DNA of 52,401 nt. It comes from a virus. Lineage: Duplodnaviria > Caudoviricetes. The DNA lies in the IMG/VR virus record IMGVR_UViG_3300044990_000705, positions 1 through 52,401 of that record; one strand, written 5' to 3'. The notes under the pieces were generated by a model. The model worked only from the letters and a program-made list of their open reading frames with translations. It had not been told where the DNA came from and searched no databases. Each line of letters starts with the position of its first letter. Positions within the stretch are counted from its first letter, which is position 1. Made by a program: the position numbers and the translations under genes. Shown here piece by piece: positions 1 through 52,401 of this stretch.

Positions 1-46
1 TTAAATCATGGGGCACCTCCACCACCGCCCGTGAACATAGTTGGTT
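1..46. repeat. Terminal direct repeat, left copy (circular overlap)
   Basis: 1-46 is identical to 52356-52401. Confidence 0.95.
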
Positions 47-196
47 ATAGATGATCTTAGTTATTATATTCTTACTATTATAAAAAAAAAAGAATAATAT
101 ATATAAAAAAAAATAATAATAAAGATAACAACCACCTAAAGACCACCACTACCACCCAACTATGTTCAAAACCGGAAAATGGGGTGCCCCATGATT
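4..196. other. Symmetric inverted-repeat element around an AT-rich core (putative replication origin or terminus)
   Basis: IR pairs 4-17/183-196 and 32-44/156-168, both centred on nt 100, flank A/T tracts at about 61-125. Confidence 0.55.
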
Positions 197-252
197 GAAT
201 GATTGAAATCATGATAACATGAAATCATGCAAACAATCAATTGTGGCCTGCC

Positions 253-275
253 CTATGTTCAAAAAATAAACATAG
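253..275. repeat. 23-bp palindromic motif, copy 1
   Basis: ctatgttcaaaaaataaacatag. Confidence 0.9.
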
Positions 276-563
276 CTGGCCTCCAAACCACTGGTCTCCA
301 GCTATCACCTATACCGACATCAAAAGTTATCGTAACTAAAGTTAAAATAAAAAATCTATATCCAAACCATCTGCAATGTCACAAATATGCTCGAAGAATC
401 CTAAAGTGTGTTGAATCGCTAATAAATCCAAAAAGTCACAAGTCCAATGACTAATCTCCCGGCCAGTAATGTCTGATAACATCAAAAAATGCAAAAGTGT
501 CATAACTGCCTCCATTCACAGCATCGCTGTGTGTCGGCATAAGTGATAACTGGAAATCACCAA

Positions 564-594
564 AGCCACTGACCCTCATGTGAGCACTCCAATT
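564..594. repeat. Inverted repeat arm pairing with 1201-1231
   Basis: 26/31 complementary to 1201-1231; inner extension 602-614 with 1183-1194. Confidence 0.8.
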
Positions 595-624
595 GAAGTG
601 CCCTGTTAGTGTTAATCGCTATCG

Positions 625-1101
625 CTAATCATCATCTCCATCTAAAACATCTGCCATCGTTACTGTGGGCTGCAAAATGGGCTGTGCCAATGTTGGCTGT
701 GGTGTCTGGGCTGTCTGAACTGGGCGCTTAACCTGTGGTGGTGCCATTACTGGATCTCCCACATGTTCCATTGCCCAGCTGATGAACTGATCTCTGCGAT
801 CTGGGGTCATCCTCAAAAAAACTGTCTCAACGCTAACTGTGGTGCGCTTACCTGCTGGAGCATACAAACTCTTCACGTTAACTCGCTGAATGCCAACTCC
901 TAATCTCAAAAAGTCATCCCTGTTGAGGCTCCTGCAGTGCGCTTGCCATGTCACCCTTGGACTCTGACCTCCACTGAGCAGGGTCATCATCTCCTGCATG
1001 TCATAACCTGTGAAATCAAACTCCACCTGTGCGGTCACTGTTGCAACCGTCACGCCATTAGCTATCTGGGAAATCCTGATCTGTTGAACCGGTGCTATCA
1101 T
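625..1101 (-). CDS. Hypothetical early protein (158 aa)
   Basis: ORF 625-1152; ATG at 1101 preceded by GGAGG; acidic C-terminal tail. Confidence 0.7.
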   Translation of the reverse strand: MIAPVQQIRISQIANGVTVATVTAQVEFDFTGYDMQEMMTLLSGGQSPRVTWQAHCRSLNRDDFLRLGVGIQRVNVKSLYAPAGKRTTVSVETVFLRMTPDRRDQFISWAMEHVGDPVMAPPQVKRPVQTAQTPQPTLAQPILQPTVTMADVLDGDDD

Positions 1102-1200
1102 GTGATACCTCCATTGTGTGAAAATGTACGTTAAAGTGGCTGTCCGAATCAACTAAACCCGGCCGCCCTATCTATAACCCTCTAACACCGCAGGTGTCGA

Positions 1201-1231
1201 AGTTGAAGTGCTCACATGAAGACCAGTGGCT
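1201..1231. repeat. Inverted repeat arm pairing with 564-594
   Basis: agttgaagtgctcacatgaagaccagtggct. Confidence 0.8.
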
Positions 1232-1509
1232 AACACTGGCAACCATCTAATGGACGAAGTCCATGCTGGCTCCCAATGACCCGCTTCGGGATTCCCGCCT
1301 GCCAACCATAAGCTGGTTGCTGGGAGTGCTGAATGTCAAAGATCTCGTTGCTGGCCACTGAGTGTGTCTAATGTATCCAATGGCCCTTATGCTGATTGAA
1401 AAATCTGATGCACGCAATCATAGTGTGGTTCGAAACATACTATGACCAGTTTAGTTTTTTAGACATAGTATGACTCGAAGCCTACTATGCCTTCCTTCCA
1501 CTTGCCACC

Positions 1510-1537
1510 ATCATACACTGTTGGTGGCTATTGTCAA
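1510..1537 (-). promoter_or_regulatory. Putative sigma70-type promoter (leftward)
   Basis: TTGACA-16 nt-TATGAT on the minus strand. Confidence 0.55.
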
Positions 1538-1647
1538 GGCCCTTGCCCTGACCACTTTGTTTGTCGCTTTCGTTAAATACATAATACATGATCCCAGTGG
1601 TTTGTCAACTTTCACATTCCCATGGCTGGAGTGATTTGCCATGTGAA

Positions 1648-1670
1648 CTATGTTCAAAAAATGAACATAG
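1648..1670. repeat. 23-bp palindromic motif, copy 2
   Basis: ctatgttcaaaaaatgaacatag (perfect 9-bp arms). Confidence 0.9.
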
Positions 1671-2425
1671 CCACAACCAATCTCATGAAAATCCAAAGGG
1701 GGATGATCCTCCCTTCGGTCGGACAATAGCATTGAGTAGGAAATATATAAGATTTTGAATACCCACAAATATGTGTAATTAACGTGGTGCACGCCTTCAT
1801 ACCACATTTGGCAACCCATACAATCCAACACACCATGCGCCCAGCGCATTGTGGTGGTCATTTGGCGGCCATTAATGGCCATTTCCAACAACAAATACCA
1901 CCACCCCGACCAACCCGCCAACAACACTAACCAATCGAACGTAGTGAGGAATGGCCAGATAGCGACTCTGGTAGCGGTAGCGGCACTATGCTGAAAGCGG
2001 CATTTGTGTTGGCCTTTTGTTAGGTGAGTTAACGTGGTGATGATGGTGGATGGGTGGTGGTTGGTTGGTGTGATTCATCATGGTGTGGTGGTTGCGTGTT
2101 GTGGTGGGCATTGTGGGGCGTTTGAACGGCATTTCCGCCCATAATCACATCCCGCCAACCACATTGCCCCGACCGTAGGGAGTGTATGTTAATCTAAATG
2201 TAGTGAGGAATTTGCCCCGAGCGTAGCGAGTTAGATAGGGATAGCGACAGCGATAGCGGCTAAGATCGCAATAGCCGCTATGTGGCGACCAAAGGGAGCA
2301 AAACAAACCAGATTTAAACTATGGTGATAACAACTGTATCGCGCAACCAGTAATTTTGCGCGATTAAGGTGACTTGGCGGAAAATTTCTGCGCAACCAAA
2401 GGTTGCAATTGTGGGAAATAATGGG

Positions 2426-2454
2426 TTGACATCTTGGTAAAAATGTTGTAATGT
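2426..2454 (+). promoter_or_regulatory. Putative sigma70-type promoter for the structural arm
   Basis: TTGACA-17 nt-TAATGT, 36 nt upstream of ORF 2491. Confidence 0.6.
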
Positions 2455-2490
2455 GGTTTTAAAATCTTCACACCAAAAAGGCAACTTTGC

Positions 2491-3039
2491 ATGGCTACAC
2501 TAACAAAAGAACAATCTGAGCGTTACACTATGCCATATCGCAGTGACCAACGATTCGGTCCTGTGCTCAGCAAGAAGAATTGGCAAGTAGGCCAACTATG
2601 GGACTTGCATCATGAAGTGATTCGGATGTTGTTGCTGGGAATGAAGCAAACTGACATCGCAGCAAAACTCAACATCACCGATTGCCAAGTCTCGAAGATC
2701 AAAAACTCCCAAGTCGTCCAAGATCGCTTATCGCTGATGCGTGCATCTCGTGATGTTCAAACTATTGACATCTCAAGGGATATTCTGGAAGTTGCACCTC
2801 GTGCCCTAAAACTATTGAAAAATATCGTTGAAAATGAGGGAGAAGGTCGTCAAGCAACTATTGGATTGCGTAGCAAGGTGGCTGAGAGCTTGCTCGACAG
2901 GGCGGGATTTGGGGCAGTGAAGAAATTGCAAAGTGAAAATGTGCATACCTTTTATGATGCTAATGAAATTGAGCGCATAAAGCAAAGGGCTATGCTCGCC
3001 AGCGGCGAGGTGGAAGAGGCCATAGTGGTGAATGGCTAA
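2491..3039 (+). CDS. HTH protein, probable terminase small subunit
   Basis: HTH-like GMKQTDIAAKLNITDCQVSKI plus AESLLDRAG motif typical of TerS-like proteins; first gene of the structural arm. Confidence 0.55.
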   Translation: MATLTKEQSERYTMPYRSDQRFGPVLSKKNWQVGQLWDLHHEVIRMLLLGMKQTDIAAKLNITDCQVSKIKNSQVVQDRLSLMRASRDVQTIDISRDILEVAPRALKLLKNIVENEGEGRQATIGLRSKVAESLLDRAGFGAVKKLQSENVHTFYDANEIERIKQRAMLASGEVEEAIVVNG

Positions 3040-3041
3040 CG

Positions 3042-3064
3042 CTATGTTCAAAAATTAAACAAAG
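3042..3064. repeat. 23-bp palindromic motif, copy 3
   Basis: ctatgttcaaaaattaaacaaag, between a stop codon and an RBS. Confidence 0.9.
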
Positions 3065-3078
3065 AGGACAATGCTGCT

Positions 3079-6000
3079 ATGTACATTCACAAACCGTGGA
3101 AGACATTCTTCGCGCCAACTGTCATAAAGTATGAAGCACCAACTGCTAATGACTACCAATATGACGTACCTACTGTCTGGCTGAACAAAACTACTGATAT
3201 TTGCTATCTGCTGGTGGACAACTCTATGGGTGCTGCCATCTGGGTTAGCCGAGAGAATAGCAATGGTGGCGACTCTGTGTGGGTGTTGTATGGCCAGAAT
3301 GCGTGTTATCTTGCTGGAAATGTGGGCATTGCTACTCCTGACCCAAGCCAAACTCTTACAATCGCTGGAACTATTGGTGGTGGTGAGCATGGAACAGAGT
3401 TCACTGTAGATATGAATGGTAGTGTGATTTGCGGAGACGTGAATAATCAGATCATATCTAATGCTGCGTCTTTCACTGGAACTGTGAATGCAGATGATGG
3501 CTTCTTGGTTGGAAATGACGCTACAAGTGGCAATGTGTTGAAAGCTGATGGAATTTCATTCAAATCTAGTGCTCTCACCAAAAGTGATGTGGGCCTTGAT
3601 AATGTTGACAATGTAAGTGATGCTAACAAAATCATATCTAACCTAACTGCAAGTGCTCTTGCTGCAAAGGCTGACTTGGTAAGTGGCAAAGTTCCAGCAA
3701 CTCAACTCCCTGCTAGTGCATTAATGGAACTTGGAAATGACTCTACCAATGCCTATTGGGGTGATAAGGGCAAAATTGCTTATGACCACTCCCTTGTTGT
3801 AGTTGGAAACCCTCATGCTGTTACAAAGAGTGATGTTGGTCTGGCTAATGTTGACAACACCAGCGACACCGCCAAACCAATCTCCAGTGCTGTCTCCCTA
3901 GCCTTGACTACCAAAGCTGATCTCGTGACTGGCAAAGTCCCTGCTGAGCAACTCCCTCCAATGTCTTATTCTGTTGTTGACTATGCAAATCGTGCTGCTT
4001 TCCCTGATCCGGGCGATAGCAATACCTACTATGTAGCGCTTGACACTATGTATGTCTACTTGTGGGGTGGAGATGGAGTTGGCTATGTGATGATAACTGG
4101 ATCGCTTGTGATAGCTGATAACGCTGTGACAATGGTTAAGATCCAAGATATCGACACAAACACTGTGATTGGGCGGATAGATAGTGGAATTGGAAACCCA
4201 AAGGCGCTGAGTGCCAGTGAACTGCGGGCTATTATTGGCACTGTTGGTATAGCAACTGACGCTATCTGGGATGCCGCTGGGGATCTTGTGGTTGGCTCTG
4301 GTGCTGATGCGGCAGTGCGGCTTGCAAAGGGTTCAAGTGGCCAAGTGCTGACTGCTGGTGCTACCACGTTATCTTGGCAAACACCAGCAACTGGTGGTGG
4401 AACTATAACTGATGTAACCGGCACTAGCCCTGTGGTCTCTAGTGGTGGTACAACTCCTGCCATATCTATGCCTGCTGCAACTGCAAGTGCTCCTGGCCAT
4501 GCAACTGCGGCGCAGATAACTAAACTTGATGGGATTGAGCCAGGTGCTAACGACTACACCCATCCAGGTGGTGATGGCTATCTGCATGTCCCCGCAACTG
4601 CTGGTGCTTCAAATGGCCAAGCTCTGCTTGTTGACACACCTGGAGCTGCTGCTGTGTGGGGAACTATCTCATCAAGTGGTGCTGTGAGTGTTGCTGACAC
4701 CTCATCTATCGATCTGACTCTGAGTGGAAGCCAAATATCTGGCGTAGTGCTGCCTGCTGGAGTGAATCATGACAGTTTGTCAAATTATAGTGCTAACAAA
4801 CATATAGATCATTCGGCTGTAAGTGTGATTGCCGGAACGGGGATGAGTGGAGGTGGAACACTAACTGAATCTCGCACACTGAATTGCACTGTAGTTGGCT
4901 ATTCTGCTGCAACTGCTAGAAGTGATATGATTGCTGCGAGTATTGCTGATGGTGACACTACCCACGCCCCTGATGGCAATTCTGTGTTTGACGCTCTTGC
5001 GCTTAAAGCTAACCTCGTCAGCCCAACTTTCACTGGCACAGTGTTGTGCGCTGCTATAACCGCAAGTGGCATTCTGACTGCTGCGACGATAAAAACTGGC
5101 TCGCTGAACACTACTTATGTCCCCTACTACGATTCCACTAATGGCCTGTCAAATAGCATAATCCGCAGTGTAGCTTCTGTAATTGGCATAGGCATATCTC
5201 CAACTAAAGCATTTTTGCATCTTGCGGCTGCAACTGCGGCTAATGCCAACTTGAAGTTTGAGCCTGCTGGTGTTGAACCAACTAGTGCTGATGTTGGTAG
5301 TTTGTGGTTCTATGTCGATGGTGGAGGGATTCCATATCTGAAGTTCAAAAAAACTAGCTCTGTCACAGTTGACCTACTTGCCATGTCTGGCACATCACAG
5401 TGGACAACAAGTGGAAATAATATCTGGTTTGGCACTGCTACTGTGGGAAGTGTTGGAGTTGGGATTTCTGCTCCTAGTGCACGGTTGCATGTGTATGGAA
5501 CTAATGCTTCTGGGCTTGCGAGCGGTCGGTTTGAGAATACATCAACTACTGGTTATTGCGAGGTTAGAGTAAAATCTGGAACAAATGATCTATATTTTGG
5601 TGCTTGTAGTCCTGGATACACAGGTACTGGATTTGAATCTGGATCGTGGATATGGAATACTGGGGCAGGAAAACTATCTTTTGGTACAAACAATACTGAG
5701 TGCTTTAACATAAATAGCAACAACGTGCTATATGTGTCAACTCCAACTAATCGTTACCACCAGATCTATAAAACACAATCTAGTGTGGATCTGACTGTGC
5801 CAACAACTAATACTTGCTTCTCTCCTGCGCTTACAGGTGGAACTGGCCAAGGAGTTGGCTGGATGCTGCCAATTGTCCCGCAGGTGTTTTGTGGAACTAT
5901 TTGCAATGTAGTGCCTACAATAAGTGGGTCGATGTGGTATGCTACAATTCACTCTAAGGTGCTAAACACTGGAGGAATTGGACTTCAGACAACTTCAGGT

Positions 6001-6813
6001 AGTTATAACTCTGCAATAACCAGTCACATTGGCTTGGTGCATGAAGTTGAGAACAAAGGTGGAAAAAGTGGTGATTGTAGTGCAGTTTTCCATCAAGTAT
6101 ATATGCACGGCCATCTTGCAAATGAAAGTAGCGAATCAACTTCAATTTATTATAGCCATGTCATAGGTGGTTTTCCTGGAGTTGAGGGAAATGATGGGCT
6201 TGGAGCATACTACACCTCTGTCTTTGAGGGCCATCAGTACTATATGAATGGTGGTAGTAACACTCGGGGGTGCAAAGGTTGGTGGCACTTGCTGTATATC
6301 AGCAATAATTTCGCTACTGGTGGATTATCTGCTGGAAATTGGAAATCCTATGATTATATAAGTGCAATACATGGTGTAGATGTTGCTACTTTTGGTGCAG
6401 CAGCTATGAGTGGATATGATATTATGTATGCCGATACTTTTTTAAGGGCTGCTGGAAAATGGCATACTGTCTTTGGTGGTGGAGTAGCTAGTTATGAAGA
6501 TGCAACTACTTTTCAGTTAACCTTAGATGTATGTGGAATAGATCTTTGTACTAATGTATTATATTCTTATGCAACTGTACCAGCCCTTAAAATATCAGAT
6601 GCCACATATATAGACTTAAATGGAAAATTTCCTTATACAGGTACCTGTAAAATTGGATCTGTTTCAAATGGAATTCATATGACTATAATGGGTACAAGTG
6701 GTACAGCAGTAACTGCATTTGGTATAAATAGTTCTGCCACATATCTACGAATAAATAATGTTTTGTATGGATTATCTGTTGATACTAATGGATTTGTAAA
6801 AGCTACTTCATAA
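3079..6813 (+). CDS. Long tail fibre protein
   Basis: 1244 aa, G/S/T/A-rich; duplicated TKSDVGLxNVDN..KADLVxGKVP repeats; VGIGxxxP..LHV fibre repeats. Confidence 0.8.
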   Translation: MYIHKPWKTFFAPTVIKYEAPTANDYQYDVPTVWLNKTTDICYLLVDNSMGAAIWVSRENSNGGDSVWVLYGQNACYLAGNVGIATPDPSQTLTIAGTIGGGEHGTEFTVDMNGSVICGDVNNQIISNAASFTGTVNADDGFLVGNDATSGNVLKADGISFKSSALTKSDVGLDNVDNVSDANKIISNLTASALAAKADLVSGKVPATQLPASALMELGNDSTNAYWGDKGKIAYDHSLVVVGNPHAVTKSDVGLANVDNTSDTAKPISSAVSLALTTKADLVTGKVPAEQLPPMSYSVVDYANRAAFPDPGDSNTYYVALDTMYVYLWGGDGVGYVMITGSLVIADNAVTMVKIQDIDTNTVIGRIDSGIGNPKALSASELRAIIGTVGIATDAIWDAAGDLVVGSGADAAVRLAKGSSGQVLTAGATTLSWQTPATGGGTITDVTGTSPVVSSGGTTPAISMPAATASAPGHATAAQITKLDGIEPGANDYTHPGGDGYLHVPATAGASNGQALLVDTPGAAAVWGTISSSGAVSVADTSSIDLTLSGSQISGVVLPAGVNHDSLSNYSANKHIDHSAVSVIAGTGMSGGGTLTESRTLNCTVVGYSAATARSDMIAASIADGDTTHAPDGNSVFDALALKANLVSPTFTGTVLCAAITASGILTAATIKTGSLNTTYVPYYDSTNGLSNSIIRSVASVIGIGISPTKAFLHLAAATAANANLKFEPAGVEPTSADVGSLWFYVDGGGIPYLKFKKTSSVTVDLLAMSGTSQWTTSGNNIWFGTATVGSVGVGISAPSARLHVYGTNASGLASGRFENTSTTGYCEVRVKSGTNDLYFGACSPGYTGTGFESGSWIWNTGAGKLSFGTNNTECFNINSNNVLYVSTPTNRYHQIYKTQSSVDLTVPTTNTCFSPALTGGTGQGVGWMLPIVPQVFCGTICNVVPTISGSMWYATIHSKVLNTGGIGLQTTSGSYNSAITSHIGLVHEVENKGGKSGDCSAVFHQVYMHGHLANESSESTSIYYSHVIGGFPGVEGNDGLGAYYTSVFEGHQYYMNGGSNTRGCKGWWHLLYISNNFATGGLSAGNWKSYDYISAIHGVDVATFGAAAMSGYDIMYADTFLRAAGKWHTVFGGGVASYEDATTFQLTLDVCGIDLCTNVLYSYATVPALKISDATYIDLNGKFPYTGTCKIGSVSNGIHMTIMGTSGTAVTAFGINSSATYLRINNVLYGLSVDTNGFVKATS

Positions 6814-6834
6814 TAACTAAAGGAGAAGTGAAAA

Positions 6835-7128
6835 ATGGAAATTAATGTAAATCAGCCTATTATCGACCTGGATGGAAAAGAGCTTGTTGAAGATGGAAAA
6901 ACAATAACTGTTGGCTTGGTGATATTCCGATCACTATTGGGCGCTTATCAAGATGAGCAAAATCTGAGTGGAGAAGAAAAGTTTTCTCGTGGCGAGCTGG
7001 CAATGCGTGTGAAGAATGCTGAAAACTCGTTAACATTAAAAGCTGAAGACATCGTGCTGGTGAAGAAACTTGTAGCGAAGATGTTTACAACTTTCATCGT
7101 CTGGCAAATGTGGAAAGTTTTAGATTGA
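6835..7128 (+). CDS. Small hypothetical protein following the tail fibre (possible chaperone)
   Basis: 97 aa ORF with AAGGAG RBS. Confidence 0.65.
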   Translation: MEINVNQPIIDLDGKELVEDGKTITVGLVIFRSLLGAYQDEQNLSGEEKFSRGELAMRVKNAENSLTLKAEDIVLVKKLVAKMFTTFIVWQMWKVLD

Positions 7129-7139
7129 TTTGTGAATGG

Positions 7140-7162
7140 CTATGTTCAAAAATTAAACAAAG
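7140..7162. repeat. 23-bp palindromic motif, copy 4
   Basis: ctatgttcaaaaattaaacaaag. Confidence 0.9.
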
Positions 7163-7171
7163 GGCTTTGAA

Positions 7172-7567
7172 ATGAGTGAACAATATCAAATACTACCAGT
7201 TAATGTTCCCTTGACCATATATCAAGGAGTGACATTTTACAAATTGTGGAATTTCTACTTGCCAACTGGTGAGGCTTTTCCATTCTTTGGCGAAGATGGC
7301 TATGCTGAGTGGACTGGCAGGAGTATGATAAAAAGTAACTATGATGACCAAAGCCCTTTGGTTTCACTAACAAGTGCAAATGGTGGAGTTTTCTTTCAAG
7401 AAGCTAATGGCGTAGCGTCTTATGGAATGATAATATCTGCCGCTCAAGCATCTGCCCTCCCTTATGGCAACGCATATTATGATATTGAGTTTGAGCGTCT
7501 TGCTGATGGCTGGGTGATAAGACCACAGCATGGCAAGGTAACTATCATGGCGGAGGTGACGAAATGA
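7172..7567 (+). CDS. Hypothetical virion/fibre-adaptor beta-sandwich protein
   Basis: IYQGxTF...YYDIE...GKVTI pattern common in phage tail-associated proteins; ATGA overlap with the next gene. Confidence 0.55.
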   Translation: MSEQYQILPVNVPLTIYQGVTFYKLWNFYLPTGEAFPFFGEDGYAEWTGRSMIKSNYDDQSPLVSLTSANGGVFFQEANGVASYGMIISAAQASALPYGNAYYDIEFERLADGWVIRPQHGKVTIMAEVTK

Positions 7568-10500
7568 CAGACTTTATTAATGCCTCTGGCCCTTTGGCAG
7601 ATAGATACTTATATGATTCTGAAGATATTGGATTTACATATCTTGCTGTTGATACAGATGAAGTTTATGTTATAGTTGAATCTGATATTGTTCCTGATGG
7701 AATGTTAGGAGAATGGCAACTACGAAACTTCTTTCGAGCTGCTTTCATTGAGGTTGGTGCTCAAGGTGAACCAGGGCCTGAAGGGCCAGCTGGTGAAGAT
7801 GGAAATGTTATACAGATAAATGCTTCTGGATCTTACAACAATCGTTATCTCTACGACAGTGCCGATGTAGGCTTTAAGTATCTCGCTGTTGATACTGATA
7901 CTATTTATGAAATGTCAAGTGAAAGGGTTTGGGAAGAGAAAATAGTTTTTCGCACTGAATTTATCGAGCAGGGGCCTCAAGGTGAAATTGGTCCTCAAGG
8001 TGAAGTTGGCCCAAAGGGTGATAAGGGCGATACTGGGGATGCGGGATCTGGAATAAACTGGAAAGGTGCGTGGAGCAGTGCGGTTGAATATGTAGAATTT
8101 GACGCAGTTGAATTTATGGGAAGTTCATTTGTCGCTAATGGAACAAGCACAAATAGTATTCCATCATCGCTGGTTGATTGGTATATTTGGGTTTCAAAAG
8201 GTGACAAAGGTGACAAAGGTGACCAAGGCGAGCAGGGAATTCCAGGTGTAAGTGCTGGTCCTCCAACATCTTCTTGGTCTGCAATTCCAAATCATGTAAG
8301 ATATCCAAGCGAACTTTTGGTGTACTCAAGTCTTGGCCAAAAGTCAAACTCTTTTCATGTGCACTCTAATGTTAGCCTGAGCGCAGATGGATTTATGTCT
8401 GCTGGAGATAAAAGCAAACTTGATGGTATTGCGAGTGGGGCACAGGTAAATGTTGGAACTAATCTTAGTTTAGGATTTGTCACTGGAACTACAAGACAAA
8501 TATTATCATCTACTGGATCTGGAGTAACTATTCCAGAAGCTACTATAACTTCCAGTGGTATTACTGGTACTGCTGGTTTAATGTCATCAATAGATAAAAC
8601 AAAGCTTGCTGGAATTGATCCGCTGGCAAATAATTATGTTCATCCAAGCGGTGATGGTAATCTACATGTACCAGCCACTAGCACAAATAATGCTGGAAAA
8701 GTATTAACTGCTGGAAGTACTGCTGGATCTATTAGTTGGGTAGATGTTGTCAGTGGAGGTGATGGTGGAGATCTTAATCTTGAAACACTTAGAATATTTA
8801 ATGTAAAAGATTTTGGTGCGGTTGGGAATGGAGTTGTTAATGATAGGGATGCAATCCGTAGAGCTATTTATGCTGCCAGTATAGTTGGCGGTGGAACTAT
8901 TATTTTCCCTCCTGGCACATATAAAGTAGATGGCCCTATATCATGGATAGCTAGTTGGGATAGAATAAATGGTGTTGAGACTGAGCCTAATTTTTATAAG
9001 TGGGATGAATATCCACTAACTGCTTTAGATAATTTACATCTTGTTGGTATCGGAGCAGTAACGATAATTTGTGATATAGCTAATACAAAAATGCAAATTT
9101 TTTATCAGGTGTCTGTTCGAGAAGGATCTTCTTGGACTTTAAATAGAGCTACATGCGCTAAAAATCAATCTTTTACCAATATTATCTTTGATGGAAATAT
9201 AGATCATATTGATAATACTACTTTAACTGAAGATGCACTTGTTACATTATCTCCAGTAGATGGGTTAAGAATTGAAAAATGTACCTTTAAAAATGGTGGG
9301 GCTTATGGTCTTTCACTACAAAATAATTCAGATGTGGTAGGAAACGAGAAAAATAAGAATATAACTATAATAGATACTATATTTGAGAATAATGGAAGAT
9401 TTTTGCCTATTAATGGTTTAGATGGATTTGATGGATTAGACATAAAATGTGGAAAGAATATAACTCTTATAAATTGTACAGCACAAAATAATATGAATTC
9501 TGGATTTGATATTAGAGGGGAAAATGTTTCATATATAAATTGTTGTGCTTATAATAATGGTGGAAGTGGATTTGATTTAACTGCCAATATAACACCTGGT
9601 CTTCCATCATCATATAATATAATTGGAGGAGTCTCTTCTGGTAATGGTACTGGTGTTGGAGTAAATGGTAATTGTACAATAGCAGATTATAGTGCTGCAA
9701 CAAGAATGATTGCTTTCATTAGTGGTATGAGAATTTTAAATAGTGTGAGAACTTGGAGTACTACTGCTGTTCCTCCTCAATGGATAAATGGTGATGGAAT
9801 ACTTTTTTATGGTGATAGAGATGCAGATGTAAACAAAAATACTTTTGTTACTTTTGAAAATTGTGAAATAGTTGGAAATGAAAGATATGGAGTTTGGATG
9901 CATTCGAGTAGTGTATCGACCTATAACCTAAGAATTACCACTATTGGTTCAGCAGTTTTTAATAATTGTATTATTGCAAATAATGCAAGTACAGGTGTTT
10001 ATATTGAATTTGGAAATGTCACTATTCATGGCGGAAAGATTTTTGGTAATGGTGCTTATGGTATCTGGGAATCTGTATATGAAATAAAAAAGACTGTTTC
10101 AAAAACAATATATAGTGGAAATTTAGTAGTAGAAAATAATACTTATCAAGGTGAGGCAGATAAAAATATATTTCTTACCTCTGTTGCTGGTAGCTTGACA
10201 AATAGTGGTAGTATCACAGCAACAGTTGGAAAAGAAGTAAGAGATTATAATTACACAGCGCTTGATTATAATATCAAAACAATAGCATCAGCTGCAACTA
10301 TAACACTTCCTTATGGAGTTGATTTTTTCTGGATTACTGGAACTACTGCAATAAGTAACATAAATGGTGGCTATCATGGAAGAATAGTAACATTTGGATT
10401 TGCTGCTGATTGTCCTTTCGTGCATGGTGGAACTTATGGTAATACAAAGATATGGTTATTTGGCGCAGCAAATAAAACATTTCCGGCTAAAACTTATATA

Positions 10501-11181
10501 ACTTTTATATTCTATTCTACTTTTGGTTGGTATGAGATGCAAAATTCTAACATCTCAACAGCTGAGCAGACTGCATTTTTTGACACTGTTACAATGAATG
10601 GCTCAAGTGTTGGCATTGGTTTAGGAGCAGCGCCATCAACTAATTATGTGTTGGATACATATTATACAACTATTGATCAATCTAAATCACTTTTTGGTGG
10701 AATAAGAACACAAGGTGAATTTGTAACTATAAATCCATACGCACTTAGAATGATTAGTGGATATGATGGTACTCGTGCTACTATTCTTTATAATAGTCTT
10801 ACTGATTTTGAACTAAAAATAACAGACACGAATAAAAAATATGACCAATTCAACGCACTTGCACCATTTAAAGTATCATTGCTTACTGGAAATGTAACCT
10901 TCGGCCACGAAGTATTTTTTAATAAAAATACAATTTATGCTAATACTTATGGAATAAAGATCAAAGATTCTGGTGGAAACCAGGTTGATGTTCTTAAAGT
11001 AACAACATCAAACAATATCCACATTGGTATGGATCACTATAAAAGTGTTTATCTTGGCCATGGTGGTGGATATACAGGTGGATGTCCAGTTGTAATAAGA
11101 GCAAATAATGAAAATCTTAGAGTCTCTTTTATTGAGATTGATAATATAAAGTATCTGATTGGATTATATGATAATGGATAA
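7564..11181 (+). CDS. Tail spike/fibre with collagen-like repeats and a pectate-lyase-like beta-helix (putative depolymerase)
   Basis: GxxGxx repeats; NVKDFGAVGNGVVNDRDAIRRAI followed by FPPGTY; Asn-rich parallel beta-helix rungs. Confidence 0.85.
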   Translation: MTDFINASGPLADRYLYDSEDIGFTYLAVDTDEVYVIVESDIVPDGMLGEWQLRNFFRAAFIEVGAQGEPGPEGPAGEDGNVIQINASGSYNNRYLYDSADVGFKYLAVDTDTIYEMSSERVWEEKIVFRTEFIEQGPQGEIGPQGEVGPKGDKGDTGDAGSGINWKGAWSSAVEYVEFDAVEFMGSSFVANGTSTNSIPSSLVDWYIWVSKGDKGDKGDQGEQGIPGVSAGPPTSSWSAIPNHVRYPSELLVYSSLGQKSNSFHVHSNVSLSADGFMSAGDKSKLDGIASGAQVNVGTNLSLGFVTGTTRQILSSTGSGVTIPEATITSSGITGTAGLMSSIDKTKLAGIDPLANNYVHPSGDGNLHVPATSTNNAGKVLTAGSTAGSISWVDVVSGGDGGDLNLETLRIFNVKDFGAVGNGVVNDRDAIRRAIYAASIVGGGTIIFPPGTYKVDGPISWIASWDRINGVETEPNFYKWDEYPLTALDNLHLVGIGAVTIICDIANTKMQIFYQVSVREGSSWTLNRATCAKNQSFTNIIFDGNIDHIDNTTLTEDALVTLSPVDGLRIEKCTFKNGGAYGLSLQNNSDVVGNEKNKNITIIDTIFENNGRFLPINGLDGFDGLDIKCGKNITLINCTAQNNMNSGFDIRGENVSYINCCAYNNGGSGFDLTANITPGLPSSYNIIGGVSSGNGTGVGVNGNCTIADYSAATRMIAFISGMRILNSVRTWSTTAVPPQWINGDGILFYGDRDADVNKNTFVTFENCEIVGNERYGVWMHSSSVSTYNLRITTIGSAVFNNCIIANNASTGVYIEFGNVTIHGGKIFGNGAYGIWESVYEIKKTVSKTIYSGNLVVENNTYQGEADKNIFLTSVAGSLTNSGSITATVGKEVRDYNYTALDYNIKTIASAATITLPYGVDFFWITGTTAISNINGGYHGRIVTFGFAADCPFVHGGTYGNTKIWLFGAANKTFPAKTYITFIFYSTFGWYEMQNSNISTAEQTAFFDTVTMNGSSVGIGLGAAPSTNYVLDTYYTTIDQSKSLFGGIRTQGEFVTINPYALRMISGYDGTRATILYNSLTDFELKITDTNKKYDQFNALAPFKVSLLTGNVTFGHEVFFNKNTIYANTYGIKIKDSGGNQVDVLKVTTSNNIHIGMDHYKSVYLGHGGGYTGGCPVVIRANNENLRVSFIEIDNIKYLIGLYDNG

Positions 11182-11185
11182 TATC

Positions 11186-11208
11186 CTATGTTCAAAAATT
11201 AAACATAG
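11186..11208. repeat. 23-bp palindromic motif, copy 5
   Basis: ctatgttcaaaaattaaacatag. Confidence 0.9.
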
Positions 11209-11217
11209 TCACGAACT

Positions 11218-11577
11218 GTGGCGAAGGAAAATGAAATGGTTCCTTTAAAAGTTGCATACTCAACAAAAGGTGGAGATAGCATATTTGCTATACAACAAAG
11301 TGATACTATCAACTCTCATGTGCTAGCTGCCAACGTCGCTAAAAGTGCCACTGTGCCTGTGGGGGCAGCTAGAGTAATTTTTACTGTTATTCCAAGTGGA
11401 GTTGATTTCTATGCTAAAATCACAACTGCTGGAACTGTTGCTGCGATTAATACAACTGATATAACTAATGGATCTGCAAGTGAGCCTAATCCATCTGTGA
11501 GAACTGTAATAGCTGGTCAGACTATAAGCATGATCTCTGCATCAGCATGTAAAATATATCTATCCTATTTTTCATGA
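11218..11577 (+). CDS. Hypothetical structural protein
   Basis: 119 aa beta-rich ORF in the tail module; start uncertain (GTG 11218 or a nearby downstream ATG). Confidence 0.6.
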   Translation: MAKENEMVPLKVAYSTKGGDSIFAIQQSDTINSHVLAANVAKSATVPVGAARVIFTVIPSGVDFYAKITTAGTVAAINTTDITNGSASEPNPSVRTVIAGQTISMISASACKIYLSYFS

Positions 11578-11590
11578 TTGGAGATCTGAG

Positions 11591-12856
11591 ATGAATCCTT
11601 TTAATTCTAGTACAATGAATTTAGTAGATCCAACATTTGAGACGGTTAAGTTAACTAATCTTACAGATGGTTACTTACCAAAGCACACGTCTGATGCAGT
11701 TGGATTGGCGAATAGTCCAATTTATACTAATGGAACTAATGTTGGAATTGGGGCGAATAGTCCAAGATCATTGATGGATATTACAAGTGGATTAGCAAAC
11801 ACCGACGGGAACACATCCAACGGTATCAATGTTACTGCTCCAAACTTAGCCATGACCAGCTCAAATGTCAATTTGCAGATCAACACAAATGATGCTCAGG
11901 CAGCAGATGTGGGTGGAAGTATCGGACTGGGTGGACTATATCGGACTACTGCAAGAGATAATATCACTTATGCGATAATTAAAGGAGCAAAGCTAAACGC
12001 AACAAACGCCACTTATAGCGGATATCTTGCTTTTGGAACCAGAAATCATGGGAATGAAATCGCTGAAAGAGCGCGTCTGGATAATTTGGGAAAATTTGGA
12101 GTCGGAACGGCTACACCAGCATCAACGATTTCATCCAGCGGAAATCTTTCTGTTGGGGCAAATTATGCAGCGGTGGCCGCACCGACTAATGGCGCTATCT
12201 TTGAGGGTAATGTTGGAGTTGGGACGAGTAGTCCAAATGCATCATTACAAGTTAAATCTGATACAAACAAAGAAATACAAATTGGCACAACAACATCAAA
12301 CTACACTACATCAACATATTTTACTGATTTAACTGCGACTTCATCATTGATAAACTTTTCAAGGCCGAGCGATGGAGTATTTGTGAATTCAGTTTTTTCT
12401 TATAATGCTTCAACTTATTGTCATCTTGGATTAGCTGCGAGACATGATTTTGTGTTTGTCTGTGGGGAATTAGAACGACTTCGGTTGACAAGCGCAGGAT
12501 TACTAAAAGTCGTTAGCTTGGCGGGTACAGGAAATCGTGCTGTTTACTCTGATGCAAGTGGAAACCTTACCAACAGTAGTTCTGACGAAAATCTGAAAAC
12601 AAACATATCAAACCTAACTTATGGCCTGTCTCAGGTATTAGCCATGCGTCCAATATTCTATAATTGGATTAATCCTGTACTTGGCGACCAAAGAGAAATA
12701 GGGTTTGTTGCACAAGAGATTGAAAAAATTATACCTGAAGTTGTTGGAATAAACTCAAATGGGATGAAATCTCTTGATTACCCCAAACTCGTAGCAGTTA
12801 TGGCGATGGCAATTCAAGAACTTAACGTAAAATTGGAGGCATACATTAATGGCTGA
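11591..12856 (+). CDS. Tail fibre with C-terminal intramolecular chaperone (peptidase S74)
   Basis: VGIG repeats; SSDENLKTNI...GFVAQEIE..PE.V...LDY..L..AIQEL. Confidence 0.85.
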   Translation: MNPFNSSTMNLVDPTFETVKLTNLTDGYLPKHTSDAVGLANSPIYTNGTNVGIGANSPRSLMDITSGLANTDGNTSNGINVTAPNLAMTSSNVNLQINTNDAQAADVGGSIGLGGLYRTTARDNITYAIIKGAKLNATNATYSGYLAFGTRNHGNEIAERARLDNLGKFGVGTATPASTISSSGNLSVGANYAAVAAPTNGAIFEGNVGVGTSSPNASLQVKSDTNKEIQIGTTTSNYTTSTYFTDLTATSSLINFSRPSDGVFVNSVFSYNASTYCHLGLAARHDFVFVCGELERLRLTSAGLLKVVSLAGTGNRAVYSDASGNLTNSSSDENLKTNISNLTYGLSQVLAMRPIFYNWINPVLGDQREIGFVAQEIEKIIPEVVGINSNGMKSLDYPKLVAVMAMAIQELNVKLEAYING

Positions 12857-13169
12857 TTATAAAGAATCAACAATATCAGGAACATCATGGCAACGGACAA
12901 ACCAGATCGTTATCGTCAATCCTTCTGGTGGCACACCAACAGTAATCTACAACGAGGAAACAGCGTTCAACATTGGGACTATGACAATCACGTCTCCTTG
13001 CGGTAATCTAACGGTGCCTTGTTCAGACATGACAGAGGAAATTCCGCTACTCAATCCTGTTGACGGATCATCTACAGGACAAACAATGACTATGGGGCAA
13101 CTGTACCAGGCTATTTATAGCCATTATATCGCCAAAGCGACTGAAAGGGATAATGCAAATGCACCCTGA
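12849..13169 (+). CDS. Hypothetical protein
   Basis: 106 aa ORF, GGAGG RBS, coupled to the fibre gene. Confidence 0.65.
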   Translation: MADYKESTISGTSWQRTNQIVIVNPSGGTPTVIYNEETAFNIGTMTITSPCGNLTVPCSDMTEEIPLLNPVDGSSTGQTMTMGQLYQAIYSHYIAKATERDNANAP

Positions 13170-13386
13170 AGATAAAGGAACAAATAGCATTTTAGGTGGC
13201 GGTAAACCAATGCCTCCAACAAGCATGAAATTTTGCAATGCTAACAATGAAGTTATCGGGGTTTTAGATTTCTCTGAGTCTCCCATAACTTTTGTAGGGG
13301 ATGTGGATGCCTCTGCTAAATTATTTTTTGATTCTGTTTGTAAATTATGGTGTGGAGAACAGGAGAAAAACAATGCTGTAATTTGA
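13153..13386 (+). CDS. Hypothetical protein
   Basis: 77 aa ORF in the operon. Confidence 0.5.
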   Translation: MQMHPEDKGTNSILGGGKPMPPTSMKFCNANNEVIGVLDFSESPITFVGDVDASAKLFFDSVCKLWCGEQEKNNAVI

Positions 13387-13394
13387 TAAAATAA

Positions 13395-13417
13395 CTATGT
13401 TTAAAAATTGAACATAG
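13395..13417. repeat. 23-bp palindromic motif, copy 6
   Basis: ctatgtttaaaaattgaacatag (flanks extend to taa...tta). Confidence 0.9.
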
Positions 13418-13451
13418 TTACAAAAATATTTTGCTTTGAGAGGAACGTAAA

Positions 13452-13778
13452 ATGGATAACATGATGTCTAAAATGGGAAAGTTAGTAGAAACCACAATAA
13501 GAGTATCACTAACTGATTCTTCTCAACTTCTGACTGCTATCATAAACACAGCACTTTCGAAAACAGTTGATTTTTCTCTTGTGCATGCTGTTCTTATAAC
13601 ATGCGAAACTTATGATTGCAGACTTGCTTTTGGAACAGCGGCGACTACTACTGTCGGACATACTGTTTATGCCGGACAATCAGTTCGTATTCCCTCTAAA
13701 AATCTTATTCAATCTGCAAGATTAATAAACAGAGTAGTTGGAGCTAATTCTATTCTCCAAATAACGTTGGAGGGATAA
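13452..13778 (+). CDS. Hypothetical structural protein
   Basis: 108 aa ORF with GAGGA RBS. Confidence 0.6.
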   Translation: MDNMMSKMGKLVETTIRVSLTDSSQLLTAIINTALSKTVDFSLVHAVLITCETYDCRLAFGTAATTTVGHTVYAGQSVRIPSKNLIQSARLINRVVGANSILQITLEG

Positions 13779-13780
13779 TT

Positions 13781-14359
13781 ATGAGTTTCTTTTCTCCATT
13801 CACATTTTCTGGCATTGGTGGTGAGAATACAGCATTTGCTATTCTATGGCGTGGTACTTGGAGTGCTTCTGCTTATAACAAGTTTGACGCTATAGGATAC
13901 AATGGAGCTGCTTATATTGCAAATGCTACTACAATATCTACTGATGTTCCCGGCGTAAGTAGCAAATGGGACTTATGGATTAATCAAGGAACAACTGCTG
14001 TTGCATATAAAAACTATGGCGCTGTCTTTGATGGCGGTGGATCGGCTATAGCCGCCAATAAAAAAGTCTATGTGAGAATTCCCAATTCAGGGGTAATCAT
14101 AAAGTCCTATATTTTTGCTGATGTCTCAGGAACAATCTCAATCGAAGTCTGGAAAGATACCTTCGCAAATTTCCCGCCGTTGGTAGCTGACAAAATATCT
14201 GCAAGCGCTCCCATCGCCTTGTCGTCTGCCCAAAAAAGCGAGGATACAACGCTTACAGGATGGACTACGGCTGTGACGGCAGGGGATGTACTTTGCTTTA
14301 ATGTGAGTGCTTTGGCGACCAGCATAACTTGGTGCGCCGTTGGGGTGGTGGTGTCATGA
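13781..14359 (+). CDS. Tail-associated protein with a small carbohydrate-binding-like module
   Basis: WRGTWSASAYNKFDAIGYNGAAYIA module, similar to one in ORF 7564. Confidence 0.55.
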   Translation: MSFFSPFTFSGIGGENTAFAILWRGTWSASAYNKFDAIGYNGAAYIANATTISTDVPGVSSKWDLWINQGTTAVAYKNYGAVFDGGGSAIAANKKVYVRIPNSGVIIKSYIFADVSGTISIEVWKDTFANFPPLVADKISASAPIALSSAQKSEDTTLTGWTTAVTAGDVLCFNVSALATSITWCAVGVVVS

Positions 14360-15465
14360 CAATAAATTATAGCAGTTCGATTCTTTTTGCTCCTATTTTG
14401 GGTGGGGATGGTTCTACCGGATCAAACACAGGCTATGCACTTGACAGTAACTTTGAGCTTGGCGTTGGAGGTGACTGTGTAGGAATTCGCTTTGTAGCTC
14501 CGCCTGGTGGCGTGCATTTACATTCGGTTTATTTTTTCCTTCATGCGGCTAATGCATCAAGTCTTGATTTGACTTGCCACTTGGCGAACTATGGGGCAGC
14601 GGCAACCAGAGCAGGAACGTCAATCCGATCTGTAACTGCTGCTGGAGGCACGACTGCATATAAATGGATTAAGTTTGACTTCTCAGCGTATGAAGATGCT
14701 TTGACAGCAAATGAAACATACTGGGCGGTTGTTGGCGCTGCTGCTGGTAGTGGCAGTGGGTATCAAATAAGGACGAGAAACTCAAGTATTTTAACAAATA
14801 CAAGTTCTTCAAATACGTCACTTGGAAAAATGTTTTCGATGTACACAAACGATGCTGGATTTACAACTGTTGGCATAGGGGCGTCATACCCATGTTCGTT
14901 TATTCTCGTTTTTTCAGATGGTACGGCCTTTGGGCATCCTTATACACAAATTCCATCTATGGCCTCGAATACTTTAGAAAGAGGGTTAAAATTTATTTTC
15001 GATGAAAAAATAATCTGTAATGGGATGATAGGGGGCTTATCTGTGAGCAACTCAACCATCCAAATATATCAAGAAGCAACTGCTCCAGGGGGGACAGTCT
15101 GGAGCGGGTTTAACGGAGGTGCAGCATATAGTTTGCCGACGAATGTGAAAGCTGCTACATCTGGTATATTTTTCCCGTCTCCTGTAACATTTGAAAAAAA
15201 CACATACTATCGTATGACAGTTAAATCAACGGCAAGTAACACATCGCCGCCTTATTCCGAAGTAGAGGACTACGCAACCCTCGAATCCGCTGCGCTCAAC
15301 ACACTTCTGGGTGCTGGTAGCTGGTGCTACACCATAGACAACGATGCGGGTGGATGGACTGACTACAACAACGCAACGGATGGCTATCGGCTGCCAAGGA
15401 TGTCTCTGATTATGCAGTCGCAGGTGCCTATTACGGGTGGTGGCAATTATGCTTTTGGAGGATAA
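14356..15465 (+). CDS. Hypothetical virion/receptor-binding protein
   Basis: Beta-rich, about 369 aa; ATGA overlap at 14356. Confidence 0.55.
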   Translation: MTINYSSSILFAPILGGDGSTGSNTGYALDSNFELGVGGDCVGIRFVAPPGGVHLHSVYFFLHAANASSLDLTCHLANYGAAATRAGTSIRSVTAAGGTTAYKWIKFDFSAYEDALTANETYWAVVGAAAGSGSGYQIRTRNSSILTNTSSSNTSLGKMFSMYTNDAGFTTVGIGASYPCSFILVFSDGTAFGHPYTQIPSMASNTLERGLKFIFDEKIICNGMIGGLSVSNSTIQIYQEATAPGGTVWSGFNGGAAYSLPTNVKAATSGIFFPSPVTFEKNTYYRMTVKSTASNTSPPYSEVEDYATLESAALNTLLGAGSWCYTIDNDAGGWTDYNNATDGYRLPRMSLIMQSQVPITGGGNYAFGG

Positions 15466-15813
15466 ATGAATTTAGATTTTATTGTTGAATTACTTGAAAA
15501 GAATGGTGACTTTAACATCACAGGAAGGTGTATTGACTGTGATAAGGATGTCAATGTAAGCGTTGAACTGATTGGTGAAAGCCAGATCAAGATTAGTGGT
15601 GGAGCACTTTATCAACCGCCTGAAGCCTATAACTATCATGAAAAGATTGTCTGCAAATGTGATGAATGTTTCAAAATTGATTCACAGATTCATCAGAGAA
15701 ACGAGGTCTATACCAGAGTAGTAGGATATCTTCGGCCCAAAAGCCAGATGAATCCTGGTAGGATTTCTGAAGTTGAACAGCGTATGATGTTTGATATTCC
15801 TATTGCTGCCTAA
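15466..15813 (+). CDS. Stand-alone NrdD-like C-terminal (Zn/glycyl radical) domain protein
   Basis: EVYTRVVGYLRP...NPGRISEVEQR matches the class III RNR C-terminus; CxxC and CxCxxC. Confidence 0.75.
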   Translation: MNLDFIVELLEKNGDFNITGRCIDCDKDVNVSVELIGESQIKISGGALYQPPEAYNYHEKIVCKCDECFKIDSQIHQRNEVYTRVVGYLRPKSQMNPGRISEVEQRMMFDIPIAA

Positions 15814-15830
15814 CCTGGAGGACAAAGCCA

Positions 15831-16151
15831 TTGCCTGAAGAACGTCGTGCAGCAGATATAAAACTGGATGGTATTGAGAAGAAACTTGAAGAACATTCAT
15901 CAGTTCTAAATGAAATGCGAGATACTCTCCAACAAATTGCAGTTCAAAACTACATGATTCAATCTATGCAAGCTCAGATGACTGAAGTTCGTGGAGATGT
16001 TAATGAGTTGTATAAGCGACAAGAATCTATTTTGACTTTCCAGGCTAGTTGTCCAAAAAGTAATCTACACGTTCTGTGGGGAGTAATAGTCACATCTGTT
16101 GTTGGTATGATAGGTGCTTTTACTGCTCATGTGATGGGCGGTGGCAAATGA
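15831..16151 (+). CDS. Coiled-coil membrane protein (holin/hemolysin-like)
   Basis: ERR N-terminus, heptad region, single C-terminal TM segment; upstream of the endolysin. Confidence 0.55.
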   Translation: MPEERRAADIKLDGIEKKLEEHSSVLNEMRDTLQQIAVQNYMIQSMQAQMTEVRGDVNELYKRQESILTFQASCPKSNLHVLWGVIVTSVVGMIGAFTAHVMGGGK

Positions 16152-16519
16152 AGAAGATACTTGTGATTGATGATAGTCACTTTGCAATTCACACACTTAA
16201 AAACTGTCTGCGTGGAAAATATGAAGTAGTTGCTCTATGTATGGCTGAGCATGCACTTGAAATGATAAAGGTTGAAAAACCAGATTTGGTCTTACTTGAC
16301 ATTATGATGCCTGTGATTAATGGTATAGAATTGTTGAAGCAAATTCAGTTGGATTTATCTATGAGAATTATTCCAGTAATTATGCTAACATCTATAATGA
16401 ATGTTGAGGTTGAATCAGAGTGTCTTAAACTTGGCGCAAGAGATTTCATCCGTAAGCCTTTCAATATCGAGATGTTAATTTCCAGAATAGAAAATGCCAT
16501 AAAATACACGGAATGCTGA
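16148..16519 (+). CDS. Single-domain response regulator (CheY-like receiver)
   Basis: KILVIDDS, PDLVLLDIMMP, PVIMLTS, GARDFIRKPF; ATG at 16148 overlaps the upstream TGA. Confidence 0.9.
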   Translation: MKKILVIDDSHFAIHTLKNCLRGKYEVVALCMAEHALEMIKVEKPDLVLLDIMMPVINGIELLKQIQLDLSMRIIPVIMLTSIMNVEVESECLKLGARDFIRKPFNIEMLISRIENAIKYTEC

Positions 16520-16520
16520 T

Positions 16521-16985
16521 ATGAGAGAATCATTTAACAAAGCATTTGAGATAGTAATTGGACTTGAGGGCAAGATATCTAATGATCCAAATGATCCTGG
16601 CGGACTTACTATTTGGGGACTTTCTAGCAAATATAATCCTGAAGCTCACATAGGAATGACAATTAACCAGGCGAAGAAAGTTTATTTTGAAAAGTATTGG
16701 ATTCCTGCTGGAAGTGAAACAGCTCCATTTCCACTTGACATTTGCCTGTTTGATGCAAAGGTTAATCCACAAGACAACAAAGAATGGCCAGGGAACTCAA
16801 TGGATGAGTTGATGAAATTTCATCCTGAAAATTGGCAAGAGTATTTAATCTTGAGGATGGTAAGATATTCTAAATGTTCCAAAGATATATATGTTAAAGG
16901 GCATCTTAATCGAATCCTGAAACTTTATTTGGCAATAAAGGAAATACAGAATGGACAACTGGCTAATAGCACAGCTCAAAGATAA
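16521..16985 (+). CDS. Endolysin, glycoside hydrolase family 108
   Basis: EGKISNDPNDPGGLTIWG signature. Confidence 0.85.
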   Translation: MRESFNKAFEIVIGLEGKISNDPNDPGGLTIWGLSSKYNPEAHIGMTINQAKKVYFEKYWIPAGSETAPFPLDICLFDAKVNPQDNKEWPGNSMDELMKFHPENWQEYLILRMVRYSKCSKDIYVKGHLNRILKLYLAIKEIQNGQLANSTAQR

Positions 16986-17142
16986 TTTAATAACCATCTG
17001 GGCAATCCTTGAAATCCTTCGTGGAGTAGCATGGCTAACTCCTACAGTTAAGGATGACAAGGTTATAACGCTGTTGCAAGGAATCTATTGGGGAATCAAA
17101 GAACGTAAAGCCAATAAGTCTACAGGAGTTGATAATGCTTGA
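16951..17142 (+). CDS. Small membrane protein (holin-like)
   Basis: 63 aa hydrophobic ORF after the endolysin; TPTxxDD motif. Confidence 0.5.
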   Translation: MDNWLIAQLKDNLITIWAILEILRGVAWLTPTVKDDKVITLLQGIYWGIKERKANKSTGVDNA

Positions 17143-17225
17143 AGATCGTCCACCATCGAATGAAGAAAGATATGCAATAACAGTTGATTTATTAAAACTT
17201 TGGCGAGAATTTAAAGGAGAGCAAT

Positions 17226-17456
17226 ATGATAGCTATGAACATCCTTGCGGTGATTACTGCACTTCCAGGCTTAGTGAAATTGATAAGAGAATTGATGCAG
17301 CAATTGCAGGAGCAGCTAGGCCCAGGAACGGGAGTGGAGAAGAAGAAAGTGGTTCTTGATGTGGTAGCTGGAGTTGTTGGAGATGAGGGAGTTTGGGAAA
17401 GTGTAAAAGGGATTTTCTCTTGGATCATTGATTGTATTGCTATGTTCAAAAAATGA
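17226..17456 (+). CDS. Holin-like small protein
   Basis: AAGGAG RBS; hydrophobic N-terminus and GxEKK motif. Confidence 0.5.
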   Translation: MIAMNILAVITALPGLVKLIRELMQQLQEQLGPGTGVEKKKVVLDVVAGVVGDEGVWESVKGIFSWIIDCIAMFKK

Positions 17457-17462
17457 ACAAAG
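17440..17462. repeat. 23-bp palindromic motif, copy 7
   Basis: ctatgttcaaaaaatgaacaaag, overlapping the last codons of ORF 17226. Confidence 0.9.
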
Positions 17463-17468
17463 GGTGTT

Positions 17469-18116
17469 ATGGATACCTACGACCAACAAAGAACTCAAAG
17501 ATCAATTTTAAATATTTTAACTTCTCTTGGCCTTGAAGATATTAACATATTGTTGGAATTGTTTTCAAACTTTATATCTTTAAGTCAAACAACAATGGCT
17601 AATGGATCATTTCTGGGGCGCAAGGTAAGTGGAATTGGGCCAGTTGATGAAGTTACATTAGATGAAGTTAAAACATTTCTGGGTATAGAGCTTGACCCAA
17701 AGATAAAATTCACAGCTGAAGGTGGTTTGGCAGTTAAGTTGATAAATAAAACTGGATTGCCATCTATCAAAGGCTATTGTGTAACACCTGAGAGTGCTGA
17801 TAGTGGTGTAGTTCTTGTGCCTATTGGAGAGCCAGATTGTATTGGAGTATTTTATGAAAGTGGAATTGCTGATGGATCTGAAGCTTGGGTTGTTGTAAGT
17901 GGAATTGCGGAAGTGTATTTTTGGAATGCTGCTACTCGTGGCTATCTTGCAAGAACTGGACTGGCTTCTGATACAGGCGAAATATCTGGCCAAGCATTAT
18001 CTGAAGCTATTCCTACAACTCCATTTGCAGTTGATAAACATTTCTGTGAAATAGGTCATATTCTTGAAACAAAAATAGCCAGTGGTTTAGCTAAAACGAT
18101 ATTGCATTTTAACTAA
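17469..18116 (+). CDS. Hypothetical structural protein
   Basis: 215 aa; FLGRK..GIGP fibre-like motif; beta-rich C-terminus. Confidence 0.55.
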   Translation: MDTYDQQRTQRSILNILTSLGLEDINILLELFSNFISLSQTTMANGSFLGRKVSGIGPVDEVTLDEVKTFLGIELDPKIKFTAEGGLAVKLINKTGLPSIKGYCVTPESADSGVVLVPIGEPDCIGVFYESGIADGSEAWVVVSGIAEVYFWNAATRGYLARTGLASDTGEISGQALSEAIPTTPFAVDKHFCEIGHILETKIASGLAKTILHFN

Positions 18117-18123
18117 GGGTGTT

Positions 18124-19593
18124 ATGGAACGATCTAATGAAATGGATGAGATACTCAGGCAATGTTACTTGAGTACAAAAGTGTGCTCAAAGGTACTATT
18201 TCCTGAACGCTTTCACAGGCCATTCTCAACTTTGCATGATGAGATTTTCAAAGTTCTTGATGATGATAGTATACGCAAAGTGGTGATCGCTGCACCTCGT
18301 GGATTTGGCAAGACATCAATTGACACTATCTCATATCCAGCAAAGAAGATTTTATTTAGGGAGAAAAAGTTTATAGTCCCAGTATCGTGTACGGCAACAA
18401 GTGCTGTTATGCAAGGTGAGAACTTGAAGCGGGAGTTGCTCTACAACCCTGACATCACTCGGTTATTTGGCCCTATGAAATCTGACTCTTTCAGCAAAGA
18501 GCAGTGGGTGACACAAAGTGGTACAATGATTATGCCTCGTGGTGCAGGCCAGCAAATACGTGGTCTTCTGTTCGAGCGCTATCGACCTGACTTGATAATA
18601 GCTGATGATCTTGAAGATGCTGAAGGGGTTAAGAATGAAGAGCAAAGATTGAAGCTCAAAGAGTGGTGGTTCTCAGATGTTTGCAATAGTGTAGATCGTG
18701 GATCGAAGAACTGGAAGATCATAATGGTCGGAACTGTGCTTCATGAGGATTCATTGCTGGTGAACTTGCTTGAAGATCCTGAGTGGCATTCAGTTCACCT
18801 ATCAATCTGTGATGATGATCTTAAGAGCAATTGGCCAGATTTTATAACTGATGATGAAGTTAAAGCACTTTATGAGAGCCACAAAAATCGCACTCCAAGT
18901 CAAGTTGATCTATTTTATCGTGAGTATCGTAACATACCTATCAGTACAGAAGATGCAACATTTAAGCCAGATTATTTTAAGTATTATGATGAAGGTGAGT
19001 TTGCAAGTAGTCAGAAATCAAAGGATTGCATAACGGTAGTTATAGTCGATCCTGCTAAAACAGTGAAACTTCACAGCGCTGATAGTGCAATTATCGGTAT
19101 AAGCTTTGATCGGGAATCTAGGGCGATATACATAAGAGATGTGGATGCAGGCAAGTTTTATCCTGAGGAATTGTATGACAAAGCTATTGATATGGTGGAG
19201 AGGATTAGGGCGAGAATCATAGCGCCGGAGGTAACTTCACTTAACGAATTCATAACTCAGCCATTTCTCAACCAGCTAAAACTAAGGGGATGTTGGGCAC
19301 AGTTTGTTGAACTCAAAGCAAGGATGAAGAAGGAAGATCGTATCAGTGCGCTCGTGCCATACTATCGCCAAGGCTTTGTCTTCCATAATAAAAGTTGTTG
19401 CCAAAAACTTGAGTCGCAATTACTTAGCTATCCACGATCAAGACTGTGGGACGTGATGGATGCAGAGGCTTATATCATTGAGCTGATGGAACTTGAAGGC
19501 CAGTACTTCGACCCACCTGATATACCAGAAGATGATGAGAGTTATTTTGATCTTGAAAATGATGGAATAATAAAAGACTGGAGATTAGTTTAA
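18124..19593 (+). CDS. terL: Terminase large subunit
   Basis: Walker A APRGFGKT, QIRG..RPDLIIADDLED Walker B, VGT motif, C-terminal DPA..DSA nuclease. Confidence 0.92.
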   Translation: MERSNEMDEILRQCYLSTKVCSKVLFPERFHRPFSTLHDEIFKVLDDDSIRKVVIAAPRGFGKTSIDTISYPAKKILFREKKFIVPVSCTATSAVMQGENLKRELLYNPDITRLFGPMKSDSFSKEQWVTQSGTMIMPRGAGQQIRGLLFERYRPDLIIADDLEDAEGVKNEEQRLKLKEWWFSDVCNSVDRGSKNWKIIMVGTVLHEDSLLVNLLEDPEWHSVHLSICDDDLKSNWPDFITDDEVKALYESHKNRTPSQVDLFYREYRNIPISTEDATFKPDYFKYYDEGEFASSQKSKDCITVVIVDPAKTVKLHSADSAIIGISFDRESRAIYIRDVDAGKFYPEELYDKAIDMVERIRARIIAPEVTSLNEFITQPFLNQLKLRGCWAQFVELKARMKKEDRISALVPYYRQGFVFHNKSCCQKLESQLLSYPRSRLWDVMDAEAYIIELMELEGQYFDPPDIPEDDESYFDLENDGIIKDWRLV

Positions 19594-21608
19594 TGCCAAT
19601 TATAGATTATGGTGCTAATAATGGAAGTCCGACAAATTTCCAGGGAACGAATTTTGACTATGATTACCCTGAAGGACTTGATCTTAAGCCGGGAAGTTTG
19701 TTGCATACAAAGTTGGTGAATGAGATAAAATCTCGTGCACTTGCATCACAGCGAACTATGTCAACCCGGTATGATGCTTGGAATAATATAGATTGGACGC
19801 TTAGTGCGTATATCAATCTGGATGAAAAAGAACAGATTGTGAAAGAGAAAGATGCACGTAAGCCAACTAGCATTGTCTTCCCATATAGTTATGCTATAAT
19901 GGAAACACTGCTTGGCTATCTAGTTGCGGCATTCTTTCAAGATCCAATCTTCCGTTATGAAGGTGTATCACCTGAGGATACTCTTGGTGCTATTATGATG
20001 GAGAAGGTAATTGATCTTCACTGTAACAAAAGCAAAGTAGCACTCAACTTGCACACCCTGTTTCGTGATAATCTTGCCTATGGTTTTGGAGTTGCTGCGC
20101 CGGGGTGGGTGACTAAATATGGTCGTAGGACTGTAGCCAAGGAAAATGGAATCCAAGGTGTGCTTGGTCAACTTATTGGTGCGGGAAGTGTGAAAAGCAG
20201 TGAAGAAACGATATTATTTGAGGGGAATGAACTTAGCAATATTGATCCTTATCTGTGTTTACCAGATCCAAATGTCAGTATTCATGACCAGCAAAAGGGA
20301 GAGTTCTTTGGATGGTTAGAGAAAACCAACCTAATGAACATGCTGAGTGAAGAACGCAATAGCAAAAGCATGTTTAATGTTAAGTATTTGAAGCAAGTGC
20401 AGAATAAAAGATCCTCGCTATTTGAAGGTGACAAATCTGAACGTGAGCGAAAAACTGGATCAACATCAAGAGTTAATGATGATAATACTACAAGTCGTGT
20501 AGATAACATCCACATGTTCATAAAGCTGATTCCCAAAGATTGGAATCTTGGTGATAGTGAATATCCAGAAAAGTGGGCATTTTGTCTGAGTGCAGATGAG
20601 GTTATCACTAAGTGCAAACCCCTTGACCTCGATCATAATATGTTTCCTATTGCTATCAGCGCAAGTGACTTTGATGGTTATAGCACTACGCCAATATCAA
20701 GGATTGAGATCTTGGGCGGAATGCAAGGGATATTGGATTGGCTCTTCAATACACATATTAGCAATGTTCGCAAAGCAATAAACGACATGCTTATCGTTGA
20801 CCCTTTCTTGGTTAATGTTAAGGATATTGAAGATCCTAAACCAGGCAAGCTTATTCGTTTGCGAAGACCTGCGTGGGGAAAAGGTGTGAAAGATGCTGTA
20901 CAACAGCTTGCAGTGCAGGATGTAACAAAGGGTCATATTGCTGACTCGGCATGGATAGTGCAGTGGATGCAGAAGATCGGCGCAGCGGATGATGCAAGTA
21001 TGGGTGCGTTGAGAACTGGTGGGCCTGAGAGGTTGACAGGAAAAGAGTTTGAAGGCACCAGGGCTGGCGGGTTCACCAGGCTTGAGCGGATGGCAAGAAT
21101 TATTGCGTTGCAATCTATGCAAGACATTGGCTATATGTTTGCCTCACACACAAAGCAACTTATGAGTGAAGAGTTGTATGTCACTACCACTGGCCGGTGG
21201 CAGCAGATGTTGATGACTGAATATGGTGAACGAGTTATGGCTAATAAGATGAAGGTCTCACCCTTTGATATTCTTGTTGACTATGATGTGAAGGTAAGGG
21301 ATGGTAGTGTGCCAGGGAGCAATTATTCTGAAGTGTGGACTAAGATGTTTGAAATGATAGCTACCGAGCCAAGGCTGCAGCAGAAGTTTGACATAGTCAA
21401 AGTCTTCGAACATATAGCCAGGAACAATGGTGCGAAGAATATCGAGGAGTTTGAAATAATGCCTATGCCAGATGAACAAGTGCAACAGCAGGTGCAAGCT
21501 GGCAACATGGTTCCTTTGCAAGATGTTGCTGCACAAGAGCGATTCTTGCCTGAAGGAGCACAGAATATTCTTAATGGAATTACAAGTGCAGGTTATTTAC
21601 AAGGATAA
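19593..21608 (+). CDS. Portal protein
   Basis: 671 aa directly after TerL; podovirus portal-like size and position. Confidence 0.8.
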   Translation: MPIIDYGANNGSPTNFQGTNFDYDYPEGLDLKPGSLLHTKLVNEIKSRALASQRTMSTRYDAWNNIDWTLSAYINLDEKEQIVKEKDARKPTSIVFPYSYAIMETLLGYLVAAFFQDPIFRYEGVSPEDTLGAIMMEKVIDLHCNKSKVALNLHTLFRDNLAYGFGVAAPGWVTKYGRRTVAKENGIQGVLGQLIGAGSVKSSEETILFEGNELSNIDPYLCLPDPNVSIHDQQKGEFFGWLEKTNLMNMLSEERNSKSMFNVKYLKQVQNKRSSLFEGDKSERERKTGSTSRVNDDNTTSRVDNIHMFIKLIPKDWNLGDSEYPEKWAFCLSADEVITKCKPLDLDHNMFPIAISASDFDGYSTTPISRIEILGGMQGILDWLFNTHISNVRKAINDMLIVDPFLVNVKDIEDPKPGKLIRLRRPAWGKGVKDAVQQLAVQDVTKGHIADSAWIVQWMQKIGAADDASMGALRTGGPERLTGKEFEGTRAGGFTRLERMARIIALQSMQDIGYMFASHTKQLMSEELYVTTTGRWQQMLMTEYGERVMANKMKVSPFDILVDYDVKVRDGSVPGSNYSEVWTKMFEMIATEPRLQQKFDIVKVFEHIARNNGAKNIEEFEIMPMPDEQVQQQVQAGNMVPLQDVAAQERFLPEGAQNILNGITSAGYLQG

Positions 21609-21610
21609 TT

Positions 21611-21817
21611 ATGCTAACCAAAAGTGAACTTGAAAGATTTATAGATGATCCAGTGTGGAAAGTTTTTAGAGAAGAGTTACAATCTATCCACGCTAATGTT
21701 ATGGCGAGTATACTATGTATGGATGAACCACTTCAGATCTATCGGGCACAAGGAAGATCCGAAGTGCTGATCGATATGATGAAGTGGCCTGAGATGCAGC
21801 TTGAAGAGCTTGACTAA
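21611..21817 (+). CDS. Small hypothetical protein (post-portal)
   Basis: 68 aa with a YRAQG motif typical of this position. Confidence 0.6.
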   Translation: MLTKSELERFIDDPVWKVFREELQSIHANVMASILCMDEPLQIYRAQGRSEVLIDMMKWPEMQLEELD

Positions 21818-21840
21818 CTATGTTTAAAAAATGAACAAAG
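21818..21840. repeat. 23-bp palindromic motif, copy 8
   Basis: ctatgtttaaaaaatgaacaaag, directly after TAA and merging into AAAGGAG. Confidence 0.9.
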
Positions 21841-21852
21841 GAGAGTGATCTA

Positions 21853-22698
21853 ATGGAAACTGATGAAAGCCAAAAGGAACAAGTCGATAGTATGTTGTCT
21901 GACTTTTTTCCATCTTCTGAACAACCTGTTGAAGAACCTGTTGCTGAGGAGCCAGCGGATGAAACGAAAGGGGAAGAAAGCCAAGCTGATGAAGGAGAGA
22001 CAACAAAAGAAGAAGTTACTGATATTGAAGATAAAGAAAGAAAAGAAACACCTGCAGAGATCACGCCAGTAGCAGAAGAAGTCCAAGTTGCTGATGATGA
22101 GATCACCACAATCAAGAAGCAGAATGAAATCTTGATGCAGAGGATAGAGGAATTATCTGGCAAGATCATGGAGCCAGCGAAAGTTGCTGAACCACAAGTG
22201 CAAGAGAGCCAGACAAATCCAAGTGTTTATGATATCATAGGTGACAACGATATAGATGATGTGCTGGCGAGTAAAGAGCTTTTCAACTCTGCTATCTCAA
22301 AAGCTATGAAAATGGCTGAAGAGAGTGCTGTGCAGAAGATCTTCACCAGCTTACCTCACATCGTGATGAAGCAGATGCAACAGCAGTTCACTATCAAGCA
22401 GGCCACAGATGAGTTCTATCGTGATAACCCAGACCTTGAACCAGTGAAGAAAACTGTGGCGGCTGTAGCGAATGAAATTTATAGTACAAATCCACAACTT
22501 TCAGTTGTAGAAATATTCCAAAAATCAGCAGAGAAAACAAGGGAGATATTAGGCCTTCGGAAACAAGCGACAAGATTAGTCAACGAGCAGGGAAGGATGC
22601 CGGAGTTGGTGAAAAGAACGCAGGGGAATAGAGAGAAAATGAAGATTCCTAATGTAGATAAAATGCAGCAGGAATTGTCGGATTTACTTAATTTCTAA
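21853..22698 (+). CDS. Capsid scaffolding protein
   Basis: Acidic, helical, located between portal and capsid genes. Confidence 0.7.
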   Translation: METDESQKEQVDSMLSDFFPSSEQPVEEPVAEEPADETKGEESQADEGETTKEEVTDIEDKERKETPAEITPVAEEVQVADDEITTIKKQNEILMQRIEELSGKIMEPAKVAEPQVQESQTNPSVYDIIGDNDIDDVLASKELFNSAISKAMKMAEESAVQKIFTSLPHIVMKQMQQQFTIKQATDEFYRDNPDLEPVKKTVAAVANEIYSTNPQLSVVEIFQKSAEKTREILGLRKQATRLVNEQGRMPELVKRTQGNREKMKIPNVDKMQQELSDLLNF

Positions 22699-22713
22699 TT
22701 GGAGGTATTTTAA

Positions 22714-23082
22714 ATGGAAAGACGTCATGAAAGAATTAATAGTGATATGCTGGACAGCTCTAGAGGATTTAATGGTCTTGTGATTAATCTTACCACAGCT
22801 GTTCCTACATATCAAATGAAGGCTGTAGATCAGAATATCAGAGCAACTTCTGATGTGGCTGATGCTTCTGGTATTATCACGTTACCTAGTATGGCTGAGG
22901 CATGTGGGAAGTTCTATTATATCAGTGCTCCTACCGGTGCTGCTGGTGGTGATATCTCGCTGTATGTGAAAGAAACAGCGACTGAGCTTACCACTGTTGG
23001 TGACTTGGATGCTGATGGAGATTGGGTTATGCTGTTCTGTGATGGCTATGCTTGGAGAACAATTACCAGTGGTGTAGCATAA
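22714..23082 (+). CDS. Hypothetical head-associated protein
   Basis: 122 aa, GGAGG RBS. Confidence 0.6.
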   Translation: MERRHERINSDMLDSSRGFNGLVINLTTAVPTYQMKAVDQNIRATSDVADASGIITLPSMAEACGKFYYISAPTGAAGGDISLYVKETATELTTVGDLDADGDWVMLFCDGYAWRTITSGVA

Positions 23083-23092
23083 GGAGGTTTGA

Positions 23093-23629
23093 ATGTTTAA
23101 TACTAAAGCTTTATCAAAAAGACTTCATGTGATTGAGACAAAGTTGGCAACTGTGGATGCTCTTCTCGATTACAAAGGTTGGCAGTGTTTGGAAAAATCT
23201 GATGGCACAGTGCCAGCAAATACAACTGATAGTCTATTCACAATTGCTGGAGGTCCTATTCATGCCAGGATTTTTGGGATTGTAACTACCGTCATTGGCG
23301 CTACTGCGGCAAATGGTACTTTGCAAATGACTACTACTAGTCCATCTGCCACTGTGGCAATCAGTACTGCTGTATCAGTTGCAAGTGCTGCGGCTGGTAG
23401 TGCAATTCACTTTGCAACTGTGGCTGCTGGCACTGTTCCAGTTTTGACTATCACTGCAAATGGTATTAACTGGTATGATCCTGCCACAGCTACAAAATTG
23501 CCAGCTGAGTTCTTCTTGCCGCCTGGGACTATTAAGTTTCATAGTTCTGCTGCAAACACTGGTAATATCAAATGGTACTTGTCATTTGTGCCTCTTTCTA
23601 CTAACACTGTAGTAACTGTTGCTGATTAA
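23093..23629 (+). CDS. Hypothetical head decoration-like protein
   Basis: 178 aa A/T-rich beta protein, AGGAGG RBS. Confidence 0.55.
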   Translation: MFNTKALSKRLHVIETKLATVDALLDYKGWQCLEKSDGTVPANTTDSLFTIAGGPIHARIFGIVTTVIGATAANGTLQMTTTSPSATVAISTAVSVASAAAGSAIHFATVAAGTVPVLTITANGINWYDPATATKLPAEFFLPPGTIKFHSSAANTGNIKWYLSFVPLSTNTVVTVAD

Positions 23630-23651
23630 TTTTTGAAAGGAGATTTATAGA

Positions 23652-24938
23652 ATGAACGGATTCTTAGGTATGCGTGGTACTGGTAATTGGGGAACAGATG
23701 AAAGACCTACTAACTTTCGTGAAGGGATTTTGTATCTGTATCCTAATGGGGAAATGCCTCTTACAGGTATTATGAGTAAAATGGGATCGGAGAAGGTTGA
23801 TGACCCGCAGTTCAGCTGGTGGACTAAGGGTTTGCCAGAACAGGCTGGGACAGTTGCAGATGTTTACACTGATGCAGCGTTGTCAACTGCTTATACCACT
23901 GGCGGTGCTGTTGGTGATGTGCTTTATGCGAAAGTAGCTGCAGCTGTTGAGAGCGAGATTCGTATAGGTCATATGGTTATGCTACGTAATACTGCGAACT
24001 ATCTCGATGATACCAGAGCGAAAGTTGTGGCAACGCTGAGCAACGGCGCAAGTTCTTACATTGCGTGTAAGTTGCTGCAGGCCGATCCTACCACCAATGG
24101 CATTGCTGATGTTAATCGGATCTTGGTAATTGGTAGTGTGAACCCGGAAGGTGGAGCTATGCCTTCTGCTATCAGCTACAGCCCGACCAAGTTTTATAAC
24201 TACACTCAAATCTTCCGCACTTCACTAAGTATCACTCGTACTGCCAGACTTACCAAGTTACGGACGAAGGCTCAGTATGAAGAAAGCAAACGTGAGGCAC
24301 TCCAGCTGCATGGTATTGAGATGGAGAAAGCCTTCTTGTGGTCTGTTAAGAGCGAGTTGACAGGTGCTAATGGAAAGCCTGAGAGAACTACTGATGGTAT
24401 TATTCCTTTTATGCTTGCTAATGGTGCAGTTAATTCTGACTTTTCCACTTCAAGCGATTTCACCAATAGCTATTGGGTAGATAAAGGTGAGGAATGGTTG
24501 GATACCCAGTTGGAGACCTTATTCCGCTATGGTTCCAGCGAACGTCTTGCGATTTGTGGTAGTGGTGTTATCCTTGGCATTAACAAGCTGGTTAAGGCTT
24601 ATGGTAACTACACTTTTACCCCACAGACCAAGAGCTATGGTATTAAAGTAATGGAATGGGTTACTCCGTTTGGTACTATTTATATGAAAACTCACCCGTT
24701 GTTTTCGTATGAAACAACTAACCGCAACAGCATGGTCTGCTTGGATATGAGTAATTTGAAGTATAAGTATATTACTGATACTACATTTTATGCTGATGCT
24801 GAAAAGCAGAACACTGGGCGGAATAGGATTGATGGCACAGATGAGGAATATCTGACTGAGTGTGGTCTTGAGATTCATCATCCTACCACATTTGCGTACC
24901 TGAGTGGCTTTAACACTGACAATGGCACTCCGGCGTAA
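23652..24938 (+). CDS. Major capsid protein (SU10/DUF5309-like)
   Basis: NYTQIFR..SITRT..EMEKAFLW..TDGI..TPFG motifs; strong RBS; followed by a terminator. Confidence 0.85.
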   Translation: MNGFLGMRGTGNWGTDERPTNFREGILYLYPNGEMPLTGIMSKMGSEKVDDPQFSWWTKGLPEQAGTVADVYTDAALSTAYTTGGAVGDVLYAKVAAAVESEIRIGHMVMLRNTANYLDDTRAKVVATLSNGASSYIACKLLQADPTTNGIADVNRILVIGSVNPEGGAMPSAISYSPTKFYNYTQIFRTSLSITRTARLTKLRTKAQYEESKREALQLHGIEMEKAFLWSVKSELTGANGKPERTTDGIIPFMLANGAVNSDFSTSSDFTNSYWVDKGEEWLDTQLETLFRYGSSERLAICGSGVILGINKLVKAYGNYTFTPQTKSYGIKVMEWVTPFGTIYMKTHPLFSYETTNRNSMVCLDMSNLKYKYITDTTFYADAEKQNTGRNRIDGTDEEYLTECGLEIHHPTTFAYLSGFNTDNGTPA

Positions 24939-24951
24939 CAACTAACTCATG

Positions 24952-24992
24952 GTGACAGATGCTGTGGTGGTCTGTCACTATGTTCAATTTTT
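24952..24992 (+). terminator. Putative intrinsic terminator after the capsid gene
   Basis: gtgacaga/tctgtcac 8-bp stem followed by T-rich sequence. Confidence 0.5.
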
Positions 24993-25000
24993 AAACAGAG
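24978..25000. repeat. 23-bp palindromic motif, copy 9
   Basis: ctatgttcaatttttaaacagag. Confidence 0.88.
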
Positions 25001-25010
25001 TGGAGGATAA

Positions 25011-25736
25011 ATGACACTTGTTGAGCTGAGAAGAAAGTTTGTGGAGCTTAGTGGAAGGTATGATCTGGTGTCGAATACCTCTACCTGGGCAGATAATGGA
25101 GCAGATTTTTTCATAAATGCTGGACAGAATTATCTGGATAGGTTGCTAACTGTGCCAGAAACCAAAGCAACATTGTTTTTTGCTTTGGCTAGTGGCCAAT
25201 ATGCTATCACATTCCAACAGAGATGCAGAGCGATTTTGGAAGTTTGGGTTAATAATAGTGAAGAACGTGTGTTGCTGGAAAAATGCTCGCTGAAAGATCT
25301 TAAAGAATATTATAGTGGATTAGTATCTGCTGCTGAAGTTGGCCAACCTTTGTATTATGCTCCAGCAAATATGAGAGCTCTTGAAACAACAGCACAAAAT
25401 TCACTTGGCACATTCTTGGGATTAAACAATGCTGAGACAGATGCAAAGTATAACTATCGTGGGATCATAGTTGCTCCGCCCTGTGATAGTGATTATGTAG
25501 TTGAAGTGCTTGGAATGTTTAACCAGGCAGTTTTATCTGATGATGATCAAGAGAACTATTGGACTCTTGAGGTTCCAGAGCTATTGCTGAAAGCTGCTCT
25601 CTATCAGCTTGAAATATTCTATCGTAACACTGAAGGTGCTAATGATTGGCTTAGGGCGATTCAGCTTGAAGTTGATGGATTAGACAAAGATAATGTGGAA
25701 GAAGAAATTTCAGACCTTGATGATATGGGAGATTGA
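25011..25736 (+). CDS. Head-tail adaptor / tail tubular protein
   Basis: FINAGQ..L and PELLLKAAL motifs; position after the capsid gene. Confidence 0.7.
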   Translation: MTLVELRRKFVELSGRYDLVSNTSTWADNGADFFINAGQNYLDRLLTVPETKATLFFALASGQYAITFQQRCRAILEVWVNNSEERVLLEKCSLKDLKEYYSGLVSAAEVGQPLYYAPANMRALETTAQNSLGTFLGLNNAETDAKYNYRGIIVAPPCDSDYVVEVLGMFNQAVLSDDDQENYWTLEVPELLLKAALYQLEIFYRNTEGANDWLRAIQLEVDGLDKDNVEEEISDLDDMGD

Positions 25737-25737
25737 G

Positions 25738-27198
25738 ATGAAAGAGTTTGAAAGTTCTTACAATGATATTGCCAGAGGGCTAAAGGCATTTGGAAGTGGG
25801 AAAGAAGCTGGTTTGCAAGATTGCTACAATGCTATGCCTATGGGAGATGAAGGGCTACTTCCACATGAAGAAGTTCAGAGTATTTTGGTTAACTCAAGCT
25901 ATGATGGAGAGTGGCAGATTAACTGGCCGTGGCCACAAGTGGTGTTTGGATCATACTACACCATTGGCTTTGCTCCACTAAATGGCTATGTGAATTTGTT
26001 TGAGATGTATTATGATGGAGAGAATTGGTCAGTAGATCAAATGACTATGATAGCACCAACAGAGAACATAGACCAAGTTGATGTAATTGACTTTGGGCAG
26101 TTTTATGGGGTGAGTTGCTTTGGATATGATAGTGATGAAATTCCAACTATCCAAACCATGATTAGATTTCCAGGCATAGAAAAACCACAAGAACAAATAT
26201 CCCTTGCTTCAGACTATAATGATGTTTCTTATGACTATCTTGTGCCGAAATATCCAAAGTTTATTTGTGGGTGCAACTTCAATGGCCAAGCAGTTGTAGG
26301 TGGGATATTGTCAGATCTTCCTATGTGGAGTGAGCGTGGTTTGCATTCTGTTTGTTGGAGTGATATAGGAACATTTGACTTCAACATAGAGCGTGGTAGG
26401 ACAGCGGGTTTTGCTGACATGGATTGGGGAGTTAATGGGCAAGGGATAGTTTACAAGGTAATGAAAGTTGGAAATGCAGTTGGAGTGTTTGGCTCTGGAG
26501 GGATTTCAATCTTGTTACCAGTAAGCGAGCCTATGGTTACTTTTGGTAAAAAGAACATATCATTTCTGGGAATATCAAGTGGTAATCACATAGCTGGAGA
26601 TGACTCACTTGTGATTTTTGTAGATCATAGGCGCGAACTATGGATGATGGATAGCAAGTTTAGCATGAAAAAACTTGGCTATCGAGATTGGCTTTTGGAT
26701 TTGGATAGTGATTTCAAAATATCTTATGTTCCAGAAAAGAAAAGATTTTTTATCTCGGATAGAAATACTTGCTATGTGTTAACAGAGAGTGGACTTTATT
26801 CTTGTCATCAGAGAACACCAGCAGTTGGTGTTTATCAAGGTGGGTTGTGGGGAATAGTAGATGATTCTGGTAACTATGAATGGCGGGTTGAGACAGATGA
26901 GATTGATTTTAAGCAAAGAGCATTTAAGACTTTGCAATTCATAGAAGCTCATGGAGCAAGTGAGCAGACAGAGGCATTAGTTAAATATAAGAATAATGTT
27001 TCTGATGATTTTAAAGAGTTAACATGGAAAAAACTTAACAAAAATGGGATAGTTTTTTATCCAGTTTCTGGTAGTGATTTTAAAATATCTCTTAGAGGTA
27101 TGGACTATAGGGGTAGTGATTATTTACTAACTAATCTGAAAGTACGAGTGAAGCAGACTGATAAGAGAAACATAAGAGGACTTTATAATGCTAACTAA
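25738..27198 (+). CDS. Tail nozzle / packaged-DNA stabilisation protein
   Basis: Beta-propeller-like, WSDIG motif; podovirus synteny; ATG at 25738. Confidence 0.6.
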   Translation: MKEFESSYNDIARGLKAFGSGKEAGLQDCYNAMPMGDEGLLPHEEVQSILVNSSYDGEWQINWPWPQVVFGSYYTIGFAPLNGYVNLFEMYYDGENWSVDQMTMIAPTENIDQVDVIDFGQFYGVSCFGYDSDEIPTIQTMIRFPGIEKPQEQISLASDYNDVSYDYLVPKYPKFICGCNFNGQAVVGGILSDLPMWSERGLHSVCWSDIGTFDFNIERGRTAGFADMDWGVNGQGIVYKVMKVGNAVGVFGSGGISILLPVSEPMVTFGKKNISFLGISSGNHIAGDDSLVIFVDHRRELWMMDSKFSMKKLGYRDWLLDLDSDFKISYVPEKKRFFISDRNTCYVLTESGLYSCHQRTPAVGVYQGGLWGIVDDSGNYEWRVETDEIDFKQRAFKTLQFIEAHGASEQTEALVKYKNNVSDDFKELTWKKLNKNGIVFYPVSGSDFKISLRGMDYRGSDYLLTNLKVRVKQTDKRNIRGLYNAN

Positions 27199-27619
27199 AA
27201 TTCTCCCAGACCAAGTTGCCAGTTATTGGGACTCGATTTCATTTGCAGTAGCTAACTCTATGCCTCCATTTGTGAAGGTAGATGAAGTTTACATGAGCAA
27301 CATCCTGAGTGCATTGCTGGTTGGCGATCTGGAGTGTTGGATTAGTACAAACTCCAGCGGCAAGATTGATGCGATAGCAACTACGCAATTTCTAGTGGAT
27401 GCCGCAAGCCAGTTGAAAACACTTTTGATTTACTCTGCTTATAGATCATCTGAAGTTATTGAAGACCAGAGTTGGATAACTGCATTTCAGACAATTAGTG
27501 AGTATGCGAGAAATAGTGGTTGCTGTGCAATAGCTTGCTATACAACAGTAGATAAAATCATCCAGCAAGCATTGAAGTTTGGTGGACAGTTACAGACATT
27601 TATAACTTTTAATATCTAA
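27188..27619 (+). CDS. Hypothetical protein (GNAT-fold-like, podovirus tail region)
   Basis: 143 aa; synteny; YARNSGC..I motif. Confidence 0.45.
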   Translation: MLTKILPDQVASYWDSISFAVANSMPPFVKVDEVYMSNILSALLVGDLECWISTNSSGKIDAIATTQFLVDAASQLKTLLIYSAYRSSEVIEDQSWITAFQTISEYARNSGCCAIACYTTVDKIIQQALKFGGQLQTFITFNI

Positions 27620-27626
27620 GGAGGTT

Positions 27627-28985
27627 GTGATGGGATCAAGTGGTGGTGGGAGTTCAAGTGGAGCTATATCATATCCTCTTTATATGACACAGTACCATGA
27701 GGCATGGTTACAGGAAGTTCAAGCCGATGTTCATTTGATTACGAAGAATGGAGATACAAGGAATCCTTTTGCTGGTGTGAGTTGCTTTGAGCCGACTCCT
27801 TATCTTATAGCTATTGGTACTGAAGCAGCAAGACAAATGACTCAGATGATTAATTTTTCTCCTGGTGTAAAATACAATGAGTGGTATCCAGGTATAAAAG
27901 GTAGGATGGAAGCGTTGCCTTCTTACATACTTGCTAAGGAGGGCATAGATAACCTTGACACAAAACTTGCTGCAATTAACCCAACTGCCGATTGGGGAGC
28001 AGCAGTTGATATGTCAATAGCAGAGGTTGAAGACACAGATTATGATGCTATAATTACAGCACTTGAGGATTTTAAAGCTGCTTTGACAGCTTTCACAGTG
28101 CCTGAGACATGGACAAGTGATGCAGCTGTGGTTAAGGCAGGGATAGAGACAATAGAATCTGATGAGAACTATAATGATGATGCTATGGCATATGCGAAAG
28201 TTCTTGAGGATAATATAGTCAATAATACTTTGCCACGATTCAAAGGTGGTATGCGAGATGTTAATGCAGCTATGAGTTCGGCCTTTGTAGTGGGAGAGAG
28301 TATTATCTGGGGAATGATGGATAGGGATGTGGCTAAGTATCTTGCGGGGCTGAAAGAGAAGAACATTGGATTCAGATATGAGTTATTTAAGAGTGGTCTG
28401 GATCAGTTGATAAAGATGCACGAGCTGGAGCTTGGCACACATGGAAATGAGGTAGCGCAGAAACTTGCTTTGTTTACAAAGAAGTGGGAGATTAATGTCT
28501 CTAATGTGAATGAGATTATAAAGTTCATAAATAGCAAGATAGAACATTTGAAGAATAGAAGTGCAGTTGCTAATCAGTTTTATGGACTTTTTAATGATTC
28601 ACTTGATAAGACAGTATTGTATGGACTTGATAGTGAGTTTAGGAGTGTGCAAGAATATAGGCAAGCAGTGGATATGTTAGTTAAGATTGATAGCTTGACT
28701 ATGGTAGCTTATAAGGAAAAGATAACTGAGCAAGCTGCGCTTAGGGAAAGTGAGTGGCTTTGGAATTTGAAGTTGTATCAGTATTATGGAAACTTGCTTG
28801 CATCAATTGGAAGTGGAACAGCTATCAATCCACCGAGTGAAGCGAACAAAACTAAAACTGCTATTGGTACAGCAATAAGTGGGGCAGGTATAGGTGGCAT
28901 GATTGCCAGTGGGACAGCAGTTGGAGGGCCGCTTGGAGCAGGTATTGGCGCAGTGTTAGGGCTTGGTTTAGGTTTACTTGGATAA
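27627..28985 (+). CDS. Putative DNA ejection (internal virion) protein
   Basis: MGSSGGGSS N-terminus, helical body, glycine-zipper C-terminus. Confidence 0.6.
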   Translation: MMGSSGGGSSSGAISYPLYMTQYHEAWLQEVQADVHLITKNGDTRNPFAGVSCFEPTPYLIAIGTEAARQMTQMINFSPGVKYNEWYPGIKGRMEALPSYILAKEGIDNLDTKLAAINPTADWGAAVDMSIAEVEDTDYDAIITALEDFKAALTAFTVPETWTSDAAVVKAGIETIESDENYNDDAMAYAKVLEDNIVNNTLPRFKGGMRDVNAAMSSAFVVGESIIWGMMDRDVAKYLAGLKEKNIGFRYELFKSGLDQLIKMHELELGTHGNEVAQKLALFTKKWEINVSNVNEIIKFINSKIEHLKNRSAVANQFYGLFNDSLDKTVLYGLDSEFRSVQEYRQAVDMLVKIDSLTMVAYKEKITEQAALRESEWLWNLKLYQYYGNLLASIGSGTAINPPSEANKTKTAIGTAISGAGIGGMIASGTAVGGPLGAGIGAVLGLGLGLLG

Positions 28986-28987
28986 CC

Positions 28988-29010
28988 CTTTGTTTAAAAA
29001 ATGAACATAG
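28988..29010. repeat. 23-bp palindromic motif, copy 10
   Basis: ctttgtttaaaaaatgaacatag. Confidence 0.9.
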
Positions 29011-29022
29011 TTGGAGGTTCTA

Positions 29023-29460
29023 ATGGGAATGTTTAGTATATTTGATCAGATTGGAAGTGGGATAGAGAATAATCCAGAGCAATTTGCAATCTTGATGGAT
29101 AAACTTGGCCAGGGAATAGCGCCAGGGAATGCTATGGCTGGGCTTGGAACGCAGTTTGGCCAGAGTTCTTTGATGAACAAGGCAAAGAAAGAGCAAGATG
29201 CGGATAAGAAGGGATTCATGGATAGGATTATGAGCCAACTTGGTGGGCTTACTCCACAGGGGATGGCAGGAGTTAATAATATCAAGACTACATTGGACAA
29301 AGATGGAGTGCCAGAGACCTCAATTAGCTTTAACCCTCCAGTAAAATCAGGTCTTGGGTCGTTAAGTGGCATGGTACAGCAACAGCAACAGCAACCTCAG
29401 CCACAGCAACCTCAACAAAGGCAGCAGATTAATAGCATGTTTGGTGTCTCCCCTTTCTGA
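29023..29460 (+). CDS. Putative ejection protein, short form
   Basis: GGAGG + ATG 29023; G/Q-rich; ends on the slippery heptamer C CCT TTC then TGA. Confidence 0.6.
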   Translation: MGMFSIFDQIGSGIENNPEQFAILMDKLGQGIAPGNAMAGLGTQFGQSSLMNKAKKEQDADKKGFMDRIMSQLGGLTPQGMAGVNNIKTTLDKDGVPETSISFNPPVKSGLGSLSGMVQQQQQQPQPQQPQQRQQINSMFGVSPF

Positions 29461-29495
29461 ATGCCCTGGCAGGATCAGGGGACACGCCAAGTGTC
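29451..29495 (+). other. Putative -1 programmed ribosomal frameshift signal
   Basis: X XXY YYZ heptamer in the correct frame, followed by stem-loops/possible pseudoknot; -1 frame is open into ORF 29535. Confidence 0.7.
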
Positions 29496-29534
29496 AACCT
29501 GACAGGGTTAACTCCGGAGCAGATAGCACAAGTT

Positions 29535-30332
29535 ATGAGTCTGGATCAGCATCAGCAACAGTTGAAGAATCAAACATTAGCTAATATTTATTCTATGTTT
29601 GACAAGCAGAATGATAACCAGAGAGAGGATGTGAAACTTGCACAGGCTAATCAACTTGCACAGCAGAAACTCTATTGGGAAGGTCTGGCAAAGGAAGCAG
29701 CCATTAATAAAGACTATGTCCAGGCAAACTTGTATGCAGAGCAAGCGAAGAGAGTTAGCACACAAATGCAAGCTGATATTGCCAATGCAGCACAGAGTTA
29801 TGCAAGTGCAAATGCCAGCAATGCAAGTGCAGCGCTTTCGCGTGATAGGATAGGAACATCAGGGAAAGAGTTTGGGTTGATAACTAATCCAGAAACAGGA
29901 GTTGCAGAGCAAGCTCTTATTGATGTCCGAACAGGGAATCCAATAGCAACTTATGGCCCTGCCACGCCGAAGCAACTTGGGACAGGTGGAAGTAAATCAT
30001 CAAAGGATATGGCTTATGAGGCTCTTGATGATTTTAACAAGGCTAGAACTTATCGAGACAAAGAAACAAATGAACCAAAGTTTGGGCGTATAGTTATGCA
30101 AACCCAACTGGATGCTATGAATGAGGCTTTTACGAAAGCAGGGTTGCCGAAGTATAAGAAGTTCTCATTGCAGAAACTCGACACAGGTCTGGGAGATGAT
30201 ATGAATGACCAGGCACCGCTTGATCTTGTGCTACCAGAGAACGCAACAAGGATGGATGTGGTTAATAGTTTGATGAATGACTATGGATTGAGTAAGAAAG
30301 AAGCAGTAACGTGGGCAAATACACTTGATTAA
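29535..30332 (+). CDS. Putative ejection protein, C-terminal part (likely expressed by frameshift)
   Basis: Frame is open back to 29451; Q/A-rich helical; poor RBS at 29535. Confidence 0.6.
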   Translation: MSLDQHQQQLKNQTLANIYSMFDKQNDNQREDVKLAQANQLAQQKLYWEGLAKEAAINKDYVQANLYAEQAKRVSTQMQADIANAAQSYASANASNASAALSRDRIGTSGKEFGLITNPETGVAEQALIDVRTGNPIATYGPATPKQLGTGGSKSSKDMAYEALDDFNKARTYRDKETNEPKFGRIVMQTQLDAMNEAFTKAGLPKYKKFSLQKLDTGLGDDMNDQAPLDLVLPENATRMDVVNSLMNDYGLSKKEAVTWANTLD

Positions 30333-30344
30333 TGGAGATTGATT

Positions 30345-33300
30345 ATGGCACTTGGAGCAAAGATTCAATTAGATGGTAGCAAGAATTCTCTTGGACCTAA
30401 AATCCAACTTGATGAGGTTGGAAGTGGAGCTCCAAGTTTCATAGATCAAGTTGCTAATGCAGGTTTAGGTGCAGTGGATGCAATTGGGAGTTTGGCAGGC
30501 CAAGCAGTTTCATTCCCAGCAAGCTTGGCGTATGAAGCAGCAGGGCATTTAACTGGGCAAGGGAAAGATGTTGCAAAGCAGTGGGGACAGATACCAGGTT
30601 ATTACACACAGCCAGGGATGATTACTGGTGCGGTTAGATCACTTGCGGGGTTGCCAAGTATTCCACAAGAACAGACTATGGCGGCGAAGTATAGTGAGCC
30701 AATAGCTAAGGCATTTGAGACACTTATTCCATCACAGCAGATTGAAGAAGGTCTTGGTAGGGCAAAGGAACTTGGGGCACCAGAGAAGGTGACTGATGCA
30801 CTTGCTTTTGGTGCTTCGAAGTTCATTGAGTTGATGGCATTTGGAGGTTATCATAAGATAGCAACAGGGGCTATAGGAAAGATCAAAGGGAAGTTAAAGG
30901 AGTATCAGAAAGCACCTACCCCACAAGCACAAGCACAGGCCCAAGGTGATTTGCTTGGAGAGTTGGAAGGAGTTCTTGGAAAACTCAATGAGAAAGGTGT
31001 GGACATTACGGAGTTGAAAGCAACAATTCCAACAATAGCAGACACTCCCATAGCAAGTGAGATGGCAGCCAGAAATGCCCAGACAGCACAAAGGACTAAT
31101 GCTGAGAGCCAGCAGTTTATGCAATCAAGATCAGCACTACAGCAGGCATTAGAGGCTAATGTTCCAAAACCAGAGCCACCAGCCATCATAGAGCCAAAGC
31201 AAACTGGGTTGACCCCGCAAGAGACATTGGAAGCAGCTAAAGTTAATAAGAACCTGACAGGTGATCCACAGATAGTTTCACCTGATGAGTTCAAGACTTT
31301 AGTAGATCAGCAAGCCAAAGTTCCAACACAAGAGAATGTCAGCGCTAAGCTTGAAGCTATGAGAGCAGAAGCAAAAGCGAGGATAGCAGCTGAGCAGAAC
31401 AGGCCGGCAGCAGGTGCAGAAATACCAGTTAGATTGCAACAAGAGGCAGAGAGGACAAATCAGATAGCAAGGGAAGCAGTTAGCAGGCAGAGATCACTTC
31501 AGCAGATGTTGCAGAAAGGAGTGCCGAAAGAAGAGGTTAAGGCTTATCAGCCATCGCCAGCGAAGGTTGAGCCGATAGTTGAGACTGTAAAACAGGCTGA
31601 GGTAAAAGCTGAGCCGCAAAAACCAGTGGTTACTGAAGAACTTTCACCAGCTGTTAGTGAGCAATTGCTAGTTGAGCCAGCTAAAGTTGAGCCACTTAAA
31701 CCAGAACCTGTTGTTGAGAGCAAAGTGGTGAATGAGCCAACCTCTGTTCAAAAAATGAACATAGTTGAAGAGCCAAAACTAGCAAAGAAACCACGTGAAG
31801 TTGTTTTAATTGAAAGAGAAAAACCAGTTTACCATAAATCATCTAATCTTGAATCACTTGAAAATGGATTTCAGAAAAGAGATCTTGGAATTTCATTCTC
31901 CAAAACGCCGGAAACAACATATAGTTCACCAAGAAAACAAGAACCAATTGGGACTATTGGCCAAGTTGAGGCAACATTAAAAGGAAAAGGGCTTAACTAT
32001 CTGAGAAAATCTCATAAGGATTTGATTGAGAATCTTTATGAAGAAGCAACAAAGCAAGATGGACCTTATGATCCATATGTTATTAGCAAACTTCGTGAAA
32101 TGGGAGTTGACTTTGTAGAAAATTTTAATGGCTATGGCAAATCAAGAGAGGGAGAAGTTCATGTTTTAAATCCAGATGCTGTTAAGATAAATAAAACTAC
32201 AAAATTATCTGACTCACTTGATCCAAAAGAAAGAGCAAGGGTTAGTAGGTCTGGACTTTCACAAGATAGTCTTATAACAAAGTTTGAAACAAACAAAGAA
32301 GCAAAGCAGTCTTATGAACTCAACAAGAGACAATTTGCTACAGTAGATGAAGCTAAGACATTCTTTGATACCATACCACAAGAGATTAGGAATGAGTTCT
32401 CACCAGAGATTTTAAAGGTTGGAAAGAAGTATAGGATCGGCACAAAGATCTTGACTGAGATGCCAGAAGAGGAGATAGTAGCTAAGATCAAAGACACAGT
32501 TAAAGAGCTTGAAGATATGGAGCAAGGTAGAGATGTTCCCATGCCGAAGATGGCTGAGCAAATGACAGGTGATCAGGTTTACAAGGCCGTGACAGATATG
32601 ATCCCAGACATCCAAGCAGCACTACAGAATGGCACTAATGTGGAAGTGGTGCACCAGAAACTGGCAAACCTTGGAGATCATGCAGCTACATCACTGGAGT
32701 TTGAGTTGCTTGATAAGATTGAAAGTATGTTGCCGCAGTTGTGGAAGAAGAAAATGGAGATAGATAGTGTGCTTGAAAAGCAATTCTCAGATGCACATAA
32801 AGCAGACATGAAGAGTGCCAAGACAACTGCGGGTGGGAAGGAGATAAAGGTAGATGCAAGTGGATATAATGGAGTTAGTGTTAAGGATATTAAGAACACA
32901 GCAACAGCCATCAACAAGATTGTGGGAAATATAGGAGCAGTTGGTACTGAGGTAGGTGGTGGGAAGCAGAGTAGGTTGAGCTTGTTGAATCAGGCTGAGA
33001 TAGATTCCATTAGAAGGGTTAAAGAAGCAGCACAGAAAGCAGGGAAAGAAGTAGGAGAGTTCTTACTTGAGCTTGGTATGACAAGAGATAACGCACAGAA
33101 GATAGTGGAGACCATTGGTGAGATGGGAGAGGAGAAGGTAGGTAGGAAGGAATTGAGATCTACACCAGAGCAAGTTCAGAGAGTTACTGATGGACTTGAA
33201 AGTGAGATGGATAAGATCAGGAATCCCATTAAGAAGTATTATCAAGAGATGTATGATAAGAGGCAGATGGTTGATACTTATCGACCAGGAGATGGGAATT

Positions 33301-35225
33301 ATCAGAGACAGTTGCCAGGCACTCCACAGACACCACCAGAGTTAAGTGGCAAAGGAATGGGACATACAGCACTATCGCCGCACAACGTTCTTAATGTTTT
33401 CAAAAGTGGTGATAACCCAGTGACTGATGTTATTAAGTCTCATAATGCTTTCACACGGAATGTTAGCAATGGAAAGAAGTGGATAAAGGATTTGCTGAAA
33501 GATGTGCCAGAGATGTCAGCAGAGGCGCAGAAGAAGTTTGAAAATATCTATGATCAGTATAGTGATAGATACAAGCTGAGGGCACAGATAGGCAGGTCAG
33601 TTGCTTCACTTGAGAAGAGGATAGCGAAGAAGAGTGGAAGTCAGAAGGCAGCACTTGAGAAAGAGTTAAAGATAGAGCAAGCAAAGTTTGGTGAAGCTAA
33701 TAAGATGGCAGCTGATATGGCTGCGGATTTTGACACTTTGATAAACTCACCAGAAAGCCCAGCCCTCACTGAGCCAACAGTTAGAATTATGCTTGCTGCA
33801 GATGGCACACTGCCAAGCCATATTAAGTTGAGTCCACTTGAAGCAGATGTAGCAGCGAAGATTAGAACATACTTTGATTCCACAGCAGAGGATATGAAAG
33901 CACTTGGAATGCCAGTGAAAGAGGGTTATGTGCACAGAGTGTGGAAGCCACTTGTTAATAAAGATGTTTTGGAGAGCTCGTTCTTCCAGAGATCTATGAG
34001 AACTCCTTCGATGTTGCGGCAGATGAGCCAGTTGCCAGATGGTAGAACTTGGTTTCCGGATGCTAAAGCCACGTTGGAAAGTTATGTGCCAATTATAGAG
34101 CGAGAGCTTGCTTATAATCCATTCTTGGATAGGTGGAGTAGCTTCATAGATAAGACTGAGAGTCCAAAATTAAGGGCTTATATGCAACAGTGGGTGAATG
34201 ATAACCTTTATCGTAAGCCTGATAGTTTCATGGGCAATGTGAATGCAGCGGCTACAGCGTTTGAGTTTGCTCGTTTGATAGGCCTGTCATTGCCAGTTGC
34301 ATTTAAGCATTTGATGAAAGTGTGGGGCACGACAAGCCAGAACTCGCTTGATGTTAATGCACTTGCGCTTGCAGATACAATGAAAGCACTTGGACAGTTT
34401 ACGAAAGAGAAGTTTGGAGGGATTCCGAAAGATAAAGAGCTTGAAGTGTTTCGATCGTATGTGACTACCAGAGATATTGTTAAATCACTTGATGAGTCAC
34501 CTATAAGTGGTATGCTGGATATGGTTAAGGGTATTCTTGGATCACCTACAGCAACGATAGAAGCTTTTGATAATGGAATCTCAGTGTTCTCAGCGATTCG
34601 TAAAGGGGCGAAGAAAGGAATAGATAGCCAGACCACTGAGAGGGCGATGATTAGAACTATTCTTGATGTCAACTTCAGGTCTGGTTGGGATCAGCCACTT
34701 TGGCTCAAAACAGATGCAGCCAGGTGGATGTTGATGTTCCAGAGCACGCCATATAAGTCAGCAGAATTGAAGTATCAGATGATAAAGCGAGCACTTAATA
34801 ATGAAAGAGATGCTTTTGGTACACACTATGGACAACAGTTGTTGAAATATATGCTAACTATTGGAGCAGTAGAGGCTATTGCCAGGGCTAATGATACATC
34901 AGTTTTAGAGCAAGTTATGCACATGCCATTCTTCAGCCATTGGTTAGCAGGGTCAAAGGAGCAGCCAGGTGTGAAGTTGCACATACCCAAAACTGCGACG
35001 AGTCCACTTGTGGGGTTGGCTTATCATATGAGTTCAAATAGGAAGGGCGCACCAGCAGGATTCAGGGAGCAGTTTGGACTTGATAGAAATTTCCTGCCAA
35101 CAAGGAAAAGTAGTCCGAGTTTGAATAGATATATGAATGCAGCAGATGGGAATAAGAGGAAGTTCAACACTATAACGCAGATGATTCTGGGATTGCAGCC
35201 ACTTGAAGGTGAGAGTGGAAGGTGA
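30345..35225 (+). CDS. Large internal virion / polyvalent ejection protein with an ART-like domain
   Basis: About 1626 aa, helical; last structural gene; VYHKS..GISFS..EVHVLNPDAVK segment. Confidence 0.7.
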   Translation: MALGAKIQLDGSKNSLGPKIQLDEVGSGAPSFIDQVANAGLGAVDAIGSLAGQAVSFPASLAYEAAGHLTGQGKDVAKQWGQIPGYYTQPGMITGAVRSLAGLPSIPQEQTMAAKYSEPIAKAFETLIPSQQIEEGLGRAKELGAPEKVTDALAFGASKFIELMAFGGYHKIATGAIGKIKGKLKEYQKAPTPQAQAQAQGDLLGELEGVLGKLNEKGVDITELKATIPTIADTPIASEMAARNAQTAQRTNAESQQFMQSRSALQQALEANVPKPEPPAIIEPKQTGLTPQETLEAAKVNKNLTGDPQIVSPDEFKTLVDQQAKVPTQENVSAKLEAMRAEAKARIAAEQNRPAAGAEIPVRLQQEAERTNQIAREAVSRQRSLQQMLQKGVPKEEVKAYQPSPAKVEPIVETVKQAEVKAEPQKPVVTEELSPAVSEQLLVEPAKVEPLKPEPVVESKVVNEPTSVQKMNIVEEPKLAKKPREVVLIEREKPVYHKSSNLESLENGFQKRDLGISFSKTPETTYSSPRKQEPIGTIGQVEATLKGKGLNYLRKSHKDLIENLYEEATKQDGPYDPYVISKLREMGVDFVENFNGYGKSREGEVHVLNPDAVKINKTTKLSDSLDPKERARVSRSGLSQDSLITKFETNKEAKQSYELNKRQFATVDEAKTFFDTIPQEIRNEFSPEILKVGKKYRIGTKILTEMPEEEIVAKIKDTVKELEDMEQGRDVPMPKMAEQMTGDQVYKAVTDMIPDIQAALQNGTNVEVVHQKLANLGDHAATSLEFELLDKIESMLPQLWKKKMEIDSVLEKQFSDAHKADMKSAKTTAGGKEIKVDASGYNGVSVKDIKNTATAINKIVGNIGAVGTEVGGGKQSRLSLLNQAEIDSIRRVKEAAQKAGKEVGEFLLELGMTRDNAQKIVETIGEMGEEKVGRKELRSTPEQVQRVTDGLESEMDKIRNPIKKYYQEMYDKRQMVDTYRPGDGNYQRQLPGTPQTPPELSGKGMGHTALSPHNVLNVFKSGDNPVTDVIKSHNAFTRNVSNGKKWIKDLLKDVPEMSAEAQKKFENIYDQYSDRYKLRAQIGRSVASLEKRIAKKSGSQKAALEKELKIEQAKFGEANKMAADMAADFDTLINSPESPALTEPTVRIMLAADGTLPSHIKLSPLEADVAAKIRTYFDSTAEDMKALGMPVKEGYVHRVWKPLVNKDVLESSFFQRSMRTPSMLRQMSQLPDGRTWFPDAKATLESYVPIIERELAYNPFLDRWSSFIDKTESPKLRAYMQQWVNDNLYRKPDSFMGNVNAAATAFEFARLIGLSLPVAFKHLMKVWGTTSQNSLDVNALALADTMKALGQFTKEKFGGIPKDKELEVFRSYVTTRDIVKSLDESPISGMLDMVKGILGSPTATIEAFDNGISVFSAIRKGAKKGIDSQTTERAMIRTILDVNFRSGWDQPLWLKTDAARWMLMFQSTPYKSAELKYQMIKRALNNERDAFGTHYGQQLLKYMLTIGAVEAIARANDTSVLEQVMHMPFFSHWLAGSKEQPGVKLHIPKTATSPLVGLAYHMSSNRKGAPAGFREQFGLDRNFLPTRKSSPSLNRYMNAADGNKRKFNTITQMILGLQPLEGESGR
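31742..31764. repeat. 23-bp palindromic motif, copy 11 (intragenic)
   Basis: ctctgttcaaaaaatgaacatag within the large CDS. Confidence 0.88.
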
Positions 35226-35235
35226 TAAGGTGAAG

Positions 35236-35276
35236 TGAACACAGTTAGTTTGTGATGATAACTGTGTTCATTTTTT
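35236..35276 (+). terminator. Intrinsic terminator at the convergence of the two arms
   Basis: 12-bp stem tgaacacagtta/taactgtgttca followed by T6. Confidence 0.7.
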
Positions 35277-35284
35277 AAACATAG
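35262..35284. repeat. 23-bp palindromic motif, copy 12
   Basis: ctgtgttcattttttaaacatag. Confidence 0.85.
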
Positions 35285-35287
35285 TTG

Positions 35288-35485
35288 TTATTCAAAATCA
35301 AAACTTTTGTCAAGATCTTTTAATATAAAACTATCAACCTTGAGGTCAAAATTTCCAGCTTTTGTGAATAGAGTTATTGTATGGTCTTCTGTTTCCGCGT
35401 ATATTCCATTATCTTTATAGCCACAGATAGCACTACTACGAAAATAATAAAGCTTGTTTTCTTTATCTATAAACTCAAGGATCAT
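35288..35485 (-). CDS. Hypothetical protein
   Basis: 65 aa; ATGA overlap; GGAGG RBS. Confidence 0.6.
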   Translation of the reverse strand: MILEFIDKENKLYYFRSSAICGYKDNGIYAETEDHTITLFTKAGNFDLKVDSFILKDLDKSFDFE

Positions 35486-36423
35486 TTATCTACCTCCCAC
35501 TTTATGTTTAGTTTTTCACTTGCCCATTTTAATGCTTCCAAATGTTCCCTATTTTCTGCTCCAATATCTTTTAAAATCTGTCGTGCTTCTTTTTTATTCA
35601 TCCCTTTTGCTAATAGATCATAAGCCATAACTCTAAATTTACCTAATCTTGTACCATCTTCCCTGAAAGTTTCTGGTGGCTTTTGTTTTATTTCCTCTGC
35701 CACAAAACCAGTCTCAATTATTCCACGCTCAGTTATTCTAAATTTAAAAGGAGGAGACTTTGCCGCAAGATTCAATTTGGCTTGTGTTATTATTCTCCTG
35801 TCACTTCCTTCTCCATCCTCATCAAGAAGTAAAACCGACCTGGCAAGATCCGAGACAGCAGCACTACCAGCGATAGAATCAAGTGAAAGTGATGATTCCA
35901 TATTTTGTTTCTTGTTCACATGCGCCAGTAATAAAATTCCAGTTTTATAAACTGATGCCGTTTCTTGTAGTTGTTCAAAATATGTAGCAGCTCTATTACG
36001 TTCCTGTAACTCAATTAATCGTGCGATTACAGTTAGAGAATCTAAGATAATTAAATCCGGTTTTACATCTTTTATTAACAGTTGTATTTTGTACACATCT
36101 GTCGGACTACCAGTGTCAATCATTCCACTTATTGGTTCCCGATTTCCAACAAGTTTTAGCTTCTTCCAGTTTGGCAAATCCCATTCATAGCAACGTTTCC
36201 TTATCAATGATCCACTGCGCTCAGCATCAAAGATTAGAATTGTCTTTCCTTCTCCAGCGAGTTTATCTGCGAGCCATAAAGAGAACCCACTTTTTCCAAC
36301 TCCGCCACGAGAAGCGAGTATAGTGATGTAGTTTTTTGGTACTAACGGTTCCCACAGCCACTCAATATCACCAATCTTTTCCATAAGATCCTCAATGTCA
36401 AACACTTCATAGTTTTTACTCAT
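35482..36423 (-). CDS. RecA-fold ATPase/helicase (AAA_25/RepA-like)
   Basis: EWLWEPLVP, ASRGGVGKS, LIILDSL, LLAHVNK, GSAA..ARSV; start may be 36423 or 36441. Confidence 0.8.
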   Translation of the reverse strand: MSKNYEVFDIEDLMEKIGDIEWLWEPLVPKNYITILASRGGVGKSGFSLWLADKLAGEGKTILIFDAERSGSLIRKRCYEWDLPNWKKLKLVGNREPISGMIDTGSPTDVYKIQLLIKDVKPDLIILDSLTVIARLIELQERNRAATYFEQLQETASVYKTGILLLAHVNKKQNMESSLSLDSIAGSAAVSDLARSVLLLDEDGEGSDRRIITQAKLNLAAKSPPFKFRITERGIIETGFVAEEIKQKPPETFREDGTRLGKFRVMAYDLLAKGMNKKEARQILKDIGAENREHLEALKWASEKLNIKWEVDK

Positions 36424-36494
36424 AGTAATTGATTCCCACATTTGGTTGTTGGTGTATTATTTCCCGTATTTTTTTATTAATACGTTTTATTATT

Positions 36495-36523
36495 AAAATA
36501 CACAAAAAACAATACATTGTCAA
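36495..36523 (-). promoter_or_regulatory. Putative sigma70-type promoter
   Basis: TTGACA-17 nt-TATTTT upstream of the AAA_25 gene. Confidence 0.55.
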
Positions 36524-36549
36524 CAAACAAATTCCAACATTTAACATGC

Positions 36550-36572
36550 CTATGTTCATTTTTTAAACAGAG
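36550..36572. repeat. 23-bp palindromic motif, copy 13
   Basis: ctatgttcattttttaaacagag, abutting the stop codon of ORF 36573. Confidence 0.88.
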
Positions 36573-36761
36573 TTATTTTCCATTCTCCCTAATAACTCCT
36601 ATCGCCCTTTCCGCCATAGCCTCTGCCCAGCCAATATGATAGCCAGTTTCAAAGCCAAAAGCAACTTGCATTTCCACATCCAGTTGCCTACGCTGGAATT
36701 CTTTGCTTGCTTCCCAATAATACTCTCTGCCCCGTTGTAGTTCAATCACCCTATCGTCCAT
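36573..36761 (-). CDS. Hypothetical protein
   Basis: ATG 36761 with GAGG RBS. Confidence 0.55.
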   Translation of the reverse strand: MDDRVIELQRGREYYWEASKEFQRRQLDVEMQVAFGFETGYHIGWAEAMAERAIGVIRENGK

Positions 36762-36762
36762 A

Positions 36763-37050
36763 TCACCTCTCCGCATTTTCAAGGAATCTTCGCACGAGTT
36801 GCCTGGTGATGCACTTTGAGAAGTCAAACTTGGTGAGTTGATTCACAATAGCTATCACCGATTGCTCATTCATGTCGTCAAGTTTCATCCTATCTTCAGT
36901 CTGTTTTAGCCATTGCAAGTGAGTTTGCTCGTCCCAAGGAAGTGGGGAAACTATCATCTCTTCATACCACAAACAGCGATCTTCCTGTCCCTCTCCGTGT
37001 TGCTTAGTGCAGAACAAACTGTGCATTATTTCCGCAATTCTTTCGCTCAT
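36763..37050 (-). CDS. Hypothetical protein
   Basis: 95 aa; HxxxCxxxH..C possible metal site. Confidence 0.6.
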   Translation of the reverse strand: MSERIAEIMHSLFCTKQHGEGQEDRCLWYEEMIVSPLPWDEQTHLQWLKQTEDRMKLDDMNEQSVIAIVNQLTKFDFSKCITRQLVRRFLENAER

Positions 37051-37270
37051 CTTTTTGCTTCCTTTTTACACTAGACATTATTAGTTTAAGTAATTCAAAA
37101 CAACCATCACAAGGTTCATGTGAAACATGACCACAGATCACTTTGCCCTGGCCGATTTCGTAGTATTCATAGTTATATAAAAAATCTTTTCCATTGCTAC
37201 ATAGTTGTTTTCTTGTAGCAGTTGTGTGCAAGATTAAAATTCCATTAACTTTTGTTTCCCAAGTTATCAT
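37004..37270 (-). CDS. Hypothetical protein
   Basis: 88 aa, coupled to the upstream gene. Confidence 0.55.
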   Translation of the reverse strand: MITWETKVNGILILHTTATRKQLCSNGKDFLYNYEYYEIGQGKVICGHVSHEPCDGCFELLKLIMSSVKRKQKDERKNCGNNAQFVLH

Positions 37271-38463
37271 CAGTGAAGTCCTCTTATTTCAGGCACCTTG
37301 TATACAATCAAAGTGTCATCAGGATATATCTTGCGTTGGACAAAGTTCATAGCTTCAAGTGTGCAGATTACTTTCTCAAGTCCCTGGACATCCACATCAC
37401 CTCTGTGCATCATAAGCAGATCGCTTACACGGATACCAGACTGGCCAGCCATACTAACATTAACCATGATCTTTGATAGCACGTCTGCGTGAGTTGCCTT
37501 GCCCACACCACTGAATGTGTTAGGCATGTTTTTTTCCGCTTCCTTTAGCATCTCAATTGCCCTTACCAGGTCATCTGCAGTTACCAGCATTTCATTAGAG
37601 CGGCTTGCACTCATAATCATGCTAAGTTTTAGCACATGATTTCCTCTGCGTTGAAAATAGCCATCGAATTTGTTATCTTTAAATGGCAGATTTTCTTCGT
37701 GGTGTGAGTACCACTCGATCCATAGTTCTTTCATCTCTTCAGTGTAGGTGAACTCACCGGATAGCATTCTCATTTGCTCAAGATCATGCAACAGGCCAGG
37801 GAAGAGATCTTTTTCCAGTGAAGTGAAAGGAACTATTTTCTCTTTGTCCCACTCAAATATAAATATAATTCGTGAAGTAAGTCCACCACCAATAGCATCA
37901 ATAGGCATGGTAGCACGGATAAGGTCAGGAGTGATAGCGCCAAAGAGGTTAACATAGACACCTACAATTTCATCTGTCCCCATTGTCTTTGTTCGGTAAG
38001 TCCATTTGTTTTTGCAGTCGTACCAGTCGGTTAGATCGCTGATAAGTTGGGTTTGGTTATAGCCAATAAAGACCGCAAGTTCCTGTGCCCAAATAGTTAG
38101 CGAGCAATGAAAGGTTCGCTTGCCAGTCTTGAGATCTAAGTCATTGTCATTTGCACCTTGGAGTTCCTGTATCAATGCTTCACGAGTGATAGCTTCAGCA
38201 GCAACCTTTATGTTAAGTTTCTCTATGAAAGGAAAAGCGATGTTCATAGCAGTTCCCTTGCGTGCAGCGGGAGGGCCAACCAGGGCTATGTACATGTTAG
38301 GGTAGAAGGTCAAGGAGCCAAAGACAAACTTACACTTTCGCTGCAAACAAGCAGCAATCAAGCTAATGGCAGACCAAGTGTGATAGCTTGTTGGAGGCTC
38401 AGTGTTTCTGGCATACTGCATGTAAGTTGAGATCCAATCGCTATGAATTCGTGGCTCTGTCAT
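37270..38463 (-). CDS. DUF3987-like ATPase, putative replicative helicase
   Basis: TEPP..YH.W, NMYIALVGPPAARKGTAM, GLTSRIIF; adjacent to the DNA polymerase. Confidence 0.7.
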   Translation of the reverse strand: MTEPRIHSDWISTYMQYARNTEPPTSYHTWSAISLIAACLQRKCKFVFGSLTFYPNMYIALVGPPAARKGTAMNIAFPFIEKLNIKVAAEAITREALIQELQGANDNDLDLKTGKRTFHCSLTIWAQELAVFIGYNQTQLISDLTDWYDCKNKWTYRTKTMGTDEIVGVYVNLFGAITPDLIRATMPIDAIGGGLTSRIIFIFEWDKEKIVPFTSLEKDLFPGLLHDLEQMRMLSGEFTYTEEMKELWIEWYSHHEENLPFKDNKFDGYFQRRGNHVLKLSMIMSASRSNEMLVTADDLVRAIEMLKEAEKNMPNTFSGVGKATHADVLSKIMVNVSMAGQSGIRVSDLLMMHRGDVDVQGLEKVICTLEAMNFVQRKIYPDDTLIVYKVPEIRGLH

Positions 38464-40831
38464 GTTGTTCCTTTACAAGTTTTTCATAAACAATTGTAAG
38501 TTCTTGTAAAGTTGATTCTTCATTAGTTGCTTTTATCTTCTTGCAATGGCCTTTGTAGAGATCAAGGCCGGCAACTATGTCAACGGGGATTATTAGTTGG
38601 TTACCATTAGGTAAGGTTAGTGGGGTTTCCAAACTACGCTTGATAAGTAATAATACTTTCGCATGGTACTCGAGTCCGAGGGATACTGGAATTTGAACTC
38701 CAACGGAGTCATGGACTTGGATAAGAAACTCCACTCCGTGAAATAGGGACTGGTTGTAGTATATGTATTCCACCCCTCTTTCATTAATGACATCTCCAAC
38801 AGTTCCTTGCGGGATACACGCATAAGCCTCCTTGAAAAGATCATCTCCCCATTCTTGTAGGAAGATAGTTTTGCGATTCATCAGGTTTGTGATAGTACGA
38901 TTATCACTAAGTTGCTTGCGAATATAAGCGTGATAATTATTACGAACTCCAGGATAGGACATGTGATAGCGATCAACAATAAACTTAGCGTCGGTCTCTG
39001 GAATTTCCAAGTAAAGTGCAAATGTTTTATAGCCAAGATCATAATTAAGACCGTGATTAGAACGCTTGCCAAAATATCTCCAGGTCTTATCACCTCCGCC
39101 AATAGGACAGCAAATATTTTCGTCATCTTGTCTTCGAACTTCTTCAACGCTCAAGCCACTTATCAGCGAACCAGTGAGAGAGTGCACATCAAGGTTGTTT
39201 TCAAAAGCTTCCATCATTTGAGTTACTTGGCCAACATAAGCAACAATGCGATTTTCAGCTTGGCTAAGGTCAAAGCCATAGTAAATGTAGCCCGGATCAG
39301 CTAGGAAAAGTTTGAGAATATCATGTGGCTGATTTTGCATATTAGTTCCAGAGCCAAATATACTTTCTCCAGAAGAAATCCTACTGTAGCGAGTCCCGAC
39401 AGGATTGTAAGCGCAACGCATACGATTGTCAGGATCGACTTTAGTAACATCAAGATAAGTTGACTTGCGCTTAGTTGCCCTACGGATTTCCAGAATCTTT
39501 GCTGCTTCCACATGACCTCTGCGAGCGATACGGACGAGAGCTTTTTCATCGGTAGTTACCTTTCCACCTTTCTTATATGGAGGTATGCGTTTGTTTACGT
39601 AGAAGTGGTTTATTAGTTGTTTAGGTGAGTTAGGGTTTAGTTCATATCCACAGATTTCATGCAATTCCTTCTTAAGTTCTTCAATCTTTATTTCAGCAGC
39701 TAAGAACTCTTTGTGCATAGCTTCTACATCAATCAAGATTCCCCGTTCCATAGCGTAGCATAGTGGCTCAACCATTTTAACTTGGCGTTCATAAGTGCCA
39801 ATGTTATCTTGGCCAGCCAGGGTTTCAATTTGCTGAGGAAATGTCTCACCACAGATGCTTGCATCAGTTGCATTGTACTGCCAGAGACGTGGCCAGTTAC
39901 CACCACTGAAATATTTTTTGCCTTCATCTTTGTAGTATTCTTTGTCGGTGTAGATGCTGGTTATGAAGTCCAGGCCAACAGGATAGTCAGGCATAATGAT
40001 CTTCTGGGCTATCATAGTATCGTCGATATTGTGAGTTTTGATTCCAAATCTGCGGAGCAAGAAGTGGGTGTCGAATATTAGATATTGTCCCCGCTTTTTG
40101 ATCTTTGGATTTTCAAGGATGCTTGCTATTTGTAGCCAGATTTCAAGGTCTTGATCGGGATTGAAGTAAAGTCCATGCTCGTTTATGAAAGGTATGGACA
40201 TTATCCTTTGATAATCCCAGCCGATAGCGATGCAAGATACTTCCATGTTCATAAGTTCGATGTCGAAGTCAATAGACATTCCAGCAAGGCCGTTTAGTTC
40301 GCAACTTTTAAGGTATTGCATAACTTGGGTGAAGGTAGGAGCGATTATAAGTTCACGCTGTGAACGATGGAAGCCACTTGCATTTATTCTGGCGGCCTTT
40401 GTAAGGTCCCATTGGATTAATAGCTTGTTGAGATATTGTCCCTCACCACCATATTTTAGTGGTATAGCGCATTCAGGGTGATAGGTAGGAATGATAAACT
40501 TGTTGGGGAGTTCAGGGATTTCAATCACACTTCCACGCCACTTGTTTACTTGTGGTCGATTGCAGAAGATCTTTAAGCATTGTTCGCCAAGAATCACCAC
40601 TGATTTGCAATTTATCTGGTCGAGTTCTTTAGCGATGGATGTTAAGCTAAATTCATCAGGTACTTCGCCGAATTGTTTAGCGATAGTAGTGCAATAGACA
40701 TTATTCCGTGATAGGCCAGAATTGCGTAGGCATTCATCAAGTATTTTACCTGCTGGGCCTGCAATAGGACGAGATTCTTTTAGTTCATCTCGTCCAAGGT
40801 TGGCAGATACTATGATTATTTTAGGATCCAT
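38441..40831 (-). CDS. polA: DNA polymerase family A with N-terminal UDG-like domain and 3'-5' exonuclease
   Basis: Motif A DLSQAENR, motif B KRSNHGLNY, motif C QVHDS; exonuclease DIE and YNATD; GPAGKIL..TYHP UDG-like. Confidence 0.92.
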   Translation of the reverse strand: MDPKIIIVSANLGRDELKESRPIAGPAGKILDECLRNSGLSRNNVYCTTIAKQFGEVPDEFSLTSIAKELDQINCKSVVILGEQCLKIFCNRPQVNKWRGSVIEIPELPNKFIIPTYHPECAIPLKYGGEGQYLNKLLIQWDLTKAARINASGFHRSQRELIIAPTFTQVMQYLKSCELNGLAGMSIDFDIELMNMEVSCIAIGWDYQRIMSIPFINEHGLYFNPDQDLEIWLQIASILENPKIKKRGQYLIFDTHFLLRRFGIKTHNIDDTMIAQKIIMPDYPVGLDFITSIYTDKEYYKDEGKKYFSGGNWPRLWQYNATDASICGETFPQQIETLAGQDNIGTYERQVKMVEPLCYAMERGILIDVEAMHKEFLAAEIKIEELKKELHEICGYELNPNSPKQLINHFYVNKRIPPYKKGGKVTTDEKALVRIARRGHVEAAKILEIRRATKRKSTYLDVTKVDPDNRMRCAYNPVGTRYSRISSGESIFGSGTNMQNQPHDILKLFLADPGYIYYGFDLSQAENRIVAYVGQVTQMMEAFENNLDVHSLTGSLISGLSVEEVRRQDDENICCPIGGGDKTWRYFGKRSNHGLNYDLGYKTFALYLEIPETDAKFIVDRYHMSYPGVRNNYHAYIRKQLSDNRTITNLMNRKTIFLQEWGDDLFKEAYACIPQGTVGDVINERGVEYIYYNQSLFHGVEFLIQVHDSVGVQIPVSLGLEYHAKVLLLIKRSLETPLTLPNGNQLIIPVDIVAGLDLYKGHCKKIKATNEESTLQELTIVYEKLVKEQHDRATNS

Positions 40832-40915
40832 TCAGCAATCTCCACATACATTAGCTTTGTTAGGTCAAAGGTGACAGGTTCAGGTGGATCAGTTGCGATG
40901 AAGCCGCAAGAGATG

Positions 40916-41170
40916 CTATTTGGTAGTGATAGTAGCAGAAGTAGTAACAGGTTTCGCAGCATTAGATGTTCCTCCAGTTTGCTTTTTCAACTCCTCAATG
41001 GTGGTAGATAGAGTTGCAGGAATTTTATCTTGTGGTCTGGATTGCTGGAAGATCCACAAGATTGATTTAAGAGCGTCAACGATTTGAGTTTGAATAATGC
41101 CACTTGGGCGCATGTTAAGAATTATTTTTTCCAGCTTACGAATATCATCTTCCATTTTTGTTTCCTTCAT
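40916..41170 (-). CDS. Hypothetical protein
   Basis: 84 aa ORF in the operon. Confidence 0.5.
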   Translation of the reverse strand: MKETKMEDDIRKLEKIILNMRPSGIIQTQIVDALKSILWIFQQSRPQDKIPATLSTTIEELKKQTGGTSNAAKPVTTSATITTK

Positions 41171-41456
41171 TTGATAGTAACATTAGAGCATTTGCAGCTA
41201 TGTGAGCAGCATGAGAGAGACCACTTTCAGAATCTACATTATGGTTATTGTGGATTTCTACAGCATGCCGAAAAATAGCAGCAAGGAGTTCATCAACAGG
41301 TATTCCTTTGCGATATGTGAAAGGTTCTCCATATTTACCAGCACCATATTCGAATACCTTCAAGACCTCAGTTGCTTCTTTGAATGGGAATATAGACCAA
41401 TTGCGTTTACCAGCAGTTTCTTTTGGTCCTCGGACGTTGCAGAGTTCTTCAGTCAT
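41145..41456 (-). CDS. DUF5664-like dATP/dGTP diphosphohydrolase domain protein
   Basis: V..YGAGKY...KG...A..RH...DSESGLSH.AH.A.N signature; ATG 41456 with GGAG. Confidence 0.8.
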   Translation of the reverse strand: MTEELCNVRGPKETAGKRNWSIFPFKEATEVLKVFEYGAGKYGEPFTYRKGIPVDELLAAIFRHAVEIHNNHNVDSESGLSHAAHIAANALMLLSNEGNKNGR

Positions 41457-41457
41457 T

Positions 41458-42048
41458 TTAGTTTTCTCCAAAAAAGATAGGAAGTTTGCTAGCAAAAGTG
41501 TTTCGAATATCAAAGAATAGTGATTGAGTTTGCGGATACACACCCTTTGTAGTGCGAATAGAGCAGATGTGTAGCCATTCACGCAGGTTAGCGGTCATTA
41601 CAAGTTCAGTTGCACAGCAGTTTGGTAAGATTTCACGTGCTTCTTGGGGCTTTAGGCCATTTTTTAGCATGGTTTGATATAACTGTTCAACATGGTCACA
41701 GAAATAGATAAATTCACTTGATGCTATTTGATAGTTATCAATATCATACCATTCAGGAATGATGAACTCAATGTTATCATAGCGAACATATCGTTGAGAT
41801 TCTTGTGAGAAAGAACATAAGCGATGGCGAACGATCTCGTGAGAGACAGCTCTGGAAGTTTTTATTCTCAGAGAACAGCTAACATGTTCAAGGACAGAGT
41901 GGTGGCCATTGCGGAAGATCATTCTGCAAAACTCTTCTGGATTTTTACCGTGAGATTGATAGCAAGTTCGGCCAGCTCTTTCGATTAGATCATAGGTGTC
42001 ATCAGGCCAAGGTTGTTCATATTGCCAGGATTGTTGGACTAGTTTCAT
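41458..42048 (-). CDS. thyX: FAD-dependent thymidylate synthase
   Basis: GHHSVLEH, HEIVRHR..SFSQESQRY, AREILP, NLREW. Confidence 0.95.
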   Translation of the reverse strand: MKLVQQSWQYEQPWPDDTYDLIERAGRTCYQSHGKNPEEFCRMIFRNGHHSVLEHVSCSLRIKTSRAVSHEIVRHRLCSFSQESQRYVRYDNIEFIIPEWYDIDNYQIASSEFIYFCDHVEQLYQTMLKNGLKPQEAREILPNCCATELVMTANLREWLHICSIRTTKGVYPQTQSLFFDIRNTFASKLPIFFGEN

Positions 42049-42057
42049 TTCATCGCC

Positions 42058-42080
42058 CTTTGTTTAAAAATTGAACATAG
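42058..42080. repeat. 23-bp palindromic motif, copy 14
   Basis: ctttgtttaaaaattgaacatag. Confidence 0.9.
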
Positions 42081-42227
42081 TTACGCCCATTCCCTCATGC
42101 TATCATAGCGATATTCAGCAGCATCTCGGGCGTTTTCCTCAGCAAGTCGCTCAGATTCAAGTTCTGCTTCTTCATCTTCAAATTCATCTTCGTCTGGCGG
42201 ATCGAGATTGTAGTCAGGAGTTTTCAT
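42081..42227 (-). CDS. 48-aa highly acidic peptide (not in ORF track)
   Basis: MKTPDYNLDPPDEDEFEDEEAELESERLAEENARDAAEYRYDSMREWA; AAAGGA RBS; ATGA coupling. Confidence 0.65.
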   Translation of the reverse strand: MKTPDYNLDPPDEDEFEDEEAELESERLAEENARDAAEYRYDSMREWA

Positions 42228-42331
42228 CTTAATTTCCTTTCGTCAAAGAAGTTTTTTATTATCACTAATAGTTCTTCAAATAATATTCCAAGTATAAGAC
42301 CAGCCACAAAAAACACAGTTTTAACAAGCAT
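42224..42331 (-). CDS. 35-aa membrane peptide (not in ORF track)
   Basis: MLVKTVFFVAGLILGILFEELLVIIKNFFDERKLR; GGAGG RBS; overlaps both neighbours. Confidence 0.5.
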   Translation of the reverse strand: MLVKTVFFVAGLILGILFEELLVIIKNFFDERKLR

Positions 42332-43652
42332 CTTGGCCTCCTCCAAAGTATTTTTCACACTTCAATACATATGAGTTACGATATTCTTCAGTCAGGTCAT
42401 AGCCAATAGGCATCATTTTGTTCAAAGCAGCAGCGATTAGAGTATTACCAGACCCAGCAAAAGGGACGAGAACCTTGGAGCCCTCAAATGCGAAAGTGGT
42501 TATTACTTCTGAAATCATTTCAAGTGGTCGTTCAGTAGGGTGCATTTTATTGCCTGGTGAAACAGGAGGGAATTGGAATATGTTAGAGCGGCCTTCTTTA
42601 GCCAGCACAGGTGAGCCTTTTGAAGCATAAAAGAACATTTCATAAGAGTTAGCAAGAATGCGACTTGGTTGCATAGTCTGGCCACCAGGCTTAGCCCAGA
42701 TGCAAGGTATGCGGCGGAGAGTAAAGCCAGCAGCAACCAGCCACTCATAGATATCATTGAACCAAGGCTCAGGGCCAAACCAGCAGAGGAGCCAGCTATT
42801 GTCAGCCATAACACGATAGCATTCGATAAATAGCTCACGCATCAGCTGTTCATACAAAGGAGCTGGGATTTCATTATAAGTTTCATTGCCAAAATTAGTA
42901 GCCATGCCAGATTTTTGGCTCTTCAGGTTGATGGCATAGGGTGGGTCGATTTCAACAAGGTTAAAGTGGCCATTTGGTAGTTGCTTTATGCCATCGAGAC
43001 AATTGCAGATTTGGTAAGAGGAGCAGATTTTATTCAGAAAGAGATTTTTGCTGCCCATCGCCGCTTCAGCACGCTTTGCAAGCTCGGCTCGGATGTAAGT
43101 TTCTTCAATCTTTCCCTTCAACTTCATTGCATCACTTTTAGTTTTGCACTTATTCCATTCAAGTTGAGGGAACTGGGCTACAGTTTCAGCCAATTTGATA
43201 TCTTGCGACAGGCTTGCAGGGCTAACACCAAGCACAGAAGCAATGTCACGCATAGATACTCCGCTAGCATCAGGGGCAGTGGAAGTCTTTTCACCATGGA
43301 TAGCCTTTTGGATTTCAAGTAGGTCCCGTTTAGCTTGACATTCTTCAAGGAAAGTAAAATCCTTGCGTTTGATGTTCTCCTCGATTTCAATAGACCTGAG
43401 TTCGAGCTCAGTTAGCTCTTTGTCATACACTCTGCAAGGGATCTCGGTATGGCCAAGGAAGCCACAAGCAGTGTAACGGCGTCCACCAGCCACGAGTTTG
43501 TACTTACCATCAGGCATAGTTGTGACAGTTATGGGATTTATGAGTTCTTTTTGCTTAATTGAGAGCGCCAAGTCCTCTATGTCACCATAATCTTCACGCT
43601 TTCGCTCGCCAAAAACTATATTCTTAATTGGAATATTTAAAAGTTGCATCAC
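42321..43652 (-). CDS. ParB/Srx + HTH + beta-class N4C/N6A DNA methyltransferase fusion
   Basis: LALSIK..LINPI.V..LVAGGRRYTA and EIEENIKRKD (ParB); SMRDIASVLGVSPASLSQ (HTH); DPPY, HPTERP, PFAGSG (MTase). Confidence 0.9.
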   Translation of the reverse strand: MMQLLNIPIKNIVFGERKREDYGDIEDLALSIKQKELINPITVTTMPDGKYKLVAGGRRYTACGFLGHTEIPCRVYDKELTELELRSIEIEENIKRKDFTFLEECQAKRDLLEIQKAIHGEKTSTAPDASGVSMRDIASVLGVSPASLSQDIKLAETVAQFPQLEWNKCKTKSDAMKLKGKIEETYIRAELAKRAEAAMGSKNLFLNKICSSYQICNCLDGIKQLPNGHFNLVEIDPPYAINLKSQKSGMATNFGNETYNEIPAPLYEQLMRELFIECYRVMADNSWLLCWFGPEPWFNDIYEWLVAAGFTLRRIPCIWAKPGGQTMQPSRILANSYEMFFYASKGSPVLAKEGRSNIFQFPPVSPGNKMHPTERPLEMISEVITTFAFEGSKVLVPFAGSGNTLIAAALNKMMPIGYDLTEEYRNSYVLKCEKYFGGGQDAC

Positions 43653-43873
43653 ATAGCTCCAAGTTCTGCTATAAGTTTCATTTTTGCTTCTTTGCTCATG
43701 CCATTTATAAGAGATTCAAGATTTATAGTCTTTGGCTTAGCCTTAGATTTGGCCTTGGATGGTTGTTTGTCAGGTTTAGTGCGCAAATTCTGGCGCCTTT
43801 CCAAGATAAGAGCCATTACTTGATCACGAGGCATTTCAAGTATGCTTAGACATAGGTTGTCTATTGTTGCCAT
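43649..43873 (-). CDS. Hypothetical basic protein
   Basis: 74 aa, Lys-rich middle. Confidence 0.6.
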   Translation of the reverse strand: MATIDNLCLSILEMPRDQVMALILERRQNLRTKPDKQPSKAKSKAKPKTINLESLINGMSKEAKMKLIAELGAM

Positions 43874-43875
43874 AG

Positions 43876-44130
43876 CTAATTCCCATGAGGTTCACGATTT
43901 TCACGTGGTTTTAGGTTGAGTTTGCAGATTTCATTAAGTGATAGCACACGAGTGGTGAAAGCTCCAATTACTTCTCCAGGCCCAAAGCGGTCACACATAG
44001 CTATCAGGTCATCTACGATAAGGCCAAAGACCATTTTCTTCATCCCATGCTGAATCATTATGCGATTTAGTTTGTTATGCTGGTCTTCAGTTAGGTCAAT
44101 TGAAAGTCGAGGTGAATATTCAGCTGCCAT
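43876..44130 (-). CDS. Hypothetical protein, possibly ribbon-helix-helix DNA binding
   Basis: PRLSIDLTEDQHNKL N-terminus; ATG 44130 with GGAG. Confidence 0.5.
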   Translation of the reverse strand: MAAEYSPRLSIDLTEDQHNKLNRIMIQHGMKKMVFGLIVDDLIAMCDRFGPGEVIGAFTTRVLSLNEICKLNLKPRENREPHGN

Positions 44131-44185
44131 TGCATTGTCTCCAAATGGTGATAGGTGAGATGGCCACGATAGTAACCATCCCACC

Positions 44186-44208
44186 CTTTGTTTAAAAATT
44201 GAACATAG
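44186..44208. repeat. 23-bp palindromic motif, copy 15
   Basis: ctttgtttaaaaattgaacatag, abutting a stop codon. Confidence 0.9.
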
Positions 44209-44601
44209 TTACATGAACTTAGTGATAGTATTCACTGGTGCGCCATCTTGATCTTTGCCTACACCCAGGATAGCCCAGCCTTCAGATCCCTTGATTGCCT
44301 CAAGATCAATCTCTGCCGTAGTGTCGATGTCGAAAGCCTTGAAGAAGTTAATCAAGTCGAGCTTGGACTTGTTAAGGTTCTTCGGCTCCATGCCAGCATG
44401 TGGGAGTTCAAGATACTTGCCAAATTCTTTGAAGTATGGGTCATCAGGATTTTCAAAGAAGGGCATAATGAAGCGATTTCCCTTCTTCGAAGTCCCCTCA
44501 ATTATGTTGATGATGCGAAGTTTTGCCTCTGATCCAGCAGGCAGGACAGTAGGTTCAAATGTGTCAGACAGGTTGATAGAGGTAAGGTCGAGAATAGTCA
44601 T
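44209..44601 (-). CDS. Putative ssDNA-binding protein (DUF669-like)
   Basis: LPAG..L.I....SKKGN OB-like pattern; directly after the Sak4-like ATPase. Confidence 0.55.
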   Translation of the reverse strand: MTILDLTSINLSDTFEPTVLPAGSEAKLRIINIIEGTSKKGNRFIMPFFENPDDPYFKEFGKYLELPHAGMEPKNLNKSKLDLINFFKAFDIDTTAEIDLEAIKGSEGWAILGVGKDQDGAPVNTITKFM

Positions 44602-44626
44602 TTTTAGGTCCTTTCATTTAGATGAT

Positions 44627-45457
44627 TTAGATTATTGTTTTGTCTTCATGGTTGATTTTGGCTTTCTTTAAGATCGCTTTAATGTTGGCTTCTTCATACT
44701 GCGACAGCAGACCATCCTTTGCCAACCGAGAACGGGCAACATAGGTGCCAGTTGATTGAGTGAGGATTCGGTAGTCAACTCCTTTCGAGCCACTTTTTGG
44801 GCTCATTACCCAGATCTCGTCAAAGAGAAGAGGGATAGTTTGTACACCTTTGCCTGTGGTAGCGTAGCGATAGGATACGCCGCCAGTTACTTCATCCTTG
44901 TAGCTTTCCAGGTGGCCAGTTAGGATGAAATCACAGGGAAGTGAGAGTAGCTCACGTAGCCAGTTACGGATTTCAATCTTTTGTGGGTTATAGTCATGGG
45001 TGAAGCGGGGAGCAGCACCGGCCAGGCCAGCACGCTTCAAGATTTCGTTCATGATAGATTCAGCCCAAGTAGTGCTGCTATCGAGGCAATAAGTGCCAAG
45101 CATTTCAAAATAGCCAAGTTGCTCACGCTTAGCCATTTCTTTCTTCCAAAGCTCGAAAGCAAAGGGTTTTTTAGGATCTTCATTGCCATAGCGAGAATCG
45201 ACAATCACTTCACCCTTTTTAATATACTCATCAAGGCCCTTAGCACCACCAGGGTCGAAAGAGTCAATGTGGACAGGCTTGCGAGCAGTTCTCATCAGGA
45301 AGGTCTTTCCACTGCCGCTTTCACCAAGCAATAGACAATTGAAGCTATGGTTGCTCTTATCCTCGGCGTACATTGACTGAAGTTTAGCAACCTCCGCTTT
45401 TATTTTCAGCATCTTTTCATCGTTCATTTTCATTTTCCACTTTAGGATTGAGGCCAA
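44627..45457 (-). CDS. AAA_24/Sak4-like ATPase (recombination)
   Basis: LLLGESGSGKT, LDS, ILTGH, FDEI; true start probably 45427 or 45433. Confidence 0.75.
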   Translation of the reverse strand: MASILKWKMKMNDEKMLKIKAEVAKLQSMYAEDKSNHSFNCLLLGESGSGKTFLMRTARKPVHIDSFDPGGAKGLDEYIKKGEVIVDSRYGNEDPKKPFAFELWKKEMAKREQLGYFEMLGTYCLDSSTTWAESIMNEILKRAGLAGAAPRFTHDYNPQKIEIRNWLRELLSLPCDFILTGHLESYKDEVTGGVSYRYATTGKGVQTIPLLFDEIWVMSPKSGSKGVDYRILTQSTGTYVARSRLAKDGLLSQYEEANIKAILKKAKINHEDKTII

Positions 45458-45610
45458 GAAAATTGGCTATTGTTTTGTAGATTATTTTAAGTTCATCTTT
45501 TGTGTATGAGCAAGAGAACTTCTGGCCATTCTTTCTTATCAAAACCAGATCAAAAAGTTCTTCTCCGCTACGATTGTGAGTGTAGTGAAAGTCTTGGATT
45601 ATGTAGGCTT

Positions 45611-45787
45611 TTATCTTCTTGCCTCCAGTTCTTCCAGTTCTTCCATGCGCACAAGTAATTCAAGAATCCTTCCTTCAAGCTGACTACAATAATTATTCAT
45701 CGCAGTGATTTCTTTGTTTCTATTCTCAATTTCTTCAACAAAATCACCTAAGACATCTATGTTGTAGGTATTTAAAGTAGGTCTCAT
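45611..45787 (-). CDS. 58-aa coiled-coil peptide (not in ORF track)
   Basis: MRPTLNTYNIDVLGDFVEEIENRNKE...; AAAGGA RBS formed by motif copy 16. Confidence 0.5.
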   Translation of the reverse strand: MRPTLNTYNIDVLGDFVEEIENRNKEITAMNNYCSQLEGRILELLVRMEELEELEARR

Positions 45788-45796
45788 TGTTGTTTC

Positions 45797-45819
45797 CTTT
45801 GTTTAAAAATTGAACATAG
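45797..45819. repeat. 23-bp palindromic motif, copy 16
   Basis: ctttgtttaaaaattgaacatag, abutting a stop codon. Confidence 0.9.
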
Positions 45820-46782
45820 TTATATCGCAATAGTTTTCTTGGCTTCTTTTGCCAAAGGATCCCAAAATTCCTTCACAAATCCCATAGGAACATCCCCACA
45901 CCTATTCAGCGGATTAGGCCAAGCAATGCAGAAAGGATGAAAGATACAAAGTTTGCCGTAATCAAGGCAAGCAGAAGAATTAATAGGGAAGTAGCCGAGA
46001 ACTTCGCCATCAAGAGCATCAGGCCCATTAGCCATTGAAGTATGATACTTAATTTCTTCAAAAATCCAGTTAATACGTGAGAGCCAAACTTGCATTTGGT
46101 CTTTGGATTTTGCGATAGGCTCACGAATGAATTCCCAAGGGAGTTTGTTCTTAGTTCTGCCAGTTGCATTTATATCCTTCCAGCTATTTTTAGCTTTAGA
46201 AATAAAAAGACCATTCATAGTTATGCAGTCAACTTCGTTTTGACCAAAGAGACAATTTAGTGCGTGGGTGTAAGTGCCAACTTGCACACTCAACAACCAT
46301 TGCTCAGCCCACAAGTAGGTGCTGGATGCAGTTTTATGTTCAAGGGAGAACACTTTTCCACTTTTGCGATCCCTAAGGATTGAATCCATCCGTAGGGCGA
46401 TAGAGTCAACTCCATTAATAGCCACAGTGCCAGCTATTTCGGTGTAGAGGACATCAAAGTTTTCGAGATCACGTTTGTAGTTGTTAGCATAAGCATTCAA
46501 AATGTGAAAGAAATTTTGGGGAGTTTTGGGTTCGAAGATTTCATCTTGGCTTTCACTAAAAGTTTTGCGATATTCAGCCAGGAATAGATCAAAGGCACCC
46601 ATGATGCTGTTGTTGTCATAGCCATTCAGCAGCAGATGCTCAAGAGCCACATGGACAGCAGAGCCAAAAACAAGGTGATTTGAAATTGTCTCACTTTGCC
46701 AGCCAAGATAATGGCGATACATGTAATAGCGAGGGCATTTTAGAAAGTCATTTATTTTGCTTGAGTCAAGAACAAGTTCCAC
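45820..46782 (-). CDS. PD-(D/E)xK Cas4/RecB-like exonuclease
   Basis: S.I..F..CPR, FGSAVH..LE, RMD..LEHKT, three C-terminal Cys (Fe-S staple). Confidence 0.85.
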   Translation of the reverse strand: MELVLDSSKINDFLKCPRYYMYRHYLGWQSETISNHLVFGSAVHVALEHLLLNGYDNNSIMGAFDLFLAEYRKTFSESQDEIFEPKTPQNFFHILNAYANNYKRDLENFDVLYTEIAGTVAINGVDSIALRMDSILRDRKSGKVFSLEHKTASSTYLWAEQWLLSVQVGTYTHALNCLFGQNEVDCITMNGLFISKAKNSWKDINATGRTKNKLPWEFIREPIAKSKDQMQVWLSRINWIFEEIKYHTSMANGPDALDGEVLGYFPINSSACLDYGKLCIFHPFCIAWPNPLNRCGDVPMGFVKEFWDPLAKEAKKTIAI

Positions 46783-46796
46783 TTTGTTTTCTCCAT

Positions 46797-47090
46797 TTAA
46801 AGGATTATTACTCGTTCAATATATTCTTTGTTTTTAGCGTTCCACAATAGCAGATTGAGGCGTTTGTGCAGGTTAGCAAAATAGGCACAAGCAATGGAGT
46901 TCATAATAGCCAGGCCACTTAGCAGCAGATAATCACCAGGCTCAGATAGGTCAAGGGATTCTCCAAACTTGCGATACATAGCCACGCAGTCGAAGCGATT
47001 TAGGTTACCCTTTGACATGAAAACCAGAGAGCCAAACTTTTCAGCAGAGCTGTAGTCATGGCAACTTTTGTTTACTATATAAACGTTCAT
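46797..47090 (-). CDS. Hypothetical protein
   Basis: 97 aa ORF in the operon. Confidence 0.6.
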   Translation of the reverse strand: MNVYIVNKSCHDYSSAEKFGSLVFMSKGNLNRFDCVAMYRKFGESLDLSEPGDYLLLSGLAIMNSIACAYFANLHKRLNLLLWNAKNKEYIERVIIL

Positions 47091-47092
47091 AG

Positions 47093-47287
47093 TTATTCAT
47101 CCTTGTCGATGAAATAATACTGGTGACTTGCTCTACAGGCAAGAATGATTTTGTTATCTTCAATATGACAGAAAGGACATCGGTCAGAGCAGGGGCGTTG
47201 CTTTTCAGGGCAAGTCATAGTCATGCCATTGCGAATTAGGACTTGCTCACTCTGGCCTTCATTCAGCACATATTCACGAAGTTTCAT
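47093..47287 (-). CDS. Cys-rich hypothetical protein
   Basis: CP....C...CPFC pattern. Confidence 0.55.
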   Translation of the reverse strand: MKLREYVLNEGQSEQVLIRNGMTMTCPEKQRPCSDRCPFCHIEDNKIILACRASHQYYFIDKDE

Positions 47288-47290
47288 TAG

Positions 47291-47500
47291 TTATATCTCC
47301 ATTATTTTGTATTTAACTGCTTCATTCACAGCATTAAGGAGAGACTTATTTGAATCAAAAGACATTCCGCCGACCAGGATGTGATAGTAGTCAACATACT
47401 TCACATCAAGCATTGGACGGATGGCACTACATTCAGATATATCAATGTAAGCGCCAGGGAAGACTTTTTCAAGTTTGTCAAGAGCTTCTTTTCTTGTCAT
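47291..47500 (-). CDS. Hypothetical protein
   Basis: 69 aa, AGGAGG RBS. Confidence 0.6.
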   Translation of the reverse strand: MTRKEALDKLEKVFPGAYIDISECSAIRPMLDVKYVDYYHILVGGMSFDSNKSLLNAVNEAVKYKIMEI

Positions 47501-47509
47501 TTTAGCCTC

Positions 47510-47532
47510 CTATGTTTAATTTTTGAACATAG
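47510..47532. repeat. 23-bp palindromic motif, copy 17
   Basis: ctatgtttaatttttgaacatag. Confidence 0.9.
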
Positions 47533-47535
47533 TTA

Positions 47536-48390
47536 TTAGACAACTTCCACAAAAACTGGAAACCGAGGGACTTGTTTGCCAGGAGTTAGATGCTGGTATT
47601 TAACACGTAGTTTACGACCAACAAGTGATTCTTTTTCAAGCCAAAGTTGGGCAGATATTTCATCTGTCAGGCCAGAGCCACAAGAGAATATGTTACCAGT
47701 TTCACCTTTGCAAACAAGAGCACCGATTGTTTCCTTGCCATAGCCATTTTTATCAGTTTCTTCTTTCCAACTCACGATTTCATAGATATCTTCCTTTGCA
47801 GGTTTGAACTTCATTAACAATTGAGATCGAGATCGCTGGTACATGTTTTCACAGTGGCGCAAGATAATCCCCTCATATCCCATAGCCATATAGCGATCCA
47901 GCATACTCATAGCTTCAGTTAGTGATGAAATTAGAGCAAAAGGGACACGAACGATAGGCCAGATAAAGTAAAGATTGTTAAGAGCAACAAGCCGCTCCAT
48001 TTGATTTTTAGACTCATCAATCAGATCAAAAACGTGGTACTCGATTTCACCAATGTTAGCGTGAGTTGTTATGCGACTGCTTGCACACCGAGAATGGATT
48101 TCCTCAAAGCTCAAGCCATGTGCATAGAGTTCTCCATCAAGCTCAATTCCGGGGTTGTATAGGTGGAAATCATTTAGAGCTTTTTGGATGTGAGGTATTT
48201 GACGAAAAATAGCCTCACTGGATGATAGCATGACAGGCCAAGGGAGTTTAGTTCCCTCAACAATATCCACTGACCTACAACGCTCACCATCGAGTTTTGG
48301 TTGACAGATGTAAGGAGGTTGCCACTTTGCAAGTTTGCGTTCATCCAAAGGATTGCAGAGCATTATACCAGATCTTTTTGCGAGTTGCAC
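47536..48390 (-). CDS. ATP-dependent DNA ligase
   Basis: KLDGER, LDGELY, YHVFD, EGIILR, LMKFK, CGSG, PRFP. Confidence 0.93.
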   Translation of the reverse strand: MQLAKRSGIMLCNPLDERKLAKWQPPYICQPKLDGERCRSVDIVEGTKLPWPVMLSSSEAIFRQIPHIQKALNDFHLYNPGIELDGELYAHGLSFEEIHSRCASSRITTHANIGEIEYHVFDLIDESKNQMERLVALNNLYFIWPIVRVPFALISSLTEAMSMLDRYMAMGYEGIILRHCENMYQRSRSQLLMKFKPAKEDIYEIVSWKEETDKNGYGKETIGALVCKGETGNIFSCGSGLTDEISAQLWLEKESLVGRKLRVKYQHLTPGKQVPRFPVFVEVV

Positions 48391-48432
48391 TTTAGATCTC
48401 CCTCATTTTTGTACTTTTGTCCATAATGAAAA

Positions 48433-48488
48433 CCCACTTAGAGTTGTTTCAATAAGCACATTTGGTTATTGTTTGCTCTCTAAGTGGG
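48433..48488 (-). terminator. Long intergenic hairpin (terminator or processing site)
   Basis: cccacttagag/ctctaagtggg 11-bp stem plus inner caataa/ttattg; T4 follows on the minus strand. Confidence 0.5.
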
Positions 48489-48506
48489 CTTAGTTGGTGA
48501 TAGCGA

Positions 48507-48839
48507 TTACATACTTGCTTGCAATGCTTCCAGATAGGCCAGGCGTTCTTCCTGAGTCATTTTGCCAAACTTTGCTTTGGCCTGAGCGAGGACATCAACC
48601 GCAGATCGCTGCAACTGGATACCAGGCTTCCAGATTTCAGCCAATTCCAGCACATTTCCGCCCTTTTCCAATCTTGTGCGCATCAGGGCCTGCAAGGAGA
48701 TTTTGGCACTTTGGACGAAGTTGCTGAAAACCACTTCTCCACCAAACTTGTTAATTGCATCATCCAGATTGTCGCCAAAGTCATACTGGATTGTCGCTTC
48801 GAGATCGCCCTTTTTAGCTGCTACGTCAATATTAGCCAT
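48507..48839 (-). CDS. Hypothetical protein
   Basis: MANIDVAAKK start with AAAGGA; has its own promoter and downstream hairpin. Confidence 0.7.
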   Translation of the reverse strand: MANIDVAAKKGDLEATIQYDFGDNLDDAINKFGGEVVFSNFVQSAKISLQALMRTRLEKGGNVLELAEIWKPGIQLQRSAVDVLAQAKAKFGKMTQEERLAYLEALQASM

Positions 48840-48913
48840 TTTTTCAGATCCTTTCAATTTACAGATTGTTGCCGTTATTGGCATTTGATGGGTAATTCCC
48901 ATTGATGAAACAC

Positions 48914-48942
48914 ACATTAACATCATTTAATGGCCATGTCAA
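48914..48942 (-). promoter_or_regulatory. Putative sigma70-type promoter
   Basis: TTGACA-17 nt-TAATGT (same hexamers as the promoter at 2426). Confidence 0.65.
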
Positions 48943-49068
48943 CAATTATTTTCATTAATGATTTCAATGGTTTATGACCAAAAAATCACATATTTGTTTG
49001 GCATATATATTGCATACATCCTATGGCCACCAACTAAACATAGCAATTCGAGATAGGGTGATGAACTG

Positions 49069-49091
49069 CTATGTTTAATTTTTGAACATAG
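49069..49091. repeat. 23-bp palindromic motif, copy 18
   Basis: ctatgtttaatttttgaacatag. Confidence 0.9.
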
Positions 49092-49096
49092 GTGGG

Positions 49097-49432
49097 TTAT
49101 TTTATGACTTCAAAAGGGACGTTGATGAAAGGCGTATAGATTTTATCTTTGTAAAATGTAATAGCCCCAATTCCATCAATGTAGAATGTTTTCTTTCCAT
49201 CATAAGAATAATTGAAGTCCCAACAATTAGAGTGCCAACAGATAGAGCACTGGCCCTCAGAGTCTTCATTTTCATCATTCAAAGGATAAGGGAGAAAACT
49301 AGGTTTGAAAGTTATGTTGTATTGTGGATAAGTAGGATGTTGAGCATAGAGGTTTTTAGTGTAAGCATCAGCATTTGCAGATAATAAGCAAACACCAGCC
49401 ACAGCCATGATAGAGCGTTTTAAATAGTTCAT
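49097..49432 (-). CDS. Hypothetical exported protein
   Basis: Signal-peptide-like N-terminus (KRSIMAVAGVCLLSANADA). Confidence 0.6.
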   Translation of the reverse strand: MNYLKRSIMAVAGVCLLSANADAYTKNLYAQHPTYPQYNITFKPSFLPYPLNDENEDSEGQCSICWHSNCWDFNYSYDGKKTFYIDGIGAITFYKDKIYTPFINVPFEVIK

Positions 49433-49592
49433 TCTTTGTTCCTTTCATTTAATTGATTTAGATATTCAGTTAGAGATGCTATTGTAGTTTCAATTTCCTC
49501 TTTTATTTGACTCAGAGTTGTAGCATCATCAACTCCACAAGAGAAGATCTCACATTCATCCAGCAGAGATAGTTTAAGGGATTTTATCATCA

Positions 49593-49835
49593 TCAGGTTT
49601 CCACAACAAATACTTTTAAGTTATCTTTGGCTAAAACTCTTGTTATGTTAGTTCCATTTATTTTGGCCTCACAATTTACAGTTACAACTGGGATCATCTT
49701 GTCACCTGCAAGAGATTGTATGGTTACTTGCAGGCCACCAGTTATTCCTTTTGCCCTAAATGTGAGCACCCGCTCTTGGCCATCGACAGAGATGATAGCT
49801 TGGAAATTAGAGTAGTCTGGTTTTTTCTTACTCAT
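49593..49835 (-). CDS. Hypothetical protein
   Basis: 80 aa ORF. Confidence 0.6.
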   Translation of the reverse strand: MSKKKPDYSNFQAIISVDGQERVLTFRAKGITGGLQVTIQSLAGDKMIPVVTVNCEAKINGTNITRVLAKDNLKVFVVET

Positions 49836-49847
49836 TTTTTACCTTTT

Positions 49848-49877
49848 ATCCACTCACACTGTGAAATGTGAGTGGAT
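49848..49877. other. Intergenic perfect hairpin
   Basis: atccactcaca/tgtgagtggat 11-bp stem, 8-nt loop. Confidence 0.6.
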
Positions 49878-49891
49878 TTGGTTAGATTATT

Positions 49892-50125
49892 TCACGCTTG
49901 TAGTTTGTTCTTGCCATCATTGTGAGAGTTGACGAAGTTACCTCTGTGAAAGAAATCAGAAGGTAGGTCGAAGAGCTTTTTGCTCTGCTTTGTGCAGAAG
50001 TAGCAATTATCTTCTTCATACATAGGATAGGTGAACATGAACTTGCCAGTTTGCACACTAGGTGCACTTTTATCAGCGACAAGTTGGCGAGGGTAAGTTC
50101 CGCATTTTTTACAAAGTCTGGTCAT
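49892..50125 (-). CDS. Zn-finger-like hypothetical protein
   Basis: CKKC...CYFC; AGGAG RBS. Confidence 0.6.
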   Translation of the reverse strand: MTRLCKKCGTYPRQLVADKSAPSVQTGKFMFTYPMYEEDNCYFCTKQSKKLFDLPSDFFHRGNFVNSHNDGKNKLQA

Positions 50126-50291
50126 TTTTAGCTCCTTTTGAGGTTGTGAGGGTTGCTATTTGCTCTTTTGTCCAAACCACTGGCTTGCCATTCCTTTGAT
50201 ATCGGTAAGGGCTTGCTATTTTTAGTGGTTTGCGATATAGAGGACACTTTGCCAAGATGTCTTTTTTCTCTAATTGCCAGCAAATTTGCAC
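50109..50291 (-). CDS. Hypothetical protein
   Basis: GTG 50291 preceded by GGAGG. Confidence 0.5.
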   Translation of the reverse strand: MQICWQLEKKDILAKCPLYRKPLKIASPYRYQRNGKPVVWTKEQIATLTTSKGAKNDQTL

Positions 50292-50310
50292 TTCCGGATC
50301 CTCCCTTTGG

Positions 50311-50487
50311 TTAATCTTCCAGTGATTCATCCCATAGTTGATTTACTTCATCTATCATGTCGATTAATTCATTGCGCAAGTAGGTTAAAGTGTCATAAAT
50401 ATCCTCATAATCAGTATCCAGGCAAAGGTTACTTACCAAGCCAGCGAGTTTGTTTTCATACTCTTCTGCCAACTTTCTTGCGTTCAT
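50311..50487 (-). CDS. 58-aa acidic helical peptide (not in ORF track)
   Basis: MNARKLAEEYENKLAGLVSNLCLDTDYEDIYDTLTYLRNELIDMIDEVNQLWDESLED; AAAGGAG RBS. Confidence 0.65.
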   Translation of the reverse strand: MNARKLAEEYENKLAGLVSNLCLDTDYEDIYDTLTYLRNELIDMIDEVNQLWDESLED

Positions 50488-50498
50488 TTAATGATCTC

Positions 50499-50521
50499 CT
50501 TTGTTTAATTATTGAACATAG
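50499..50521. repeat. 23-bp palindromic motif, copy 19
   Basis: ctttgtttaattattgaacatag. Confidence 0.88.
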
Positions 50522-50896
50522 TTATGAGTGCCTAATAGCATCTCTTGAAATCCTCAAGTTTTGGCAGCTTGAGGATTTGGGGAGATGTTATGAGAACAAA
50601 ATGCACAGCGCTATTGATGTGAGAATGATTGCGCTTGTTATGAGCTCGTTTTTAAGTTCTCGCCAGAATATCTGGCCGACATAGTAATCAGCGCCGAGTT
50701 GGTTTTGCACACAAGGTGCGTGGTAATCAGTTAAGAGCATAGTTAAATCCTTTCAAGGATATCAATTAGTTCTACTTGTGACATATCTATATTGCGCTCG
50801 GATAAAGCAGTAGTAACTGCTATTATAACAGACTTGCTATCATCTGAAATGCAAGGGATTGTTATCACAGAGCCATCAGATAACTGTATTCCAATA

Positions 50897-51028
50897 TCAA
50901 AGTTCATAATTATCCTCTACATGCCATTCAGGATTTTCAAGCAAATTATCAAGAACCATCTCCCAATATTCCACACTATCATGCAGCGGAATCTCGAGCT
51001 CTTCTTCACACCATTGTTTTAGAGTCAT
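50897..51028 (-). CDS. 43-aa acidic peptide (not in ORF track)
   Basis: MTLKQWCEEELEIPLHDSVEYWEMVLDNLLENPEWHVEDNYEL; AAAGGAGG RBS. Confidence 0.6.
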   Translation of the reverse strand: MTLKQWCEEELEIPLHDSVEYWEMVLDNLLENPEWHVEDNYEL

Positions 51029-51038
51029 GTTTGGCCTC

Positions 51039-51061
51039 CTTTGTTTAAAAAATGAACAGAG
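51039..51061. repeat. 23-bp palindromic motif, copy 20
   Basis: ctttgtttaaaaaatgaacagag. Confidence 0.88.
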
Positions 51062-51143
51062 TTATTACCAAAAATCAGTTATTGTGGCCAACTTAACTTG
51101 CTCACGGTTAAAGCCACAATAACTTGCTCGCTATGCTCGCTGG

Positions 51144-51338
51144 TTATATCCCTTGTGCCTCATCCATTGCTTCATTTACTTCATCAAGACTTGTTGAAGT
51201 TTCATCTATGAGGTTTTCAAGAGAATCAAAAAGTTCATCCAGATCTGTTGCCAGTTCTACATCTGCAAGTGATGCTCTGATTCTGGCAGTTATTCTCTTC
51301 CTCAAGTCTTTGTCGATTTTCTCAATCTTTTTGCTCAT
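51144..51338 (-). CDS. Small protein with basic N-terminal half and acidic C-terminal half
   Basis: 64 aa, AAAGGA RBS. Confidence 0.65.
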   Translation of the reverse strand: MSKKIEKIDKDLRKRITARIRASLADVELATDLDELFDSLENLIDETSTSLDEVNEAMDEAQGI

Positions 51339-51350
51339 TTTCTTTTCCTT

Positions 51351-51956
51351 TCACATTGTTATCTTAACATTACCAGACAAAAAGTCACTTATGCTGGCGG
51401 GAGTGATTCCCTTTGCATTGCAATCTTTGGCATAATTGTTATAATTGTCAAGATCTTCTGGAGTGATGTCATTAGGGAAGATCTCAATTCCCTTTGCCTG
51501 TTTGCATCTTATCCTATCATCTTCACTAATTGGTAACTTTGGATCACAGCTATCTTTGTGCATATCGTTGTAGAGTTTATCACACTTTTGCATATTTCTG
51601 AGAACTTGCTGTTTAAGTGCTTCATCTTCACTGATAATTGCATTAGGATTGCTTTCAAAAGGCACAATAATACCTTGTGATCCTTTGCTATCACACATAA
51701 ACATATCAACTATTTTCTTATGCCTTTTGTTTTTAGCTAAAACTGGCAATCCTTGCTGGCTGAGATAATCAAGAGCCAGTGATTCAGAGAATGTAGTTCC
51801 ATTCTTACCAATATTAGCCATGAAGAACTCAAATGCTTTCTCAATAGCTTGACTTTTGCTTATGATAGGAACACCTAAATTCTTCAGAGCACTAAGACCT
51901 TGTGCGAACTGGCACACACTCAGATTGACTTGTATTGGAATCTTTAATTCTGTCAT
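51351..51956 (-). CDS. Hypothetical early protein
   Basis: About 201 aa; ATG 51956 with AAAGGA. Confidence 0.65.
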   Translation of the reverse strand: MTELKIPIQVNLSVCQFAQGLSALKNLGVPIISKSQAIEKAFEFFMANIGKNGTTFSESLALDYLSQQGLPVLAKNKRHKKIVDMFMCDSKGSQGIIVPFESNPNAIISEDEALKQQVLRNMQKCDKLYNDMHKDSCDPKLPISEDDRIRCKQAKGIEIFPNDITPEDLDNYNNYAKDCNAKGITPASISDFLSGNVKITM

Positions 51957-51957
51957 A

Positions 51958-52182
51958 TCAGATCCTTTCACCTACTGGCTTATAAACAGCTAAAACATCT
52001 GTATCTGTTTGAACTAAGTCAATTATCTGATTATCTCTCAATTCATTTAATTTGCAAAGAATGACAATTTCAGAGTAACTGTTGAAAAGCTCTGTAATTG
52101 TCTTAACTGGAATTCCATTCTTTGCTACATATACCATGTGGACTATTTTTCTACCTAACTGTTTTTGCTGATCAAATTGCAT
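51958..52182 (-). CDS. Hypothetical winged-helix-like protein
   Basis: 74 aa, first gene after the early promoter. Confidence 0.5.
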   Translation of the reverse strand: MQFDQQKQLGRKIVHMVYVAKNGIPVKTITELFNSYSEIVILCKLNELRDNQIIDLVQTDTDVLAVYKPVGERI

Positions 52183-52233
52183 TAGTTATCCTTTCATGTG
52201 TTTAATTGTTGACAATTGTTCAATTTGAATTGT

Positions 52234-52262
52234 ATGGTATCATTGAATTGGCGAATTGTCAA
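52234..52262 (-). promoter_or_regulatory. Putative sigma70-type early promoter
   Basis: TTGACA-17 nt-TACCAT with an AT-rich upstream region. Confidence 0.65.
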
Positions 52263-52355
52263 CAATTAATTTCGTAATAAAATGCAATAAAATCACATGG
52301 TTATAAAATGAATTTTAATTGATCCCAATTACAAAATCCCAAATGATTTGATGTT

Positions 52356-52401
52356 TTAAATCATGGGGCACCTCCACCACCGCCCGTGAACATAGTTGGT
52401 T
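52356..52401. repeat. Terminal direct repeat, right copy (circular overlap)
   Basis: Identical to 1-46. Confidence 0.95.

Follow-up and report, generated by a model that had tools for sequence, protein, structure and literature searches.

A conserved mirror-symmetric element, melt-prone at its core, where the early genes of lake phages begin: a candidate replication origin

The stretch of DNA analysed here, referred to as the window, is the complete IMG/VR virus contig IMGVR_UViG_3300044990_000705 (52,401 nt). Its 3' 46 nt (52356–52401) are identical to positions 1–46, so that the circular unit is 52,355 nt, and this terminal direct repeat covers most of the left arm of the element described below. 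Structural genes occupy the plus strand from 2491 to 35225, including those for tail fibres, the large terminase (18124–19593), the portal and the major head protein, and the early and replication genes run on the minus strand from 52182 down to 35482. The early block encodes a family A polymerase (PolA) with an N-terminal UDG-like domain, a DUF3987 protein and an AAA_25/DnaB-like protein (35482–36441), along with a ligase, an exonuclease, a Sak4-like protein and a ParB-methyltransferase fusion. A short block of minus-strand genes (1927 to 342) points toward the element, which lies in non-coding DNA bounded by the small ORF that ends at 342 and by the first early gene, at 52182. This small ORF (342–515, minus, 57 aa) has a 47-aa counterpart to the right of the element at 276–419 of G001 (L012), the two sharing the pattern MTLLHF...ICDIAD; G001 is a close, collinear relative of 51,505 nt with about 70–90% nucleotide identity to the window.

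[quoted passage not shown] The neighbouring 74-, 175- and 206-aa proteins gave no match in Pfam, PHROGs or NCBIfam, and the 206-aa protein, the sole neighbour compared with a protein atlas, had no match there; ten homologues of the 175-aa protein were found. No initiator candidate was identified among the proteins encoded beside the element, and Rfam and tRNA scans found nothing. About 15 kb of tail-fibre and other genes separate the small-terminase-like gene from the large terminase gene in the window, compared with about 1.2 kb in the relative G004, and the two genes are adjacent in the Desulfofustis phage.

The initial annotation had described three inverted-repeat pairs that share one centre of symmetry at nt 100, and each of its coordinates is confirmed on the circle. 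The inner pair, 32–44 (TGAACATAGTTGG) and 156–168 (CCAACTATGTTCA), is a perfect match over 13 bp, and the second pair, 4–17 (AATCATGGGGCACC) and 183–196 (GGTGCCCCATGATT), is perfect over 14 bp, its left arm being composed of an AATCATG unit and a G/C block. The third and outermost pair consists of ATGATTT (52343–52349) and AAATCAT (206–212), 7 bp long, where 52343–52349 corresponds to positions −12 to −6 on the circle because the first and last 46 nt of the record are identical. The spacers between the inner and second pairs are 14 nt on each side (18–31 and 169–182) and, as proposed, unrelated in sequence, with 4 of 14 mirrored positions complementary when read by eye. The description of the core (61–125) as nearly pure A/T with A tracts likewise holds, 61 of its 65 positions being A or T with A10 at 82–91 and A9 at 105–113; over the whole interval between the inner arms (45–155) the count is 89 of 111. 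A gapped alignment of the left side with the reverse complement of the right extends the symmetry to about −41 and 240, and the element is taken to occupy about −41 to 240 on the circle around nt 100; the mirror-symmetric stretch itself is about 225 bases. Close to the centre, within 40 nt, mirrored positions are seldom complementary. Apart from its terminal duplicate the element is present in a single copy in the genome.

Several other repeats are superimposed on this layout. The 18-mer ATTATATTCTTACTATTA lies in the core at 63–80 (plus strand) and is also found beside the homopolymer of the corresponding element in Desulfofustis phage OP947158. At 144–156 (plus strand), CACCACTACCACC is the direct, not mirrored, partner of CACCTCCACCACC at 14–26, and a TACCACC(C)-like box (149–156) recurs 50–70 nt from the core in the arms of L047, L045 and L048 and at the contig end of G003; it is present in both arms in L047 and on one side only in the window. 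To the right of the arms lies a repeat cluster (190–239) with tandem copies of ATGATTGA at 191–198 and 199–206, tandem 16-mers at 204–219 and 220–235, and AAATCATG at 206–213 and 222–229. There are seven copies of AAATCATG in the genome, three of which fall within the element (3–10, 206–213 and 222–229), all three as direct repeats, and the third inverted pair is a member of this family, whose copies are mostly direct rather than inverted. Since the AATCATG unit occurs in the window three times in direct and once in inverted orientation, an arrangement of oppositely disposed iterons is clearer in the relatives than in the window itself. In Logan contigs of runs X11 and X16, nt 15 is followed by an additional C (window 15–17), which lengthens the second pair to 15 bp and moves its centre by half a base; the 14/14 spacing is therefore not fixed exactly.

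The arrangement is far beyond chance. Each centre of the circular genome was scored by the sum of perfect complementary runs of at least 7 nt lying 11–125 nt from it, and in this inverted-repeat search on the re-circularised genome, which the initial annotation had suggested, centre 100 scores 34 and ranks top of 104,710 centres. The runner-up scores 16 and corresponds to a 16-bp repeat spanning a promoter pair 220 nt from centre 100. An ungapped count of complementary positions at 41–125 nt from the centre again places centre 100 at rank 1 (47 of 85; genome mean 21.7, sd 4.2), and the single-stranded DNA of 1–215 has a predicted folding energy of −35.3 kcal/mol compared with −12.4 ± 2.6 for 200 shuffles. 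The least stable 80-nt duplex of the genome starts at position 46 (−75.5 kcal/mol; mean −104.6, sd 6.1), and G004 and G007, the other two complete genomes examined, likewise have their stability minimum for 80-nt duplexes in the core. GC skew, another suggested check, gives no independent support for an origin, as the cumulative minimum (first 2 kb) coincides with the switch of coding strand, and minus-strand genes to the left and right of the element do not differ in the predicted direction.

In G001 the inner pair has changed on both sides (TTGG/CCAA to TTAGG/CCTAA), with one compensated indel, and pairing is kept; the arms match as inverted copies of each other for about 100 nt on either side in the window and for about 190 nt in G001. 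More distant relatives were found through a polymerase search and a profile of the 182-aa helix-turn-helix protein, and eight loci with at least 1.4 kb upstream of the small-terminase-like gene were assessed. In seven of the eight (L044, L045, L046, L047, L048, L050 and L054) the top co-centred repeat is an element of the same kind, and in the eighth, L049, the contig ends within the element. The arms of the relatives are long, imperfect and inverted, ordered from short repeated units on the outside through G/C blocks to the core, with TGTAC/TGTAT-type units in both arms in several lineages, and the cores are A/T- or pyrimidine-rich with a T8–T11 run. The arms are mutual inverted copies in eight of eight elements, and at 41–125 nt from the centre 36–59 of 85 positions are complementary in the relatives' elements against about 21 expected. 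The core of the G007 element is a near-palindromic TA repeat; the other seven of the eight cores are non-palindromic and carry homopolymer runs on one strand. Arm sequences thus vary by lineage under a constant layout, and the map position is likewise constant, just upstream of the early promoter-like site and 1–2.3 kb upstream of the small-terminase-like gene, even in phages whose PolA is only about 40% identical to that of the window. Absence of the symmetric spacing from relatives had been named as evidence against the element; the co-centred layout is kept in them, and the exact spacing is not. Taken together, these results describe a module that is conserved, single-copy and mirror-symmetric, whose core is prone to melting and which stands where the early region begins.

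Desulfofustis phage OP947158 carries an equivalent element at a matching map position (GenBank 43100–43400), in which TAGTGGGATAATAT-type units occur three times in tandem together with G9 and A17 runs, and in which window 63–80 recurs as an identical 18-mer. The idea that the window core is inverted relative to other lineages was dropped, as the 18-mer and the GGTTATAG block have the same orientation and only the letter of the homopolymer differs. Searches by nucleotide sequence added little: blastn of 1–3000 against GenBank phages found nothing, a scan of IMG/VR with the right-arm pattern returned G001 and five chance matches in coding DNA, and the 18 IMG/VR matches to the 18-mer included no relative. 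One of the sites examined, L068 (around 8800–9000 of a G+C-rich IMG/VR contig), has the 18-mer beside four tandem CGCTGGCGGTTCG units; it has an iteron-plus-A/T layout but neither shared proteins nor symmetry, and was set aside as a different, unrelated element. A metagenome scan with the profile of the 175-aa protein confirmed no relative, and among the 62 matches of a metagenome scan with the left-arm pattern none had the right arm or palindrome copies. A high mirrored count at position 18956 of G004 was rejected as scattered matches within coding DNA.

The inner arms are connected to a second feature of the genome, a 23-bp palindrome of 9+5+9 design with 19 copies at no more than one mismatch where 0.01 would be expected (19–20 copies by all counts). 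As the initial annotation had noted, each inner arm contains one 9-nt arm of this palindrome, facing outward. Copies are found on both coding strands (for example 3042–3064, 7140–7162, 42058–42080 and 47510–47532), where they occupy the space from a stop codon to the ribosome-binding site that follows; read by eye, 18 of 20 are intergenic, about half abut a TAA stop, and 13 of 20 are followed at 6–16 nt by an ATG, the ribosome-binding site extending into the palindrome's end. Eleven copies have C/A at position 8 and its partner, six have T/G, three have C/G and none has T/A, and hence most copies (17 of 20) pair a TTCA-type with a TTTA-type half and none pairs two TTTA-type halves. The copy at 31742–31764 falls inside a 1628-aa ORF (30339–35225), with a G001 counterpart at 30433, which is unusual for an otherwise intergenic motif. 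The full copy nearest to the element is at 253–275, and in runs X16 and X17 contigs agree with the window as far as this copy extends and continue from 276 with unrelated sequence. Because the contigs of two runs diverge directly after it, palindrome copies may also serve as module or recombination boundaries between strains.

The palindrome is common to G001, G002, G004, G006 and G007, at polymerase identities to the window down to about 41%. L047 has a palindrome of the same design and the same intercistronic position with another sequence (CTTTGGCAA, five A/T, TTGCCAAAG; copies at 1698–1720, 4981–5003 and 6646–6668), and the inner arms of its element (region 500–640), TTGCCATAGTTG and CAACTATGGCAA, are outward-facing half-sites of L047's own palindrome. 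The half-site shared by arms and palindrome is therefore TGAACATAG in the window and G001 and TTGCCA(A/T)AG in L047. No half-site was found within 150 nt of the element centre in G004, G006 and G007, which have the window-type palindrome, and the arms seen beside the T26 run of G008, which has its own palindrome type, are not half-sites of that type. The proposal that the protein reading the palindrome also acts at the element is thus supported by arm–palindrome covariation in two lineages (window/G001 and L047), where the innermost arm units suggest that the palindrome's reader probably binds the element too; with arms lacking half-sites in G004, G006, G007 and the part of the G008 element that its contig contains, this link holds in some lineages only, on a small comparison of two covarying and four non-covarying lineages.

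The concern that the junction might be an assembly artefact is removed by the relatives, in which the element lies within contigs and is internal in the circular assemblies G004 and G007. The terminal overlaps of these two assemblies (127 nt in G004; 123 nt, inside PolA, in G007) fall at unrelated places, and both are therefore circular assemblies. Furthermore, the right end of the window alone carries the third pair and the entire left arm in one piece. The runs found (n=22) are represented by contigs rather than raw reads, and parts of the stretch left uncovered in runs X16–X18 carry no meaning. Logan contigs of 3,936 nt (X11) and 586 nt (X16), from different studies, cross window position 1, extending at least 228 and 362 nt beyond it in the two runs. 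Nevertheless, contigs end within the element more often than expected: four of the 11 reaching the region do so (the window, G001, G003 and G008), whereas random breaks would place about 1% per contig there. The window ends at nt 1 and 46. G001 stops at the equivalent of nt 66, restarts at the equivalent of nt 120 and has no terminal repeat, so that it lacks exactly the homopolymer-rich part of the core (equivalent to 67–119). G003, assigned by arm resemblance only, starts at the arm next to the core, and G008 ends about 100 nt past its T26 run, its element being cut by the contig end. Loss of coverage at extreme A/T content and homopolymers fits the ends of G001 and G003, which lack just the homopolymer part, and real molecule ends fit the odd 46-nt overlap of the window.

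These contig ends bear directly on an unlikely alternative, in which the element serves for packaging or as a terminus (a cos or pac site or a short terminal repeat): the terminase would recognise the repeated arms and cut within or next to the A/T core, leaving the ends of virion DNA here, and the short repeat of 46 nt that terminates the record could be a genuine direct one. Where such a repeat is shorter than the word used by the assembler, a contig of just this form would result, and the 46 nt of the window are unlike the overlaps of G004 and G007, which at 123–127 nt presumably resemble assembler word lengths. The excess of contig ends and the position of the element upstream of the gene for the small-terminase-like protein point the same way, and cos and pac sites are non-coding, lie on the terminase side of the map, contain repeated protein-binding units and bendable A/T DNA, and may coincide with contig ends. 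However, G004 and G007 are circles broken elsewhere, and the gap in G001 coincides with the homopolymer-rich part, as dropout at low-complexity A/T sequence would give, in a contig that has no terminal repeat. The Logan contigs across position 1 also argue against a terminus, though 31-nt words would give the same result with a 46-nt terminal repeat. To our knowledge, cos and pac sites are found within the small-terminase gene or immediately next to it and lack mirror symmetry over 200–400 bp; the element is 1–2.3 kb away from that gene, and the one to two variable genes that separate them are on the opposite strand. In addition, beyond the Desulfofustis phage the nearest named relatives of the large terminase are Mu-like ones, at about 26% identity, which package by the headful mechanism.

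A transcription-linked function, to which we likewise assign a low probability, could take the form of an upstream bent or A-tract module with a factor-binding array controlling the adjacent early promoter, of an insulator or terminator separating the small operon read leftward (1927 to 342) from the early operon, or of an extended hairpin in the leftward RNA at which transcripts are processed or stabilised. The early promoter-like site of the window is 193 nt from the centre and that of G004, a near-consensus TTGACA-17-TATGAT on the minus strand that faces the early genes, 127 nt, so that the element abuts such a site in both genomes. In the window a 16-bp inverted repeat (52202–52217/52254–52269) contains two overlapping, facing sigma-70-like promoters with shared −10 regions: the minus-strand site (52262–52234, TTGACA-17-TACCAT, preceded by TG) faces the early genes from 52182 and the other faces the element. 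The leftward genes, including the small ORF conserved in G001, point into the element, the minus-strand RNA of 1–215 has a predicted folding energy of −82.8 kcal/mol compared with −42.5 ± 4.1 for shuffles, and the palindrome whose half-sites form the inner arms is intercistronic and abuts stop codons. Against this, 1–250 holds no intrinsic terminator (a short G+C-rich hairpin followed by a T run) on either strand, RNA folds are about equal on the two strands in the eight elements, and arms of 100–190 nt per side together with the least stable duplex of the genome are not features that a promoter or terminator requires. Wobble-compatible mismatches modestly favour the minus strand (65 against 40), which may reflect base composition. 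Inverted repeats that flank a short segment, and the near-palindromic TA core of G007, might instead suggest a mobile or recombination site, such as a miniature inverted-repeat element, a telomere-resolution site, an invertible segment or an attachment site. This is very improbable, given the non-palindromic core in seven of the eight elements, contigs of four runs in which neither joints nor inversions appear, and 59 scanned ORFs with no match to integrase, repressor, transposase, invertase or protelomerase families. The miniature inverted-repeat mobile element was rejected for its one copy and its fixed map position in distant relatives with PolA about 40% identical. A telomere-resolution site acted on by a protelomerase has a perfect dyad through its centre and is accompanied by the protelomerase gene, and was rejected on the scarcity of complementary mirrored positions near the centre, the one-stranded homopolymer runs in seven of the eight cores and the lack of a protelomerase match among the 59 ORFs.

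The reading of the element as an origin of bidirectional replication for a self-loading MCM-like helicase is the best of the explanations considered, and we regard it as about as likely as not. It is suggested by the unique arrangement, the least stable duplex at its centre, the conserved kind and map position, and the MCM-like helicase that the phage is predicted to encode. The broader proposal of the initial annotation, an origin or a packaging/terminus site, is partly supported and agrees with everything that could be computed. A physical terminus would also explain the cluster of contig ends, which counts against the origin, as does the position of the helicase gene about 14 kb from the element, a separation also seen in G004 and G007.

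The candidate origin-binding, self-loading helicase is the DUF3987 protein of 397 aa (37270–38463, minus), which matches the Pfam family at 1.4e-15; its candidacy draws in part on PMC4889955, and helicase activity has been reported for one DUF3987 protein (PMC11724360). A model built from six relatives has a mean pLDDT of 60.6, with a poorly modelled ATPase core (<50 at residues 86–211) and a confident C-terminal helix-helix-strand-strand domain that is winged-helix-like. All of the roughly 40 matches listed by Foldseek are MCM or replisome entries, the best being MCM subunits, and are weak (best E 4e-4, TM 0.37) and, with the ATPase core poorly modelled, are only a lead; a sequence search of the PDB with the protein found nothing. 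On this structural model the protein is a candidate MCM-like, SF6 DUF3987 helicase with a C-terminal winged helix. The window and G001 (35747–36940) proteins are 99.7% identical in surrounding DNA of about 89% identity. Near-identical helicases with the same AATCATG units in these two phages amount to a single data point on covariation of helicase and arms.

If the element is an origin, its two oppositely oriented arms, with their G/C blocks and short units, could serve as helicase sites, each arm being bound by the winged helix of the DUF3987 helicase with one ring per arm. The A/T core of about 80–110 bp, the easiest part of the genome to melt, would then open, and two rings would load head to head on the opened core and then travel in opposite directions. 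Transcription running leftward from two strong promoter-like sites, at 1608 and 1537, would enter the element and may help opening. These sites lie within 1510–1608 on the minus strand (TTGACA-16-TATTAT and TTGACA-16-TATGAT, 11 of 12 each), inside the listed ORF 1511–1927, which also contains the palindrome copy at 1648–1670; this ORF may not be a gene, because an ORF search of G001 gave no long open frame at the corresponding position.

It is conceivable, though somewhat doubtful, that one factor reads both the palindrome at about 20 gene boundaries and the innermost origin arms, coupling gene expression to the start of replication, and that this shared recognition code co-evolves with the phage lineage. 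The nearest published parallel found for the palindrome, as distinct from the core element, is in cluster K mycobacteriophages, for which PMC3203893 describes start-associated sequences (SAS), a conserved repeat just upstream of many start codons throughout the genome, and ESAS, an imperfect inverted repeat with a spacer that is conserved among related phages; neither has an assigned function there. The phage here differs in having a single 9+5+9 palindrome that fills the gap from stop codon to ribosome-binding site on both strands and is represented by outward half-sites at the element. A full-text literature search with the half-site and 'phage' found nothing relevant.

We know of replication origins mapped in only a handful of model tailed phages, and in uncultured lineages they would need to be predicted. 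If the origin reading is correct, origins could be recognised from sequence across a group of lake phages by a signature that combines the lowest duplex stability, inverted arms sharing one centre and a location beside the early promoter, and the element would represent a natural symmetric substrate for the self-loading of MCM-like DUF3987 helicases. The covariation of palindrome and arms would likewise point to a DNA- or RNA-reading factor.

Mirror-symmetric initiator sites flanking an A/T-rich element are known from archaeal oriC and from the origins of polyoma-, papilloma- and herpesviruses, and the logic of such inverted-site origins is that two helicase rings are loaded in opposite orientation. 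The likeness of the phage element to these origins is one of layout only, as the initiators and repeat sequences are unrelated. A closer comparison is offered by the origins of staphylococcal pathogenicity islands (SaPIs), served by self-loading helicases of the SF3, SF6 MCM-like and primase-Rep types. These origins span about 300 bp, with penta- or hexanucleotide iterons in opposite orientation around a central AT-rich region (102 bp in SaPI5) that are bound by the C-terminal winged helix of Rep, presumably one hexamer per side, and one SaPI Rep is SF6 MCM-like (bioRxiv 10.64898/2026.10.17.759575). The SaPI origin adjoins the rep gene directly downstream and uses arrays of one hexamer, whereas the phage arms are composites of repeat units, G/C blocks and, in two lineages, palindrome half-sites; SaPIs are satellites and the carrier of the element is a virulent-looking tailed phage of lake bacteria. 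With the DUF3987 gene about 14 kb away, we liken the element to the SaPI origins and do not class it as a member. Like them, the window element has an AT-rich centre of about 100 bp and measures about 300 bp in total. Short units opposed across an AT-rich region that is assumed to melt are clearer in the relatives than in the window, and the counterpart of the helicase with a C-terminal winged helix would in the phage be the DUF3987 protein.

Follow-up and report, generated by a model that had tools for sequence, protein, structure and literature searches.

Several described systems resemble the repeat family analysed here. The parS palindrome, contiguous over 16 bp, has the outer bases TGTT...AACA, and in ParB and Noc specificity changes by way of the first residues of the recognition helix. 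In M.SsoII-type methyltransferases, a regulatory helix-turn-helix can bind a separate palindrome; M.SsoII itself lacks a ParB domain and has only one binding site, in the promoter of its own gene. Plasmid RK2 has 12 OB sites. In the available text on KorB (PMC11790492), this protein loads as a CTP-closed clamp at OB operators, which are many short palindromes, then slides and acts at a distance; it dimerises through a C-terminal domain, contains no enzyme domain, has ParA (IncC) and KorA as partners, and represses promoters. Among phages, Cluster O actinobacteriophages carry a dispersed 17-bp inverted repeat, TGTTCGGNNNCCGAACA (PMC4351075), and Cluster EG actinobacteriophages an 18-bp one, GATCAACCNNGGTTGATC (PMC7302621). 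The available portions of both reports assign these repeats no function; a dimeric DNA-binding protein is proposed in them and none is identified. Sites of another kind, the stoperators, are found in Cluster A mycobacteriophages (available sections of PMC9283540 and PMC6550527). Fusions of a ParB-CTPase fold to an N6_N4 methyltransferase are enriched in phages and prophages according to a survey (PMC12704722) whose available text assigns them no role and names no DNA target for them; some ParB-fold fusions in that survey bind ATP or GTP, or gave no signal.

The window, meaning the whole 52,401-nucleotide stretch of DNA that was analysed, is a complete 52.4-kb phage genome, corresponding to an entire virus record with terminal repeats. 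The phage comes from lake water. Scanning for the pattern CTWTGTTYA-W5-TRAACAWAG gives exactly 20 matches in the window, 15 with no mismatch and five with one (Table 1). The scan returns 20 forward and 20 reverse matches, against 0 and 0 for the pattern read backwards, and dinucleotide shuffles of the window yield a mean of 0 and a maximum of 0. All 20 copies of the original prediction were found at their predicted starts, and the all-A/T centre it described is present in every one (positions 9-15). Two additional lone half-sites occur at 32-40 and 162-170.

Table 1. Palindrome copies and two neighbouring genes in the window
Feature	Position	Strand	Remarks
Palindrome copy 1	253..275		0 mismatches; left region poor in ORFs
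Palindrome copy 2	1648..1670		perfect 9-bp arms; 39 bp upstream of minus-strand TTGACA box at 1608
Palindrome copy 3	3042..3064		pattern scan; separates small-terminase-like gene from 1244-aa tail fibre gene
Palindrome copy 4	7140..7162		right edge is end of nearest-relative homology
Palindrome copy 5	11186..11208		left edge is restart of nearest-relative homology
Palindrome copy 6	13395..13417		pattern scan; TAA stop immediately before
Palindrome copy 7	17440..17462		precedes 215-aa gene, itself upstream of large terminase
Palindrome copy 8	21818..21840		arrangement TAA-motif-GAG
Palindrome copy 9	24978..25000		follows major capsid gene
Palindrome copy 10	28988..29010		pattern scan
Palindrome copy 11	31742..31764		in frame within 1626-aa gene (4.9 kb); divides otherwise 6.3-kb gap
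Palindrome copy 12	35262..35284		where two convergent arms meet
Palindrome copy 13	36550..36572		26 bp upstream of minus-strand TTGACA-17-TATTTT promoter-like site
Palindrome copy 14	42058..42080		downstream border of cassette with ParB-methyltransferase gene
Palindrome copy 15	44186..44208		upstream border of ParB-methyltransferase cassette; 548 bp before that gene's start
Palindrome copy 16	45797..45819		pattern scan
Palindrome copy 17	47510..47532		pattern scan
Palindrome copy 18	49069..49091		nearest-relative homology on one side only
Palindrome copy 19	50499..50521		pattern scan
Palindrome copy 20	51039..51061		pattern scan
Candidate reader, 442 aa	42321..43649	-	ParB_N, helix-turn-helix, N6_N4 methyltransferase
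84-aa protein	43876..44130	-	just upstream of ParB-methyltransferase gene

The largest gap between copies is 5508 bp, and the near-equal gaps pointed out earlier (1395/1394 and 4098/4046/4045/4010) are real. The palindromes are spaced more evenly than chance. Compared with random choices of 20 from 72 gene junctions, a maximum gap no larger than that observed has P = 0.001 and a coefficient of variation no larger has P = 0.0001; for uniform placement the values are 0.010 and 0.001. The genome-wide coverage originally claimed extends to two of four complete relatives with even spacing (G005 and G004), a third (G001) being marginal and the fourth (G003) not even. Read in the sense orientation, 13 of the 20 copies follow the end of a TAA stop at a distance of 0-4 nt, and at about 10 copies the 3' AAAG or ATAG of the palindrome merges into a ribosome-binding site of GGAG or GG type, much as the original prediction had it. 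Across the clade, 62 of 104 copies have a stop codon ending 0-3 nt before them, and 79 of 124 have a start codon 6-14 nt after them. A fixed 23-mer would fit coding sequence poorly, which may account for the intergenic location; the single copy predicted inside the 4.9-kb gene does lie there. No copy overlaps a strong TTGACA promoter-like site, in agreement with the earlier claim, and two lie 26-39 bp upstream of a minus-strand -35 box (36550 relative to 36523, and 1648 relative to 1608). The presence of sigma-70-like promoters free of overlapping copies, together with contigs from RNA libraries that read across three copies, bears out the earlier view that the element is not an ordinary operator.

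Co-variation between the arms was evaluated in 137 oriented copies from the window and its IMG/VR relatives. At positions 8/16 the combinations CG (83), CA (30), TG (16) and TA (6) are as frequent as independence predicts, and neither strand is favoured at centre positions 11-13. On the sense strand, eight of the 20 window copies give 0 kcal/mol, with no hairpin predicted, and folding is weaker there than on the antisense strand (mean -2.7 versus -3.95). With half-sites that vary independently, as the non-compensatory mismatches noted earlier implied, an unbiased centre and eight unfolded sense copies, the palindrome behaves as a double-stranded DNA element and not as an RNA hairpin, in line with the original reading of a site for a dimer. 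It is thus very unlikely that the element acts in mRNA, as an inter-cistron hairpin controlling processing, stability or translational coupling of neighbouring genes. The tight positioning between stop and start codons would suit such a role, as would between-lineage arm changes that preserve complementarity and a four-codon mini-frame on the sense strand (ATG at positions 3-5, TGA or TAA at 15-17). Within lineages, however, pairing co-variation is absent, with sense-strand C-A (30) exceeding the U-G wobble (16), and A-A is the commonest state at positions 3/21 (73 of 137). The missing structures, the better folding of the antisense strand and the unbiased loop likewise tell against a hairpin. 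Copies 253, 1648 and 35262 lie outside transcribed cistron junctions. The stem hardly varies between genomes with conserved genes only about 65% identical, which argues for a sequence-specific reader rather than for structure alone. The sense-strand change of T21 to A makes the 3' end an AAAGGAG ribosome-binding site and weakens an mRNA hairpin.

The exact motif is present in 79 IMG/VR stretches. Relatives found through the ParB-methyltransferase of Table 1 keep the 23-bp layout CT-W-TG-NNN-A / W5 / mirror image, while site bases 6-8 vary by lineage (TTC, GTA, GGG, GTG, GAA, GTT, TCC, TAA and others). Bacterial genome stretches with a match never have more than one copy (26 of 26 single-copy), and the host-regulator box that would have spoken against the original reading finds no counterpart in them. 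On this comparison the palindromes are phage-clade-specific sites. Since the inner bases change by lineage and bacterial stretches never exceed one copy, the protein that reads the palindromes is judged to be phage-encoded.

The same observations make it least probable of all that a host protein such as a Fis-type nucleoid-associated protein binds the sites, or that a phage-modified or phage-encoded RNA polymerase uses them as promoters. The Fis consensus is GNNYAWWWWWTRNNC, and the central 15 bp, GTTCAAAAAATGAAC, fit it, but the CCCA and GGGA variants fall outside that pattern, and a conserved host protein would not tolerate inner bases that differ between closely related phages. The promoters of T7-type phages are 23-bp intergenic repeats as well. 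Against this likeness, the element is two-fold symmetric, RNA-library contigs cross copies of it, neither an RNA polymerase nor a sigma factor turned up among the scanned proteins (which comprised part of the small ORFs), and the highly expressed gene g48507 uses a TTGACA-17-TAATGT promoter.

A further reading takes the repeats mainly as recombination linkers, through which related co-infecting phages swap cassettes by means of the Sak4-like annealing protein and the exonuclease that this phage has. At five of the 20 sites (7140, 11186, 17440, 35262 and 49069) the nearest relative keeps the motif and shares one flank only, the ends of alignments lie 3 bp or less from the edge of a motif in four cases, and contigs from public runs join the flanks of different copies through the motif, with loose ends at 44189, 44213, 49092 and 35286. 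These chimeric contigs, however, are each represented by one record of low depth and may have arisen as artefacts of the libraries at a palindrome, and mosaic borders fall at gene junctions regardless of the motif. Linkers would leave the palindromic shape, A/T-only centre and even spacing unexplained, as well as the lineage-specific inner-base change, which would block exchange between lineages. We regard this as highly improbable for the main function of the repeats.

The best candidate for the reader is the ParB-methyltransferase. Pfam models place a ParB_N domain at residues 7-94 (motifs GGRR and ENxxR) and N6_N4_Mtase at residues 230-425 (DPPY and FAGSG), with a helix-turn-helix between them (helices 133-140 and 144-159). 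Noc, Spo0J, ParB and KorB, all with solved structures, match the protein in sequence at E-values down to 1e-16. An AlphaFold2 model of residues 1-215 (pLDDT 87.4) matches Noc (4e-11), parS-bound ParB (6t1f, 1e-8) and KorB (8qa9, 7e-9) by Foldseek, with alignments spanning 165-228 columns. The glutamate of the canonical ParB motif GERR is required for CTP hydrolysis; in every sequence examined it is replaced by glycine (GGRR), so clamp cycling may differ or be absent. Against 0.00 for the best control, a two-copy model gives an ipSAE of 0.78; of proteins whose solved structures are pairs, 20 of 30 attained that mark, as did one of 23 whose structures are single chains. At least 80% of contacts recur between runs, the partner has a pLDDT of 76 or more, and the interface (residues 293-357 and 385) lies within the methyltransferase domain. 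Solved dimers exist for related methyltransferases, so this pass may reflect model memory. The protein is encoded in all four motif-bearing records that are at least 90% complete and in 20 of the first 79 motif-bearing stretches, above any other non-structural gene.

Site and protein were compared in lineages with a typed site, 62 of 141 distinct relatives of the ParB-methyltransferase, drawn from the best 80 per scan of 371; for the other 79 the available DNA gave no typeable site family. Across this large clade of related phages the site appears to co-vary with one helix-turn-helix residue. Residue 144 (Pro in the window protein), which starts the second helix of the helix-turn-helix in the model, is His or Arg in every one of the 16 lineages whose base 6 is G. 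Among those with T it is so in 3 of 41 and among those with A in none of five, which makes 3 of the 46 without G; it is Gln in three of the five with A. The exceptions with His144 and T at base 6 are a TGTAAA lineage, a TGTCCA lineage and a mixed TGTTAA/TGGTAA lineage. This column has the strongest association of 433 in the protein and, at 0.87, comes first among some 2857 columns from 10 conserved families of neighbouring proteins. In independent pairs it earned the best net score of 40 columns tested (4.9 in the same direction versus 0 opposite); the 7-8 usable contrasts, with five in the same direction, none opposite and 2-4 unchanged, give p = 0.0625, short of significance. A simple specificity-determining-position scan of the protein failed to single out the helix-turn-helix. 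Sequences of the TTC class differ widely in the recognition helix (SPASLSQ, SIGGISM, SKGSLSG, SPAGVTQ and others), which is unexpected if that helix reads a constant TGTTCA. Asp150 with T4-G5, considered as a second co-variation, proved to be a single clade split and adds nothing.

A less favoured and on balance unlikely reading assigns the sites to another phage-encoded dimeric DNA-binding protein, a genome-wide transcription regulator or elongation roadblock like the stoperator system. Stoperators share with the palindromes their number in the tens, their place in short intergenic gaps as protein-binding sites and a specificity that diversifies between related phages. They are asymmetric 13-14-bp sites, oriented with transcription and bound by the monomeric immunity repressor of temperate phages, whereas the present sites are palindromes and the scanned proteins include neither a repressor nor an integrase. 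The location of sites at cistron boundaries in both arms would fit a regulator, as would the Desulfofustis phage, in which a TATAAT box is found 5-6 nt away from three of nine variant copies; the three copies crossed by RNA-library contigs would not. One candidate is g48507 (110 aa, 48507-48839), an abundant product whose gene has its own strong promoter and terminator, is the deepest covered in three RNA-library contig sets (14-30 versus about 1-2 elsewhere) and is conserved in 14 motif-bearing stretches. A DNA-binding fold is not recognisable in it, however, and the PDB gave no match at E <= 0.001. The other is the 84-aa, ribbon-helix-helix-like protein, whose beta-strand is RFAFE rather than RLSID in a relative with a very different outer motif, GATAATTAA; that strand is identical in the GGGGA and GGTAA lineages and so does not follow the variable bases. 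The best columns of these two proteins, 0.77 for g48507 and 0.75 for the small protein, come next after residue 144, and the strongest association is thus with the ParB-methyltransferase.

We therefore lean, without great assurance, towards the palindromes being the cognate sites, in double-stranded DNA, of a ParB/Noc/KorB-like protein that the phage itself encodes, in a variant of a ParB/parS-type system. The ParB-methyltransferase shares with ParB and Noc an N-terminal NTP-binding domain followed by a helix-turn-helix, and its site shares palindromic form and outer TGTT...AACA with parS; it differs in a 5-bp A/T spacer within 23 bp, in spread over the whole genome rather than clustering near an origin, and in having a fused methyltransferase and no segregation partner. 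KorB, one of its sequence and fold matches, likewise has a short palindrome repeated round its element's genome. Unlike KorB, the window protein carries a methyltransferase and GGRR instead of GERR, and the phage is lytic-looking, ParA was not found in it, and its sites are at stop/start junctions, not near promoters. The domain combination is that of the surveyed fusions, to judge from the available survey text. The likeness to Cluster O and EG extends, in the available descriptions, to one short palindrome throughout the genome, mostly in short intergenic gaps and off promoters, and for Cluster O to a common TGTTC-N7-GAACA frame and phages that encode ParB-like-domain proteins. Those repeats are shorter and G+C-rich, about one third of Cluster O copies lie inside genes, and the available texts report no protein partner, lineage-specific co-variation or even spacing for them.

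In the window protein a C-terminal methyltransferase domain stands where ParB usually has its dimerisation domain. Mechanistically, a dimer held through it could set two recognition helices in major grooves at TGTTCA and TGAACA, 11 bp apart, with the A/T-only centre as an easily deformed, uncontacted spacer. If the protein works as ParB does at parS and KorB at OB sites, the palindromes would be loading points from which NTP-closed clamps would spread along DNA. From some 20 even sites the clamp itself, or the methyltransferase fused to it, would reach all of the phage chromosome but no DNA outside it. What is inferred here comprises the binding as such, the loading and sliding of clamps under NTP control, and the target of methylation. 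ParB-like methyltransferases are common phage proteins, and the palindromes are the proposed docking sites of the one in this phage. The 84-aa protein has no Pfam hit; its N-terminal PRLSIDLTEEQ we take, by eye, to resemble a ribbon-helix-helix. It is a possible co-factor of the ParB-methyltransferase, and the order of the two genes is kept in the Desulfofustis phage.

A pattern search for the 23-bp palindrome CTWTGTTYA-W5-TRAACAWAG finds exactly the 20 copies named in the original prediction, 15 of them without mismatch and 5 with one, and the gaps reported between them, the largest of 5508 bp, are correct. No match occurs in 100 dinucleotide-preserving shuffles of the window. A looser version of the pattern gives 20 forward and 20 reverse matches in the window, and none when read backwards. 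The copies had been proposed to be selected for genome-wide coverage, and a test of their spacing bears this out. Compared with random sets of 20 from the 72 gene junctions, they are spaced more evenly than chance (P = 0.001 for a maximum gap, and P = 0.0001 for a CV, no larger than observed), as they are compared with uniform placement (P = 0.010 and 0.001, respectively). One copy lies inside the longest gene; without it, the gap there would be 6.3 kb. Spacing is also even in two complete relatives, G005 (P = 0.004 and 0.0004) and G004 (P = 0.036 and 0.018), marginal in a third (G001), and not even in a fourth (G003). Such evenness favours a role in which the entire genome has to be covered.

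Placement was counted over 189 non-redundant copies from the window and the motif-bearing IMG/VR stretches, 137 of which could be oriented by their flanking ORFs. The upstream stop codon ends 0-3 nt 5' of the motif in 62 of 104 cases, and 83 of these 104 stop codons are TAA. On the 3' side, the motif is followed by the next start codon after 6-14 nt in 79 of 124 copies. This arrangement may recall the start-associated sequences of Cluster K phages, which sit a fixed few bases upstream of the start codon and include the ribosome-binding site, but the motif is palindromic. Copies also occur inside a gene, at the junction of both arms, and in the ORF-poor left end.

A palindrome might act as an RNA hairpin rather than as DNA, a reading that the copies disfavour. 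Among the 137 oriented copies, mirror positions 8 and 16 hold CG 83 times, CA 30 times, TG 16 times and TA 6 times, the values for half-sites that vary independently. The most frequent pair at positions 3 and 21 is A/A (73 of 137 oriented copies), which would be mismatched in any RNA stem. The centre, at positions 11-13, holds A or T without strand preference (79/58, 68/68 and 58/79 in the oriented set). The sole asymmetry of the motif is the A at position 21, which makes the 3' end AAAG and runs into the GGAG of a ribosome-binding site. When the 20 window copies are folded as RNA, 8 sense-strand copies are unstructured, and sense and antisense strands average -2.7 and -3.95 kcal/mol, respectively. 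Intrinsic terminators and REP-like hairpins have a stable G+C-rich stem, a U-tract in the case of terminators, and base-pair co-variation, a profile that the motif does not fit. Independent half-sites, an unbiased centre and weak sense-strand folding argue for a double-stranded DNA site, as originally proposed; the motif behaves as a two-fold symmetric site with a non-contacted A/T spacer. This symmetry also sets it apart from the stoperators of Cluster A mycobacteriophages, which are asymmetric, oriented with transcription, and bound by the immunity repressor of a temperate phage; neither a repressor nor an integrase was found among the window proteins scanned. Contigs of three RNA libraries span the copies at 44186, 45797 and 50499; such contigs can neither prove transcription nor show transcript starts or ends, and only their covered parts were interpreted.

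The motif is present in 79 stretches of IMG/VR contigs, most of which show about 65-70% nucleotide identity to the window, confined to terminase, portal and capsid genes. A DNA search found no close relative of the window among named phage records. The nearest named phage, Desulfofustis phage LS06-2018-MD01, shares about 40% amino-acid identity in terminase and polymerase and carries nine copies of a variant, CTATGTCCCAAATTGGGACATAG. Three of these nine (at 245, 2247 and 42973 of sequence L084) lie 5-6 nt from a TATAAT hexamer, a pattern not seen in the window, and some copies in that phage may overlap promoters. Relatives were also gathered through the ParB-methyltransferase described below, which gave 371 hits, of which the best 80 were taken in each of three scans. 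Within this set, the 23-bp layout CT-W-TG-NNN-A, W5 and mirror image is common to many lineages, while the inner bases 6-8 vary by lineage (TTC, GTA, GGG, GTG, GAA, GTT, TCC, TAA, TTA and others). More distant relatives bear other palindromes, such as GATCGTTTAAT-N-ATTAAACGATC and TAATTAA-N5-TTAATTA. The site family could not be typed from the DNA examined for 79 of 141 distinct relatives of the protein.

The proposed search of bacterial genomes was likewise carried out. A scan of one bacterial or archaeal genome per species, covering 185,579 species, returned 26 stretches, each with a single copy and none related to the phage. Because the site differs between related phages and has no bacterial regulon, its reader, the protein that binds it, must be a phage protein. 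A host protein as reader, or a promoter for a phage polymerase, is disfavoured by the rapid change of the site, by the lack of multi-copy bacterial matches, and by the lack of a polymerase to serve such a promoter: no RNA polymerase or sigma factor was found among the proteins scanned, which included a 1626-aa protein and a subset of the small ORFs. The motif is symmetric, moreover, whereas a T7-type promoter is an asymmetric 23-mer with an internal start and its own phage polymerase. The 1626-aa protein was considered as a virion RNA polymerase and rejected, having no Pfam or PHROG family and no support from its nearest Atlas clusters; its probable identity is a polyvalent protein that is injected, or a protein internal to the virion. 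The bacterial matches, 26 single and unrelated ones with one weak protein similarity, pointed to no host. DNA nearly identical to positions 42001-52000 turns up in numerous metagenome runs, of lake water and of fresh water, that belong to several studies, with at least half of the sampled words from this region present in 16 of the 24 runs listed, so the phage is widespread in that habitat.

The copies might instead be recombination linkers, repeats that serve as exchange points at module borders. Of the 20 sites, 17 have a counterpart in the same position in the nearest relative; at five of these (7140, 11186, 17440, 35262 and 49069) homology is one-sided. Single contigs in public runs connect, by way of the motif, sequences that flank different copies. 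The mosaic breakpoints seen at the motif edge in 5 of 20 sites may be no more frequent than those at other gene junctions, and linkage leaves the symmetry, the spacer, the spacing and the lineage-specific inner bases unexplained. Recombination at borders may be a side effect of 23 identical bases placed there. Contigs from two public RNA-library runs (X20 and X21) exit the window at 35286, 44189, 44213 and 49092 and continue with the flanks of copies 21818, 24978, 13395 and 11186, sometimes on the opposite strand. Each is a single contig of low depth, and they arose either by recombination between copies or as chimeras of library preparation at the palindrome.

For a DNA site read by a phage protein, the candidate is a fusion of a ParB-type region with an N6_N4 methyltransferase, which we favour by a little over even chances. 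All four motif-bearing records of at least 90% completeness encode it, the fifth record being a 53% fragment; these four hold 16, 7, 9 and 12 copies of the motif, with none for reversed-pattern controls. The N-terminal part of the protein gives profile matches to the solved structures of Noc, Spo0J and ParB (3e-14 to 1e-16), and also to KorB, while the C-terminal part matches N4-cytosine methyltransferase, CcrM and DpnA and contains the methyltransferase motifs DPPY and FAGSG. There is an ENxxR Box III together with two invariant N-terminal arginines, and residues G55, G56, R57, R58, E88, E91, N92 and R95 are invariant in 13 ParB-methyltransferase sequences. Box II reads GGRR, as against GERR elsewhere in ParB. 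The GERR form has a role in nucleotide hydrolysis, which the change to GGRR may alter.

An AlphaFold2 model of residues 1-215 (pLDDT 87.4, pTM 0.75) places helices at 133-140 and 144-159. By Foldseek, over 165-228 aligned columns, it matches Noc (4e-11), ParB bound to parS (1e-8) and KorB bound to DNA (7e-9). These structural matches, with the profile matches, indicate a ParB NTP-binding domain plus a ParB-type DNA-binding domain. As in ParB, Noc and KorB, an NTP-binding ParB/Srx fold is followed directly by a helix-turn-helix. The C-terminal dimerisation domain of those proteins is absent, the C-terminal half being methyltransferase instead. A model with two copies reaches an ipSAE of 0.78 (best control 0.00), with contact agreement of at least 80% between runs and a partner pLDDT of at least 76, and predicts a symmetric dimer whose interface lies in the methyltransferase domain, at residues 293-357 and 385. 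Among proteins solved as pairs, 20 of 30 attain the mark, as does 1 of 23 among those solved as single chains. Solved dimers already exist for related methyltransferases, so this pass may reflect likeness to them rather than evidence on the candidate itself. The ParB-methyltransferase cassette has a site on its upstream side, at 300-1200 bp, in about 34 of the 60 relatives with typed sites, and one no more than 35 bp downstream in about 20 of 60, which is a modest excess over the junction background and so was not used as evidence.

Coordinates of the main features, in the window unless stated
Feature	Position	Strand	Basis or remarks
Plus arm, structural genes	2491-35225	+	profile annotation
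1626-aa protein	30345-35225	+	nearest Atlas clusters unnamed or LPD38, LPD3, ART-PolyVal, scores 0.88-0.93
Minus arm, replication genes	35482-52182	-	profile annotation
Family A DNA polymerase	38441-40831	-	uracil-DNA-glycosylase-superfamily domain at residues 2-120, before 3'-5' exonuclease domain
ParB-methyltransferase	42321-43649	-	ParB_N + N6_N4 methyltransferase fusion, 442 aa; Pfam ParB_N 1.3e-11
Small upstream protein	43876-44130; 9872-10105 in Desulfofustis phage sequence L084	- (window)	N-terminal PRLSIDLTEEQ, ribbon-helix-helix-like
g48507 unit	48433-48942	-	promoter 48942-48914, 11-bp-stem terminator 48488-48433

The recognition helix of the candidate begins, in the AlphaFold2 model, with residue 144, and this residue co-varies with base 6, the first of the variable inner bases of the site. 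His or Arg is found at residue 144 in all 16 lineages with G at base 6 and in 3 of the 46 others among the 62 typed lineages: 3 of 41 with T, and none of 5 with A, three of which have Gln. His and Arg usually contact guanine, Gln contacts adenine, and aliphatic side chains contact the methyl group of thymine, and the pattern fits this chemistry. On a tree built without the helix-turn-helix columns, 7-8 independent pairs differ at base 6. In about 5 of them residue 144 shifts the same way, in none the opposite way, and in 2-4 it is unchanged (sign test p = 0.0625). Residue 144 has the top raw association of 433 alignment columns, each taken with its most favourable residue set, and the best net pair score among the 40 columns tested. 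Across about 2857 columns in ten conserved neighbouring families it also ranks first, at 0.87, followed by columns of the 110-aa protein g48507 (0.77) and of the small upstream protein (0.75). Counter to this reading, the recognition helix is highly variable inside the class of lineages that have TTC at bases 6-8; three exceptions have His at residue 144 with T at base 6; and a scan of within-class versus between-class specificity in 10 protein families does not pick out the helix-turn-helix. A second link, between Asp150 and T4-G5, was dropped since it traces to a single clade split, with 1 pair in the same direction, 0 in the opposite direction and 4 unchanged. Taken together, the sites are double-stranded DNA elements, clade-specific and spread evenly, that co-vary with one residue of the genome's only ParB-type helix-turn-helix protein. 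The original reading, a double-stranded site for a dimeric protein with genome-wide coverage, is supported and gains a specific candidate reader and a putative site-protein code.

A different phage protein as reader, either g48507 or the small upstream protein, stays only as a rival. The gene for g48507 has its own promoter and terminator, no other gene is covered as deeply in three RNA-library contig sets, and the protein is kept in 14 related stretches. Its AlphaFold2 model, a beta-hairpin plus helices, has a pLDDT of 80, yet finds no PDB match at E <= 0.001. The small upstream protein (84 aa) is encoded 5' of the ParB-methyltransferase with one small gene between, an order kept in the Desulfofustis phage. 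It gives no Pfam hit, and although ribbon-helix-helix-like it does not track the variable bases. It could still be a reader of the conserved outer CTATG, or else a partner, perhaps one similar to KorA.

The closest working analogue of the ParB-methyltransferase and its sites is KorB with the OB sites on RK2 (PMC11790492, for dimer, clamp and sliding). By analogy with ParB, Noc and KorB, a dimer of the ParB-methyltransferase would bind the palindrome, nucleotide binding would close the N-terminal domains into a clamp, and the clamp would leave the site and slide along the DNA. Its payload would be the methyltransferase working in cis, an influence on transcription like that of KorB, or the two together. 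We rate the whole as a system of the ParB/parS type in which the payload is an enzyme and the sites form an array across the genome. A more speculative and, as we judge it, rather improbable extension is that the nucleotide-gated clamp serves as a delivery vehicle for the methyltransferase. Loading would be confined to about 20 evenly spaced, parS-like palindromes of the phage's own chromosome, and sliding between these sites, with methylation in cis, would leave the phage self-marked and the host unmarked. Related lake phages would diversify their site and helix-turn-helix specificities, much like immunity groups, such that in a co-infection the enzyme of each phage would serve its own genome only.

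By description alone, the nearest parallels are palindromes dispersed in the genomes of Cluster O and Cluster EG actinophages, both given as unexplained (PMC4351075, PMC7302621). The Cluster O repeat, TGTTCGGNNNCCGAACA, shares with the window motif the frame TGTTC-N7-GAACA (PMC4351075). Palindromic repeats that span the genome have been on record for a decade from several phage clusters, with no binding protein assigned (PMC4351075, PMC7302621). The delivery logic might account for these palindromes too. A 2025 survey of the ParB-CTPase fold finds N6_N4 methyltransferase fusions enriched in phages and among the commonest phage ParB-fold architectures, and leaves their role and DNA target unassigned (PMC12704722). 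Mobile elements have further ParB-like proteins, among them the plasmid protein HerB (PMC13370423) and proteins that activate the thymine dioxygenases of phages (PMC13229309). A literature search, with supplements outside its scope, found no paper tying ParB fold-methyltransferase fusions to dispersed sites. The present analysis provides this orphan class of fusions with a candidate DNA target, and dispersed phage palindromes with a candidate reader in which one helix-turn-helix residue is paired with one site base. If true, it would take ParB/parS biology beyond segregation and silencing and into the targeted modification of DNA, and would supply a natural collection of orthogonal protein-site pairs and a rule that predicts which phages have a common specificity.

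The plus arm encodes a small-terminase homologue, three tail-fibre or tail-spike genes, the large terminase, an SU10-type portal and adaptor, the major capsid protein, and the 1626-aa protein without family. The small-terminase homologue (2491-3039) lies 15 kb from the large terminase (18124-19593), with the tail-fibre genes between; in the Desulfofustis phage, unlike the window, the two terminase genes are adjacent. The minus arm encodes a helicase-like ATPase, primase, ThyX, a Sak4-like ATPase, a PD-(D/E)XK exonuclease and DNA ligase, besides the polymerase and the ParB-methyltransferase. The window contains no tRNA genes and gives no Rfam hits. In no third of the genome are sigma-70-like promoters or intrinsic terminators more numerous than in shuffles. 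An individual strong promoter, TTGACA-17-TAATGT, lies at 2426-2454, before the first plus-arm gene, and the same unusual pair stands before g48507.

Positions 1-2490 are ORF-poor, with higher G+C (0.45) and negative GC skew. Small minus-strand ORFs lie at 342-503, 625-1101 and 1511-1696, two sigma-70-like promoters matching at 11 of 12 positions lie on the minus strand at 1608 and 1537, and a C-rich tract (about 1860-1930) faces a GGTGG-rich tract (about 2040-2110). The window is the whole IMG/VR virus record of 52,401 bp, and its first 46 or so bases are identical to the last ones (52356-52401), which is either a terminal repeat or an assembly overlap. Half-sites also stand alone at 32-40 (TGAACATAG) and at 162-170 (CTATGTTCA), and they point outward on either side of a very A/T-rich stretch at 47-130. 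The pair looks like a palindrome split by an insert, and the region may be an origin or a packaging region.

Follow-up and report, generated by a model that had tools for sequence, protein, structure and literature searches.

A ParB-fold DNA methyltransferase fusion of a phage and dispersed palindromes as its candidate parS-like sites

Introduction

Which DNA does a ParB-fold protein address when it carries a DNA methyltransferase, in a phage with no recognisable ParA? This question is raised by a 52,401-nt stretch of DNA (hereafter the window) from a freshwater phage, in which one gene encodes such a fusion and one palindrome recurs 20 times. The fusion architecture is known but uncharacterised: the ParB-CTPase + N6_N4_MTase fusions of Kaljevic et al. 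2025 have the identical Pfam architecture, PF02195 + PF01555 (PMC12704722). That survey counts fusions of a ParB fold with a methylase among the most frequent ParB architectures enriched in phages, and it reports the N6_N4_MTase fusions as enriched in phages and prophages, with a suggested role in anti-defence or in phage–host interaction. N6N4-methylase fusions are among its 50 representatives and none is among the binders that it names; 17 of the proteins purified there showed no binding of an NTP. No DNA site, mechanism or NTP-binding result was found in its text for these fusions (PMC12704722). A sequence-only reading of the window had proposed a candidate new system. That label is too broad for the protein, whose architecture is already in print, and fair for the pairing of protein and sites, which was not found in print in literature searches. 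What is new here is that relatives have palindromes of their own, which appear to co-vary with the start of the recognition helix of the fusion.

Domain organisation of the fusion

The gene and the domains of its product are as follows.

42321..43652, minus strand: ParB-CTPase-fold, helix-turn-helix (HTH) and beta-class DNA methyltransferase fusion, 443 aa (ORF, Pfam, PHROGs, AlphaFold2, Foldseek)
43296..43652, minus strand: ParB N-terminal NTP-binding domain, residues 1–119 (phmmer against the PDB, invariant residues)
43173..43262, minus strand: ParB-type HTH, residues 131–160, with the recognition helix from G142-V-S144-P145-A146-S147 (DSSP of the model, co-variation)
43017..43172, minus strand: helical connector, residues 161–212, with a long helix at 172–199 (AlphaFold2 model)
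42345..43016, minus strand: beta-class N6A/N4C DNA methyltransferase domain, residues 213–436 (Pfam, Foldseek, invariant columns, dimer prediction)

The ORF starts with GTG, followed at once by ATG. The earlier assignment of a ParB N-domain, an HTH and a beta-class methylase to one protein is borne out by Pfam, by motifs and, for the HTH, by AlphaFold2 and Foldseek. ParB_N (PF02195) covers residues 8–95 (E 1.3e-11; 44.8 bits against a cut-off of 26.3), and N6_N4_Mtase (PF01555) covers residues 231–426 (E 1.7e-20; 74.4 bits against a cut-off of 26.7). The motifs VAGGRRYTA (54–62), EEN (91–93), DPPY (236–239) and PFAGSG (397–402) can be read directly in the translation.

The N-domain matches Noc and ParB chains in the PDB at E values from 1e-13 to 1e-8 (phmmer). 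In the Noc match (E 1e-13), GERRWRA and ENLQRE are aligned with GGRRYTA and ENIKRK of the fusion, which places box II at G56-G-R58-R59-Y-T-A62 and box III at E92-N93-I-K-R96. Across 63 homologues, residues G56, R58, R59, A62, E89, E92, N93 and R96 do not vary, and neither do the catalytic motifs DPPY and FxGSG.

The HTH was assigned from structure. It matches no Pfam family significantly (best HTH_38, E 0.041), its region (residues 80–215) gives zero phmmer matches to solved ParB and Noc proteins, and the family profile aligns with those proteins only to about residue 117 (HMMER). The AlphaFold2 model (pLDDT 90.2) has a helix at 134–141, a turn and a second helix at 145–160, and Noc and ParB chains that include the DNA-binding domain align to it over 157–176 columns (Foldseek).

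The methylase domain has the beta permutation, with motif IV (D236-P-P-Y239) ahead of motif I (F398-A-G-S-G402), and Foldseek relates it to N4CMT, CcrM, M.RsrI, M.BceJIV, MboIIA and PvuII (E 6e-15 to 1e-10). DPPY favours adenine as the methylated base. The ParB C-terminal dimerisation domain is absent, and residues 213–436 are methyltransferase instead. A homodimer is predicted with a score of 0.79, against 0.00 for the best control. Among proteins of solved structure, 20 of 30 same-chain pairs and 1 of 23 single chains reach the mark for a homodimer. Contacts agree between runs by at least 33%, with a partner pLDDT of at least 75. The predicted interface (residues 294–360 and 386) lies inside the methylase domain, and the prediction may be recall, because like complexes of beta-class methylases are solved.

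Genome context

The ParA noted as missing in the earlier reading is indeed absent from the matches: none was found among 50 ORFs in PHROGs or among 48 other ORFs in Pfam, where a helicase-like ORF (35482..36441) gave CbiA/ParA matches that were all sub-threshold. In the ORFs of the window, PHROGs and Pfam also recognised neither an integrase nor an RNA polymerase or sigma factor of phage type. The phage collection holds no DNA nearly identical to the window.

Palindromes in the window

The pattern TGTT-N9-AACA occurs 22 times in the window against 1.84 expected; the largest count in a shuffled sequence was 6, and 0 of 100 shuffles reached 22. Twenty of the matches, the number reported earlier, form one family with the extended consensus cTATGTTYAAWWWWTTRAACATAg, 23 bp in all with an odd-centred core of 17 bp. 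The other two, at 24700 and 41772, do not have this consensus and look like chance. The copies, given without strand, are listed below (motif search).

253..275: copy 1 (core 256–272)
1648..1670: copy 2 (core 1651–1667), about 43 bp upstream of a near-consensus sigma-70-like promoter on the minus strand
3042..3064: copy 3, between ORF 2491..3039 and the tail-fibre-like ORF 3079..6813
7140..7162: copy 4
11186..11208: copy 5
13395..13417: copy 6
17440..17462: copy 7, upstream of ORF 17469..18116, itself ahead of the large terminase gene
21818..21840: copy 8
24978..25000: copy 9, flanked by the major head gene and the adaptor gene, with an equivalent place in relatives G001, G002, G015 and G019
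28988..29010: copy 10
31742..31764: copy 11, in frame within the 1628-aa ORF 30339..35225
35262..35284: copy 12, at the convergent junction of plus- and minus-strand gene blocks
36550..36572: copy 13
42058..42080: copy 14, downstream of the fusion gene, about 240 bp from its stop codon
44186..44208: copy 15
45797..45819: copy 16
47510..47532: copy 17
49069..49091: copy 18
50499..50521: copy 19
51039..51061: copy 20

Promoters and intrinsic terminators were both rejected as identities for the palindromes. With 49 in the window, against expectations of 56.8 and 45.8, sigma-70-like sites show no enrichment, and their positions differ from those of the copies. There is no T-run after the stem, and sites resembling terminators are not in excess either (11 against 13.2 expected, and 19 against 13.3).

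Relatives of the fusion and their palindromes

How widespread is the fusion, and do its relatives have such sites? Homologues are present in 17 of 25 related records searched, including all ten that are at least 90% complete. The fusion, the primase and the polymerase are the only ones of 75 ORFs matched in all 14 fetched relatives, and by these matches the fusion belongs to the core genes of a large group of phages. In the wider databases, 1577 clusters at 90% identity match the protein at E <= 1e-10, and its relatives are encoded on at least 509 IMG/VR stretches.

The proposed co-occurrence of fusion and dispersed palindromes was checked across phages and held in most loci: two de novo searches around fusion homologues found a palindrome in 34 of 53 and in 38 of 55 loci, and shuffled loci gave none in eight of nine cases and a weak AT-rich one in the ninth. 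Each of these relatives has a dispersed palindrome of its own and of similar build, mostly CTnTG-variable-N-variable-CAnAG; in one clade the build is AGnT...AnCT instead. The outer arms CTnTG and CAnAG are constant across many phages, and the inner bases vary.

No clear palindrome was found in five distant fusion-bearing relatives (G005, G009, G011, G020 and G024), and no gene was found whose presence or absence tracks the motif. G012 was considered as a case of the fusion without the motif and rejected, as it has 7–8 copies of a TGATCAA variant. Conversely, L032 and L033 contain the motif but gave no match to the fusion; these two records cover the structural arm, with a completeness of 55% and 49%, so that they say nothing about a motif without the fusion.

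Co-variation of the recognition helix with the site

The link between fusion and motif, which the earlier reading had marked as a hypothesis, was examined by scanning 427 columns of the fusion against the motif positions in 76 distinct pairs (phage genomes or loci). Columns were ranked by shuffle-corrected (excess) mutual information (MI), as plain normalised MI favoured low-entropy motif positions. For motif positions −7, −6, −5, −4 and −3, the top columns are residues 145, 145, 146, 145 and 147, respectively. Where residue 145 is H, the base at −6 is G in 9 rows, T in 1 and ambiguous in 1; where it is R, the base is G in 8 rows and T in 1; Q goes with A in 4 of 4. With any other residue at 145, the base is T in all 49 scored rows. 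In addition, D145 goes with A at −7 (5/5), K146 with G at −5 (3/3) and E146 with C there (2/2). The exceptions to the code are G015 (R with T), locus L146 (H with T) and locus L092 (H with the ambiguous base).

The excess MI of residue 145 with position −6 is 0.72, against best values of 0.31–0.48 for seven other proteins from the same loci. The other top values of the fusion (0.41–0.49) are within the controls' top range, and what stands out beyond the 145/−6 pair is the clustering of the top columns in residues 144–147. Phages that share the arm TGTTCAA differ widely in their recognition helices, which indicates that few positions carry the signal. On a FastTree tree built without the HTH columns, six independent pairs were available; H/R changed in the same direction in 5.5 of them on average and in the opposite direction in 0 (median p 0.031), a weak sign test because the H/R–G pairing was chosen after seeing the data.

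The position of residue 145 agrees with experiment on other ParB-type proteins. In ParB and Noc, the residue that follows G170-K171-S172 sets specificity: R173 of ParB hydrogen bonds with guanine 1 of parS, and Q173 of Noc hydrogen bonds with adenine 1 of NBS (PMC7383237). By its place after the G-x-S motif, P145 of the fusion would be the equivalent of ParB R173, and the code at residue 145 (H/R with G, Q with A) matches, in the sequences compared, both the position and the code of R173/Q173. The independent pairs and this specificity position (PMC7383237) agree with the co-variation, and the fusion probably binds the dispersed palindromes. The data also support, at the level of sequence, the view that site and reader co-evolve, with the NTP pocket and the catalytic motifs invariant.

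Could the palindromes be unconnected with the fusion? In that case they might be RNA hairpins, or sites of another protein such as that of ORF 43876..44184, with phylogeny as the source of the co-variation. As RNA, each copy reads as a 9-bp stem with a 5-nt loop, and copies lie directly after stop codons, including those of both converging genes in G002. However, core positions 5/13 are C/G in 3 copies, C/A in 7, T/G in 10 and T/A in 0, so that most copies have a mismatch or wobble there and not a compensated pair, and the stem is not followed by the T-run of a terminator. ORF 43876..44184 (102 aa), put forward earlier as an alternative binder, has homologues in 51 of 70 loci and co-varies less than the fusion: its best column reaches 0.48 against 0.72, and its high columns are scattered (52, 91, 59, 79, 101). 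The HTH protein of ORF 2491, also named then, has homologues in 6 of 14 fetched genomes, and the one in a Desulfofustis phage is annotated as small terminase. Phylogeny alone would not predict that the top columns are four adjacent recognition-helix residues with a ParB/Noc-like code. We consider an unrelated origin of the palindromes very improbable.

Placement and spacing of the sites

With the exception of the copy at 31745, inside the 1628-aa ORF, the copies (19 of 20) are located between ORFs, whether real or small and doubtful. Many are 3–37 nt ahead of the next start codon and abut an AAGGAG-like ribosome-binding site, and several positions are conserved relative to genes, ahead of the terminase and adaptor genes. 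Such placement, together with the two near-consensus sigma-70-like promoters that lie about 43 bp downstream of the copy at 1651, is what might be expected of a KorB/BisD-like global regulator, which would bind the palindromes mainly to control flanking transcription by repression, road-block or long-range action of a ParB-type clamp, the methylase being secondary. Precedents are two ParB-type CTP clamps, KorB of RK2 and BisD of ICEclc, which exert gene regulation from sites that are dispersed or lie far away (PMC11790492, PMC12409273). The closeness to start codons, however, may result from packing alone, as the intergenic gaps are so short, and sigma-70-like promoters do not track the copies. 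Other copies are in unexpected places for operators: in the giant gene in five genomes (this phage, G000; G001; G002, with two; G017; G019), and at convergent junctions in four (G000 at 35265; G002 at 18655 and 18694; G015 at 18141; G003 at 29231). The invariance of DPPY and FxGSG in the 63 homologues indicates that methylation is under selection, which argues against regulation only. A mainly regulatory role is in our view unlikely.

The spacing in this phage is more even than random (CV 0.50): P is about 0.001 in comparison with uniformly placed copies and 0.0001 with copies at randomly drawn gene junctions. It is also even in G001, W01 and G019, marginal in G006 and uneven in G017 (CV 1.08). 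The earlier proposal of a spacing matched to a spreading distance is supported only in part, by the even genomes and not by G017.

Proposed mechanism

We give a probability of about 0.6 to the reading that the 20 palindromes are the cognate parS-like sites of the fusion, read by a dimer, through which the methylase is brought to phage DNA. The steps may be pictured as follows.

Site reading: A fusion dimer, joined through its methylase domains, would read both half-sites with its ParB-type HTHs. Residue 145, next after G-x-S, would read the base 6–7 bp from the dyad.

Delivery: Binding would put an adenine- or cytosine-N-methyltransferase on the phage DNA at many places in the genome.

Clamping and spreading: NTP binding would close the N-domains into a clamp, which would leave the site and spread. 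For the ParB-CTPase fold, the nucleotide used is predictable from neither sequence nor AlphaFold3 (PMC12704722).

Methylation: With spreading, methylation would cover the phage genome in cis, and phage DNA would be favoured over that of the host.

NTP-gated loading, sliding and cis methylation would fit the invariant NTP-pocket and catalytic residues, the predicted dimer, the fairly even spacing and the copies inside the giant gene. In its full form, this proposal describes an enzyme-carrying, NTP-gated clamp that loads at about 10–20 phage-specific address sites, slides and methylates the phage chromosome in cis, with an address code that diversifies fast from one related phage to the next, and it would explain the 17-bp repeats of Cluster O mycobacteriophages too. 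We hold this full form as a tentative proposal, possible rather than likely.

Does the methylase act beyond the palindromes at all? The HTH could instead be an extra target-recognition module, with marks made only within or beside each palindrome and the ParB N-domain merely gating the enzyme, spreading being absent; each genome would then bear some 20 epigenetic marks, which might serve replication, packaging or the timing of expression. Restricted methylation of this kind shares the HTH/motif co-variation as evidence for binding, and the constant outer arms CTnTG/CAnAG with changing inner bases resemble a fixed methylase target beside a variable address. A further precedent is a phage thymine dioxygenase, which is activated by a ParB homologue even when the conserved NTP residues of the homologue are mutated (PMC13229309); it indicates that ParB domains beside DNA-modifying enzymes need not be sliding clamps. 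On the other side, motifs IV and I of the methylase are separated by a region of its own (about 292–396), as in stand-alone short-target enzymes of the beta class, and boxes II and III are invariant, as in true switches. Coverage along the DNA, if it mattered, would also account more readily for the even spacing and for the copies forced into a gene of 4.9 kb. We judge marks confined to the sites to be quite unlikely.

Comparison with known systems

The sites and the fusion have their closest counterparts in ParB–parS and Noc–NBS. Shared features are an N-domain with boxes II and III followed by a ParB-type HTH, a palindromic site with TGT...ACA outer bases, a specificity residue right after G-x-S with which R reads G and Q reads A, and, for Noc, many dispersed sites (PMC8429893). 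Unlike these systems, the phage is without ParA, the fusion has a methyltransferase in place of the C-terminal dimerisation domain, and the site is odd-centred, with a 17-bp core and 23 bp in all, where the ParB/Noc site is of 16 bp. Set against a canonical ParABS system, the locus would thus have the ParB-type HTH and the palindrome, and lack the ParA partner and the dimerisation domain.

KorB with its OB sites in RK2, of which there are 12, and BisD of ICEclc are likewise ParB-fold proteins of mobile elements that act at palindromic or distant sites and not mainly in partition; KorB (8qa8) matches the family profile of the fusion weakly (E 8.7e-06). KorB and BisD control transcription with the partners KorA, TrbA and BisC and have no enzyme domain (PMC11790492, PMC12409273), whereas the payload of the fusion is a DNA methyltransferase. 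O'Toole et al. 2026 describe a phage ParB homologue that, as here, goes with a post-replicative DNA-modifying enzyme (PMC13229309). Unlike the fusion, that homologue is a separate protein with no obvious DNA-binding domain, its NTP-residue mutants retain their activity, and its partner enzyme is a dioxygenase (PMC13229309).

The Cluster O mycobacteriophages, such as Corndog, have more than 30 copies of TGTTCGGNNNCCGAACA (PMC4351075). Corndog is, like the present phage, lytic-looking, with a dispersed, odd-centred 17-bp palindrome whose outer bases are TGTTC...GAACA; its repeats lie both in intergenic regions and within genes and were judged not to be linked to promoters (PMC4351075). Three Corndog proteins, gp53, gp76 and gp90, are predicted to bind DNA, and the description of the repeats assigns them to none of these (PMC4351075). 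We counted 10 copies of the palindrome in 14 kb and found gp90 to be a ParB_N + HTH protein that shares 25% identity with the fusion across 158 residues and, unlike it, has no methylase domain (Pfam). If loading and spreading are true, the logic of an orphan ParB with dispersed palindromes would explain these long-unexplained repeats. In that case CTP-switch clamps would also extend from segregation and gene silencing to the delivery of a DNA-modifying enzyme, and a lytic phage could mark its own DNA quickly and preferentially.

An uncharacterised and widespread protein family gains a testable DNA target, and with a candidate cognate site for each phage and a residue-to-base code the family can be taken to the bench. 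The natural series of matched proteins and sites is material for studying the evolution of DNA-binding specificity, and the matched pairs are material for orthogonal DNA-labelling or targeted-methylation tools.

Parts of the window are also found as low-depth contigs in four metatranscriptome runs of one study, in which no starts or ends are visible. Several of these contigs jump between palindrome copies, a repeat-driven effect of assembly.

Domain organization of the ParB–methylase fusion

42321–43652 (−): ParB–methylase fusion, 443-aa ORF

Pfam assigns ParB_N to residues 8–95 and N6_N4_Mtase to residues 231–426 of the fusion, each above the curated cut-off. The N-domain matches Noc and ParB with E values of 1e-13 to 1e-8, and its GGRRYTA and ENIKRK segments align with GERRWRA and ENLQRE. 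In the AlphaFold2 model (pLDDT 90.2, from an input of 63 homologues), the N-domain (1–119) is followed by HTH helices (134–141 and 145–160), a long helix (172–199) and the methylase fold (213–436). Foldseek matches the model to Noc/ParB over 157–176 columns and, on the methylase side, to the beta-class enzymes N4CMT, CcrM, M.RsrI, M.BceJIV, MboIIA and PvuII. Together these results agree with the sequence-only reading, which had placed a ParB N-domain, a ParB-type HTH and a beta-class methyltransferase in one ORF. In the 63-sequence alignment, the box II/III residues (G56, R58, R59, A62, E89, E92, N93, R96), Asp236, Pro238 and Tyr239 of motif IV, and Gly400, Ser401 and Gly402 of motif I are invariant, and Pro237 of motif IV is at least 90% conserved. 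The invariance of the NTP-pocket and catalytic residues suggests that both activities matter.

The two-copy prediction of the fusion scored 0.79 (best control, 0.00), at least 33% of contacts agreeing between runs with a partner pLDDT of at least 75; among proteins of solved structure, 20 of 30 one-chain pairs and 1 of 23 single chains pass the mark. The confident predicted interface lies in the methylase domain alone (294–360 and 386), and the pass may reflect likeness, because dimers of beta-class methylases have already been solved.

The family is large: 1577 clusters (90% identity) match the fusion at E ≤ 1e-10, on contigs of up to ~51 kb among the matches listed, and at least 509 IMG/VR stretches encode a relative. 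Both Pfam domains recur in 119 of the best 120 of the 1577 clusters, the exception being P0089 (351 aa, methylase domain only). One report describes the ParB plus N6N4-methylase architecture as phage-enriched and uncharacterised (PMC12704722), and an older paper mentions that methylases of Wolbachia prophages bear a ParB-like N-domain (PMC3089641).

Dispersed palindromes in the window

The TGTT-N9-AACA core occurs 22 times in the window against 1.84 expected, and 20 copies share the consensus cTATGTTYAAWWWWTTRAACATAg, which upholds the earlier count of 20 dispersed palindromes as one family. The matches at 24700–24716 and 41772–41788 lie inside coding sequence, without the inner and flanking consensus, and were rejected as chance occurrences. 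Most copies occupy short intergenic gaps, directly past a stop codon and with the next start 3–37 nt on. One copy lies where two gene blocks converge, and another in frame within the 1628-aa ORF at 30339–35225 (+), which closes the structural arm and has no Pfam or PHROG match. Successive copies are 540 to 5508 bp apart (CV 0.50), an evener spacing than if the copies were placed uniformly (P about 0.001) or at random gene junctions (P 0.0001). No enrichment of sigma-70-like promoters or intrinsic-terminator-like sites was found in the window.

1510–1608 (−): tandem near-consensus sigma-70-like promoters, TTGACA-16-TATTAT and TTGACA-16-TATGAT, 11/12 each

These promoters, just downstream of the palindrome at 1651 and facing the small-ORF region, are probably early promoters. 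The deepest metatranscriptome contigs (four runs, one study), at 48398–48947 and 44186–44988, cover the ORFs 48507–48926 (139 aa) and 44209–44601; several contigs switch between palindrome copies, an assembly effect of the repeat.

Palindromes of related phages

Fusion, polymerase and major head protein served to gather the relatives. Of 25 records, 17 have a fusion homologue, among them all 10 that are at least 90% complete (L013 lay outside this search). Among 75 window ORFs compared, only the fusion, primase and polymerase were matched in all 14 fetched relatives. The nearest named phage, Desulfofustis phage LS06-2018-MD01 (fusion identity 42%), carries the palindrome gCTATGTCCCAAnTTGGGACATAGc in 6 strict copies, or 9 with a looser pattern.

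The palindrome is genome-specific: relative G006 has the same one as the window, G012 has a TGATCAA variant, G017 has CTATGTAAACCSGGTTTACATAG, and G015, G019 and G003 have others. The usual build is 23 bp long with an odd centre; the inner part of the palindrome varies, and its outer bases are conserved (CTnTG...CAnAG; AGnT...AnCT in one clade). The G012 variant, CTnTGATCAAwwwTTGATCAnAG (loci L050–L052), holds GATC in both arms, and its copies are more degenerate than those of the window. The giant virion gene holds copies in the window, G001, G002 (two), G017 and G019, in frame within ORFs of 1714–2292 aa in the relatives; copies at convergent junctions occur in the window, G002 (two), G015 and G003.

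Around further fusion homologues, 34 of 53 loci (≥9 kb), then 38 of 55, yielded a palindrome in a de novo search, while 8 of 9 shuffled loci gave none and one a weak one. The expected co-occurrence of fusion and palindromes is seen in most of these loci; in five distant relatives no clear palindrome was found. A blank locus does not equal absence, because L100, a 21-kb piece of the palindrome-bearing G012, also came out blank.

Covariation of HTH residues with motif bases

We scored each fusion column against each motif position by shuffle-corrected mutual information (MI), keeping rows with an odd-centred motif, a motif information content of 33 or more and a fusion ORF longer than 350 aa (79 rows, 76 distinct fusion sequences; L137 was dropped for its even centre and L164 for low information). 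At positions −7, −6, −5, −4 and −3 from the dyad, the first of 427 columns is residue 145, 145, 146, 145 and 147, respectively. Covariation of the HTH with the motif, a check proposed in the sequence-only reading, lies in residues 145–147, where the recognition helix makes its first turn, and the signal was already present with 42 rows. The outer positions are uninformative, because their top columns, scattered over the N-domain and HTH, track a deep two-clade split.

Table. Residue 145 of the fusion and the base at motif position −6
H: G 9 rows, T 1, ambiguous 1
R: G 8 rows, T 1
Q: A 4 rows
K, P, D, T, N, V, A, C, I: T 49 rows, ambiguous 3

A FastTree tree built with columns 126–166 left out gives six independent pairs with different bases at −6; in an average of 5.5 of these H/R runs in the same direction, and in 0 in the opposite one (median p 0.031). 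The excess MI of residue 145 is 0.72, whereas seven other proteins of the same loci peak at 0.31–0.48. These include the 102-aa ORF 43876–44184, previously suggested as an alternative binder. The remaining high fusion values (0.41–0.49) fall inside the control range. The best-supported statement is that the fusion HTH probably reads the palindromes as ParB reads parS.

Comparison with ParB, Noc and Cluster O phages

Jalal et al. (2020) report that G170, K171 and S172 of ParB and Noc touch DNA, and that the residue after S172 hydrogen-bonds guanine 1 of parS when arginine and adenine 1 of NBS when glutamine (PMC7383237). Likewise, residue 145 of the fusion directly follows G142-x-S144 (G-K-S-x in many relatives), R or H pairs with G, and Q with A, across the family, and the base read is 6–7 bp off the dyad, as against 6.5 bp for guanine 1 counted on the parS sequence. 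We infer from the G-x-S motif that residue 145 is the equivalent of the ParB/Noc specificity residue, since HMMER alignments to ParB/Noc end near residue 117.

Cluster O mycobacteriophages are described as having more than 30 copies of the palindrome TGTTCGGNNNCCGAACA (PMC4351075), as a later genome note restates (PMC6439249). The 14 kb around Corndog gp90 (AY129335.1 48000–62000; gp90 at 6425–7933 (−) therein) contain ten copies. Corndog gp90 has ParB_N and an HTH but, unlike the fusion, no methylase domain. In the gp90–fusion alignment, a serine apparently follows the G-x-S equivalent, and a gap comes next. Under the code this serine would fit the T at −6 of the Cluster O palindrome, a single data point.

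Because the architecture is published, and the full-text literature (subscription journals and supplements aside) yielded no paper linking a ParB–methylase fusion or gp90 to dispersed palindromes, we place the protein within a known architecture, and regard protein, address sites and recognition code together as a new form of ParB/parS-type system.

Proposed working of protein and sites

Clamp: A constant methylase-domain dimer contact and an NTP-gated N-domain contact would supply both interfaces that a ParB-type clamp needs. Against this reading we count a phage ParB that aids a DNA dioxygenase, for which NTP residues are reported not to be needed (PMC13229309).

Coverage: The many sites, the copies kept in a 4.9-kb gene and a spacing that is fairly even in several of the genomes fit a proposed need for whole-chromosome coverage. 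The proposed match of spacing to spreading gains partial support from those genomes; in G017 spacing is not even (CV 1.08), and G006 is marginal. The palindromes could instead act in regulation, and their positions, where regulators can act, count against coverage.

Genome context

The 52,401-bp window, a complete IMG/VR virus record, has a 46-bp repeat shared by both ends, and its DNA is also present in many lake-water metagenome runs. The phage looks lytic and podovirus-like. By PHROGs and Pfam, genes for tail fibre, terminase, SU10-like portal and adaptor, and major head lie in a + strand arm, and those of helicase-like, primase, DNA polymerase, MazG-like, ThyX, Sak4-like, exonuclease and ligase type in a − strand arm; neither an integrase nor a ParA nor a phage RNA polymerase was recognised among the window ORFs.

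16076–16519 (+): stand-alone response-regulator receiver domain (Pfam Response_reg, E 1e-24), adjoining an endolysin-like gene
15466–15813 (+): 115-aa ORF whose match to anaerobic ribonucleotide reductase NrdD is confined to the final ~46 positions (Pfam profile 517–562 of 562, E 5.3e-07)

For a phage that looks lytic, such a receiver domain is an unusual gene to carry. The product of the 115-aa ORF may be a small "spare part" protein of the glycyl-radical type; if so, this would be a hint that the host niche is poor in oxygen.
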